A stretch of DNA of 64,000 nucleotides from Raillietiella orientalis (Eukaryota): the NCBI GenBank assembly GCA_036172245.1, contig JAYWIR010000039.1:248001-312000 (forward strand), written 5' to 3'. Made by a program: the position numbers and the translations under genes. Positions 1-64,000 of the stretch are shown here, one piece after another. The notes under the pieces were generated by a model that ran no database searches, was not told the origin of the DNA, and saw nothing but the letters and a program-made list of their open reading frames with translations. Position 1 is the first letter of the stretch; the number at the start of each line of letters is the position of its first letter.

Positions 1-716
1 CTGGAGCAGTCCCGCTCCGAGTGCTGCGGTCGTCCGGGAAGCGTAGTGTCTTTGCCTTGAGGCGCAGCGTTGTCGTGAATGGTGGTGCCATGAAGCGGGA
101 GAGAAGGAGCATTCGGGAAGAGGTGGGATGGCTGATGACATAAGGCGTCGCTGCTTGTTCTTGGTGGCTGCAGGAGTTTTTCTTGTGATGCCGCGGAGTG
201 GGATGCAGGCGGGTGTGGTGGTTCGATGCCTGGAGTTGCGAGGGTGGTTTTTTGAGTGCTGTGTTTGGGTGTGTATTTCCTGTGTTATGTAACTGTTATG
301 GAAGATACTCCGGGCGCAGCGTTGTCGCGAAGATACTACATCTGAACTCATCCCTTCCATCTCCAACTTGCTCTCCCCTATCCTCACAACCATCGACCCC
401 TCACGAACCGAAAGGACAAACAAAAGAAAAGATGCAGAAGCCGTAGCCCTAGAAACGCCCCTCCGATGTCGTCCCTCCACCCCCCATCCCAGCACATACA
501 CTACAGTCACCCCTATGGAACCCCCCCTCACTTCCACCTTCAAAAAATGAACCCTTCCGCACACCATGCCTTGGTGATGACCGGTGACAGGGGAGTCCCT
601 GGTCCAAGATCAATCCAAGGTCAGGGGAGCTGATGACCCTTCCCGTGAGGGCACTGGAGTCTTCTCAACCTGATCCCGTTCCGCTTCAGAAAAGGAGGGG
701 CTCGAGCGGCTGGAAG

Positions 717-2600
717 TTTTTTTCACCTGGTTACTCCGGGACATTTATTTGATAAAAAATAAACCAGTTGGGAACACCGCTGGTTCCCAACCGAAGACAA
801 CAAGAAATAAAGGGGAGGGTCTACCGGCACGCGGGCTGGGACAACAGAGAGTCCGGAACAAGGGAGGGACGACAACAAAAACAAACAAAATGGGTGAGAA
901 GGGCCAGGGATCTTTGGGTTCGCTCCGTATTCACCAGGATAAAAACGAAAAGCATCAAGAAAGTTACGGAGCGGATGTGGGTGAGGAATGTGCAAATAAT
1001 AAGAAGAAGACAGGGAGGGAGGGGAAATGGATCACCGGGTCCGCCGTTCCAAGCCATCCATCAACCGGCAGTGAATGCCGGTGATCTCCTTCGCTTCCTC
1101 TTTCAGGTGAGGCCATCTCGCAGCCTCCCTGATGTAGGTGACTGCCATCCTGATGACCTCCCTTCGCTGCGTGGTGATCTCTAGCATCTATCGGGTCCCA
1201 ACAATGACATGGATGCAACCCATGGCTGCTATCATTGCGCCTCGCTGGTACTGCACTGGCTGGCACGCGCGTTGCACTGGGGTCTCCCGTGCAGCGTGCG
1301 CCAGCACCATTGGACGAGGGGAAGCACATCGCCGAACTGTGCCAGGTATGGGGAGAAGGAGACATTCCCCCACCTCTTAGTTCAGTGCGTCGTCCTCCGG
1401 AACTTGTGGGAATGTTTCCCCGCGTCCTTTCCTCACCCCGCGGGCGATCCCAGAGACTCTTTGAGGCGCCTCTTCGTGCGGGACGCCATGACGCCCGCAG
1501 CCGCAATCGCAGCGCTGTGCTGTGTGTGCGGTGTCGTCGCGGCGAAGTGCGACGCCGAGGGTGGCCGAAGCGACGGGGGGACTGTCCTGCACGCCATCCG
1601 CTTCCTGCAGATAACTTCGAGGTGGCCCCACCTGGAATGGAAGAAGGAGGAGCTCGCCAGTATCCTTCAATGGATGCAGAGGCCTTAGCCACCACGAAAT
1701 GTGATCCCTTCCCTTCCCTCCAACTAATTTTTTTTTGTTAGTTTTTATTGTTTGTTATAGTTTGGTTCCTTTTTTTCTATTTTTGTTTCATTCCCTTTCC
1801 CCTTCGTGGACGTGATGGACCACCCCAGCTCCTATATTTCCTGTAGTAATAATTGCAATCGGTGAGCCTTTTGGCTCCATCGATTCCTTCAAGAGGAATA
1901 AACGCCCCGGCGCACCCGGATGTGAAATCACACGCCTGTCGAGAGGCCTCTCGGCGCGAAGATTCGCCGCAGCACGTTTTGGACGGTATCCTCCTGGTGC
2001 AGCAATGCTGCTGCTAGCCTCTGCTACAGTTCCTGGATGGCCCCGCTGTCCAAAAGCAGGTGCGGTGGGATCGACTACGCACCGACCCGCGCACCTGGCA
2101 TGGTGCGGGGATGCAACCTCTCCGGAAACTCGTTGCCGCCGCTCGTTGCACTCGTATCCCCAGTGGACGATGAGCAGAACGGCCCGCTTCCGGGAGAGGA
2201 GGAACAGCGAAATGTCCACACAATAGGGAGGGACCACAAGTTCTTCGGGAGCAACACTTGGAAGTTCTCTCCACGGAAGGAGTCGCATCGCCAAAGCACG
2301 CGGAGTGGCAGCATCCGCCAGCCCGCCCATCTTCCAGCCGCTGAGGAGTCTGTTTTTTCCGCGATGGTGCAGGTAGGTCTCGCCGGTAAGCTGCTATCAT
2401 CTCTTGTCCTGAGGGCAGGAAGCTGCTGGAAGTGCTCCGGTGTCGAGGGTGTTACCCGACAGCACCTTTGGAGTGCCAACGGCTGATGGCGCCCGGAAGG
2501 ATGCCGAGCATCCAGGAGCCCTTTCTCCTCTTCGTTGTGCGTGACCCAGGAGAACGTCAGTGTTCTTGGAGCTTCGTTCTGGCTCGACCCCGCGACGACT
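717..2600 (-). mobile_element. Degenerate non-LTR retrotransposon 3' portion, subfamily 2, split by the insertion at 1243-1926
   Basis: Minus-strand translations PEELVVPPYCVD..VLLIVHWGYECN (about 2140-2260), VLRRIFAPRGLSTG (about 1933-1980) and GAMIAAMGCIH..AARWPHLKEEAKEITGIHCR (about 1060-1240) align collinearly with ORF 31741-32715. Ends AATAAATGTCCCGGAGTAACCAGGTG plus A7 at 717-749. The 5' boundary is approximate. Confidence 0.8.
1243..1926 (+). mobile_element. 5'-truncated non-LTR retrotransposon, subfamily 1, nested antisense in a subfamily 2 copy
   Basis: ORF 1209-1688: LHWGLPC..HWTRG..PNCARYGEKETFPHLLVQC..LFVRDA..RWPHL. T-rich 3'UTR, terminus AATAAACGCCCCGGCGCACCCGGATGTGAA. Degenerate TSD ATCATTGCGCCT (1231-1242) / ATCACACGCCT (1927-1937). 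Confidence 0.85.
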
Positions 2601-5600
2601 TTCCATCCCTCTAGCCCCTTAGGATAAACTGCCCTCCGCGACGTCTCGCCCCGTGATGTGGAGCTCGAAAGACAAGTGGCGGCAGGGGATCCGACGCTGG
2701 CCCCGGTGCGGAGGAGCGCCCTTTCCGGTTCTCCGTGACCGCCGCCTTCACTCCTGCACACTTCCTGGCGTCCCGACGCGAGTCAGGGCCGCCGGGAACC
2801 TGCGCACCTGACCCTGACCCGCGTCACTCTGGGAGGAATCGGGTCCGGCGCCCTCGATGCTGCACGGTAGGCGAGAACGCAGCTCCCGGTGCAAGTCGAG
2901 GTGGGAAGGCCATCGTCAGCTTCCGATCAGATCGAAGGGATGGGGGCGCGTCTGAGGGCGTGTCCCCGAAGGTGGGGATCTTGGTAGCCCGGTTGACGGG
3001 AGGGACTCAGCCAGGGGTTCGCCATGAGGACCCGTCTATTCCTCATGGCAGGACCGGGAAGTGAGCAAGGCACTGGTTTTTTTTTTCTCTCTTTTCCCGG
3101 CAGCAGTATCCCGGTGTCTTCTGGACCTCTCCGCGCCCTTCGCCACTCCCGTCAGGGCCACGACCGCTGCTCCGCGCAGGGCGGCCGGCCGACCTCGAGC
3201 TGCTGCGCAGCATTCAAGGAGACGAGGAGCGGCGGAGGATCCTCCGCAGCGGCCGCCAGACGGAAAGGAGTCTCCGCGGCCCGGGGTGCGGGTATCTTTC
3301 GCTTTCTGCCGGACCGTCGGGGGAACGATGGGAGAGGGATCTGCGACCGGACGACCCTGCCTGGAGTAGATGCGCACACCCGGCTGACCCCTGTCTCTCT
3401 TCGAGCAGGGTGGTGGCCGATAGAGTAGTGCTGAAGGGCCGCCTGCCGGGATCTCCTGCCTTGCCGCCGTCCCCGCACGCCGGAGCTTTGGCCCAGCGTC
3501 CACCTCTCATGCTGCGGGCGCTGCTGCCGATGGCCCCGGCGCCGGCTGCTGCTCGGCAGAAGAGAGGGAACCAGTCGAGGGGGTTTCCAGACGGTCCTCT
3601 TGGCGTGAGCCAACTTGCCCGGCTCGGGGTCTCTTCATGCAGGGACGCCAGCCGGGAGCGACCCCGGAAAGAGGGTCGGCCCCTTTGTCTTATTCGTGGT
3701 CCACGCGGCGCCCTGATGGAGGTGGCAGCAGTGGGACATCCGGGAACGTTCTAGGGAGCTCGACCTCAGAAGCTTCGGTTTCCTACTCGCAGGAGGCCAC
3801 GGGAACGTCCTCAGGACCTTTTAGCTTGCTCCGGTCCGAATTCGCTCCCGCAAGCCCCGTCGCCGCCGGGGGAAGGAGAGGGAAGAAGTCGGCGGACTGG
3901 ATGGGGAGTGGGGTGCCTTCGCCCACGCAGTCAAGTCCGCGGACCACGAAGGGGCACTGCTGCTTCGCGGCCGGAGATCCAGGCGAGAAGACGCCTCCAC
4001 CTCCTCCCCGACTCGGCGCTCCCAGTGGCTCTGCAGCGCGTCGTTCCCTTGGAAATACTGCGGCGAATTCCCAGGGGGCAGTCTGTCCTTCAGATGCCCC
4101 CCCTTCCCATCGGTCTCTTCCCTTAGGCTTTCCTGGTGCGCGCTGCCGCCTTGAGGTGTCCTCCCGAGTTTTCCCGGCGCTCGGTTGCCGGGGACGTTTC
4201 GTCCCGTGCCGCGCGCCTCCCATGCCATCCACGGTAGGTGTGGCGAGCTCCCACGGACGAACCGTTGGCCCTGGATCGCACCCAGAGGCAGGGCAGCGCT
4301 TTCCCTTGCTCGAGGCGAACCATGGAGGACCCTGCTGACGTTTGGCCTCCGGTGGAGGAGTCAAGGAAGCCCGCGCTGCGTAGGGAGGAGAAGGGTAGGA
4401 GCGGGCCCAGTCCAAGAGGGGTGTTAAGTGAGATGAATCGAGGATGAACAAAGGGAAAGGATGCGAGTGAGCTCACGGCTGGTGCTCTGCAAGTTGGGGG
4501 GATGTGTAGGAGAGCATTGAGGTCAGTCCGCCGCAGCTGCCTCCGATTGAGGTCATGCGAAAGGAAAGTCAGTTGATGGCTGTCGCGCGCGCCTCCCGGC
4601 GGCCCGCAGCCTCAAGTTGGCCGCGGACAGGCACTCTTGTAGAAAGCGCACGGATGAGCAGCGTCATTCGCACTTTCTATCTCCGCGGCGGCGGGGGCTG
4701 CTCCCGCGGTGGGTGGGTCGTCCAAACGAGAGAGCCGCGGTCGCCGCGAACAAAGGACCCCTCGGGGATATCGGACCCGGGTTGCGAGACGGGCTCCAGA
4801 TGAGGACTCATCCGTTGGCACCGCTAAAGAGCCGGCGCGGAACACGCGGTTCAGGGCCGTTCCGCGCAGGACACGCCGTCGCCTATCGACTCCGTCGGTT
4901 TCGGACGCGCGCCTGCAGCCGGTGCTCGGAGAGGACGCCCCTCCTGGGGCCGCCTCCGTAGCATCGTGGTGAGGTGTCCGCGCGATATGGCGGCTGTGTA
5001 GGAAGGTTGTCGCTCCTTCGTCCCTTCCCGGGTCGCTCGATGCTCCCCGAAGGGCTCGCGCTGGGGGTCTCCGAGGCGACATGGCTGCCTCTCCTCGAAG
5101 GCTCTCGTTTCCAAGGGAACCATAGACCCGGAAGCGCGAGTGCTCCTCCTCACTGACAATCCTCATCAGGTGCTCGGGTCACTCGCCAGCCCGGATGCTC
5201 TCCATCGACCTGTAGTCCGGCCACAGCGCGGAAGAAGCCGGAAGGAAAACGCTTTCTCGGCGCTCCTGAACCGGCCGCAAGGGCAGAACTTTTGCTATCC
5301 TCTTCCGGTCCCTGCCTTCTGCTGATGCTGCTCTGGCACTCCTCTCGCGCATTCGCTGACCCAGCAGTCATGGAACTTTCGAGCTCAGCAGCAAGCTCTT
5401 TGCCCTCCCTCTCTCCTCCTCCTCTCGTCCCTCCCCCCCCGAGCGGACAGGCCGGTTCCTGAAGTCTCTTCAGGGTCGTCATTCAGGTCATCCATGCGCT
5501 GGGAAGAGGGGAGTGGTGCCGTCCAGGAGTCAGTGAAAAGGATGAAGAGGAGGAAGGGAAGAGAAGGAGGAGGAGGAAGAGGAAGAAGGAAGAGGAGGAG

Positions 5601-8559
5601 CTGCCCTTCCAAGGTTCTGGATGTCCGCCTGCGAAACCGCCGGTGGCACGAGAGGACTCTTCTGAGCGTGCAGCGGGCAACGCTCGCCGCATCGCGCGCG
5701 CGGGACCTTTGTTCTTCCCGCGAACGGTCAAGGGGTGGTCCAGCGAGAAGGGCGGATCCGAGAGACTGCGGGCTGGGCCTTGCGGTTGCTCGTGACAAGA
5801 TCCGGCTCTGAGAGGCTTGGAGACTCGGCTCGGAGGTGGACGCTGATTGTTTGACGAGATGGGGTGGAGAGGAGGAAGCATTGCGTGTACCACCTTGCAA
5901 GGAACGGGACTCGAGTATGCAAGAATTCCGTACGCTTCGTGTGGAGACGAAAAAAAACCCTCGATCATATACCGTGTTGATCACCAGCAGTAGCACCTAA
6001 GCGGGCAACTTATCAGCCACCATGCACTGCACCTTGGAGAGGTTTCACGTTCTATTTATAACTCTTTCTTTGAAAGTCTGGAGAGCACTGGGTGGTTGGA
6101 TTCATGGATGCCATGAGTGGATGAATGTATGGTACATCACTAATCACATCTCCATTTCGGAGATACTGAGGTTTCTCTTAAAGAGGGATTCTTTCCAGGG
6201 GGACGCTGTCCATCCGGGACCCGGGACCAATGGAGCGCACCCAAAAGCCGTTCCTGTAGCACCCTCTTCCTTACCAGATCAACAGGACCTCTCTGGAGAG
6301 CTTGCAGATACCGCCAAGAGGGCGGTTTCAGGCAGAGACTCGCGCGGAAAATGTTCCGTGCCCACGACCGTCGCAACCCTGGGCCTCCTGCCCGGCGAGA
6401 CCCACGGGACATCCGCTTTCCCCGGTGGCGGACCCAAGACTCAAGCGGGCCTGGGGTCCCCAGGAGCGTTCGGTTCAACCCACAGCCCCATTCTGCGCTC
6501 ACCCCAATGGAGCCCGCTCGAGATTTGCCCGTTGAATCCGACGGCCCGGACTTTGGCATTCCAGCAAGTCAAACTTTTTACCGATCCAGGGTTCGAGGAC
6601 AGCTCAATTTATTTCGATCCCAATACCTTCGAGGAGCTGCAGCTATCTCCCGATGCGTGAGGATGACGCCAATAATTGAACGAGGGCGAGACGACGAGGA
6701 GGTAAAAGAGGAAGGAAGGGGGTGGAGAAAGGTAGGCGAATGAGATGGAGGAGGAGGAGGAAGGAAAGGAGAGTGATTTCGGAGGCAGCCGCCCACTTGG
6801 TGACCAATTGGTTTGCCTCCCTCCCCTATGCCGAGCTCCTGCGACCGATCGGCACGCCAGGACCGCCGTGGGCCTGCCGAGCCAAAGTTCCCCACCCGGT
6901 TGCTCGCTGGCCAGGATGGCCAGGATGCAAATTCCCCTCCTCCTTTCTGGAGAATTCCCTCCCTCTTCTCCCTATCTCCCCCACATCCACCTTTCCATAG
7001 GGAGGGTGCCCGTCCTGACAGTTCGCTGGCTGCCCCTTTAGAGAGGAGCTCTGCGGGTCGCGGCGCGCGGTTCAGGAGGAAGGCGTTCGCCTTTTGCTGG
7101 TCCCCGTCCCGTTCCCTTCCGGCTCTCCGGCCGGTAAGCCCCGCGACGGAGCATGCGGGGCGCCACGCGAGTCTTCCAAGCATCCGTGCTTGGTCCAGGG
7201 CGGACACCAGCGGTTGCATCGAAAGGTTGACTCTCCGCTCACCGTCCCGGACCACCGGACGACTAACAAAAATTCTCTCAGTAGGGAAGGGGCCGGGGCG
7301 GATGAGGGAGAAGGGCAGACCCCCACAGGGGACCGAACGCGAGGCAGGAGAGTGGAGGAAGGGAGGGATGAATAGGGAAGGGGAAGGACCGGCCAGTTTG
7401 GGCAACAAAGGGGATTCCCGAGGCCCTGCGTTGGGCAGGCACCCGTGACGATGCCGGACGAGAAGAGCCGCAGCGGAGCAGTCGCACATTCGCCTTTGCG
7501 ACAGCCCCTCGCCGGTTCGCATCGCCTCAAACGTTCCACCACGCACCGCAAGGGAAATTCGGCATTCGTATTTTATTCCATTATTCGTATCCATCATTTT
7601 GTTTTGATTCGTGCAGAACGAGCACGAGGACACGAGGTCATTGCATTTCTCATATTGACCTCGTGTCTTCTCTGCTTCGTGGGACGGCGGAACTGAACCT
7701 GAGAGCGGCGCGGTCCGCCGGCGTTCGCTGCGGAGCGTCGGTGGAGTCGATCAGACCTTCGACCGGACCTGTGTAAGGCCCCTTCTTCTCCTCTCCCCTC
7801 CCCACGAATCGTCCGGAGGTCGCGTCGCTGGGGTAGGCGAGGAAGCGCGGGGATCGCTTTTCCGTTTCGCCGCTAGAGGAACGACTCGCGCAGGGTACGG
7901 AGGTGGCGAGTGCAGCTGGCGAATGGCTGGTGGAAAATGGAGAAAACCCGGAGGAGCTTCCGAAGAGCAAGGGAAGAAGAAGAGCACGGGAGAGCGCACG
8001 GACGCAGCCTCTCATGACTCAGAGTGGTCCGAAAACCAAAAATCTCGGTATAGTTTCTGGGGATAATTTTCTGGGGACTGAATGCTCCTTGAAGAGCACC
8101 GCCGTCGGCTCGCTTAGCGGTGTACCCCCCTCCGGTGGGCCCCTCCCAGGAATCGAGTAGATGATCTCTCGGCCACTCGAAGACCCGATGGCAGCAACGA
8201 CAGGGTGCATCGGCCGCAGGTTCAAGAGCTGCGGAGGAGGAGGATCAAAAGGCAGCTCCTCTTGAAACTTCGGGAGGAGGAAACCCCTTTCAGCCGTGCT
8301 CAAATAATAGGGGCGAGGGTTAGCTATGGGTCGGAACCCTTTCCCACCTTTCAGGGTTGCCTACACGGCTCGCGTTGGAGGCCATGCGGCTGCGGTCTCC
8401 GCGCCTGAAGCACGGGTTCGAACGCCGCCCCGGGAAGAGTCGACGCCGGCAACGGGGGTGCGCTGAGGGTTTCGAGTTACCCCCGCAGGATGAACGCCTG
8501 TAGGCTTCAGGTGCGGCGGTACTGGTGGAGGGAGTTGAAAGCCGGATGCCCCTCCCCGC

Positions 8560-9040
8560 TGACTCGCTGGGAGTGGAATTTAACCACCGGAGTCCTACCG
8601 GGAAAAGGATACAGTCCCCTTCGGGGTTGCTCCCTCCCGGTTGCAAAAGGGGAGCCGGTCCCCCCCCTCCTCGGGGACGGGAGTTCCTTCCATCGCGTAA
8701 CGTGCAACTCGTTGATACTCCTCTCGGGGGTCCCCTGCCCAGAGTGCTAGGAAGCGCGCAACTCCCTTCGGAGTTCTCTTCAGAGGAGCGGATCCTTTCC
8801 GGGTGACTCCGCCGGAGAGGACAAGGAAGAGGTTCATCCCTTCGGCGTTCCTCCTCCCAGGAGTGAGAGAGGAGAGGACTCCTTCCTCCGGAATCCTTCC
8901 TGGATTCGTAGGGTGGCCCCTTCCCGGGGTGATCCCCTAACCTGAAGAGTTGCTACACGCACCCTCGGGTGACGTGGGCAGCGTCAAAGCGCGTCGTGAG
9001 CCCTCCGCAAGGAGGTGGACAGTTCTTCAGCATTTGGCTA
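8560..9040 (+). mobile_element. UUCG-tetraloop-rich repeat plus start of a putative ORF1 (same family as 21730-22600, 53161-53900, 55390-56020)
   Basis: Shares GGAGCGGATCCTTTCCGGGT, CCTTCCTGGATTC and the EEL.HAPS.DV..VK coding motif with the other copies; CTTCGG occurs near 8619, 8766 and 8840. Confidence 0.65.
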
Positions 9041-10467
9041 ACGGCAGTAAACGAGAGGGGGAGGGAAGGGAGGGCGCTCCGGGCTTCAGTGGCGCCTCCG
9101 ACGTTGACCTCTCAAACCTGCTTGGGAAAGGACCCCCGGGACCCCTTTCCAGTGGGCACTGGAGTCAGGGGGGCGAGCTGCACCAAAACGAGTGGGAAGG
9201 AAGGAGGGTTGACGTCGACGTTGAGCGTCCAGCGCGCAGAAGCGACTCACTGCCCGACCCATCGTGGGGGGGGGACCCCTGGGGAGCGCGGAGCTTGCTG
9301 TGTGTTCCCCGACGGTCTCCAGGCGTTCCCTGGTGGAGCCTCTTTGAGGCCAACACCCGGCGCCCACCTGCAGTCCGGACGAGATGAAAGCCCACTCCTC
9401 CCCTCCCTCCGCGCGGCAGGATCGGATTTCACCTTTTCCCACTGGTCTGCGCGGCCGCTCTGCGTGCTCTCAGACGTGGTCATACCCCGAGGGGCTGGCT
9501 GACGAGCGCTTCTTGTGTGCACCTGCCAGCAGGAGGGGATGGCGTCCCGCCTTCTTCACGTGGAGCCCTCCGAGGACCGGAGCACCTGCTGCTGCCTCCA
9601 CGCAAGTTCCCCTATTGGAGAGGTGGGGTCTCCCCAAGGTCTCCCGCTTGGAATTCCCGCTGCATGCAACCCGAGCTCTTCGCCCGTCCCCACCGGCTGG
9701 CCCATCGTGGAGATTCCGTGGTGGTCTCTCTCTCCTGCCCTCGCTTGAAGACACGAAGGGCAGGCAGGCATGCCCGCTTTGGTGGTCTCCTCCTGCCACG
9801 GAAAACTCCCGGCTCTTCCCTTCCCCTCTTTTTTCCTCCCTCGCTACACAGCGGCACCCGTCGGCGTCCTTTCGGGATCCCCGCCAGCACCAGCGGTGCG
9901 GCTCCACCTGCCGGAATTCCCACCCACCTTCCTCGTTCGTCCCGATCGGGTCAGATTCAAGCGGCAGACCACCAGTGGATTCTGAAGCTGCCGCCGAAGA
10001 CTGCATGGGCTGCTGCAGCGGGGAGCGAGCAGCAGACGGAAGCTGCTGCAGCAGCGGCGGCGGCGGCGCTCATCGAATCGCTTCAAGGACGCGCGCGCGC
10101 GCTCTGCGAGTCCGAAAGCGGGAGACGGGCAGAGCGCGCAAGCGCGGCGCAGAACAGGCTGGTGAGGGCCACGGGCGTCGTCCCCGACTAACGCAGCCCG
10201 TCGCGAGTTTCCAAGGGGACGCACCGAAGGGCTTCTTCGCAGGAAGCGTCCGCGACCGCGAGCCAGCATCAGCTGCGCACGAACGCAGGCGGCTTGGCGG
10301 CGGTCCTCTGGGGCCGAGTACTTGCTCAGTGGTGGCGGCGGCGCACACTTCTCTTCCTGTCTGCGGGCGCGCGTCGGCGGCAGGAAAACTACCACCACTC
10401 GTTCCAGTGGAAAAGGTCCGCTTGCATCTGGGGAAGGAACACTGTCTGAAATGTTTCCTGTGATCCA

Positions 10468-10489
10468 ACACACACACACACACACACAC
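10468..10489. repeat. (CA)n microsatellite
   Basis: Direct observation. Confidence 0.9.
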
Positions 10490-12466
10490 CAACAAAAAAG
10501 AATATATATAAAAAAAAAAGAAAACCCTCCTTAATAGGTCTTCCGATGGAATGGCATGGGAACCTTTTTTCCTTTTTTTATTTACTTGTTTCTTTTCGCC
10601 TTCCCCGGCGTCTCCCTAAAACGTCAGCAGATCACCACGAGATGCCTCGCAGCCGTGTTCCCAGACTCCTCCGCACGGAGAAGGCGCCCTTCCATTTCCG
10701 AACCGGGTGATCGAATACGGGCAGAAATAAGCGAAGATTTTTCATGGCCATTGCCATCCCCTCCGCGGATCTGGCTCCACACAGAAATAACATGCAATCA
10801 CGTCCTCGGTGACAGTGCATACGTGATGTCACAGAGTATTCCTGTGACGTACGGTGGAGCAAGGAGGATCCGCGGAGCTCCCTAACCATCACCGTTCGTG
10901 AAATTCCGGGACTATGGCGAGCGAGGAGGAACGGCGTGGAAATTTTCGAACCACGTCGCGGGGTTTCCCGATGCCGTGCGTCGCGTCCGCGCATGGGAAA
11001 AGCGAGCCCTCGGCATCCATCTTAGGAAAATGAATCGACTCCAAATAGCTGGGCGGCCGATTTTTTGGAAAATACTCGGCTCCTCTCGTGAGCCCCCGAT
11101 GTTCCATCACCGGTGTACGACGTTCGTGCGCACCGAGAAGCTGGCTCGAAGCTACGGAAAAAGGTGTTCTGGACGTGCGCCTTTTCGTACCACTGCATGT
11201 GTTTGTCTCGATATGCGGCCGAGCAAAAGATTAGTAATGATGCCGTCGAGGAAAAATATCGAGATAAGCATGTTCTGGCAGGCTTTTCCATTTTGATGCT
11301 ATCCTGTGCTCACTGTTCCAATTTCATGGGAAAAGGAAAAAAATTTCCAGCCACAGGGGGAAAAAAAAAAAAAAAAATCACTTTGAGGTTCTGTTCGGGT
11401 ATAATTCTCAGGGAGAAAGAAAGGAAAGAAAGAAAGAAAAAAGTAAAGTATTTTGTTTAAAAAAATTTTTTTTTTTTTTAAAAAAGGCGTCTAAAAATAA
11501 AGTAACGCTGCTTTGAGAATTTAAAACTCGACAGGGAAACACTTGCACATGTTTTTCCGAGCAACAATGAGGGTGTCCGTCGCCAAGCGACGGATTAAAT
11601 TTTTTGCTAAATTTAAATCTCATGGTGACGACAGGAGCGCAGCACATCGAATGGCGATTTAAATTTTCTCCTAGCGATGAGATCACTGAATCGCGTCTTT
11701 ATTTTTTATTTTTCTTAAAAAAAAAACGCTCGTGATAACCGTGGTGTCCGTTTCAACATGTAACCTTATAAAGGCCACCGCATTTTTAGATGAATTTAGG
11801 ACTTCGGAAAAAAAAACTGAATAAATAAATGCACGCATGAATTGATTTTCGTGTGTGTGTGTTTGTTTATTTCTAAAGAGGTGATGTTTTGAAAACTCAT
11901 TGGCTGATGGTGCTCGAAGATGGTAGGGCAATTTTTTTTTTTTTCCAAAAAAAATGGCCTTTAACATTTAGAAAATTTCTGAATCCTGAGAAGAAGTTTC
12001 TACAGGATTTTCTTCACAATGAGCTCGCACACATGCTTATCTTTGTTTCACATGCAAATACGAGTTCCGCTTGGCTATTTTTAATTTTGATAAAACACAT
12101 TGGTTGTTGCGTAAATGCATTTATCACAAACATGCATTTTCTCTGGGAACGAGGGACACAGCAAGCAAGCAAGCACACGATGCCACCGCATTTAGAAAAT
12201 CTATTCCTCTCGTCTCGGAAGCCAGAAATCCCACAAAGGCGTAGGGAAGCTGCTGCTCCCAGCACGCAGCAGCAGGTTTCAACCAAAATTTTGGTGCACA
12301 GCGCGCCACCACCACAGCGAAATTCCGTGGGCTAACCGATCCGTCGGGACCTGGCAACCGGATTGTTCCCCTTTCATCGTACTCCCTCCTGCCAACACGG
12401 ATGGGATCATCATCGTCATCGTTTCGCAAGAGCGGGGGGATGGGGGGGGGGGGTTCCCGCCGTCTT

Positions 12467-12502
12467 TGTGTGTGTGTGTGTGTGTGTGTGTTTGTGTGTG
12501 TG
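12467..12502. repeat. (TG)n microsatellite, once interrupted
   Basis: Direct observation. Confidence 0.9.
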
Positions 12503-13391
12503 ACGGTGGTGCCACTGCAATGGCAAGCAGACGAAGAGCCAGCGGATCTGGGATCAATCCCAGCGGATCGTTCCCGATCGGCGAGGCAGCAAGCAGCAGC
12601 ACGGAGGAACGGGACTTGCCCCCCCCCCCCCTCCTCCCGCCCTCTCCGAGATCTGGATTTTCAGTTTCCCTTCCGACGTACACACGGGCACGAAAAGTTC
12701 GTCGCGGGAACCGCGGATGCAGATGCCTCCTTCTGGATGAAGAAGCAGATTCGCGGAGACCCAGCTGCCGACGACGAGCACTGACGTTGCTCCTTCTTTG
12801 TTTCTCCTCCTCGCGCGTCTCAACGGGTATTTAACTGATCAGCTGAGCATTGTTTATCAGTACAGGGAGCGCTCCGTCGTGGCGAGGCGGCCGCTCGCTG
12901 CTGCTGCGTTCTTGCAGCAGCTTCGGTTAGCAACAAAGTGGTACAGGTTCCTGCTGCCGTGCCCCCTGCGTGCCGTTACATCCGGATGTAACCCCCCAGC
13001 TGCGTGCGTGCGTGTGTGTGTGTTCCGAGCGAAAGTGTAGAGTGTATGGATTTTTGTGTGTGTCTCGAGCCTCAGGTGCGGTGCGAACGATGGGAGTTCG
13101 AATCTTCCGAGCTTCCCAAGCTGCAGACAGAAAGCGTGGAAAGCTCGGAGGAGTCGTCCAGCCCCTTCTCCCCCCCCGGAGTGATTTCTTTGTACGTCGT
13201 CTTCACCAGTTAGCGTACGCTGCCGTGGTCTGGGCAGGTTCTCCCCATGTCCGTACGTTTCTGTACAAGCAGATCCGTGTTCCGTAGCTGCAAATGGACA
13301 AGTACGAAAGTCATGTCTTCCCGTGCACGACACTCTTGGTGAAACACTATGCTGACTTGAAAAAGTAAGTCCTGGTGAAAAAGCACAAGTG

Positions 13392-16300
13392 ATGGAGATC
13401 GTCGGAGAGTTCGAATACAACCCCAAGGATGTGCTGGGGAGTGGAGCCTTTGCGTTGGTTTACAAAGGAAGATACAAGGAAGTAGGGCCCTTTTTTTTTT
13501 TTTTTGTTCTGTTTTACGAAACAAAGGTCGGGCAATGATCAATCGAAATTTTTAGAATCACGAAAAGATTGTTGCTATCAAGTCCGTTGCCAAAAAAAAT
13601 TTGCAGAAGTCTCACAGCCCCCTTAGTAAAGAAATTAAGATCTTGAAGGTTAGTTTGTGGTTTGGGATGTAGTCATGCAATTGTACACTTAATGCAAACA
13701 GATGAATAAATGTATTTTTGACGATTTGCATTCTAAATACTGTTTTTGTTTTTTTTTACGTGTGGAGATTTAATGCAACTTTTTGGTGATTAAGAATTGT
13801 TCTGTGCATTCCATAATGAATCCATTTAATTTTCTAGGAGTTGACGAGCCTCCATCATGAAAATGTTGTGGCCCTTTTGGATTGCAAGGTATGTCAATTT
13901 GTAAAAAAAAAAAACACCAGTTAGCACATTCGAATCCTTTTATAAAATATAAACAGAAGCTTCCGATTTTCCTCTTGAAAAATGAGTTACATTCTGTACT
14001 GCTTTTGCTTTTGCAAATACGTTTAACGAAAGTTTTCTTTCAAAAAACGTTCACCATGTCTACATGGTAAAGATGCAAAAGAAAAAAAAGTCGAGTATAG
14101 TTCGAAATTTTAGCATTGGGCCTAAAGTCAGTGATGAAAAAGTTTTCCTTCCTCCTTAGTCATAATAGCATAGTTGATCTTATCACCAGTGGTTGATATC
14201 ATGATGATGATTCAAGTTTCTGTTCATGTTAGATTATGTGGCTTTTGTTTTTTCAGGAAACCATTCCCTGTGTGTTTCTTATCATGGAGGTAAGTACAGT
14301 ATGAGCAGATTGGTTCATTATTGTCTTGTTGGCAGTTTTGTAATGCTAAAGATTTGGCAGATTACCTTCATGGTGAGAAGTAGCTTTTTCTTTTGAATGT
14401 ATGGTTAACATTTGTTGTAGCAAAGGGGACACTGAGTGAAGATACCATTTGTTGCTTTACAAATCAGCTTGGTAAGTGAGGCTAAGCTTGAAACTATAAT
14501 GCTTTGTGATAGCTGGAGCCATGAAAGCACTTTATGCCAAAGGCATTGTGCACAGAGACTTGAAGCCACAAAATATTTTACTCAACTGCAAAGGTTGTTT
14601 TGAGTATCCCAATTATCCGGCTCCCAGGAATATCACTCTTAAAATTGGTATATTGCAATCAAGCAGTTAGCTCATGCTAGTGACAAAATATCTGTCTCCT
14701 TTAGCGGATTTTGGTTTTGCACGCTTCCTTCAAGCAGGAGCTATGGCAGCCACCTTGTGTGGATCACCTATGTATATGGTGAAGAAGTGTTTTCACTGTC
14801 AGAGCAGCTGATTTACTGCCATTTTATTAGGCTCCAGAAGTAATTCTTTCATTGGGATATGATGCTAAGGCAGATCTCTGGAGTTTAGGGACAATCCTAT
14901 TCCAATGCTTGGCTGGCAGGGTACCTTTCCAAGCTAGTACTCCACAAGGACTTCATCAGATTTATGAAAAACATACCAACCTTGTACCAAAGTGAGTTGC
15001 ATGAGCATCAAGCCTTCATTTCTGTCCAGAATTCCCGAGGGAACGTCATCTGAACTAAGTGATCTGCTGTTGCGCCTGCTGAAGCGTGTGTCACGAGAGA
15101 GGCTTGAGTTTGATGAATTTTTCGTTCACCCATTTCTGAAATGCGGAAAGAAATCATGTCCTGTTCCTGTACCACATCGTGGTCGCAGCACATCTTCTTC
15201 ACCAGATTCTCCTACCATTGGCGTAACTCCAATCTCTCTCAGTCCAGCAAGAGGGGATCATTACAAGCGCTGCATCTCCCCCTTCACAGGTCTGTGTGTG
15301 TTGGTGATACAAGTTGACTTAAGTGAGCTTCTCCTCTCAAGGTGATACCCCTCCTTCAGCAGGCAGTGATGGCCCACAGCAGGAAAAGTGCAAGATTAGT
15401 TTGTCTCCTCATGATGATGATGTTTCTGATGACTTTGTCATGATATCCTCACAGTTGGTCTTTGAAGACTCCGAGGTGGAAGTTCACAGGTATGAAAGCA
15501 TGGAATGGACAAGGTTTTTGATTGCCTTATACTGCACATAGCAACAAAAACAAGCATCTTCCCGAAGCAGCAAATATGAAGCCAACCAGACTTCCTGTCA
15601 TGGAACCCCAGCCATTAAATTCATTACACAAAGCAATTTGTCCAAAGGGAGGAAGCGGACGCCCAAAGAGTCGAATTGGAACCATTACTAAAGCAATGCC
15701 CAATTCTTCGGTCTTTGGTGACTTTGATATCTCGTCCCTGTCGCCACCTGCTATACAGTTTTCATCCAATCAAAATGTACCATCTTGGAGTCGCCGCCGA
15801 AGATCAAGCTCATCCTCTTGTGCGGCATCCCCACCTTATACTCTACAGACATTTGGAACACGTCCCATGTGGACATTCTTGAACAGTCCTCAGTGTAGCT
15901 CTCCACTAAGAAGATCTCCAAGCCGTTGGTTTCATTCCCCACCGTTTTCTCACCAGGTAGTAAAGTACTCTTCATGTACAGGTATGAATTCGTGTTTGTT
16001 CCAGTGTTGGGGTTCTCAAGGACGATTTTCTCTCGAAGGCGGTGCCGGATATCTCGGAGGGCGAGAACGCACCTTTTCAGATTTCACAACAGAACATTCT
16101 GGTTTCAGTGTGCATTGCCAGAGCCCTCCGCCGTTTTTTGAATGTTTGGGTCCAGTACTTGGTACCCGCGCGAGCCCTCCGCTGGATGCCGGTTTCCCGC
16201 TCGTTGCTCCAGATCTTCCAGAAGAAACTCTAATGGAACGTGAACACAACGAAACTTTGGCGAAGCTCCACTTCATCGGTGTGCTCGTGGATAGCGTGAT

Positions 16301-16978
16301 GGAGCTGGCGCGAAGTCGTGGGACACCGCTGGCGGCCTTGTTAGCCACTGGAGTCGATTCTCAGTATACTCCCGGGCAGGAAAGGGCCGAGCAGTTCGTC
16401 CTGTACCAGCGGGCGCTGCTCCTATTGGCTTCTGCGTTATGCCTAGCCAAAGATGAGTTCTCTGCTGGACGTTTGCATCCATCCGCCTCCGTCAAACGAG
16501 GTAACTTATGCTTGCGTTCACCCACCGCGTACATTCTCCCCCCCCCCCCCTCTTCTTATCCGTAGCCGTGAAGTCCCTGAATGATAAATACATCATGTGT
16601 TTGGGACCGTACCAGACGCTGGGCGATTCGGCGTTCATTCACCAAGTGCAGAAAGATGCTCGCCTGTGCAACATCTCGGCAGATCGCCTGCTCTTCGATT
16701 TCGCCCTGGAAACTTGCCGAAGAGCTGCGTTGGACGAACTCTCGGAGAAGTACACGGAATGCTGCAGACGTTACCAAGTCGCGCAGATCCTTCTGCACAG
16801 TTTGGCCCAGCAAGCGGTTCAGAAGGCGGACAAAGATTCCCTGTTGAAATGTAAGTTTCGCGTGATGCTTGCGAGCACCGTTCTGCAAAGGATACCCTCC
16901 TCAGACAAGGATGCTGTGGAGAAGAGACTTTTCCTCCTGCAAGGACAAGGATATGTGTATGCGTACGACACTTCATGA
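13392..16978 (+). CDS. Atg1: Serine/threonine kinase Atg1/ULK (unc-51-like), complete spliced gene, about 803-816 aa
   Basis: GT-AG exons joined in frame: 13392-13481, 13556-13648, 13838-13888, 14257-14289, 14336-14372, 14421-14471, 14513-14647, 14705-14778, 14831-14991, 15030-15289, 15342-15489, 15542-16500 (possible 39 nt intron 15982-16020), 16566-16850, 16905-16978(TGA); total 2451 nt. Translation: [113 protein letters not shown]-like DDFVMI, C-terminal [20 protein letters not shown]...YKDAVEKRL typical of ULK1/Atg1. Confidence 0.96.
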
Positions 16979-17164
16979 ATTTGTTTTCGATTTTCCCGCA
17001 TGCACTGGACGGCGATCTCAAGTTTTACGCAAAAGCGAACGTTGCAAGTCCACCGAGACAGTGATTACTTCGTCTTATTTCTAGTCTGATACGTTATGGG
17101 ATATTAAAATGTTTTATATAAATTTTTGAACAACCTGACTGTAATGATTCATTGTGATATGCAT

Positions 17165-17170
17165 AATAAA
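17165..17170 (+). promoter_or_regulatory. Probable polyadenylation signal of Atg1
   Basis: AATAAA about 190 nt after the stop codon, in an AT-rich 3' region. Confidence 0.55.
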
Positions 17171-20100
17171 TTGCTAAGAACGGAGCCGAGTATTCAATTT
17201 GGGATGAATGGCGCTTGACCTTGATTCACGTTTTCACGTGCGTAGCTCGTGAACAACGAGCGTCGTCTCGTTTTTTGTTTTTTTTTTTTCCATTCTCTCT
17301 CTGTCTCTCTCTCTCTTCCCCCTTCTCCGCTGAATTGTCATCGATGCAGACCTGGTAGGCGAAGGGTTCGCTGTATTTAGTTGGGCGATTATATGTAACG
17401 GAAAGAGTAAGGCGGAGGAACCAACAGTGCAAAAGTCTTCGGGAGGCTGCTGCGCAAAGGTCCTTCCAGCCGGGGGGGGTCTCCGGCAGAGCACCTCTTT
17501 CGCAATTCCGGGAAGGTTTCCATGCAGGGAAAAGGCCGAGGATGTGTGTAAACGACAGTTGGCGATCCGTGTGCAAACGTGTTTGTTTGGTTATGAGCAA
17601 AGCACACTTCGGTGCACGTGATGATTACACGGCCAGTGCTCAAGAATGAGCGTTGTGGGAATCGTCCTTTGCAGCTGTTCAAGGAAAGCCGGTCGATCTG
17701 CCAGTCCAAGCCATTCGTCAAGCTTTCTAAACTCCCGGGCGATCCCACGAGGCTGCTTCGGCTCAGCTGCTGCAGCAGCCCGAGAAAAATTCACCGGGCA
17801 GGTATGAGCCAGCCTGGCACCAATGAACGAGGCGTGGACCGCAGCAGCATGCTGGCGCTCGGAACAAAGGGTAGGCAAATCAACCTCACATCGTCGGTAG
17901 GGTTCGGTTCTTGATCTGAATGTGCTTCATTAGCTTCCTGAGGAAAAGACGTTGTGACTTTCAGCAACAGTTTTGCTCGCTTCTTCGATCTGTACCGACT
18001 GTTCCGCCGCCCCCCCCCCTTCCGCGATGTATCTCTTACGATCAAAGTCAACCCATTCCTTTGTTCCGAAAGAGTTGGGCTCGATCAGGCTGGCCTCACT
18101 TGGCTTCACTTCCAGAGCAAGGCTTGCTGTTGCGTGGTTGCTGCTGCCGTTAGACAGTTCCCCAAATGCTTGACTTCCGACGAGAGCTTTGGGAAAGTCC
18201 TTGCACGGCAGAAAACACTTTAAAATAATTTCTGTTTGAGTGAGACGGTGAGGCTTGTCTGCAGGAGGCTTTTCGAGACAAAAACAAAAGAGAGAGAGAG
18301 AGAAAAAAAAAGGAGACAAAAGAAGAAAATAAAAACGTGTACGGCTTTTCCACGCATCCCGTTCCGTGTCGTGGTGGCCATTCTCTCTCTGGTTTTCCCT
18401 CTACGCAAGCAGAATCAACGACGATTTGATCAGATGAAAGAATTCGAGATGATATAAGCAAGAAACTAAAAACGCCTATAAATGTTGTACATGTTGGCAC
18501 TGATGAAGGGAGGCTTTTTTTTTTTTTTAACGGGAATCCTGGGAAAAGAATTTGTGGAGGAAACGCACCTTCTTGAAATTCCAACTACCGTCGACTGAGG
18601 TCGGAAAAGCTCCTGGAAAACGGCAGAGTCGTCGCACGTATGTTATCGCGCGCATGACCTCCACTTGTTCTCCGCGAAGCGAAAGTGTCTTCGCCTGCCT
18701 GCGAAATTTTAGGGACTCACAGGATAGCACCTCACAGTCGCGCCGACCGGAAGGATGGCACCTCCTTCCCTTGATATCCGCATGCTTGGATTGGGGAGCT
18801 GCTGCATCTCCGTCAAGTTTCCGCGCGCGTCCTTCTCTGCCTTTGGGAGGTTCCTTTCGATTCCGGGACGGACAGTACCTTGGCAGCTTTGTACCTTCAA
18901 GAGGCTATGCTTCGGCACGCTTGGGCTTCCCCTAGGCAGACACAGCGTCAGATAAAGATCTGAATGTTGCGCAGCCACTGCGAATCGTGATGTCGAAAAA
19001 TACCCACCACGGAATGTGGTCAGAAGGCACAGAGTGCGCGCTCTGTGGCGCCTGCGGTTTTAAACCAACACGCAACTGCACGCAACACCCAGCTGCAGGA
19101 GCGCTGGTTTCAGGTTGTTCGTGAGAGGGATGAGGTTCGCGGGTGCACCTCGTCGCAGATCTAACGTTTTCCAAGGCGAGAACCCGAAGTGCTGAACGTT
19201 AGCTGCCTGCAGAAGGACGCTCACGTAAGAGAGAGGGAGAGAGAGAGGGGGAAGGAGGGAGAGTGGGTGGATGACTTGTAAAGACGGCACTCTTCGCCGA
19301 TCGAAACGGAAGTAGAGCTTTCAGCTCGATGTTTAAAAAAACTTTTCCTCCTTTGCAAACGCAAATCATGTCTTCACTGATTTGCGATGCAAATCCGGTG
19401 ATCGGATTGGTAGCTGGCAAGCACACAGCATCGTTTCGAGTGTATCAACCCCCGGGAAACGTCGAGGAAGGAAAGAAAAGGTGAGGAAAAAAATAAACAT
19501 AATAAAGCGGTCCTGCTGATGCTGTACGCGGGGAAGATCCGCGGAACCAAAAAGGCCCCCCCCCCCTTTTTCTTTTTCTCTGCAATCTTCAGTTCCAGCA
19601 ACACGTAGCGTCTGCCGGCTTGCGCACAGGAGGAAAAGTAGCAATTGGTGCAGAGCTGGAACGCGAAGACCTTGAAGGGAGGTGCATCTTCGGTGCCGGC
19701 AAAACCGTTCGGTAGAATCTGTTCACGTACCCTTTAAATCATGCTTGAGCACATGCCTGACAGGAGCAAGTCGCTGGAGCCGTTATCAGGAAACTGGATA
19801 TTGCTACATTCGCCTTTCAGGATTCATCTTTGCCTAGGAAAGCGCTCCGGGATGCAGAATACACACCTTCAGCTGCTGTGCGTTTGATCTGGGAATTTCC
19901 GTTCCTTTAGAGGCCGGTCAGACCAGCCAACAGTCGATATCCGAGTTTCAGTGGGGGAGGGGGGAGGCGAGGTCTGAGCCGTTATCTGCTTGATCTCGCT
20001 CGATCCCTTCGTATACATGGCGAAGGACATTGCTGCGTACCTGAAACGGTTCCCTCTCACTTTTCGAGGGGGTCGTTTCGACAAGGCGCCTCCCTAATTT

Positions 20101-20899
20101 TAGAAGATGCGGCAGCGGTGCCGATCTTTGAGGGAGGAGGGGAAGGAGGGTTCTGCTTCCGTTTCGTTTCGCTCCAAGGTCGTCGCTTGCCGGGTTCTTC
20201 CGTGGGCAGTGTGTGGAGCCGCTCACTGTCATGAGGTTTCCCGCCGGCGCGTGAGCGGCACGCGCGCAGGTAAACATGGAAACGAGACGCGGAGGGTGGT
20301 CACCCACACCACTTCCTACTCCTAGTCTTCTTCTTCCATCCGCATCCGGATATCCCGCCTGAGGGAGGAGATGAATGCCGCTCCACCGCGGCGTGGTTTC
20401 AGGCCGGAAAACTCGATTTTCTAGGAACGTTGGGAAGTGCCGAGTGCGCCCTACCTGCCGCGGCTCCGCGCGCGGTATCTACGCCCTGCGACCTTGTCCC
20501 ACTTGTGAAACCTCGACGGGATCGGGGGAGGTGCGGGTTTCCGTCCTGGAACAAATCCGAGTGGTCGCTAGGTTCTCATGGCATCCAGAGAAGACTTGCC
20601 CCTTCCTTCCGTCCCACTCCGGCGGAGCTGGGTCGGAGGTGCCGAGGACGAAATTCTCCGCTAAGGAGCAGCGCGTCCATCGCAGGGATGCAGGGAACCC
20701 GTTCCGGATGGCTCCTTGTAGAGCCGGAGACCTCGTCCCCATGATGGAACGGTTCGACCGTCTCGACCTCCACTCCCCTACAGGAGAAACTCTTCCGCCC
20801 CCGCGCTAGGGGCCGTGCGAAGGCGAAAAGCGGGAAGGGGGCGCTCGTATGATCGACAATCACGGGCAGTGGCCTCCCTTCTTCCGGACCTCCGCCCAG

Positions 20900-21255
20900 T
20901 AGATCAAGGGACCGTCCTGCCCTCGCGTGCGTTTTGTGCGTTTGCGGCGCTTTTCCACGAGAAAGCGACCGGGGTGTGCAGGCGCACCCGAACCCGCCCA
21001 ACAGTCCCGGAGGATCGTCTTTGAAGGTGTTCCCTTATTTTTGGTCCGCCAAGTGCTGAAGAACCATCCGTCTTCCTGGCGGGGGCTCTTTGATGATGTT
21101 CCACGCCACCTGAGGGCACGTCTCAACTCTTCAAGCTGTAGGGGTAATCTCGGAGGGGACTACACCCTACGGATCCAGAAAGGTTTCTGGAGAAAGGGGT
21201 TCGTTCCTCTTACGGGGAACCCCGAAGGGAACCCTCGCCCTGGGTTGCCTCCGAT
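20900..21255 (-). mobile_element. Fragment of UUCG-rich/ORF1-start repeat family
   Basis: Reverse complement contains CCCTTCGGG, TTTCTGGATCCGTAGGGTG, LEELR and VLQHLA, matching 8890-9040. Lower boundary is approximate. Confidence 0.55.
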
Positions 21256-22600
21256 TTCCACCCGGACACGCCGGGGCGTTTCTTGGAATTGAAAACAGAC
21301 TCGTCAATTGCTGTAGGATACGTGGTTCCTACCACACTCCGTTTGTCCACGGACCTGCCGGGTGGTCGGCGGTGCGCACACCGTCGGAGCTCTCCTCGGC
21401 AGTGGAGGGGGAGGGAAGAAAAGAAAAAGAAAAAGCAAATAGAAAAATAGATGAGAATCTTTGGGAGAGATCCCTGTCCGCTGGAGGGAGTCCTGTGCAT
21501 CCTTTCCATGGATGCCGTCTAGGTCCGTCCTGATGGCACCCAGGTGGGGCCATCTGGCCACCATCCGTTGGAAGCGGAAGTGCACACTCAATGATGTCCC
21601 TCTCGTTTCTTCCGCCGTCGGCTTCGCCCCAGGCCTCTACGATCCCGCGGGTGCAGCAAGGAGGAGCTGCTGGGGCTGTAGCTGGATGCAGGGCGTCCCG
21701 CACGAAGAGGAGCCGTAAGACTGTCCCCGAGGGTGCCAACATGGATCCAGAAGGTCGTTTCAAAAAGTTCCCATGGGACCAGAAGGCAACGCAGTACTTC
21801 AAGAACTGTCGTTCTTCTAGAGGCTCACGGAGGTCTTTAACGTTGTCCACGTCATTCGAGGGTGCGTGTGTTAACTCTTCGAGATAGGGGGTTCCTCGGA
21901 AGGGGGCACCACCATACGAATCCAGGAAGGGCTCCAGAGGAAGAAAGTCCGTTCCTCCCTTACCCTTGGGAGGAAACCCCGAAGGAAACCCCTCCACCCT
22001 GGTTGTCTCCGAAAAGAACCTCGAAAGGAATCTCCTTCCTTGTTCTCTCCGGAGGGACCCCCGGAGAGATCCGCTCCATTTTTCTTCTCCGAAGGGAACC
22101 CGGAAAGGATCCGCTCCTGGGATGCCTTCTCCGGAGGAAATTCCCGAAAGGGAACCGCTCCTGTTTACTCTTCCTCTAAAGAGAACACCGAAGGGACGCT
22201 CTCCGATTTCTCTCTGAAGGGCTCCTCCTCGAAGAAGGCAGCGCGCATCTGGTACTCTGGAGAGGCAACCCCCCCGAGGGGCGCATCACTCCCAGCTCCG
22301 TGACACACCTCTATCCTCACAACCGAGGGGGAACCCCGAAGGGCTCCCTGATGTCCTGGGAGGACCCCGGAAGGTCGACCCCCAACCCGGCTGGTCAACG
22401 GGGGCATACGGGGGTTTTAGAATTCCATCGGTGCCGCACCCGAGTAGGCCAGCCAGCGTCGTCCTGCGGGAGGAGGGAGGGGGTTCGAAACCCACGACGC
22501 ACCTCCCCATTTTTTCTGGCGTCGATCCTTCCCCCCCAGTGGGATTCGAACTCTCAACGCCAAGTGCCACGCGCGGAGAAGGCCGCAGCCGGGCGGCCGC
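21256..22600 (-). mobile_element. Internally deleted element: UUCG-rich 5' region and ORF1 start fused to a subfamily 1 3' end
   Basis: ORF 21329-21997 joins FLDSYGGAPFRGTPYLEELTHAPSNDVD to LFVRDALHPA..CCTRGIVEAW. Terminus AAGAAACGCCCCGGCGTGTCCGGGTGGAA (reverse complement of 21256-21284). Confidence 0.7.
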
Positions 22601-24249
22601 CAATGCGGGCCCTAGGAGCGCGTGGAAGGCGCTTTCTTGCACCCACGGAGTTGTCGTCCGCGCTGCGCTCACTCGCGGCACGAAGCGCCCGCACAGACGG
22701 CGAGAACTCCCTCTCCCTCCAAGGAGGTCGGGAGCCGAGGTTGACGGGAAGAAATCGAAAACTGATTAGTTATTCCTGCTAATTGGGAAGAGGAGGAGGA
22801 GGAAGGGGGGGGGGACGAGGGGCGATGGATTCGCTGTTCGGGGAGCGGCCGCCGCGACCTTTTCGGGAGAGGCCCGCATGAAGCGAAGCACCCTGCAGTT
22901 CTATTTCGGTGATGTGCACCTGAGCACGGCGAGCGCGTGTCAGTGACACTGTTGCTCGCGGCGCATTTGACGAGGAGGGCGATTCTCGAGCTGGCACCTC
23001 GCGACAGCGATCCCCCAACAATAGGGCGGGATGACCTTGAGACCCGGGGGCGGGGGGGGGGAAGGGGAAGCAAGCGCGTCTTGCTTGTTCCCGCTCTGGC
23101 CGCGCGGGATAGGATGATGCAAGATCGTGCGCCTACTGTAAGCCGCGCAGGAGAGCGGTGCGCAGCAGCACCTTCCCCCGCCGTGTGTCCAAACGTCGAA
23201 CATGCGATCTTCTTCTCCGTGCCGCAGGTGCAGAAGGAAAAGCGACGTTACGGTTGCCGGCGAGGGTGACGTCAGTGCGGCGCGAACCTCGCAGCAGACG
23301 CGATAGCGCGTCTGCTGCGGGGAGCGCGTCTGGAAACGCTCTGTCTCCGAGCCGCGGGGTCGAGTTCCCTCCCCCCCTCCTAACGGTGGAGTGAGAACAG
23401 CTGGTCATTTGCTGGCCTGTTGCTATGAATGGACCACGGAGCCATCGGGAGGCATCTCGCTTCAAGGTTACGAGAGGCGGCGGCTCCTGCGCGCGATTTC
23501 GTCCCGCCCGCCGCCGCGCCACGGCGCAACAGTGGCGGGGCAGAGACCAGGTGCACAGGAAGGTGGCGGCAGAGGCCGGATTCCCGGCTCGTGGAGGCGA
23601 TTCCCCGGGGGATATCAAGGCGTCGCAGCATCTTACCCGTGCTTCCTCCCTCTGAAGCGCGCCGGCAGCGCTTGAGAAGCCGCGCTAAGGATTTCCCTGC
23701 TCTTGCACTTTGGCAGGCGGCGCACCGGGAACCACGGTCATCCATCCTTGCCTCCTGGCTGTCCTCCCTCCCACCCCATCCTCCTTCACTCAGGGGCGCG
23801 GTCCCACGAAGGTACCTTCATCCCAGCCGGAAGCCCTCCTGTGTTGCCAACAGCTTTCACTGAGGTGGCTGGTGCGCGCGGCGTTTCCTTCCCGACGGCG
23901 CTCCGTCGATCCCAATCAGCGACCAGCCCGGGAAGGAAACATCCAGCGTCCAACGCATCCAGGATGTCTGCTGCACACGCCAGCCGCGACATCCCCCAGG
24001 CGACCGAGCACGCGCACGCGCACCTGAGCAGTCGGGTGGTCATAAGATGGCCAAGAGCCACGCTTGGCACCCAGAGCAACCCTGAAATCCCAATGAGCAA
24101 GTGCGGTCCAACAGCGGAAGCTCCCAGAGATAGAGAGCAGCTGCGGGTTCGAACCTCGGTGGTCAACGAGCGCAAGAACATCGCGCCATCACAACGCGCC
24201 GTTCTTCTGTACGCGGCCCTGGCTGCCACGGAGCAGCGCATCTCGTCTC

Positions 24250-25192
24250 CCCGGAAACCGCGGCAGGTCGAAGGGCAGGCGTGGACGCATCTCCCCTGCC
24301 CGCCGCCGAAGTGCAGCGCGTGGCGGGCGCGTCCCTCCTTCGTCCCGTTCCACGCCTTGGGGCAGCGGACCCGCAGGAGGGCGGGCGACCGTGCCCCGAG
24401 GAGTGGGCGGACGCCGAGCCGCCCTCCCCAAGGGGAGCGCCGGGACCACAAAGGCCGCGGAGTTGGGCTGTGTGGGAGGAGTTGGGACCTCCTTTCGCGT
24501 GGCAGGAGCCGGCGAACCCACAGTCAGGTCGGTCCGGGAACTTTCGGACGCCGCAGCGCCAAGCGCTCGCCTCCAAACACCGCTCCGTCCTGGACGGTCC
24601 AGTGGCTCTGGTTGCTAGGGAACCTCCTCCCCCTAGCAACCAGCGCCTGCGGCGTCAGTGGGAGGAGAGGATCCGCTCGCTTGACCGCCAGTTCCTCCGA
24701 GGCGGGTGGCAGCCAGGGACAGCGGCCCTCTTGCGCTCCCGGAGGACTCCCGTCGGTGGCCCCATCCCGCGCTGCGCCATCCGAACAGCAGTCACGGGTC
24801 GCCTCCCGGTGGATCCGCGAACGCCCGCTTCACCCCACCTCACGAATCGGAGAGGGGACGAGGCGGGATGGCCACACACCTGTTCCGAAAACCGAGAGGA
24901 CGCCGCCCGGATCGCGGGGAGGTCGCGAGAAACACGGAAATGCGGTGACCTCTCGCTTGCTCTTTCCTCGCCCGTTTCCCGGAGGTGACCGACGTTTCCC
25001 CGCACCGCACGTGCCCGGATCCGTTCCCTGATTTTTGTGTCTTCCGTCGCCCGCCGCCGAGCGCGCTTTCCCCCTCTTTGTCGGCGACTTGCGAGTCATG
25101 GTTCCCCGGATCGCGCACCCTGAGGACACGCGGATGCCCGTCCCCGGCCTGCTTGGTTTCCCGGCGCGACCGGGTCCGGAGCAACGACGAAG
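24250..25192 (+). repeat. Dispersed GC-rich repeat; inverted copy at 44865-47134 interrupted by retrotransposons
   Basis: 24250-24752 matches the reverse complement of 46578-47134; 24969-25192 matches the reverse complement of 44865-45105. Confidence 0.88.
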
Positions 25193-27529
25193 CCGGATGG
25201 GTCCCCGAAATGGGAAGGAGACCCCGCTTCCTCCTCGCGTTCCATGAACATGACGTCATGTCAGGTCACGTTCCTGCAGGGAAAGGGAAGGGAGTGGGGG
25301 ACGGATGTTTCTCGGGGGCATGAAGGCTCCGGCCGCTGCCGGGTCGTGCGGGTTCCTCTCCCCCGAGTGCTCGGGTGGGGATCCTGGCGGCAGATGGCTC
25401 CGAGAACCCGGCTTGCTCGCCTGCGCACAGCTGCGCCACTCGGAGTTCCGCAGGCGCTCCCGCGCCCGTTTTCCTGGGAGGCTTGGCGCCTGCACGCGTG
25501 GGCGTCGCGCTCGGACGGCCACGCCTCGGGATTTCCGCATGGCAACCTGGGAGATCTCGGGAGGTTTCGCGAGTAGCGGCCCTCTTGCGTCTCGCGACGG
25601 CCCGCAGCGTAGCTGCCTCTGCCAGCAGGAAGATCCTCTTCGCGCGTCGGGGCGTCGCGTGGCAGCGGCGGCCTCCCCCAAGTCGGCGCCTCGTCCCGAG
25701 GCGGGGATGGTCCTGGAAGCAGCGGCACCTTCCGGACCTCCGGCTCGACGAAGCCCTGCGCTCGGGGCTGAGCCTCAGGTCTCAGCGAAGTCCGGAGGAG
25801 GAGAGACTTCCCCCACGCAGACGCCAAGGTTAGGCCGGAGGCGCACGACTCCTCCGGTGGCTTCCGGGATGGGCAAGGCGGGTCGGGGGTTTGCGACCTC
25901 GGCGTCTCCTCACCCGCGCCCCTCGCGGGGGCGTCTTCCCGCCTCCGGAATTCCTCTGCTCCCTGCGTCCCCGAGCCTTTTCGCGCGGCTCCCCGTCCAT
26001 GCGGGTGGGAAGCGGTAGGTGGATAGGCGGCGGCGACGGCTTCTCTCGGTGGGCTCTGCGGACGTGTCCTAGGAAATGCGGAGGCGGCACGCGCTCCACT
26101 GGAAGGTAGCTGGCGCGCTTCCGCCGCGCGCGCGCGCGCACTGTCCTCGATGACGGTGCTTCTACCGCGCGGAGCTTCCGGCTCGCCCGGGGCGGCGATC
26201 TATCGACCAATCAAGGCGTTCTCTTCCGTGGGGACCTCCCCATTGCCTTTCCCCCAAAGCCTCGTCCCTGCGGAGTCGGAGCATGCCAGTAGAGGGCGGG
26301 GGAACCTCTTGCCCTCCCCCCCCCCTTCCGCGTAGACCTCTGCACACCGGAACGCGTTCTCGCGGCCACGCCCACTTCCGCTCAGCGGCGCCGCCATCGT
26401 CGTCTTCTCCCCCTCCTCCGTTCTTCTCCTGCGTTCGTTGGCGCTTCCGGATAGACCGCTGCCTCCCTGGGCGAAGCGACCATCCAGGAGCGACCTCTAT
26501 GAACTCACCCGAGTGTCCTGGCTGCGGAAGACCACGATCCTTCCCGCAGCTGCGACGGTTTGCCCGGAAACGCCTGTGCCGTTTGCGCAGACGCTGCCGC
26601 CGGGAGTTATTGTTCTTCCCCTCCTCCCATCCTTCCTTTCTCCGAGCTGCAAGGACCAGCCGCGGCTTATTGCGCCATCGGGCGTCGTCGTTGCAACATG
26701 CGCGCGGGCTTAGGTGCGCCCCCTGCGCACTCGGAATAAGTGCGCGAGAGAGCCCCTCCGTCCTTGAGGAGTGGACCTTCATTGTGAAGACTCGGAGGAC
26801 GCCCCGCGCGCGTCCTCGCTGAAGCGAAGACCCCGTGCGCGCGCCTGCGCGTATGAGGGAAAATGGTCCGCGTCTTCGCCTCCGCTCTTCCGCGCTCGAG
26901 AGCAGGCTCGCCGACCCCAGTTCTTCAGACCGACTGGCTGTGCTCTGGGACTCCAGACCATTCATTTGCTTCTCCTCGCTTCCGTCCCTGCAGGGGTGGG
27001 AAGGGGCAGCTCCTCTCTCCACCCCTTTTTTGCGCTCAGGACGGAGAATTCGCTCAGGAGGTGAGCACCATTCGAAGGCCAAGCGCTCTAAACCCGGCCG
27101 CGGGCACGTGCCTGGCAGCTGCCGAAGCACTCACCGCATTCCACCTCCTCCAGAGCGCCCCTACAATCCCTGGAGGAGGATCGCAAGAATTCTCCATTCC
27201 GAAGTTGATCCGGAACGCGCGCCTGTGGCTGTCTCCTTCCGGGTGCGCCCCCTCCACGACCGCGATTTGGAGAAGGGGGGGAGGATAGGAGCGATTCCGC
27301 GCTCGCGCTCCGACTCTGCATGGAGGGCGGAAGGGCTGTCAGACCCGCCGCGGGACAGCACCTTCCCGGGACGCGCCCCAGCACACGGAAACGTCGGCCC
27401 CTCCCGGGCTGAAGACGGGAGGAAAACTTCTCTTTGGCCCCAAGACGCGCCCGCGGGTTTGGGAGAATCAGGGAAGCGGCAGCTCCTTGCCTGCCTTTTG
27501 CAACTGTGGTTCATGTTCCCTTGTTCCCA

Positions 27530-27730
27530 TGTTCTCCTTCCTCCCTCCCATTCCCTTTCACTTCCTTCCTCCTGCTTTCCTCTTCCTCCTCCCTTTCTCC
27601 TCCTCTCTTCTTCCTGTTCCCTTCTTCACCCTCCCCGCTTCCTCGTCCCTCCGCTTCTTTTCATCTTCCCTTGCCTTCTTCCTCTTCCCTTCATCCTTCT
27701 CCTTTCCTTCTCCTCCTCTTCTCCTTCGTT
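27530..27730. repeat. Polypyrimidine low-complexity tract
   Basis: About 200 nt almost entirely C/T; similar tracts at about 48950-49090 and 63480-63545. Confidence 0.85.
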
Positions 27731-29499
27731 TCCATATGGGTCCTCTACGCGAGGTGCTCGAGAAGAGCTTTCGTTGCTTTGGGAACGGATTCTGCCTGGA
27801 GCCGCAGCCGCCGCCTCCCTTTGCCACAAATCCCTGTGGACCAGTTCGGGCCTCCCTCCTTCGCGTCTCCTGTTGTCTTTGATGCCGTGTTCCTTTCTTC
27901 CGCTGTCTCTTCGTTCGGGCCCTTTTGCTCCTCACCCGGACTTTGGACCAACGAGTGACCTCTGAACGACGTACTCCTGGACACCTGCTGCTCGAAGCTC
28001 TGCGTTCACTACGGTTCTCCCTACGCCTTACCCGCCATCTCTGGAGACGTGCGTGCGGAACAGAATGCACCTGGACGATGATGCGCCACTCTTCGCATGG
28101 GAGAAGCACGCGGAGTGCGCAGTCGGTTGCGAGCGTTCCCTCGTCGTCCGAGGACCGGCGCGGTGCAAGACGGGCGATCGCGGATCCGGCGCGGCGTATT
28201 CCTGGTGGCGAAAGTCCTGCAAGACGTCGGGCTAGGCGCCAAGACTCCATCCACGCACGCATGCGCCGGGTCTCTTGCCGTCGACTTAAGGAGTTTCCTG
28301 GACAGTTTCGGGAAGGAAAGCGATGCGCCCGTCTGGGCGGCTGAAGAGAAACACCCTCTTTGCGCGGAGAAAAATCCTCGATGGGGTCGGGAAAAAGACT
28401 TCACTGGGTCCGCACCTCACCCAAAAAAACGGGGGTGGTAGCGGTGGTTCGAAGGAGGAGCATCCTCCCAGTTTGGCATCCGGAAACCGGAACGCTGGAT
28501 CGATCCGAGATGCGCGCCTATCACGAGACTGGAAACTGAAAGGCAGCGCACCTGCCGGGAAGTAAGGAATTCTGGGAAGAGGCACCTGTAACGGCGCCTC
28601 CGCAAGGAATGAAGATGAGTGCGACAGGTAGCGAACAGCGTGCGTTGGGTTTGGCGGTGCGGGAAGAGCAGCTCTGGGAAAACCCATCCAGGTTAAGCGA
28701 TCCTCGACGGGGGAAGGGAGGGGGTCAAGGAAGCCCAAGGAAAATCCTCCCACAGGAGGAGGCAGTCGCGGACGGACCGAGGGCATCATCGGGTCGGAAG
28801 CCACGGCAAGCGGACCGGGGATCGGGATGACCGAATAGGATGGCCTGGCCACCGAGGGTCCCACCGGCGACCGGCACCTGCTGTGGGGATCGAACCCACG
28901 TCAGATGGCTCCTACAGCCTCATCCTATTTGGCTGCGGGGCACCAGGAGGAAGGGCTGGTGCGAAGGTCCACGAGAAGGGTTCTGCGCTTGGAGAGGGGG
29001 ATAGCGAGTCGTCCTTTGCCTGCAGCGCTTCGGATAAGGAAAGGACCACCTGATTGATGGGGTTGGGGTCGCTCCCGCGCACATCCTGCCGGTGGCTGCC
29101 GGGGCGCACCTCGCCCTCTCTTCGCAGCAGCAGAGCCGCTCAGCGTGAGGACTCCCGGAGGGCGGCTGCCGAGGAACGCTGCCGCCGGGGGCCCAGGGGA
29201 GAGGAGAGATGCCGTCCGGTGGTCGGAAACGCTCTCCTGACGGGAATGCGCCCTCGTCCTCTCCGAGGGTCTACGACTGGCGAGGGGGGGCGGGTAGGTG
29301 GCGGGAGCTGCCGAGAGCGTTGTGCGCTCCGCGGTCATCGACGCGGCCGCGCCCTCGGCCTCCTCGTCGAGCAGGCCACCGGCAACGCGGGACTTGCGTC
29401 CTGAGTTGCATCCTAATCATACTTCATCAGGATCTTTGATAGAGTGTGATTATCACTTGCGTCCTACCTTGCGCTCCGAAGCCCTATCTGCCACTGCGG

Positions 29500-30638
29500 A
29501 TTGCAGCTTCGGAGGGCGGCCAAACTCGCGAAGACCAACCCAGGATGGATCTCCATCTTCACCACTAATGGTAGTGCCTGGCTTTAGGAAACCGTTCGCC
29601 CGTGGGCGAGGATCCACGAGCAACGCGCGGAACAGGTGCGAAGATTCCTGTTCGCGCGGCATAGCAACCGCACGCTCCGAGAGACCTTGGAGGATCCCCG
29701 AAAAAGCGCGTGGACAGGAGGAACTTCTCTTGCTGCGGCTTTGCCCTCCCTCAGGGAACATCTGGGCAGCGACATCGCGGCAACATGGGAGGTTTTCATG
29801 AAGATCTCCGGACAAGAGAAGATCGGGAAATGGAAAACGGGCCAGCTTACCAACGCTGCTATCCCGAGTACCACTCCACATGGACTCTTGCTCCGAGGCG
29901 AGCTGCTGGATGTTCCAGTGGAACACCTGAAGTGGCCCCCGATTCTGATGGACGCGTGCACCCTCCCCATGAAGTGGCAGCAGTCGGCGCTGTTGGAGCT
30001 GTTCTGGGGTCTCCCGTGCGACGCCCACCATCACCACTGGACGCAGAGGGTGTCGACCCCAATTGAGCGAGAATCCCTCCCCCACCTATTAGTGGATTGT
30101 ATTGCCCTCCGGTCCCTATGGGAACTCTTTGTCGCGGCCCTGGAAACCCCTGGAGGCAACCCCAGAGACGCTATACGATCCCTCTTCGTTCGAGATGCCC
30201 TCCCGCCAGCGACCTCGCTGGCAGCCCTGTGCTGCCTGCGCGGGATCGTCGCTGCATGGAGCAAGGCGACGGGAGGACCCAGCGATAGCGATGCCAGCGA
30301 ATACGCCGTCCGCTTCTTGAGGATGGCGACGTGATGGCCCCATCTGGAACTATTCAGGAAAAGCTTGCCAGCATCCTCCAGAGAATGTGACGGATCATCC
30401 CAGCAGACTGCGATCCCTTCCCGCGCCCTCCCAGTGCTTTTATTTATTTTTCATTTTCATTTTTCTTTTTGTTTATACCCCCCTCCCCTCTGCTGCCGAG
30501 GTGGAGCGCACTGGTCTGAGAACCGATGACCCGGCAGGCTTTGATCATCTAGCGCGTGTCTGGATCACTGGTCCAGCCATAGATGCTGTAAAATAATTTA
30601 TTCGCGAGAATAAACACCCCGGCGCGCCCGGGTGAGAA
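29500..30638 (+). mobile_element. 5'-truncated non-LTR retrotransposon, subfamily 1
   Basis: ORF 29636-30334 (GELLDVPVEHLKWPP..LPMKWQQ..FWGLPCD..HWT..ERESLPHLLVDC..GGNPRD..LFVRDA). T-rich UTR, terminus AATAAACACCCCGGCGCGCCCGGGTGAGAA. 5' boundary approximate; no TSD found. Confidence 0.85.
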
Positions 30639-31024
30639 TCAGCAGGTTCATGCAGGCGCCCCCTCGGGGAGAGCGAGGATCGTCGTCCCCGATGCACCAG
30701 AAAAAAGGAGACTGGTCCCTGGGCTCCACGAGCCTCCTCCACGGCACTCCTTCGTCTGGAACAGAACGCCGTGCCTCCCTTAGGCCACGACAAGGGGAAC
30801 TTCCCGGTTTCGAAGAGGGGAAGGGGAGCTGCAGGGGTCTCCTCTCACTCAAAACAGAGAGCGAAGGAGGTGTGAGCTAAGGAATTCGCACGGTTGAGTG
30901 CCTGCAGGACTTGGAAGCCTCGAAGGTTCCGTGCCCTGGGAGCGCCACACTTCGCACTCCTTAAGGAAAGTTCCTCACCTTCAAGGGTCGACATCCCTTC
31001 CAACCCCTTGAAAAGGATGAACCT

Positions 31025-31360
31025 AGGAGTGGGCGAATAGAAGAGTGGATTAGTGATGGCGTGGATGAACAGAAGAGTGGAGGAATACAAGAGTGGATTA
31101 AAGAAAGAGTAGATGAATTGAGGAGTGGAGGAGTAGAATTGTGGATGAGTAGAGCAATCGATCGAATGAAGCAGTGTAGGATTGTAAGAGTGGATCAGTG
31201 GATGATGGAGGAGTGAAGGGAGAGAGTAATGCATCAATGAAGGAGTGGATGAATAGAGGAATGAATGGATGAACGGACGAGTGGACGAATAGAGAAGTGA
31301 ATAAATGAAGGAGTGGAAGGATGTCGGAATGGAGCAGTGGATGAATGCGGAGGAGTGGGG
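31025..31360 (+). repeat. Purine-rich degenerate minisatellite (GGAGTGGATGAAT-like)
   Basis: Repeated GAGTGGATGAA/GAGTGGAGGA units. Confidence 0.75.
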
Positions 31361-31393
31361 AAATGCAGGTGCAAAAGAGCGGGAGCGAGAGAT

Positions 31394-32593
31394 TTCTCAC
31401 CCGGTCACGCCGGTGCGTTTATTTCATATATTATAAACAAAAACAATTATATAAAATAAACCAGCTGGCAACCCTGCTCCCAACCGACGACTGAACAAGG
31501 ATCAAGAGAAAATTCCTGGCACGCAGGCCAGAATAACACAGAACGGTGTGTGGGAACTGGGAACACAAACAAACAAAAACAAAAGAAAAAAAAATCAATG
31601 GGGGACGCCGGGACAAGGGTCTTTGGGATCGCTCTGGTAGGCACCGGGATAAAAGAAATGGCACCGGCAGTTTAGCAGAGCGAGCGGGGAAGGGGTATGG
31701 GTGGGCTACAGGTCGCAGTGGTCACCGGATTACGCCGTTCTCAAAAGTCTGTAAACCGGCGATGGATGCCGGCGATGTCCTCTTTCACCTCGTCACGAAG
31801 ATGAGGCCACCTTGCAGCCTTCTCCATGGATTCAGCTGCAAACAGGTGAGCCTCCCTTCGCTCCGCTGACAACTCCAGGGCATAGCAGGTCTTCACGATG
31901 GCGCGAATGCAACACATGGTTGCGACAATCGCGCCAACCGAAAATCCATTCCTGCTGAAGAAGCGCCGCAGCACATCAATGGCAGTGCCTCCCTGCGGCA
32001 GGATGGCTGAAATCAGCCTTTGCCACAGTTCACAGAGGTCACCGCAGTCCAGCAAGAGGTGCGGAAAAGACTCGATCTCTCCGCACCTCAAACAGTTTGG
32101 CGGAGCAGCTCCCCCGGAAACGATGCTTCGCTGCCGATTACAGTGGAATCCCCAGTGTAAAAAGAGCAGCACATCTTGTTTCCACTTTAAGGGGAACACG
32201 GAGCTGTCCAAACAAACGGGGGGGACCACTATCTCTTCGGGGGGTACACTTAAATGTTCGCTCCACCGAAGCAGGCCCTTCGCCCGATTACGAGGAGTGG
32301 CAGTTTCCACCAGCTCCTTTGTCGTCCAGCAGCCGAGGAGCTTACTGACTCCCTCTATTGAGCAGGAGAACTCCCATTTCGCCGGTAGGCAACTGTCGTT
32401 GCTTGCCCTGAGGGCACACAGCGCTGCGGCGAGTGGTGTGGCGGCCAGACGATCCGACTTCTTCTTGTCCTGCATGACTTCGTCCATTGGATGACTGAGG
32501 AGTAGTCGCAGGCGTCGAAGATCTTCCGGACGCGCTCCTTCGGAAGCTGCCCACGATGAAAAAGATTCCTGCCGCCATGCATTAATGTTCATT
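31394..32593 (-). mobile_element. 5'-truncated non-LTR retrotransposon, subfamily 2, with an uninterrupted ORF2 C-terminal frame
   Basis: Open frame to stop at 31741 containing CLRCGEIESFPHLLLDC (C-x2-C-x7-H-x4-C, 32044-32094, zf-RVT-like). Terminus AATAAACGCACCGGCGTGACCGGGTGAGAA. TSD GAGCGAGAGAT (31383-31393) / GGGCGAGAGAT (32594-32604). Confidence 0.88.
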
Positions 32594-35500
32594 GGGCGAG
32601 AGATGGAGGCAGGTGGAGGAGGGGAAGGGACGGGGGAAATTCTTCTGTGGTCCCCTCCCCCGCCCTCCGCGCTACAGGCCGAGTGGATTGTCCTCCCTCC
32701 GCTTTCACCCTTCATCTCCTATAGTGGTTTCTTCCCTCGAGCGATCTCTGCTGAGGACTCTCTGGCAGTCCAGATTTAACCCGAAGGAGGAATTTCGGGG
32801 CATCCTGGAAAGTTCGGGAAAACGGGAATGACGCAAAGCGGCTCCTTCGGCGAAGCGCGGGAGACGTTGCCAGCACGAGCGCGTGGCGGGTATTTCGGGA
32901 CTCCCGGCCACCGACCGAGGCGGCGGCCGCGAACTGCGCGCACCCGCCGCTGCACGGGGCGCCTGTCGCGGCGTGATCGGGCCAGCCAGGAAGGCGGCCG
33001 GTTCTATGTTGCCGGGCGCGCAGACGCCAAGGGGTACTATGGGGTTGCGAAAGGGGCGGTTGCAGGGAAGGGCGGCTGAGGATCCCGCCCTGGAGAAGTT
33101 GATCCCGGCAGGGGGGTGGGAGTGGGGGCCGGAAGGAGCCGAGACAATGAACGTGTCGGTCCGCGGTAGCGGGGTGGGAGGCGGAGGAGCTGCTGCCGGC
33201 CGGGGAGCGCAGCGTGGTGCACGTGGGCGCGCTCTGGCAGGACTCCTCCTGCTGTCCTCGAGCAGGATGAGGTTGGGGCCGGGAGAGGTGCGAAGAAATC
33301 CCAGGCGCGAATGTCCACGCACGCCCTACGGCTCTAGGTCGCTCATCGGTTTCGGGTTCGAATTGCGTCAACTGGTGGCGCTGAGTCCGGGAGCGCGGGC
33401 GAAAGGGCAGCGCTGGGCTGGCGACGAGGAGGAACCGGCGCGACTCCTGGCCTCTGACCGATCCCGTGGGTGGAGGCCAGGAGACGGGAATCTATCAGTG
33501 TGGTTTCCCGGGAGTGAAGGGGGGAGGAGAGAGACCGGAAGCTCCCTCTTCCGGAAACCGCGCTCCTTTGAGGCCGCTGCCTTCGACCACCTCCTCGGAG
33601 AGGCAGTCGTGCTATTCTCCGGAAGGAGCGAAGACGCAGCTTCCTCCTCTCCCGCTCAGAGGACGGCAGGGGGGGGGGGGTACGCGAGCTCGCCGCAGGC
33701 GGAGGCGGCGGCTCTAATGAGTCACCCCGTCGCGCCGCCACTTCTCGGTGGTGGAGTCACGGCAGGGGGTGGTCACCCCCTTCGCCTTCCCTCCCCCTCC
33801 TCCCAGGCTGGAGAAGTCTCTGACGTGCCTCCGGGATCTGCGCCTCCGCGCGTGTGCTCTTCCGCCGTGAGTCTCCCCAGGAGCCTCATACCGCCCGGGG
33901 CTGCACGAACGCCCCCGGTCTTTCCGGCCAGGAAGACCTCGTCCCAGGGGATTACGAGCACCTTCCCCGAGTTCCTCCCCTTCCTGCTCTTCTCCGATCC
34001 GGGAACGCGCGGATTCGCGGGGAGCAGCCTCCCCTCCCGCGTCCTGCGTCCTCTCGGGCGGGATCGACTCCCAGAACGCCTCGGGCGGCTTCCGGATCAC
34101 CATCGGCGACGACCTCCCGCCGGAGGTGACAAAGGGGTGGGTGGAAGAGGTCATCGCCGCTTCGCTGCAGGGTGCTCCCTTGCGGCCGGGGTCACGCGTG
34201 GTCTCCTCGAGCGGAGGGGCGCCGGGTTTCACGCGCAGGAGCAGAGGTCGCCGGTCGATAGTAGGCTACTGGTGACCTGGGAATCTCGTAAGCCCCGAGA
34301 GCGACTCGAGGAACCTGCGGGATGCCGGATCTATTGCAGCGCAGCGCCGGGAGAGACTCCCTCGCTCCTCCCCTCACTTTTCTCCCAGAAGCCCCAGTCC
34401 TCATCCACAAAGGTGGGTGCCCCGTCGCCAAAGGGATCCCGACTGGCCCTGAGCTCGCTGCTCCTGGTCAAAGGTCGAGCTGCCCGCGTCTCTGTGGTCG
34501 TCAGGGGTGGCAGGCGATCCCCATCAGCGAAGAGGGGACCCCGGGCTCTCGGAGGCCCTGAGACAGCCGCAGGCAGTCACCCCGTCTCCACCGGATGCCT
34601 GATAGACCGCGCGTCCACCTCGCGTTCTCCGGCCCGAGGCGCACCGCGGCGGGCTCCCCTGGCGTCAACCCGGACGCAGGATGGCCGCAGGATAGCCGCC
34701 GCCCTCTGCAGCAGCTGGTCCTCTAGAGTTGGAGCGCCCTTCCCCCAGCGGTCAGGCTTCTCGCTTTCCCCAGGAGGTCGCACGTGGGGGGGGAAAGGGT
34801 CGCTTCCCCTTTGCAACCACGCGAAGAACCTCTTCCGGGGCGTTCGTCCTCTTTCCCTTCGCCTCAGGAGGGCGGGTGGGCGGGAAGTCTGCTCCTCCCC
34901 TCCTCGGCCGCCTTTTACCGCCGCGGTTCCTCCCCCTCCTCCCGCCCTTCTCCCCCTTTCCGCTCTCCATCCTGGGCACCCGCCGATCACGCGGGTGTCA
35001 CGCTCTCTCGAGGCGTCTGCAGCGGCGGCGGCGGCGGCGTGGGGAGCTGGAGACACGGATACGTGGCTGTTGCCATGACAGCGGGGCAAATCCTTGGGCT
35101 CCGGCGCAGGGCGAGAGCGCCTTCCCATCGGCCGCTGGCTCAGCTACGTCTCTCCGGGGAGAGCGGCGGATGGGAGGCGCGCGCTGTTGTCGCCCTTCCT
35201 CCGCCCTCCGGCTGCGCCGTCTCCGCCGCCCGGGGACAAAGGTCGTTGCCGACGGGGCCTCCGCGGCGCGTCTCCCCGCGCGCAGACTGCGCACGTCGCC
35301 GGCAAGCGGCCCTTCGCGCGCGCGCTCGGTGACCTACTTCCAGCCCCCCCTCTCTTCCTTCTCCCCCTCCTACTGGAGACGGCGGCGGCGCGGCGAGTCC
35401 GAGCGCGGGGATCTTCTCGTGGCGGCGCGAGAAGCTGGCCGGGGGACCACGAGAGCGCCCGCGCCTTGTGAGAGCAGTTACCCCGGCAATGGGAGCTGGC

Positions 35501-37669
35501 CGGTGCGCAGAGGATGCAGGGCGGCTCTGGAACCCCGCCAGCACCCATGGGACAAGCTCCCGTCCCGAGCAGTCTCGACACCGACCGGCGGGGCGCGGGT
35601 CGACTCCTCCCCTTCCTTCCCTGCCAGTGCAGGAGGAAAGTGCGTCTCACCTGCGGACCGGGAGGAGCCGACCGAATGGAGGCGGGGTTCCTGTGCCGCG
35701 AGGGTTTGCCTCCGCCGCCGCCGCCGCCGCTTCCTCGTTTTCCCGTGAGGCGTTGCCACTAGGCAGCCGGCTTTCCTCGGGGCGCCGCAATTTCTAGGGA
35801 CGCTCCGCGCTCGAGACCCCGCCTGGCGCCGGAGAGGCTACGACTGCGCTCGTTCCCTGGAAGGAAAGTTGGAGCACGAAGAGGATGGGAGGAAGAAAAT
35901 GGGGGAAAGAAGGGAAAGCGGAAGAGAAGGAGGGAGGAGGGCGACCACCTGCACCCCTCTTCCTCTTCCTCTGGGACCAGACGGCTCCCTGAAGACTCTT
36001 CTCGCTGGACCGCCGCGGTCGCGATCTCGCTCGGGTCTTGCCCTTCCGCTATTCACAGGCAGCGCTGGAAGCCGGCACTGGGGAGGGCGCAAGGTGTTTG
36101 CCTTCTTCCGCGGCTTCCGGGAGCATCCTGGAGGGCTCCGTCCGCCTCCCTCTCTCCCTCCTCGAGTCGACGGGAGCCGCGTCGTCCCGCTCGGGTCCCG
36201 GTGCAGCTGAGGGACGCGCGGGAAGAGCTCCCCTCTTTGAGCACCGGAGTGGTCCTTAGAGAGGGGAGGATAGGTGCGGAGCGGCAACATCGCCACGGGC
36301 GTCCCCCGTGACGCTTGGCTGCACGTCGGGGTTCTCTTCTTCGCTGCTTCCTCGGTTCAAGGTCGTCCGCTATGGATGCTCCTCTCCCATCGAAGGCCAG
36401 CCACCTCTCTCGCCCGACGAGTCGCCCGCCCTCCTTCCTCAGCTGCTCCTCCCAGAGCCCTGGGCACGCTCGGCACAGGGCAGAGGGGGCTGGGGAAATG
36501 GGAGGACGGGAGAGGGGAGTTTGGAGGAAGGTGGAAGGGAAGGGCAGCTGCAACCGAAGACACGAGCGATGAGGAGAGTCTCTCGCTTTTCCCCGTGATG
36601 CGTGGGAGGGAGGGAGTGGCGAACGATGTCCCCCCCCCCCCCCCCCCGGCTGTCTGCTGTGGATTTGCGCGCGCGCGCCGCGATCTGCCTGTTGCGTGCG
36701 GATCGCACGCGTCACACCTCGCGCTTGCCCCCCTCCATCGGAGGACCGGAGTCTGCGGCAAGCCCTCCGAGGGACAGGCGGACGGCCCCGTGTCCTCGCC
36801 CGAGCCCCGCCGCCGCTCCGAGCGGGGGCGTCTGCGCGCATGCGCCGCCTAAAGTGAGCGCAGCTGTGCCTCAAATCCGCGGACAGAGAGGTGTCCAGCG
36901 GAGACTAACGAGGGTGGGAAGGTCCGGAAGCGGCACAGAACCGCGACGGGGCTTTCAGCGATCCCGGGCGAAGGACACTGTCTCCTTGGGCGCGGGCGTC
37001 CTCATGGAACAGGACCGCCCTTCTTCCCCAACAGCAATCTGGCTAGTTGTCAGGATGGGGAGGGTGCAAGCGGGAGTGCGCAGAGCTTCTGCGCAGCGCA
37101 CCCTTCCCCCCTTCCTTCCTCCGGAGGCGTTGCGGCTTCTGCGATGGAAGGACAAGGGCGGTCACTCGGCGAATTCGGGGCAGCGCAGCGGACCAGAAAA
37201 GGCAGTGAATGACCCTCCGTCCATCTCCTCGCCGTGCTTCGTCTTCGGCAGCTGCCCGTGGCAAAGGAGCTGAGAGTTTGCCTTCTGAGGCTCACTTCGG
37301 AGAGACGAGCAGGCGCGGAACGGCGCAGAGGGTACGGAGAGGGAGGGAGGGGGGGAGAGGAGGAACGGCGGATAACGACGGGCACCGTCACGGCGAGGGC
37401 AGTGAAGATGACGCCCAAGGAGATGACCTCGACCATATGACTATGACGACAATAATGACGACTCCGTTGAATGTGACGACGATGGCAGAGGCGTTGTCCA
37501 CGTCCATGAGAGTGACGCCTTTGTCTAACATCAAAGAGAGCCACGAAATTCACGGCGACGACACGGATGACGGCAACGGATCTGCAGATGACGAAAATAA
37601 TGACACGCTCAAGAATATGAGGATGCAAATCATCACGAACGTGCGCGACCGAAGGACAAATGGTAGAGA

Positions 37670-38020
37670 AGAACAATGGATGAATGCACCAGTGGAAACA
37701 TGTAAGAATCGAAGTACGTGGAAAATCATCACTGTAGAGAGGGATGAATGCAGGAGTGGATGAATGTAGGAGTCGCTGCATGTAGGAAGGGATGAACATA
37801 GCAGTGGATGAACGTAGAAAGTGACGAATGTAGGAGTGGATGAATATAGGAGCAGATGAATGTAAAAAGAGAGAAATATAGGAGTCACTGAATGAAAGGA
37901 GGGGATGAATGCAGGAGTGGATGAACGTAGAAAGGGATGAATGTGGAAAGAGATAAATGCAGAAGTCGCTGCATGTAGGAAGGGATGAATACAGGAGTGG
38001 GCGAATGTGGGAGTGGAAGA
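37670..38020 (+). repeat. Purine-rich degenerate minisatellite (GGAGTGGATGAATG-like)
   Basis: Repeated GGATGAAT/AGGAGTGGATGAA units with a duplicated AGTCGCTGCATGTAGGAAGGGATGAA; related short tract at about 38830-38930. Confidence 0.75.
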
Positions 38021-39429
38021 AGATGCTGGGAATGAAGACAATGAGGACTGCGGTGCCACGAACGATGACGACGATGACTCTGAGGAAGGCGATGAAGATG
38101 GAGAGGACGAGGACCAAGTGGAGGGAGCGAGAAGCGCTTGGTTCTCCGGCCTACCCTGCAGCACGTCCCCTGCAGCACGTCCCGATCTCCTATCAGACAG
38201 ACTTCGTGTTCCGGTCCACCCGCTGCCTTTCGGAACCTCTGCGTTCACCTCGGGACTGTGCATCGGCATCGCCGGCATCAGTCGCCCCTCCCGTCTTCCT
38301 CTCCCTTAGCCAGTTTTGTCGGGATCCCAGCACTGCTGCCCTCTCGATCAGTCTTTGCAATACTCAGGACCGGTGTTGCCCTCCAGCTGATTCCGCGCTT
38401 GCGCGCCAGGCCGCTTTGCCGCGAAAGACGGAGGGCGGCTGGTTCACACCTGGTCTTCTTGGGGTGCAGGGCTCGCGCCCCCCTTCGAAAGGCCGTCGGG
38501 CAGATCTTGAAAGCCCAATCCGGTCTGTCTTCACACTCGCGTGGCCCGATGTCCCTCAGAATTAAGAGCGGGTGGGGGGGAAGGGATGGGAGGAAGGAAT
38601 ATTCCTCGCTTCGGTGAGAGCCTCTCCTGCCGGCGGAGGTTTCGGCAGGGGTGCAGCACCCCACCACCAAGGGATAGCGGTGGGACACCGGTAGCGGGGG
38701 TGGGTGTGGTCGGCGGAAATCCGGAAGACAAGGGAACCGCCTAGGTAGCCTTGGGTGTCCCATGGAGCTTCCTCCTCTGTGCCTTCTACTAAATCGTGGG
38801 GCAAAGAAACGGGAGAAAAGAGAGAAGAGAGGGTGGAGGAGTGCAGTGGTGCACGAATGGATGACTGGGGGAGTGGAGAAAATAGTCAAAGGATGCAGAA
38901 TGTGGGAGTGCATGAATGGGGGAGTGGAGGGGAGGCAAGGAGGGGTAAGAGGTGGGTTTTACTCGGCCCAGTAGGGATATTGGCGATCGAGGAAAGGACT
39001 CGTGTCGCTGGGTCCCTGCAGGTCAAAAGGAAAGCCCGAGGCTCGTCTACCCGCTGGTGGGTCGCACTGGGAGCAGAGGCAGAAGGTAGGTCAAGGAGGG
39101 GCGACGGCTGACGGAAGAGCCAAAATAAAGAAGGAGCGGATCGTTGGCTGCCTTTTCGTCTTTTTTTTGTGGCGAGAGGAGGGTCACGGAATGATCACCC
39201 CGTCGTGCCTCTGCAACCGCCGCTCAGCATGCGCATCTTCCTGGTTTGCGCGCCGAGGAGAGGTCGCTCCACTCTGTCCGGCAGGGAGGAGGGCGAAGCG
39301 GAGGATGACCTGCCTTCCGTGCCGACCACGGCCCCGCTGTTGTCTACGGCGACCTTCCCGTCGCAGCGCGGGATCCTAAGGGGACCTGTCTAGGAAGGAC
39401 TCCCGCGGTCGGAAGCAGCGTCACAGCAA

Positions 39430-39730
39430 CGGGAGAGGGGTCTATTTGAGCGTTCCGCTCCTGACGTGATAGGGAGGATCTCGTTATCCCGTCCAGAGGC
39501 CCGGCGCTGGCTGCAAGGGAGCCCCCAGTGGAGCCGAGGTGCCACCCGGCATTGCCAGCGTAGGGCGATGATAGTGGACGCTTTGGAAAACACGACGGGA
39601 TCGCCAGCTTGCCCGAGGGAAAATCCGAAAGCGATTCTCCCAACAGGCGGTGGCCTCTCCACTTCCGGAAGTCCCTGCTGATATCCTCCAAGTCTGCTGA
39701 ATCGGGAAAAGCACCGCTGGAGTAAACATG
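39430..39730 (-). mobile_element. Degenerate fragment of the same zinc-finger-region family
   Basis: ORF 39390-39761 contains IIALRWQCRVAPRLHWGLPCSQRR, matching the LPLKWQ...LHWGLPC motif. Confidence 0.6.
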
Positions 39731-40369
39731 GGACTACTCGCGTCCGGGAGTCGACTGCCATTTGCCGCAGGGTACTGAGCTTCCGGTCGTGTCAGGAGAC
39801 CCAGGACTACGGTAACGCAAACTCACAACCTCCATCCGGACTCGAGTGCGGGAAGGGAAGACGACCGATTCATGGGATGTTCCGCGCGAGTAGGCGCACC
39901 AACCAGTGCTTATTCCAGAGCCACGCCAAGGTCATCGATCCTCCGGGCATGGAGCCGTCATTGCACGAAAGCCGTGGCATGGAGACCCGGATCCTTTCAT
40001 GGGGCCACTGGATCTTTCAGCCTGGCTTCCTATCAGGAAAAGCTCCAGGGGTCTTTCTTCGCAAGCACCATCCACCTGGCGTTCCACTTCATACATAGGT
40101 GGGGAGCAGACCAAGGGGGAAGGCAAGGGGCTCCTTTCGGACAGGAGGAACGTGCCGTTCAGCTAACAGGTCCAACAGGTTCTCCTCCTTTTGTAAGCCG
40201 ACGTCTCCGCAACACGGAAGCTGCCCATGGACGTATCCCAGTCACGTGAAGATGCTGTCAGTGGAGGCCAATCGATTCCAGCTGCCTCGGCCGAGGTCGT
40301 TCCGATCAAGATGGCTGCTGACCTCAGCTGCTGACATACACCCTTGTTCTGAGGCGTGCCAGCTCTAAA

Positions 40370-40720
40370 TGGGCTTCGGAAGACCTCCATGGTGGTCACA
40401 GCAACAGTTGGGAAGGGATCATCTGCGTGGACCTCTACAGGTAACGTGCAGCGGCAGAATGAGGCGGTGGATATGGTGGACTCTTTCTCATACTCGCAGG
40501 GCACCAGTCCGAAACGGGGAATTAGTGCCGCTTCCCTGACGTTTCCCCCTCCACGCGGACGCTTCGTGCACGGGAAGTTCCTCGGAGAAAGTGCTGGCGG
40601 ATTCCAGAGAAGGCACACATATACTTCGGCCGAGTGTCCAGGAAACCCAAGAGGTCCAGCATCTCCAGCAAGGATTACCGCCTTCACGCCGACAGCAAGC
40701 ACTGCAGCTTCACAGCTTGG
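40370..40720 (-). pseudogene. Degenerate non-LTR reverse transcriptase fragment (RT motifs 4-5)
   Basis: Minus strand gives GKRQGSGTNSP (cf. GVRQGCPLSP) in one frame and, about 100 nt downstream in another frame, VEVHADD (cf. YADD). Confidence 0.45.
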
Positions 40721-42283
40721 CTTTGAGTGACCACTCCTTGCATCCTGAAGCAGGTTGGCTCCCTTGGTCTCCCGAGGGACAGCGTGAGCCCGTTCCGCTC
40801 TGGGTATGGAACTCACCACCCTGCACGGATCGCCCAAGCTGCGGGAGATCTATGCAGCCCTCCGCCCGCATTCACGAGCGTGGTGGGACGCCAGACGCTC
40901 GTGTCCCTCCCTCTGGAGATATCACGGTGGTCCATAGGAACCGGGCGCCTACATCCGGTCTCTCTGGTGAGCGCAGCTCCGTGGGTCGCAGTACCAGCCT
41001 CCTGCAGGCAGCGCAACTATGGCGCCTAGCGTCCCTTGAAGTGCGACGAACTACCTCCGGCGTGGCGCCACCTGCTCAATCGCCGAAACGCTCTCCAACA
41101 GACGCTGTCGAGAGTCAGACCGTGGCCTAGAAGCTCGCCTAGCCGTTCTAGGCAGTAGACTCGCTATCCTGGCCCCCAAGAGTGTCGCTTCCGGGGGGCG
41201 AGTCTTCTCCAGGCTGCCGCGCGCGCCCGTAACAGCTCTCGGCTGCTGTGCCTCAGCAGCCGACTTCCCGGATGTGCATCAGGAATAGGAGGCAGAGCCG
41301 GAGCCTTGGATCAGGTGGCGCCCACCCTCAGGTCCCCGACCTCAAGCTCACTTGCTGTCCCACCCCTGAGGAATTTGCGCAGCATCTTCGGGAAGCTTGG
41401 GCAGTTCCCCGGAAGTCTCCAGATGTTAGCACCTTCCCGGCTCCAATTCCATTCCCATTCTGGAATGGAGGTGGTCATCAGTGCGTCGGTATGAGTCAGA
41501 GAAGGGTACCTCAGTCGACCACTTCCCCTTTTCTCGGCGCAGGTCGCCTCCCGTGCATTGATGGTGACAAAAGTGGCTACATTGCAGTCCCGTTTCGAAG
41601 TCGAGAGGCAGAGGGGTGCAACGTCTGCACCCGCATGCGATTTTTAGGGCCTGGGAGCGTCTTCAGTGCCGGGAAGTCCAGGGGGCTTGCCATGGATAAG
41701 ATGAGCTGAGATGCCGGGAGCTACTTGTCCCTGGTGGCATTAAGGGTCAGTTCCCTTTGACCCTCACGTGAGCGAGCCTCATGCACCCAGTGCCCCAGAT
41801 GACTCTCGTCCCCCTTCCACACACACATTCCACCTACCTGGTGGCAGAGAGCAGGACCGTGGCCGTTTGCCACTTATGTCAGCAGCCTCCTTCCTTCTCA
41901 CAAAAGGACATTCCACAGGTGGCTGCGACCGCATCCACGTGGGTCCACCGGCTGGAAGAGGCGATGGCCACCAATTGCAAGCCGCGCACCTCAACGGCCT
42001 CCTTTGGTAGGGAAAATTCCATGTCATGAGTAGTTAGTGGTCACCTTCGCAGTGGCCAGGAGGTTCACACTGAAAAAGACCGCCGCTTGGCAGTGTGCGC
42101 GCTGACGACGAAAACCGCGCCACCCGCAAAGGAAGAAGCAGGGAGCGTTCCACGCGAGGTCAGCTCTACCAGCGAGACCTCGGGGTGAGTCTCTCTGTAA
42201 GCACTCCTTTCCCGGAGACGGAAGCACCAGAAGATCACGAATGCTCGGGGCAAGAGGGGGAGGATGAGAGAGGAAAAGAGGGC

Positions 42284-43933
42284 AGGAGGAGTAAGGGAGG
42301 GAGGGAGGAGGAGGAGGAGGCCTTCAGACGCACCCAACCTAGAAGCGGAAGGAGGCGCCGGACATGGGAGCGCAGAACCGCGTTCGACCTCGCCTCAGAA
42401 ACGACGATACCCGGGCACGGACTCGGCCATGACCCCCGGAGGCCAGTCAGGAACGGGTGCTTTCCCAGGAGGGGCCGAAGCTGGCAGTGGCGAAGACGAG
42501 GCCGCGTTCGTGAGGGGCGACGCAAGGAGTTCTTCGGAGCGCACGGGACATCGGTCAGCGGTTGCCATGGCGCGCGCGGCGGCTGGCGTTCCTCGAGAGG
42601 TGGGCTGATGGATACCCGTTGTGGCCTGCTCGCCAGCCTATCCCTCTCTCTCTCTCTCTCTCACTTCCCCCCGCAATTCTCGCCCGCTTCCCCGTTTCCA
42701 CGGCGACCGGGCGTCGTCGCCGTAACCTCTTTGCTGGAGTCCGAGTGCCCAGAGTTCCTCGCGGGTGGCGTGCCCGGATACCTGTCGCGCGGTAACGGGG
42801 GAAGTTGGCTCGGCTTCCCGAGGAAGCCACGCGCGCACGGCTCCCGTCGCCTCGTAGCGCGCTTTAGCCGTCTTCCCGCAAGCAACTCAACGAGGGAAGA
42901 CTGCAGGAAGGCAAACAAAAAAAAAAAGGAAAGCAGGAGGGAGGAGGAAGAGATTTGGCGCACATGGGCGCGCGGGCGAGGCAGGGGTGCCTCCTGGTGT
43001 CAGCAGGTGCGCGGTGACGACGGTGGCTGCGCCAGAGCGCCTGCAGGAGAACGATGGCGTTTTTCCTTCCCGAGGAAAACACAGGAGGAGGGGGAGTGAA
43101 AGAAGGAAGGAGGTCGGCGACCTGTGGGGGCGCGATCTCTGAGGGCGCTTACGCATCCCTGAGAATCGCACGCCTCCGTCTCCTTGACGACTCCGGAAAC
43201 GCCCGTTCGCTGACGCAGGAGCCGGCGAGGGAAGAGCCAGCTACTGCGCCGCTGAGCCGTCGTCGCCCGGGATCGCTTCCGCCGCGTGCGCAGGGACTCA
43301 GAGTTCAAGGTCGAACGTGGCAGGGACGGGGGAACGGCAGCGCGGTGGAAGCCCGCGCGGACCTGCGCGGCGCTCCTCAACCTTCTCGGAGCGGCTGCTT
43401 CCCGAAGGAGGATTGGGAAGGCACGCTCGGCGCCCGCCTCCTCTGCGCACGCGCGTGGGCAGCTCGATCGGTAGTGCAGGACGAAGGAGCCCAGTGCCGC
43501 TGCCACACGGTCGCCGTGGAAACGGGGAAGCGGGCGAGAATTGCGGGGGGAAGTGAGAGAGAGAGAGAGAGAGGGATAGGCTGGCGAGCAGGCCACAACG
43601 GGTATCCATCAGCCCACCTCTCGAGGAACGCCAGCCGCCGCGCGCGCCATGGCAACCGCTGACCGATGTCCCGTGCGCTCCGAAGAACTCCTTGCGTCGC
43701 CCCTCACGAACGCGGCCTCGTCTTCGCCACTGCCAGCTTCGGCCCCTCCTGGGAAAGCACCCGTTCCTGACTGGCCTCCGGGGGTCATGGCCGAGTCCGT
43801 GCCCGGGTATCGTCGTTTCTGAGGCGAGGTCGAACGCGGTTCTGCGCTCCCATGTCCGGCGCCTCCTTCCGCTTCTAGGTTGGGTGCGTCTGAAGGCCTC
43901 CTCCTCCTCCTCCCTCCCTCCCTTGCTCCTCCT
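42284..43933. repeat. Long inverted repeat: 426 bp arms (42284-42709, 43508-43933) around a 798 bp spacer
   Basis: The arms are reverse complements, with only one mismatch noticed (AGTAAG vs AGCAAG). Identical peptides appear in ORFs 42095+ and 44062-. Confidence 0.93.
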
Positions 43934-45105
43934 TTCTCTCATCACCATCGTTATCTTCGCCGCCGTCACCCTCACGACCGTCGTCTTGACAACCGCTGCC
44001 ATACGAGGAATGCTGCTCGGTGATCGCAGGAGGCGAATTCGGCGGTCGTTGTGGACCATCAAGTTTGGGGAGATGGCGCGAGTGGCAGTCGCGTGAGCGG
44101 AAGCGGTTGCGGCCGCTTCCCCACGAGCGATGGCGCCGACGGCAGTCTATCCGAGGGCGGTGGTCAAGGAGCAAGCAAAACGTGATGGCCCGGTAGCGAG
44201 CAGCTCTTCCGGTGACCTTGCGCGCGCGCAGCCGAACGCTCTATTTTTGGGGGTTGCCACCTTTTGGTTCATCAGAACAGGAGGAGAGACCTCCGTCCCC
44301 GTGAAGTGGGGAATAGGGGGACAGAGGTCGGTTTCCAGGAGGGCCGCAGCCGTGCGACGTTGAGCGGGGGATTCGGCCCGCCACGCGCTCTGCCCCGTGT
44401 CCGGCGGAGGCGGCCCGAGCGAACTCCACCGACCCACCGGCTGCAGGATGCGAGGACCAGCTGCTGCGCCCCTCAGCGTGCCAGTCGCCTATCCTTCGCG
44501 TCACGGGGGTCGGGTGCTCCCGGCTTCAGGACGCAAGCCGCCCACAGACGTCTTCGTGCCATTGTGGAGGACCCCCTCCTCACCCTCGTACCTTGGCATC
44601 ATCCAGTTCGCCGCGAACTGACCCATGGGGAGGTCGGCTTCGCTGCCTCCTTAGCGATCGACGGGCACGACGATCCAGCCGGGTGCCATGAGCGCTCGGG
44701 AAGGAGCAGCAGCGAGCCGAGAGCGTGCATGCGAGGGTTGGTATGCACGCCGCGCCTCGGGGCACTTCTCTCCGAAGCAGAGAGTCCCCCCTCCCCTCCG
44801 GTTTTCAGTGCCTCCCCCATCCATTCAGCTTCGTCCCAAGAGAGGATTCACAGGAATCTTCCGCAGCTTCGTCGCTGCTCCGTACCCGGTCGCGCCGGGG
44901 AACCAAGCAGGCCGGGGACGGGCATCCGCGTGTCCCCAGGGCGCGCGATCCGGGGAACCAGGACTCGCAGGTCGCCGACAAAGAGGGGGAAAGCGCGCTC
45001 GGCGGCGCGCGGGGCGCGAGCGGGCGGCGGGAGGCACAAAAATCAGGGAACGGATCCGGGCACGCGCGGGGCGGGGAAACGTCGGTCACCTCCGGGAAAC
45101 GGGCG

Positions 45106-46580
45106 TTGCCACCCGGATACGCCAGGACGTTTATTCAAACTCTTCATATAGTCATGACAATACGTGGTACAAGGCCCCACTAACGGCCAACATTTAGCAG
45201 GACCTGCCGGGACGCAGACCAGCGTGACTCTCTTCGGCAGTGGAAGGGGATGGGAAAAAACAAAAAGGAAAATAAAACAAACAATACAAAAAAAAAAAAA
45301 GAGTTTGGAGGGTCGGGAAGGGATCACTGACCACTAAGAGGAGGGTCCATCCTTTGCAGGATGCCCTCGATGTCCTCCTTCAGTCTACCCAGCTGGTGCC
45401 ATCCGGTAGCTCTCTGCAGGAAGCGAACAGCATATGGGATGACGTCCGTTACGATAGAAACTTCATCTTCGGCTTCACTCCACGCTGCCACAATCCCTCG
45501 GATGCAGCAAAGTGCTTCCAGGGCTGAGGCTGGCTGCAGGGCGTCCCGCACGAAGAGAAGGCTGTAAACGTCTCTGGGGTTGCCGCCAACCGGTATCCCA
45601 AGGGTCGTCCCGAAACGTTCCCATAGGGGCCGGAGGGCAGGACAGTCAACTATCAGGTGGGGGAGGGATTCCCGTTCCCCGCACCTGACACAGTTCGATT
45701 CACTCTCCCCCGTGTCCAGTGGAAGCGACGCGCATTGCAGGATAGACCCCAATGCAACAGCAGGAGCTCCGTTTCCTGCCACTTTAGGGGGAGGATCCTC
45801 GTTTCCTTCAACACTGGGGGCCACATCAGGTCATCCGTCGAGATGTCCAGCAGCTCTCCCAGGGAGGAATACCCGGGCCCTCTCCCTGAAGTGGCAGGAG
45901 TCGGCGTTTCTGGTGCTGCATTGGGGACTCCCCAGAAACTCCCGCCGCTGGACGAGGGGGACTGTGGACCCGAACTGTGTCAGGTGCAGGGAACGGGAAT
46001 CCCTCGCGCACCTGCTTCTTGACTGTGTTGCCCTCCGGCACCTGTAGTTGCGTTTCGCAACGGCCCTTGGAGCATCCATGAACAATCCCAGAGACGTATT
46101 GAAGCGCCTCTTTGTGCGTGACGCTCTTTAGCCTTCCGCAGCCCTTGCAGCCTACGAGGGATTGTGGCGGGTTGGAGCAAGCCACTGGTGGACCTAACGA
46201 TAGGGACGCCATCTGCTCCGCCCTTCACTTCCTGAGGACGGCAGTCGGATGGTCCCGTCTGGGAAAGTATGCGGACTGAACTTGCCAGCATCCTGGAAAG
46301 GATGTAGAGGACGACCACAGGGCGGAACGTGATCCCTTCCCTGATTCCTCCCTGCTTTTGTAAATAGTGTTTTTTTGTTTTTATTTGTCCCTTCCCCTTC
46401 CGCTGCCGAGTCGAACTCGTCGGCCTGCGCGCTGTCTACTCGGCAAGTTCAGAATTTTTATCGGACGCTGTAGGGGGGCAATGGTCCTACAGATGCTTGT
46501 TTGTTTTTTTTTTACAAAAATAAACGCCCCGGTGCACCCGGGTGTGAAAGCAGCTCTCCCCATTTCGTAAGGCCTCGCGG
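45106..46580 (-). mobile_element. 5'-truncated subfamily 1 retrotransposon, split by the insertion at 45861-46548
   Basis: RGLTKWGELL (about 46550-46578) continues across the insertion as GELLDISTDDLMWPP..LPLKWQ..LHWG..NCVRCGERESLPHLIVDC..LFVRDA (ORF 45324-45824). Terminus AATAAACGTCCTGGCGTATCCGGGTGGCAA at 45106-45135. Confidence 0.85.
45861..46548 (+). mobile_element. 5'-truncated subfamily 1 retrotransposon nested antisense, perfect 12 bp TSD
   Basis: LSLKWQESAFLVLHWGLP..PNCVRCRERESLAHLLLDC. Terminus AATAAACGCCCCGGTGCACCCGGGTGTGAA. AGCAGCTCTCCC at 45849-45860 and 46549-46560. Confidence 0.9.
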
Positions 46581-47369
46581 AAGGACTCTCTGGGAGTGCA
46601 AGGGCAGCAGCCCCTGGCCGCCACCCGCCTCGGAAGAACTGGAGGTCTCGCGAGCGGATCCGCTCGCCCACTGACGTCTCAGGCGCTGGTTGCTAGGGGA
46701 AGAGGTTCTCTGAGCAACCAGCGCCACCGGACCGTCCAGAACGAAGCGGTGGGAACCACCTCTTCATCCAGGGAAATGCCGAGGTCGCCCGCCCTCCGGA
46801 GCGGTCTTTGGAGGAGAGCGCTTGGCGCTGCGGCGTCCGAAAGTTCCCGGACCGACCTGACTGTGGGTTCGCCGGCTCCTGCCACGCGAAAGGAGGTCCC
46901 AACTCCTCCCACACAGCCCAACTCCGCGGCCTTTGTGGTCCCGGCGCTCCCCTTGGGGAGGGCGGCTCGGCGTCCGCCCACTCCTCGGGGCACGGTCGCC
47001 CGCCCTCCTGCGGGTCCGCTGCCCCAAGGCGTGGAACGGGACGAAGGAGGGACGCGCCCGCCACGCGCTGCACTTCGGCGGCGGGCAGGGGAGATGCGTC
47101 CACGCCTGCCCTTCGACCTGCCGCGGTTTCCGGGAGGGCGGGAGGCGCTGCTCTCTGGTAGCAGGGAAACCCTGTTGCCGCGTATTGCTACTGGAGGAGG
47201 AGCAGCGAAGCGTCCGGTAGGATGATGGACGTCACTACTCCATCCAGGAGGATGTCAAGAGTCTCTGCCTCCTGCTTCCCCTGGAGCCGTCCGACTGAAT
47301 TTCTCTGGGGAAGCTCACCAGACTTAGGGAAAGGATGAGGTTGGTGTGAGGGAGAGAGAAGGAGAGAAA

Positions 47370-47780
47370 GGTGATCTGCACTGTGCAGGAATTAGGAGAC
47401 TTTCGTTTCCAGGAGATAAGGAGGCAGCAAAGAAATGAGGACCGTGAACTTTTGACTGGATCTGTCTGTAGTTTCCGATCTTATCGCTAGAGGGCAGGCT
47501 AGGCATCAACTGCAGTGCTGGGTGGGAAGGCGAACGATTGCTTTCCACTCCCTCTCTTCTGGGGAGACACATTTTCGCCTTACTCCAAATATCCCACAGT
47601 GTTCATGGGTAAATGAAAATAGAACTATTAGTAAGGTGGATCTCGGAAGAGACTCGTGCGGGAAACAACTGAGATTGGTTGTAGAAAGTTGTTTCCGAAG
47701 ATGGCGCTAGATGGATTGTAGTACTCGACGGGCCATTTCGTCGCTTCCCCAGGATCAAGCATCAGCCAAATCCGAAATTG
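47370..47780 (-). pseudogene. Degenerate non-LTR reverse transcriptase fragment (N-terminal motifs 0-2)
   Basis: Frameshifted PG..WPVEYY (cf. PGPDGxPxEyY), then LQLMPSLPSSDKIGNYRQI (cf. LIPK...NYRPI), then SLLIPAQ (cf. LIxxxQxGF), in the expected order. Confidence 0.6.
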
Positions 47781-50700
47781 GGGCAGCAGCAGAGAATGTT
47801 CTTGTAGGCAGAACTTCTCCTCAGGGGGAATGATTTCTATTTCCGATCTCTGCCCCTTCGATCGAAACAAGGCGAAATATCCCGAGCTTCCCAAGGAACA
47901 CTCCTCCCCTCTGGAAGGATGTGTCTCAACTACTGATTGCGAAGCGACAGGCCGCAAGATTTGGGAGGTCGAAGGGAACGCAGTTGGCAGCACTGCTGGG
48001 GTGCGAGCCTTGAAGGACTACGACTCAAGAACCAGTCCACTCGCCCACAAAGACCGACAGGAAGTACAATGAGAAGTTGTCCCTGGGGCCCTCGGGGTCC
48101 AAAGGCTGCCTCAAAGAAAACCTGAAGGCGAGTCGGAGGCCTTTGAGGGGCTGGGTACCTTGCGGGAGCTCTGTGAGGCTGTCTTCCGTTCCATAGATGT
48201 GCCGCCCTCGAGCGAAGGGCTCTAGGAACGAGGCGGCCGGAGCACGGACCCGGAAAAGCTTCCAGGGAACGGACCAGGAAGCTTCTCGACCCTCAAATGC
48301 CCTCGGCGACTTCCCTTTCTGAAGATCCCGTTCACCTCACGAGGAAAAACCAAAGAGAGTCAGCGCCTGTGCCCAACTCTGGGTCTCACCCTCCCCTTCC
48401 TTCCTCGGACAGATAGCATCTCTGGATGGTCGCAGCTTCTCCGTCGTGGGAGCGGAAGACATCGGATCGAAGTCTGGCGGAGAAAGAAGAAAAAGAAGCA
48501 ACAATGAAACAAAGCGGAATTTCCTTGGAGAGGAGGAAAAGACGATTTTTTTTCTTTCTTGAGTCCTCCGCGGAGACTGGTACCACATATCTTATCTGAG
48601 CACCCGGATGCCTTCCCGCCAACGCCATCCTCTCACTCGCCCTGCTTCGATGCCGACTGGAAAATACCTTTATGGGTCTTCGGCGCCCCGAGGCAGAGGC
48701 CTAAGGAGTGAGACTTTCGCCATCCACTTCGGACGAATCTTTCAAGATAAATGCAGACACAGAATGCCGCAATCTCGTTTTCCCTCGGCGGAGACGGTGG
48801 CTGGGATTTTCCTTCCGCGAGTCTGCGCGCCGGATGAAGCGGATCGATACGGATGGCGGCACAACTGTCCACCATCGATCAGCCTTGGGTATGGAAGAAG
48901 GCGGCATAGGCAGCGACTACCACAAAGGCAAAGACAGACGACATTTTGCTTCCCTCCATCCTCCTCCCCTTCCTTTTCCCTCCTTCCTTCCTTCTCTTCT
49001 TCCTCCTCCCTCTTCTTCTTCCCTTCCTCCTCTTCCTTTCGTTCTTTCTCTTTCTCTTCTTCTTCCTCTTCTCTTCCTTCCCTTCACTTCTACAAAAACA
49101 AGTGTGCTGGCGTCGTCAGAGACTGCAGCTGAGTCTGTGGAGACCGAGAGGGACAAATGCCGCTTTCATGGTCTCAATGGCAACAGGCTGCGGATCTCCG
49201 TGAAGCACGCAGGCGAGGGGAAGGCGTTCCTCCGGGAGGTCGGAGGACTCGATCTGCCCCAAGAGGTGGACGGATGCCTGGTATTCCTAGAACGGAGGGA
49301 GGGTCGAAGGACGGCAGAGCCTCTCCCCCTTCTGGGGTGATCCTCCGTCTTGCCTCCCGGAGCAGGTCAAAGAACTCCCTATCGGGACCCTTGGTGCCCT
49401 CCTATCATAAGAAGCCTGGAAGCTGCGTAGTCCGCCTTCGTGTCGGGACGATCCGGGAGAGGAGGAGCGAGATCTGCCCCCCGGCGAGGAATGCGGCAGG
49501 TTGGAGCTCCTTGGAGGTCTCTCAGTGTCCCCAGGCGGAGATCGAATTCCATCTTCCGTTCTCGTCACCCCTCAAAGGAACGGAACTTCGGCAGGCTACA
49601 CGTCCTCCCTCAAGGAAGCGGTGTCCCTCCCTTTCTGCTTCTTTCTCTCACCCTCCCCTGCGGCCCCGCCTCTCCCTCCCATCCCGCTCCGTCCCGCTTC
49701 CCGGTCCCTTTGAAATATGCATGCCGAAGGACGAGGGACCGATGCTGCTGGCTCCTGCGACCTTCCGGTGTCCAGCAGGGAGAGGTCGCGGTCGCGCGTA
49801 GATCCGTGGAGGAGGAGGACCCGCAGCGACTCCTTGGAGGTGGGTTGCTCCTCCTTCCAAGAGGATGAGGTCCTTCTGGGAGGAGCGCTGTCCCCAGCCG
49901 ATACTCCGTGAAAGTTGGAGCTTCCGGGAAGGGCGTGTTAGGGAACACGGGCGGAAAGAGGGAAGGAATTATCGCCTCTTTTTTTTTTTTTCTTCCCGAG
50001 GCAGATCTCCCACGCTGCCGATCGAACCTCGGCAGTTAGCGCCGGCTTCGCTCCTGTCGGGACGGGGAGAAACTTCCAGAGGTGAGGAAGGAGGCCTCAG
50101 TCGCCAGTCCGCGTCGTGAGGCCTCCCCCGTCTGCAGTCGATGCCCCACTTCCTCCGGACATCCCCACGCGCTTCCCCCCCGAGATGGAGGTTCCCGAGA
50201 GGGCGCGTCAGGAGGCCGCCGCCCATTGGGGAGCGACCTCTGTCGAGGAGCGGGGAGCGCCGGAAGCGCCACAGGGGCGAGGAAAACGGCAGGGTAAGTG
50301 GCAAGCCATGAAAGAAGTGACCGACCTTAGCACGAGCCCTCCACCCGCCGCCGACCCGAGCATGGGCAACGGTATCTCAGCATGGGGTTCGCTTGACCCT
50401 CTGCTCCCTCGACCTCGTCTTCCTTCCAGGCGTCCTCCAGAAAGAGCACTGCGCAGAGAGTTGCTGACACCTTTGTCCTCTCAGTTTCTCGGGTTCCGCG
50501 GAAACCGAAGAGCGCCGAAGGTGATCCCCGCGGAGCCCATGTTGTGACGTGACCGCTTGTCGGGGGTGCTACCAGCCGGGCTCGATCTGGCGCTACAGTT
50601 TTTGCGCATGGCGCGCTCATTCCGGACCCTGAACGTCTCGCTACCAGCTGGGCAGGTTCTGGTGATGAGTGAGGGTATCGCCCTCGTTGCTCCGATGGAG

Positions 50701-51065
50701 GAGCTTCCTGGACCCCTGCCTCCTGAGGTCAACGAGTTGGCGATGGTCTCCAGGAACGTTCACAACCGGCCAACCTTGTCCCCCGCGGTCGGCCGCCCGT
50801 CTGGGAGGGGAGACAGAAAAGGAGAGTTTCGCTGCTCCCGGAGTGTCCGTCCCAGGCTGGCAGAGCTCGGAAGGCACTTTGGTTTCTCCAGCGGTCGGCT
50901 GGGCAGCGGGACTTCCCTCACTGCCGGGCGTCTCATCGTGGAACGAACGCGCGCAGCCCCCCCGAGGCAAGCCGGCATCGACGTCATGCCTGGGGTGTTG
51001 CGCAAGAAAGGAGCCATTGACGATGAAGACGACGGCGCAATCTCGAGTGACCCCCAACCAAACGA

Positions 51066-52179
51066 AGTGTGATTGGGGGTGACTTCCGACGGGTGGCCAA
51101 GCTCACAAGTATCTACAGCTGGATCTTCTGCTGGCCTGCGAACAGTAGTGCCTGGCTGCAGGGAATCGTTCGCGCATGGACAAAGAACAACGAAACGACA
51201 CCGGAGAAGCGACAGCGACTGCTGCACTCCTTTTACAACAACCGCTCTCTGCAGGACGTCATCGTGCAGTCCACCACGTGGGGGGCGCAAACAACCTTCC
51301 TAGCCATGGCATTGTCCTCCCTCAGGGAACACCTGGGCAGTAACCAGTCGGATAAATGGGAGGTCAGCTGCGAAATCTGTCAGAAGACGAGGGAACTAGG
51401 TGGTTGGAACACGGGCCAGCTCACAGACGCTAAGACTGTAAGTACCTCACGAAGGAACTATTGCGCTGGGGTGAGCTGCTGGGAATCCTACAGGAGGACC
51501 TCGAGTGGCCCCCAGCCCTCTCCCTGGAGTGGCAGGAGTTGACACTTCTGCTGTTGGATTGGGACCTCCCATGCAACTCTCTCCAATCTCACTGGACCCG
51601 GGGGGCTGTGGACCCCAACTGTTTCAGATGCGGGAAACGGGAATCTCCCCACACCAGCCCGTACACTGTTGCCCTCTGACCTCTTTGGTTGCGTTACGCA
51701 ACGGCCCTTGGTGCACCGACGAACAACTCCAGGGACGTGAGCGATGCCCTTTCGCCTGCCGCATCCCCAGCAGCTCTTTGCTGCCTACTGCTCTTTGCTG
51801 GGAATAGTGGAGGCCTAGAGCTACGCGAGGGGAGGACAGCGCGACAGGGACGTCATCTGCTTTGCCCTGCGCTTCCTGCGGACGGCAGCCAGATGGCCCC
51901 ACCTGGGGCATACTCGGATGGACTTGCCGGAATCCTGGAAAGGATGCAGAGGACATCCTCCAGCAGACATGATCCTCCCAGAGTTTTTTTATTATTGATT
52001 TTTATTTATTTTTATTTTTGTTTGCTCCCTCCTCCTCCGCTGCCGAGGCGAACTTCGCCGGCCTGCATTCCGGTTACTCGGCAGGTTCCGAATATTTTCG
52101 GACAATGTAGGGCCGATGGCCCCACACATGTGTGTTTACTTTTTTTTATAATAACGTCCCGACGTGACCGGGTAATAAA
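51066..52179 (+). mobile_element. 5'-truncated subfamily 1 retrotransposon with 13 bp TSD
   Basis: Frameshifted ALSSLREHLGS..WNTGQLT, WGELLG..LEWPPALSLEWQ..HWTRGAVDPNCFRCGKRESPH. Terminus AATAACGTCCCGACGTGACCGGGTAATAAA. TSD CCCAACCAAACGA (51053-51065) / CCCAACCACACGA (52180-52192). Confidence 0.85.
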
Positions 52180-53160
52180 CCCAACCACACGAGGAAGCCC
52201 CCGGATGTCTGAAGCCACGGACGGTCTGGTCCAGCAGGCAGACGAGAGCAAGACTCGACCCCTTTCCCCACCAGTCTCTCGGCGCACCATCTTTCCCGCG
52301 CCACCCATGTTGACGGGTTCTCTTTACGGGGCATCCCCGACGCGAGACGGTGGTCGCCGCCTTCACATTCGGACCGGACACGAAAGACCGAGCTTTGGAT
52401 CCATCGTCGGCGCTTCCAGCAGGAGACCGCTGATACCGCAGGAGCTAATGGAAACGGAGTCTGTCCGTGGTCACAAACGCATCCGGCGGCCGCGACTGTC
52501 TCCTCCGCTGAGGTGCGTCCACTTGCATCCCTTCCGCGGAAGAGTGCTGGGGCTCTTTGAGTGCTCCAGAGTCCGCCTGTGCATTCCTCATTGGCTTCTG
52601 ATGCTGGAGACAACAAGGCAGCTGGAGAAGCTTCGGTCTTCGAGGCAGGAACTGGCGGACATACCGGTGCGTTTCCGAGAGCCTCCTCGTCGCCCGTCTA
52701 GCCGAAAGCAAAGGATCCTCGTCCTTTCCGACGAGCCACCGATGACCGATTAAGGGCTACAGCCCACCTGGTTGGGCACCCTGGAGAGGAAGCACAGCCA
52801 GACGCTCTGCGGCCTCGCCAATCGTAGCGCCCGGTTACGGAAGGCGATAGGCAAGCCGGAGAAGGCGAACAAGCCCTGCTCGGAGAGGAGCAACCTGTCG
52901 CTTCCTCGGCCACTTGTTCTCTGTCTCGCTTGAGAGCTGACCACTCGGGTTTTCCCTATTGTTTCTGGCTGTCGATCTCTCGTGTGACTTGGACTGCACA
53001 GATGTCGCTCGCTGCTCGTCGCAGAGGCTCGCCGACCAGCCCAGCACAGCCCTGAGGGCCTACCAACGAGTCTATTGCGGAACCGCAGGCAAAAAGAAAC
53101 AGCAAAAAGTAGTTGGACCTCGGAACAGTTAGCCTCTGACGCTGAGCCCACATCGGAGGC

Positions 53161-54700
53161 CACGTGGTTGCGGTGGTCTCCGCATGTGGCACCACCGAGC
53201 GTCGCGGGTTCGAAGACTCAGAAAGAACCCGACGCCGAGAAATGGGCGCGTCGCTGGTTCCACTCCCACCTTCAAGATGACGCTGGTTGGCCTGAGCTGG
53301 TGGAAGATGAAAAGACAGATCTCCCCCATGAGTGGTCGGGATTGGGAGTAGACCCTCTGGGTTCCGTCCGGAAGTCCGTTCCCTTCGGGATTCGCACGAG
53401 CGGAGGGGTTTTTCTGTGTGGAGCAGACCTTCCCTTCGGGGAGGGGGGCAGGCGACCCTCCGTCTCGTGCCACGGAGCTGGCAAATTGATGACTCCTCTC
53501 CAGAGTGCAGTGGCGCGCCGCTTCTTCGGCAAGCGCTCTTCAAGGAAAACTCAGAAGCGTCCTTCGGGATTCTCTTCAGACGAGTAAACAGGAGCGGTTC
53601 CCTCCAAAAAAAAAAAATTACAGGAGCGGATCCTTTCCGGGTCGCCTTCGAAGAAGAAAAAATGGAGCGGGCCCTTCCGAGGATCTCTCTGGAGACAAAC
53701 ATGGTAAAGGGGTTCCTTTCGATGGTCCTTCCCCAAAGGCGTGAGAGGAATGGATTCGCTTATCTACAGCCCTTCCTGGATTCATGGTGTGGTTCCTTCT
53801 CGGGGAATGACACACCCCCGAGTGGCGTGTAACAGTGTGGAAGAGCTTTATGAGCCACCACCAGGGGCGCGACGGTTCCTGAGGCGAATCCCAAAATGGA
53901 AAACCCGAAAAAAAGGGGGGGGGAACTGGGAGGGAAGCAGGAAAACCAGAAAAGAATCCCTCAAAATTTCCATCATCCACGCTTCTTATTGGGTCTCTTC
54001 GTTGGGATGAGCTGCTGGGATTCCTCATGTGGCCCCCAATGTTCTTGGAGAGTGACTCCCTACCCCTAGAGGGGCGGGAGTCAGCGTGCTTGCCGTTACA
54101 GGGGAGGATCTCCCCAGCAACGCCCCGCCGGCAATCAACCCATCGTTCCGGGAGAGTGCGGACCCGAACTGTCGCAGGCTCGGAGAGAAGGAATCCCTCC
54201 CGCGTTTGCTTGTGGGGCTGGACTTTCCCTCCGGCCCGTACGGGAACATTTTTCCACAACCTCCTCATCCCGGCTGGCAATCCTAGGGATGTGTTCGCAC
54301 TTCAGCAGGCCGAAGAGGCGTGGCCAACCGCTCCCTTAGCAGCAGCTCTTTGCTAAGTCCGTGGAATCCTGGCCTGGAGGGACTCCGAAAGAGGGCTGCA
54401 CGGAAGCCACGCCATCCACAGTGTCATGCGCTTCCCGCGGATAGAATCCAGATGGCCCCCACCTAGGAGCAGTGCATCAGGAACTTGATGGCATCCTGGA
54501 AAGAATGCAGGAATCTGGGGGTGGCATGGACGCCCCCCATGTGATCCCATCTCGTACCCCGAGAGTTTTTTTTCCCTTTTATTTATTCGCATTTGGTCTT
54601 TCATTTTGTTTTCGTCTCTTTACGTTCCCTCCCCCCTCCCCCTTCTTCTGTCGCCGAGACAACCTCGCTAGTCTGCGTACCGGCACCTTGGTAGATCCCC
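53161..54700 (+). mobile_element. UUCG-rich 5' region and ORF1 start followed by a degenerate subfamily 1 3' portion (terminal hairpin not seen)
   Basis: 53161-53792 is a UUCG-rich unit. 54026-54700 reads MWPPMFLESDSLPLE, ADPNCRRLGEKESLPRLLV, GNPRDV, then GTGATCCC and a T-rich UTR. Confidence 0.7.
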
Positions 54701-55389
54701 CGTGAGCATGAGAGTGATTCTGGAAACCACCTGTTCTACCACCACCACCTTTGCAAGTGGATTCCCTGGCGCCACCGGGGGGCGGCGCCCTCATCGTGCC
54801 GCACGTTTCCGCGGCCTCGCGGGCGTTCCTGCACGCCCTTCAGCCGTACGCGCCTGCGTCCACGCGCGCAGCCGAGCGCGCTGCTCGTCACGTGCACTTC
54901 CGTGTGGCCAGATGGCGCCTGCTGACAGAGGAGAGGCCTCACGGAGGAAAAGGGAGGGGGGCTCCGCAACGAGGGAACGCGCGCACATGAGGGGAGCTCT
55001 CCCGAACCCACCGAGGTACACGCGCTTCTGGACTGCGCTGCCCACTTCCCGGAAGAGAGAGAGGTCTTCCCACCGGGGATGGAAGCGCTGAAAAGCGAAC
55101 CTGCCTCGCAGCTGGCACGACTCGCGCGCTCGAGCCCCTGAACGCCCCTGCCTAGGAGCCAGCCTCGACATCCTGGCGCTGGGTCGCCAGCCTCTTCGGA
55201 TTGCGCCGATACGGGAAAGCATCTAATCGCCTTGAAAGCCAGCCGTAGGGTGGGCACCCGAGACTCTGCTGCTGCCGCGGCCCGGAGACGCCGCCCACAG
55301 CGGACGCGGCGGAGCGGCAGCTGGGACGCCGCGGATCACGCGAATGCGGCACAGAACTTCGCATCCCCGAGCCTGCATCGGTCAGCTGT

Positions 55390-56020
55390 CATGTGGTTGC
55401 GGTAGTCTCCGCGCGTGGCACCACCGAACGTCGCGGGCTCGAAGACTCAGAAAGAACCCGACGCCGAGAAATGGGCGCGTCGCTGGTTCCACTCCCACCT
55501 TCAAGATGACGCTGGTTGGCCTGAGCTGTTGGAAGATGAAAAGACAGATCTCCATGAGTGGTCGGGATTGGGAGTAGACCCTCTGGGTTCCGTCCGGAAG
55601 TCCGTTCCCTTCGGGATTCGCACGAGCGGAGGGGTTTTTCTGTGCGGAGCAGACCTTCCCTTCGGGGATGGGGGGGCAGGCGACCCTCCGTCTCGTGCCA
55701 CGGAGCTGGCAAATTGATGACTCCTCTCCAGAGTGCAGTGGTGCGCCGCTTCTTCGGCAAGCGCTCTTCAAGGAAAACTCAGAAGCGTCCTTCGGGGTTC
55801 TCTTCAGACGAGTAAACAGGAGCGGTTCCCTCCAAAAAAAAAAAATTACAGGAGCGGATCCTTTCCGGGTCGCCTTCGGAGAAGAAAAAATGGAGCGGGC
55901 CCTTCCGAGGATCTCTCTGGAGACAAACATGGTAAAGGGGTTCCTTTCGGGGGTCCTTCCCCAAAGGCGTGAGAGGAACGGACTCGCTTCTCCAGAGTCT
56001 TTCCTGGATTCATGGGGTGG
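55390..56020 (+). repeat. Second copy of an about 630 bp direct repeat (first copy 53161-53792)
   Basis: Near-identical sequence, seen directly and in duplicated ORF translations (AGSKTQKEPDAEKWARRWFHSHLQDD...). Confidence 0.92.
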
Positions 56021-58060
56021 AAGCCCCCCACGTTGGGGGCTTTCACTCCATCTTGAAGAATGACGAGCTGCGAAGAGGGAAGGACGCAGGCCGGCCGGCC
56101 GACTCCTGCGCAAACCGGCGACCGGTCGGCCGATGAGCAGCCAAGTGCCTGTCTCGCCGAGAAGCCGCCACCGGCGCGGGAGCCGCGCGCCCTCCGGCAG
56201 TGGAGCCGGCCCGCCGATACGCAAAGGAGACCCCACGCGTCCGCAGCCTTCCGGGAACGCAGGAGCAGCTCCTTCTTGTGGAGCAGCCAGGACCGCGCGC
56301 GCGCGGATGCGTTCCGTCTCTCGTGCTCTCCAGGTCGCGCGCCGCCACCGCGACCTCGAGGACGCGCTTCCGCCGCTCCGGTCCCGCTACGGGAAAACTG
56401 GGAAGCAGGCCTCAGCAGGCAGGGGGCGGAGGGGTAGCGCCACTTCGAAATCTGGCCTCATACAGGCGCGATACGGTTGCGAAAGGGAAGGAGGAAGATG
56501 AGTTCTGGGCGGGAGAGGGCGAGCCGGATCCGCGCACGCGTGCAACCGGACTTGCCTTCTTTCCTCGAGAGGGAGGCGTCCACCGCGCACCTCGAGCTGC
56601 GGCCTGCTTCCGGGAAGCCGAGGAAGTTCTGGACAAGGCCGGAATGGCTCAGAGCTGTCCCAGCCGGATGCGAACGAACGTGCACCGCGGGAAGGGGATC
56701 CGGCGCTGTAGCGACTCCGTCTTTCATCGCAAGGGTTCATCCCCTCCTTTCTCGTAGGTCTCCTCCGACCCGACCTCGTGCGAGAGGCTGCCTCCGAGTT
56801 CTCTCGCCGCCACCAACTCCACTCGAGCGTTTTCGACTTCTCTTCCCTCCGTCCTCCTCCGTCCACGAGATGCAGGGGGGAAGGGAGTCTCGTGGCACCC
56901 AACCAACGGCCCACAAAAACTCGCTTGGTCGGCGGTCCTGCCGAATCCGAGCTGCCCGCCCCGCGAGTTCGTAGCTTCGGGCAACGCGGGCTGGTGCTCG
57001 CGGGAGAGAAAACCTGTAGCCTTGCTCAGTCTCCGGAAAAGACGACGACGCGCGTCGCGCTCTCGAAGCATCGAGGGCAAGAGAGAGAAGGACTGACCAG
57101 GTATGCAGGGCTTTTTTTTTTTGTTTCGAAAGAAGAGAAAGAAAGAGAAAGTGAACGAGTGGCCCTAGCGGCTGCTGGTGCTTCTTCGCCAAACGGAGGC
57201 CCGCCCTCTAGGACGGTTCGTGGAAGTGCCCATCCGAGGAGTGGGCACCACCTCGTAAGGGCATCCGTGCCGCCGCCAGCGCCCCCTCGCCTTCCCGTGC
57301 CCACTTCGGTCCGGTCCGGTCCGGTTTGCTTTGGTTGCTCCGGTCGGACGGCTGGTTTCCCCCCTTCTCCTGCATCTCGCAAGCGCCGCCCACAACGGCA
57401 GCCGAGTGGAGAGCGCCCGAGCGGAGCGATGGCCCGGAAACGCGCGCGGTTCGCCAGGCAGTCGCTCCGAACGGTGCATGCGCGCGCGCTGCGGCGTCTC
57501 ACCATCTCCCCGGTATCGCCAGTAGGCGCGCGCGCTCTGCCCACTCGTTAAGACCGGCGGGGCGCTTCGCCTAGCGTCGACTCGGGGGGGACGTGGTGCC
57601 CCGGTCCTCGGTGCGCGCGCGCGCTCTGCGGAAGAAGAAGAAACTGCGGCTGGTCGCTCCGGCGGCGGTGCGGTCGGCACCTCGAGGCTGGGTGGTTTCT
57701 GTCTGTGGTGGTCGAGTCCTGCTTTTGACCCCCTCCCCCTTCGCGGCGAGCGAGCGCCTGAAACATTTGCGAGAGACTGTGGTCGCCGCGCGCACTCCGT
57801 GAGCCGGATCGGCTACTCCCCACAGCCATATTCCGAAGTGTCAGAGATGTCGGTTCAAGGGGGGAGAGGGATGATTTTTTGCATCCTCGTTCCCCTCCCC
57901 TCGCTTTCCTATCGGCTTTACCCTTGTTTGCTAGGGGAAAGGTATTTTCGCACTCGTTCGAACCGGGACGGGGACATATCTCTCTCTCCTTCCTCCTCCT
58001 GCCCTTCCCTTGTAACCTCTCCGTGGAATTGCCTGTACCAGACAAGACGACAGCCCGCTC

Positions 58061-61000
58061 ATGGAAGCCGCAGCCACCAACTTATCCGCAGCCGCAAGCA
58101 ACGTGTCGGGGATCCTGGAGCTGCAGCAGCACTTTGGATGGGTCGACTACCTCGTGTTCGTCGTCTTCCTGGTCTCCTCTTCCCTCATCGGTGTGTACTT
58201 CGGATTCATCAAGAAGAGTGACAGCGCCGACGGGATGCTCCTCGCCAACCGTTCCATGGGGGTCTTCCCCATGTCCATGTCTCTCATTGCAAGGTCAGTA
58301 GCAGCGGCATGAAAGCGTTTTTCCGAACCGGTGGTATCACCGTGACACACCGCACGAGGCAGCACCTCAAGGCGAACCCCCGTTCACGAGGAACCTGGTC
58401 CAGCTCGGGAGTATAGTGTGAAACGGTCGAGGAGGGGAAGGGGAGAGAGAGGGTGATGTCTGCTTGCAGCCACTCGGTTGTCTCCCTCGTCCACCCTGGT
58501 TTTCACGTTATCGAGCTGAAGAGCTGTTGGCGCACGCGTAGGGAAGGTGGGCGCGGGTTTAAGTTGCTTCTTCGGGAGGGGTTGACACCTCTACCCTGTC
58601 CAGACGGCTCGATCGCGTCTCAGAGTTGCAAGAGTTCGGAGGCGTGCCCCATCTGGTGTTGCGACTGCGCGGATCTGTGACTGGTTGCTGGTAGAGTGAC
58701 CCTAGCGCGCTTAAGATCGCTTTTAGTCAAAGACGCGTGCACCGTGTTTCCCTTCCCCCTACTGCTCAAGGGGACCTCGTCCACAGACTGAGGGATGCCC
58801 TACGAGGGGGAGCGACGTAGTACAGGACTGAGACTGAAAGGGATGCGACAAGACGGAGCAACACGCGACATTTCCCGACGGCTGTGGCTGTCAGCGCCAC
58901 CGTGGAGGAGCGGCCGCTGTTCCCACGTTGTCTCCCCGTCCCGGGGTCCTGCTGCCGACGTGGATCCCCTCCTTCTCCCCGGCCCTCGCGCGGCTGGCTT
59001 CAGCCACTTCGGTGTCCGGAAAACTTGGCATCGCGTGCAGAGGGAAGCGCGGCAGCGCGTCCTTCCCCGGGAGCACCGCCAGTGTCTTCGCTTCACTCTT
59101 GACCTTCCGAGGGGCGCGTCCAGAGGGGCAACCCCTTCCTTTCCCAGAAACCTCTCCGCAAGCGGCGGCGGCTACTGGCAGACGCGCTACCCACGCCCCG
59201 CCGCTGTGCCTCTCGCGTCGTTTTCTTCCACCGCCGTCGACCGCCATCATCACCTCCGCTTCCTCCTTCCAGCTTCATGTCAGCGGTCAACATGCTGGGC
59301 ATCCCGTTGGAGATCTACCAGTACGGTACCATGTTCGCGTACATGAACATCGCCTTCGTGCTCATGATCTTGGCAACCCTGTGTTTCTACGCCCCCGTTT
59401 TCTGCCGCCTGCCGATCACGTCGGTGTACCAGGTAAGACCCGGACGCCGCGCGAGTCGGGGCGCGCAGGCAGGACTCTCTGCTGCAGCTATAGGGTTTTC
59501 CCGACCCTGGGAAGTTGCTGGAGAAGTGGGACGCGCCGTGCGCGCCGCTAGCGAACGTATTCTCTAGCAGGGAAGCCTCTGTGGAGCATTTCGCCCCTCC
59601 AAGAGGAAGGGTGCAGAAGGAAATTGGCCCGCCTGCAAGGACGTAGCGCGCACCGGCTTCATTAGGGTCACCGGAAACGAGAGATGCGGAATGAGACCTT
59701 CGCTCAGGATCGTGGAGGGAAGCGGTGTTTTCGCCTTCCCTTTCTTCCTTGCACAGTGTCGATCCGACCACGCTCCTTGGCGGGGTAGAACGCACCCAGG
59801 GGCGTCTACGGAAACGGCACCGCGTTCGCTTCGCGCCGGAGGCGTTTGGGGTGGGGAGCTCCGGCTACCTTCCGCCTCTTCCCAGAGCGAGTGGCCGAAG
59901 ACGAGAAGGCGTGCGAGCGATTTGGCAGCCGCGCGCCCGTATCCATGGAGAAGCACCCGAACCTCTCCGCCTGCCCCAGAGTTTCCTTTACCCTCTCCCT
60001 TACCACTCGCTCTCCCCCCTCCTGCCCGTTGATGAAACTCTGGGGTGCATGGCGGACCAGAATTTCCCTCCGAGCAGCCCACGACTGGCGGCCAGTGGCT
60101 CGCGATATCGCCGCGATTGGCAGCGAAGCACCAAACTGCCGATCCCTCCTGGGGGCGTTGTTTTCCAGGAGGTCGTCGGAAGTCAGCAGGGGAGAAAGGG
60201 TGAGCCCCATGTTCTTCCCCCTTCCCTTTTTCCTTCCTTGCAAACGCACTCGCCCCTCTCCGGTCGTGCGCGTGTACCAGAAGCCACTGCCCCGCGCAGA
60301 GCCCTTCGGGCTGAATTCTGCCCCTCTGGAGGGGAACCAGCGGGCTCTCTCTGGCGCTGGTCGCTCGCAGACGACCTCCAACCGCCTGACTTGGACAGTG
60401 TCTCCGGTGAGCGGGCAGGCGAGAGATCTTCGCGCGGAGAAGGCCGGAGCAGCCATCCCTCCAGGGAGAGAACTTTCTCTCCCTCCCCTCCTGCTCATTC
60501 TTTTCCGAGGGGCATTGCGGCGCTAATTGGTGGTGGAAATCCCCGTGGAAAGCGGGTCGGAGGACCGCGTCTCATAGGACGATCCGGGAGGACGGATTCG
60601 TTTGCGCCTCTGTCGCTGTTGGCGCCTCGATCGAGATGGCGGTAAGTTCTGCAAGAAGTCCTGCAGCTTACAGGGTTTCGAGTGATCCCTTGGAAGGTGG
60701 GAATAAGGAGGCGCTCTTCACAGAAAGGCGAAGGCGACCTTTGCCTTGTCCACCTTTTTCCTGCTCTCGTGCGACCCAGTTGGCCACTGCCTCGGATAGA
60801 ACAATCCTCCGAGGTCACCAAACTCTTCGACCTCTCTGTAGGCTGCCTGCCTCTGCCCCACTCCTCCCTCCCCCATCTCTCCAGAGGGCCAACGAACGCC
60901 TCTTTTCCTCCTCGCGACCTGAGAGCCCTGAGGGCTGGGACCTACTTCCAGGAACCTCCACTTGCTGCATCGTGGAGCCCCAAGTGAGGAGGGAAGTGGA

Positions 61001-63621
61001 CTGGGGTACGAGGCTGGGAGGCCAGAATCCTCCGCTCTGTACCCTACGAGCGTCTCTCCTCACTCGCCACCGCTTCGTCTGCGATGACCTTGGCTGCCCC
61101 CAAGCCAAGGTCATCCATCACCCACCATGCGTCCGCCCCCTCTGACGCCTTCCTGCTTTCTCCTCCTTCCCAAGGAGACGCCACCTGCTTCCCTCTCTCC
61201 CTTCTGAAGCAGCTTCCCTCGTCTGCAGAGATCGGGTTCGCCGCTGTTGACGACGCCGTCGCTTTCTGCCTAGGGACCCCACTTTCCTCGCACCCGCCAC
61301 CCTTGGTGGGGCGACGGCCTCTCGTTGGCATAAATACTCCTCCTCCTCCTTTCCTCTTCCTTTTCCGTTCCTTGCCGTAAACATGCTCGGGACGCGGATG
61401 CTGTTCGCCATATCCCTCCTCCCTTCGCCGTCGCCGGCTCCTTGCCTTCAGGGGTCCAGAATGGCCACATCATTTGTCATCCGCTCGCAGCATCCGCGTC
61501 CTTCTCTAACTATGGCATGTATCCCCGCTTACCGCCTCCCCCAGGCGCCCTAAGAATCTGCGCGGGGCTCTGACGCACCCAAACAAACCCTCCCCAGGGC
61601 GAAATTCGGCGCCCTCAGAGATGGTGCGGAAGGCGCGCGCGCGGATACTCCTTTGGGGAGCGGGAGACCGGCGTAGGCGAGGCTACGGAGAAGAAGGATC
61701 AACAGACACCACTCCTCAACCACTCGCTGATCCTTCGGGTCTCCTGGAAACTTCTCACAGTGGAAGAAGGGAGGGAAAAAATCCCCTCCGGCGGAACATG
61801 CTCTTGCTTCCGGAAAACTCCCTTCCTGGATGAGACCTGCTAGCGATGCGCGGACGACCACGGGGACGTCCGGCCTGACACGAGCTTTCCTGCCCCAGTC
61901 GACCCGTCCACCACCAGAACACCGCCGAACCTCCCCTGTCACACCCTCGTCTCTTGTCTCGGGAGATTGCACCTTTCGGCCACAAACCACCTGGCTCCTT
62001 CCAGGAGGATGGGTTGCTGCATCCCGGAAGTATTCTCGTCCACCTCTCCCCGTTGAGAGGTGGGACTGAGGGAGCCACCATCCCGACCGCTTAGGCACCC
62101 CTTCTCCTATTTGTCGACCACTCCCTTCTTGCGCTCTCCCTCGCCTACACACCGCACTACGCCTGAGGGCGTCTGGCCGCTCAGAGGAGCTCTCTCAGGA
62201 CCCGTTTCACCCGGGAAATCCGCACAGGGAGCTCGAAATCCGGGCGTGAGGTGTCTCCCAGCCAGGGATGCTGCATCCCTCGCTCAGCGGCCGGAGGGAA
62301 GGTGCCTCCGGGCGATGTCCACCACGAAGTGAGCGGCAGCGCCCTCCATCGCCGCGCTCGCGGAAGACCCGTGCACGGAGGGCGGGCGCTTTCCCTGCAC
62401 CCCATGTCACGACGGGGAGCGCATGGCGCCGCCGCGGGCTAACTGGATGGAAGACCGCTTCCCCGTCGGGTCAAGGCCGCCCTTTCTCTCCCTTCGGCGC
62501 CGGGTCCTCCTGGTCCTGCATGGAGTGGCGGGCGCTCAGCGGTGGAACCCGCTTGGGTGGGAGGGTTCGATTCCTCCCCCTCCCCTCTTCTCCCTGAAGT
62601 GGTCACGACCTCACGGTCCGCTGCCTTTCCAGTACCTGGAGCTGCGCTTCAACTTACTCACGAGGTGCGTCGCATCGGTCATCTTCGTTCTGCAGATGGT
62701 GAGTACCCACGCTTGCGCACCTGCCGGAAGGGCGCGCTACTGCCTGTGTCGCTTCCAGACGATGTTCATGTCCACAGTGGTCTACGCGCCGTCCCTGGCA
62801 CTCGCGCAAGGTGAGTTGCGGGATGCATGCGGAGGGGGAGAAAGGGACCGGCGGGGGGAGGAGGCGTCCTTCTACCCCCTCCACACGCCCTTCCGCGCCA
62901 AGGGGTGAAGGGCGAAAGGGACACGGAGCATCCGCCTCTGCTGCGCCCACTGCTTCCGACGGCGCCGGTGATCACGACGGCGGCCTTGTGATGGCGGAGA
63001 TGGCAGTGACGACGACGACGCCGGGGCGGAGAAAACAATGATGTTGGCGACGAGGGCGGCGATTCAGATGGCGACAGTCCTGACGGGTTGGAAAGCGAGG
63101 GCAGGGATGACAATGGACTCGATCGTGGCGATGACGGACTCAATAAATATGGCGGAAGCTCCTGATCGGGGCTGCGGGGCACGAAGGTGGCAAATGAGGC
63201 CGCTGTTGCCGCCAGTGATCCCCGGTGACGGCGGTCGTGGTGCCGGGAGCCGCGAGGATGACGCCGCCCTCTCAACCGACTAACGGTCGTGACGACGACG
63301 ATGATGGTGGCGGCGAAGCCAGGGGTAACCTCAGTAGCAGCAGGAAAGGAGAGAAAGGAGCACGTATGGTCGAGGAAGGTGGAGGGGCTCGACCGAGGGT
63401 CTCTGGGTAGGCCGATCCCTCACGAACCCCACTGCCCTCGAGCAAGGAGAGTGACTGCAGAGACTCGGGTGCAGCTCCTTTCCTCTTCTTCCTCCTCCTT
63501 TCTTCTTCTTCTTTCCTTCCTCTTCCCTCTCCTCTCCACCTCTCTCGTTTCAGTCACCGGAATCAACGCGTACCTGACCTCCTCCCTGCTGTTCATCGTC
63601 TGCATCTTCTACACCACGCTG
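58061..63621 (+). CDS. SLC5/SSF sodium:solute symporter (SMVT/SMCT SLC5A6/8/12-like), 5' part; gene continues beyond window
   Basis: Exons 58061-58293 (FGWVDYLVFVVFLVSSSLIGVYFG...LLANRSMGVFPMSMSLIA), 59273-59432 (SFMSAVNMLGIPLEIYQYGT...YAPVFCRLPITSVYQ), 62633-62698 (YLELRFN...ASVIFVLQM), 62759-62810 (TMFMSTVVYAPSLALAQ), 63554-63621 (VTGIN...VCIFYTTL). All junctions are GT-AG and phase-compatible; motifs are characteristic of SLC5. Confidence 0.94.
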
Positions 63622-64000
63622 GTAAGAGAGGGGCTGATCCTCGGAGGTTCCCCGCCCACGCGCACGATGCGCCCTCCACCCTGGGGATGCCGCGAGATGC
63701 GTCGGCGACTGCTCAGTGTGGCGGGTTCCGGAATCTCTCCCGCGAGCGGATTGCGAGGGGAAACGGACCTCCTCCTTTTGGTTCCTGGCGGCGCCTCCAG
63801 CGCCGTGGCCTCCAGGCCTTCCTCCCCATCCGGGAACATTCCCCCGGCCTTCGGGAACTTCGACCAGCGGGAGAGGCGCGAGGATGCTGGAATGGAGCTC
63901 CCGGAGACACCGAGAGGAGGATCGCCACGTTTCCATCGCGCGCGGCGTGGATCCGCGACTTCTGAGACGAGCCCCGCCGGTCGCGACGGGAGCCTCGGAA

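Follow-up and report, generated by a model that had tools for sequence, protein, structure and literature searches.

What sets the 3′ end of a LINE copy that carries no poly(A) tail? L1 is the textbook case of a relaxed, poly(A)-guided element, and the choice of template by a LINE enzyme governs which other RNAs get copied, SINEs and processed pseudogenes included. The question is raised by a GC-rich stretch of 64 kb from Raillietiella orientalis (the window, by which we mean the whole of the DNA analyzed), which contains eight 5′-truncated copies of one LINE family with two subfamilies, A and B. The evidence presented below supports the view that these copies constitute a non-LTR retrotransposon family with a common hairpin-capable terminal module and without poly(A) tails.

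One module terminates all eight copies

The copies are about 0.6–1.2 kb long, have variable 5′ ends, and all reach the same terminal module, upstream of which each of them (8/8) carries an ORF2 C-terminal fragment (Table 1). The consensus of the module spans 33 nt and reads AATAAA-N4-CCGG-N5-CCGG-GTGNGAA. The age of the copies is apparent from their DNA identity to one another (72–77%), from frameshifts and from CpG-type changes. The 3′ part of a ninth family fragment, in which the terminal module is missing, has been either lost or diverged.

We scanned the window with the pattern AATAAA-N4-CCGG-N5-CCGG, allowing for at most two mismatches, and derived the expectation from 100 shuffles. The scan returned eight matches versus 0.46 expected (the maximum in any shuffle was three), and seven of these matches are element ends. 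The eighth element end (52179+), which is too degenerate for the pattern, was found by eye and is recovered by a covariance model with an E value of 5e-6. When applied to the whole window, the covariance model places the module at the eight element ends alone (E below 1e-5), its next matches (E 0.13) being partial and located in unrelated DNA. A sequence-only reading of this DNA had proposed that eight ends share one module and had listed their loop sequences; both statements are borne out. Within the window, the covariance model finds no module that is detached from an element, and the pattern alone gives one such match, at 63142+, with no element behind it.

In the terminal 33 columns, the copies have a mean pairwise identity of 73%, compared to 20–51% in 11 of the 12 upstream 33-column bins, the outermost bin, mostly gaps, standing at 5%. 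The conserved block has a sharp boundary at the hexamer. Between subfamilies A and B, the module is 72% identical compared to 29% for the remaining 3′ region, which upholds the earlier claim that both subfamilies possess the module despite their differing 3′UTRs. Changes affect 2 of 46 cells in the hexamer, 5 of 80 in the stem and 14 of 40 in the loop, and the distance from the hexamer to the end of the copy is 24 nt in six of the eight copies (23 and 27 nt in the other two). Such strong conservation relative to the remaining 3′ sequence is what is usually seen where a 3′ end is needed by the element's own enzyme.

Table 1. Copies of the LINE family in the window, with their terminal modules, zinc fingers and target site duplications (TSDs)
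Feature	Positions	Strand	Description
Pattern matches at element ends	727-749, 21262-21284, 31401-31423, 45113-45135	−	pattern scan
Pattern matches at element ends	1897-1919, 30609-30631, 46519-46541	+	pattern scan
e717m, subfamily A	718..2424	−	5′-truncated ORF2 C-terminus and 3′UTR, interrupted by nested e1926p
e717m module	718-752	−	tail GTGAAAAAA
e717m TSD	2425-2433 and 709-717		perfect, 9 bp, ACTTCCAGC
e1926p, subfamily B	1244..1926	+	nested in e717m in opposite orientation; 5′ limit approximate
e1926p module	1894-1926	+	tail ATGTGAA
e1926p TSD	1231-1243 and 1927-1940		decayed, ~11-13 bp, at the point splitting e717m
e21256m, subfamily B	21256..21880	−	CCHC region lost by internal deletion; 5′ limit uncertain
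e21256m module	21256-21287	−	hexamer AAGAAA instead of AATAAA
e30638p, subfamily B	29498..30638	+	5′ limit approximate
e30638p module	30606-30638	+	tail GTGAGAA
e31394m, subfamily A	31394..32595	−	1,202 bp; open 282-aa ORF2 C-terminus including CCHC finger
e31394m CCHC finger	32044-32094	−	intact
e31394m module	31394-31426	−	tail GTGAGAA
e31394m TSD	32596-32604 and 31385-31393		perfect, 9 bp, ATCTCTCGC
e45106m, subfamily B	45106..46587	−	interrupted by nested e46548p
e45106m CCHC finger	45642-45692	−	intact
e45106m module	45106-45138	−	tail GTGGCAA
e45106m 3′ junction			fixed by a paralogous segment starting at 24969, without TSD
e46548p, subfamily B	45861..46548	+	688 bp; nested in e45106m in opposite orientation
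e46548p CCHC finger	45976-46026	+	intact
e46548p module	46516-46548	+	tail GTGTGAA
e46548p TSD	45849-45860 and 46549-46560		perfect, 12 bp, AGCAGCTCTCCC
e52179p, subfamily B	51051..52179	+	5′ limit approximate
e52179p module	52148-52179	+	decayed; 1-nt hexamer deletion, one stem pair lost, tail GTAATAAA
Ninth family fragment	53958..54720	+	ORF2 C-terminus and 3′UTR start, without terminal module

Copies end 7–9 nt past the stem

Four TSDs (9–13 bp) and one paralogous site set the ends of the copies at 7–9 nt past the stem. That TSDs at four copies fix an end with a short A tail had been noticed earlier and proved correct: three of the TSDs are perfect, one is decayed, and the fixed ends carry 2–6 A residues, with no A-run above 6–7. 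For e31394m and e717m, the TSD and the beginning of the ORF2 homology fall at the same point. At the filled site of e45106m, 224 bp of the paralog are missing, which represents a target deletion or replacement. The first base of all four TSDs is an A, and the bases that precede them are C, C, C and T. As the four TSDs differ, a site-specific (Tx1-style) insertion is ruled out. Neither the long poly(A) tail nor the T-rich nick site that usually mark a relaxed L1 was found at the fixed ends; a poly(A) tail is not universal within the L1 clade (Table 1 in PMC3472496).

No TSD was found for e30638p and e52179p, and none that is trustworthy for e21256m. A 10-mer next to e21256m was discarded because both flanks lie within the same short-period repeat, and a 9-mer considered for e30638p is located 3.2 kb upstream, beyond any homology.

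The ORF2 C-terminus and the affinity of the family

The C-x2-C-x7-H-x4-C finger is intact in three copies. Matches to the Pfam zf-RVT family have E values of 0.006 and 0.014 (16–18 bits), both below the gathering cut-off of 27.5 bits. A profile search of 1.84 billion proteins produced five matches, namely one family member and four zf-RVT proteins, in which the alignment is confined to the region around the zinc finger. Comparison by hhalign aligned 72 columns, with a probability of 94%, to the zf-RVT region of P0007, a protein with endonuclease, RVT_1 and zf-RVT domains, and one cluster member with these three domains extends for about 130 aa past the finger, as does the ORF2 product of this family. 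Of the 30 nearest clusters in the protein-cluster atlas, 23 have the zf-RVT family set in common, and they are mostly of chordate origin. A ULK-like fragment had no usable match in this atlas. For the ORF2 C-terminus, AlphaFold produced a model too poor to use (mean pLDDT of 50), and a Foldseek search of the PDB with this model found nothing at an E value of 0.001 or below.

In the window, Pfam identifies no RVT or endonuclease domain in 190 of the 191 stop-to-stop frames of at least 140 aa, and the [FY]xDD motif is absent in all six frames. The lack of a reverse transcriptase in the window is expected if every copy is 5′-truncated and is silent on the full-length element. The label ‘L1/Tx1-like’, which derives from a weak zf-RVT-type CCHC domain, is a putative assignment.

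The family could instead belong outside L1/Tx1, to some other endonuclease-type LINE clade with a C-terminal CCHC in which defined non-poly(A) ends are the norm, and its ending would then be unremarkable. Several LINE clades have CCHC motifs past the reverse transcriptase, and this counts towards such a placement, as do the window being devoid of a reverse transcriptase, the zf-RVT match falling under the Pfam cut-off, and the missing L1-typical poly(A) tail and T-rich target. We nevertheless deem this placement unlikely, if worth serious attention, considering that (i) apart from a member of the family itself, the profile search gave solely zf-RVT proteins, (ii) the cluster member with the three domains matches the present family in its extent past the finger, and (iii) the nearest atlas clusters are zf-RVT and chordate.

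Pairing and conservation of the terminal hairpin

The putative hairpin has the form CGC[C]CCGG-N5-CCGGGUG, with 5–7 bp and a 5-nt loop. Pairing is possible in 36 of 40 cells for the 5-bp version and in 52 of 56 cells for the 7-bp version, compared to 25–50% of cells in a control in which the partner was slid by 1–3 columns. The sequence-only reading, according to which the stem is kept and the loop varies, is right as a count (Fisher p of 1e-4 for the altered stem and loop cells given above) but receives no backing from covariation: no pair is altered on both sides among the eight ends, and none of the stem covariation measures exceeds shuffles in 500/500 trials, a comparison of low power as the sample consists of eight old, related and hence not independent copies from one 64-kb window. 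With no compensatory changes, it may be the sequence of the stem, and not its structure, that is conserved. We thus describe the hairpin as a conserved sequence that is able to pair, its RNA structure being putative.

The two CCGG cores are self-complementary, and RNAalifold prefers an alternative pairing with an upstream CYCGG segment. The folding energy of the last 120 nt is unremarkable in six of the eight copies (z of +0.2 to −1.6) and reaches z of −2.6 and −3.3 in the other two. Further upstream hairpins in the 3′UTR, which are present in each copy, were rejected as their folding z is weak (+0.03 to −3.15) and the RNAalifold covariation term is unfavorable (+2.24).

The module might be a mere 3′-end formation signal, composed of the hexamer and a GC-rich spacer of fixed length, in which case the element would have been copied from ordinary polyadenylated RNA in the relaxed way of L1 and the tails would have shrunk since. 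The hexamer is indeed the best-kept part of the module and lies at the canonical distance of 24 nt from the end, the stem is without covariation, one copy retains 6–7 A, and the copies are old. Eroding tails, however, usually leave an A-rich remnant, and no such remnant is seen at any of the five fixed ends, where the flank directly follows GAA or A6. Moreover, a spacer needs neither the 75 of 80 stem cells nor the GTG that are kept across subfamilies with an identity of 29% elsewhere, and ahead of the TSDs there is no T-rich target of the kind that annealing of poly(A) would call for. We assign little probability to this explanation.

An equally improbable explanation has two forms: the subfamilies recently exchanged a 3′ module by recombination or template switching, or a protein reads CCGG-N5-CCGG as sequence and not as a helix. 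Both would agree with the zero compensatory pairs, with a stem that is invariant but for single-sided changes, and with the sharp stop of the conserved block at the hexamer. Against a recent exchange, the loops vary between and within subfamilies, as would not be the case had the blocks been copied recently and identically. Also counting against this explanation, the one-sided changes in the spacer and stem are mostly wobble-compatible (six keep pairing and four cells are unpaired). Recognition as sequence would in any case still be a stringent 3′-end mechanism, and so would alter the detail of our preferred reading, hairpin recognition, but not its kind.

Relatives beyond the window

A search for longer homologous proteins with a 325-aa fragment as the query gave no match, and a four-sequence profile found a single homolog of similar length, P0001 (87 aa). 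In metagenome contigs, the protein scan yielded 32 pattern matches, none of which was confirmed, and the DNA scan with the terminus yielded 41 loci, none of which follows a hexamer or has a tblastn match, so that all 41 are chance matches in other DNA. Viral contigs gave no DNA match and 26 peptide-pattern matches with none confirmed. Among sequencing runs, a single DNA run turned up, containing a 0.05 fraction of the words sampled, and no RNA run. The covariance model detected no partner SINE with the same tail in the window, a single 64-kb stretch and thus a small sample.

A model for 3′ end selection and its known counterparts

Combining the observed common end, short tails, TSDs and conservation of the module across diverged subfamilies, we propose the following model. 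The element would be transcribed by RNA polymerase II, and the conserved hexamer would direct cleavage of the RNA to a site about 24 nt downstream that corresponds to the end of the DNA copies. The ORF2 protein would recognize the terminal hairpin and the GUG tail (‘stringent’ recognition), and target-primed reverse transcription would start beside the hairpin, on the final one to three A residues, with the nicked target strand ending in T as a primer. With such a start at the last A residues, little or no poly(A) would be copied. We infer four elements of this model: the folding of the RNA, its recognition by the protein, whether the template is polyadenylated, and the clade. The family is most likely a stringent-type LINE, and we lean, if only slightly, towards regarding the copies as 5′-truncated insertions of an endonuclease-type non-LTR family whose ORF2, like that of L1/Tx1-like elements, has a terminal zf-RVT-type CCHC and whose protein recognizes the hairpin. 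More tentative, and to be viewed with some doubt, is the version in which an L1/Tx1-lineage LINE stringently recognizes its own RNA, and in which the hairpin between the hexamer and the cleavage site makes reverse transcription begin exactly where the 3′UTR meets the tail.

The tails of UnaL2- and ZfL2-type elements are short tandem repeats, whereas the present tail is a single GTGNGAA, and the zf-RVT-type CCHC at the ORF2 C-terminus is a further difference of the present family from UnaL2, ZfL2-1 and ZfL2-2. As described in PMC4176376 and PMC1636434, the 3′-terminal stem-loop of these three stringent-type L2-clade elements is recognized by their own ORF2 protein; like the present family, they lack a long poly(A) and have a short tail of defined sequence past the hairpin. 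Function is assay-based in those sources, whereas that proposed here is deduced from sequence.

A CCHC close to the ORF2 end, an AATAAA in the vicinity of the 3′ end, frequent truncation at the 5′ end, TSDs and nesting of insertions are features that the present family has in common with mammalian L1. The poly(A) tails of mammalian L1 are long, however, and its nick site is T-rich, whereas the tails of the present copies contain 2–6 A and their TSDs follow a C or a T. Mammalian L1 is of the relaxed type (PMC3472496), and PMC5135761 proposes a 3′UTR stem-loop for it as well as a consensus for LINE 3′ hairpins (a 5–7 nt loop, a stem of 8–10 bp and a bulge 4–6 bp from the loop), which the 7-bp bulged form described here resembles.

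A parallel in concept is the monocot L1-clade lineage around LINE1-1_ZM, whose conserved 3′ hairpin has been read as stringent recognition (Ohshima 2012, PMC3472496). There, too, a hairpin-capable 3′ end of about 45–50 nt is far better kept than the remainder (divergence of 0.144 versus 0.570 elsewhere; here, 73% versus 20–51% identity). Compensatory stem mutations and the partner SINEs ZmSINE2 and ZmSINE3 are reported for that lineage (PMC3472496) and neither was found here, and the bases conserved there (loop UCU, flank CGAG) bear no relation to those of the present module. Almost all plant L1s end in poly(A) (Table 1 in PMC3472496) and the present copies, whose host has the look of an animal, do not. 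Among 15 green-algal L1-clade families, eight end in other repeats and five in none (Table 1 in PMC3472496); these, too, are without a poly(A) ending but belong to a different host group, and the main text of that paper describes no hairpin module like the present one for them. The suggestion that the R. orientalis ending is possibly undescribed goes too far as a concept, a conserved 3′ hairpin with inferred stringent recognition having been published for the L1 clade (PMC3472496); for the module itself, we found no describing paper in a search of the literature. The family is probably a further L1-like case of this published type of LINE ending.

In a published model, the ancestral L1 was stringent, and mammalian and plant L1s became relaxed in parallel (PMC3472496). 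If the L1/Tx1 placement is true, stringency in R. orientalis would provide animal evidence for such an ancestor and for parallel relaxation. Taken alone, the family is one more LINE with a specific 3′ end, a common state among LINEs, and its hairpin-type ending is a known LINE style that has seldom been reported for L1-like elements. A well-defined L1-like animal family that ends in a fixed hairpin and lacks an A-tail would serve well as a test of the stringent-ancestor model, and the compact 33-nt module is suited to retrotransposition assays.

Element copies and protein subfamilies

With the longest fragments as tblastn queries, the ORF2 C-terminal region was found upstream of all eight LINE ends, which we name by 3′-end position and strand (m, minus; p, plus), and in a ninth fragment. 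Every copy is 5′-truncated (roughly 0.6–1.2 kb). The proteins form two subfamilies, A (e717m and e31394m) and B (all other copies), that share ~32–35% identity. Three copies retain an intact C-x2-C-x7-H-x4-C finger. Pfam searches, which covered 190 of the window's 191 frames of at least 140 aa, detected no reverse transcriptase or endonuclease domain, and the [FY]xDD motif is absent from every frame of the window. Three copies from both subfamilies start within ~30–90 bp of one ORF2 position, a clustering that may be coincidental or reflect a favoured site of truncation.

Positions of the principal features in the window
Feature	Coordinates	Strand	Description
ULK1/unc-51 (ATG1)-type kinase gene exons	14968–16975	+	Pfam ATG1-like_MIT2, E 2e-11; human ULK1 MIT region, E 6e-8; span kinase-domain end, Ser/Pro-rich linker and MIT domains
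Ninth family fragment	53958–54525		terminal module lost
Direct repeat flanking ninth LINE fragment	53161–53792; 55390–56020		96% over ~630 bp
Inverted repeat	42284–42709; 43933–43508		near-perfect, 99.8% over 426 bp; ~800 bp between arms
Inverted paralogous segments	24217–25193 (+); 47166–44866 (−)		85–97% identical
Unrelated DNA in first paralogous segment	24745–24968		224 bp
Clustered 5′ starts of three copies	29498–29546; 32595; 51051–51120		1.13–1.2 kb from 3′ end
Copies with a nested same-family insertion	717–2424; 45106–46587		nested copies at different ORF2 positions
Degenerate short-period repeat	21822–22265; 8763–9002; 53495–53790; 55723–56028		TTCGG/GGAG-like units
Last ~150 nt with candidate upstream hairpins (example)	46399–46548	+	e46548p

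The shared terminal module

The sequence-only reading had proposed that these copies share a 3′ terminus, here taken as the 33-nt module AATAAA-N4-CCGG-N5-CCGG-GTGNGAA. A search for AATAAA-N4-CCGG-N5-CCGG with at most two mismatches gave 8 matches, against 0.46 expected from 100 shuffles. Seven of them are LINE ends named in that reading; no element precedes the match at 63142, and the eighth named end, at 52179, is that of a decayed copy. When the whole window was searched with filters off, a covariance model derived from these eight termini returned exactly those ends (E 2e-9 to 5e-6), the next matches (E 0.13) being 16-nt partial ones inside an unrelated duplicated segment. The shared terminus is thus real and, as the model finds the eight element ends alone, the module never occurs without the element within the window.

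In an alignment of the last 330 nt, mean pairwise identity is 73% in the terminal 33 columns and 20–51% in 11 of the 12 upstream bins (5% in the outermost, mostly gaps). Between subfamilies, it is 72% in the module and 29% upstream. Cells differing from the column majority number 2/46 in the hexamer, 5/24 in the spacer, 5/80 in the stem, 14/40 in the loop and 9/47 in the tail; the stem–loop difference (Fisher p 1e-4) overstates independence, the copies being related.

Target site duplications and element ends

The element end is fixed by target site duplications (TSDs) that are perfect in e46548p (12 bp; located within e45106m), e31394m and e717m (9 bp each, with the upstream TSD copy exactly at the start of ORF2 homology), and decayed (~11–13 bp) on the flanks of e1926p, which interrupts e717m. 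For e45106m, the 3′ junction is set by the inverted paralogous segment, whose homology restarts directly past ...CCGGGTGGCAA. This copy has no TSD at the filled site. In the second paralogous segment, the two nested LINE copies occupy 1,482 bp; the first segment carries 224 bp of unrelated DNA at that place, a difference that implies either target deletion on insertion or gain of other DNA by the first segment.

The post-stem tails read GTGAGAA, GTGTGAA, ATGTGAA, GTGGCAA and GTGAAAAAA. In six of the eight copies, 24 nt separate the hexamer from the end. An unlikely reading is that the module acts purely as a polyadenylation signal and the tails have eroded; no A-rich remnant follows the listed tails. 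The first TSD base is A in 4/4 cases, preceded by C, C, C or T.

A 10-mer TSD for e21256m was rejected, since one short-period repeat spans both flanks, and so was a 9-mer for e30638p, located 3.2 kb upstream. Two of the eight copies (e1926p in e717m, e46548p in e45106m) are nested in same-family copies in opposite orientation, numbers too small for judging self-targeting.

Pairing potential of the module

The module can form an RNA helix, judged by its base complementarity: 36/40 cells are paired in a 5-bp helix and 52/56 in a 7-bp helix that bulges a single C (CGC[C]CCGG-N5-CCGGGUG), the latter with six changes that are one-sided and wobble-compatible. When the partner is slid by 1–3 columns, pairing falls to 25–50% (7-bp) or 20–68% (5-bp). 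No stem pair shows change on both sides, and none of the measures exceeded shuffles. A lack of stem covariation, named in the sequence-only reading as grounds for rejecting its hairpin, is thus formally what this sample shows, but eight related copies have little power for covariation; the hairpin stays putative. For five subfamily-B ends, RNAalifold favoured a fold in which the terminal CCGGGU pairs at long range with a CYCGG segment upstream, with an unfavourable covariation term, and folding energies over the last 120 nt look ordinary in six of the eight copies. Less probably, the module is recognised as sequence, not structure, or has been exchanged between the subfamilies.

Three more candidate 3′UTR hairpins, with weak statistics, lie upstream of the module: (i) CTGCCGAG...CTCGGCAG in subfamily B, (ii) one differing in sequence in every copy, and (iii) an A/U hairpin (TTTATT...AATAAA) that adjoins the GC hairpin and takes its 3′ arm from the hexamer.

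Clade and proposed mechanism

Two copies match Pfam zf-RVT below threshold (E 0.006 and 0.014). Searching 1.84 billion representatives with the family profile returned five matches: P0001, a database protein of 87 aa, belongs to this family too, and three of the other four carry zf-RVT. P0007, a cluster mate of 1,352 aa, combines an endonuclease domain with RVT_1 and zf-RVT, and it aligns to the family profile across 72 columns surrounding the finger at 94% probability. In the protein-cluster atlas, 23 of the 30 nearest-neighbour matches are zf-RVT clusters, mostly chordate. The structure model was poor, and scans of metagenome and viral collections found no relatives. The ORF2 C-terminus appears L1/Tx1-like, and the family probably belongs to the L1 superclade; placement in another LINE clade is considerably less likely.

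Most likely, the conserved hexamer would steer cleavage to the end that is observed, and the ORF2 protein of the element would recognise the hairpin and GUG tail. Reverse transcription would begin among the final A residues, using a target strand ending in T, and leave insertions with almost no A-tail. This would be the same stringent mode that is known in other LINE clades (PMC4176376). In a monocot L1 lineage, for which the stringent mode was inferred, the conserved 3′ hairpin covaries (PMC3472496), whereas the putative hairpin here lacks both-sided pair changes; Table 1 of the same paper lists some L1-clade families without a poly(A) ending. The earlier reading's general idea of the mechanism is probably correct, with hairpin and clade still putative. 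The concept of hairpin-ended, stringent-type elements is already published for the L1 clade.

Other features of the window

The window (~60% G+C, no N) contains one recognisable gene, the ULK1-type kinase gene, whose stretch has 46–51% G+C. Given this gene and the mainly chordate atlas neighbours of the element's protein, the host is taken to be an animal and probably a chordate. The direct repeat could mark a local duplication, or its arms could be the ends of a different element.
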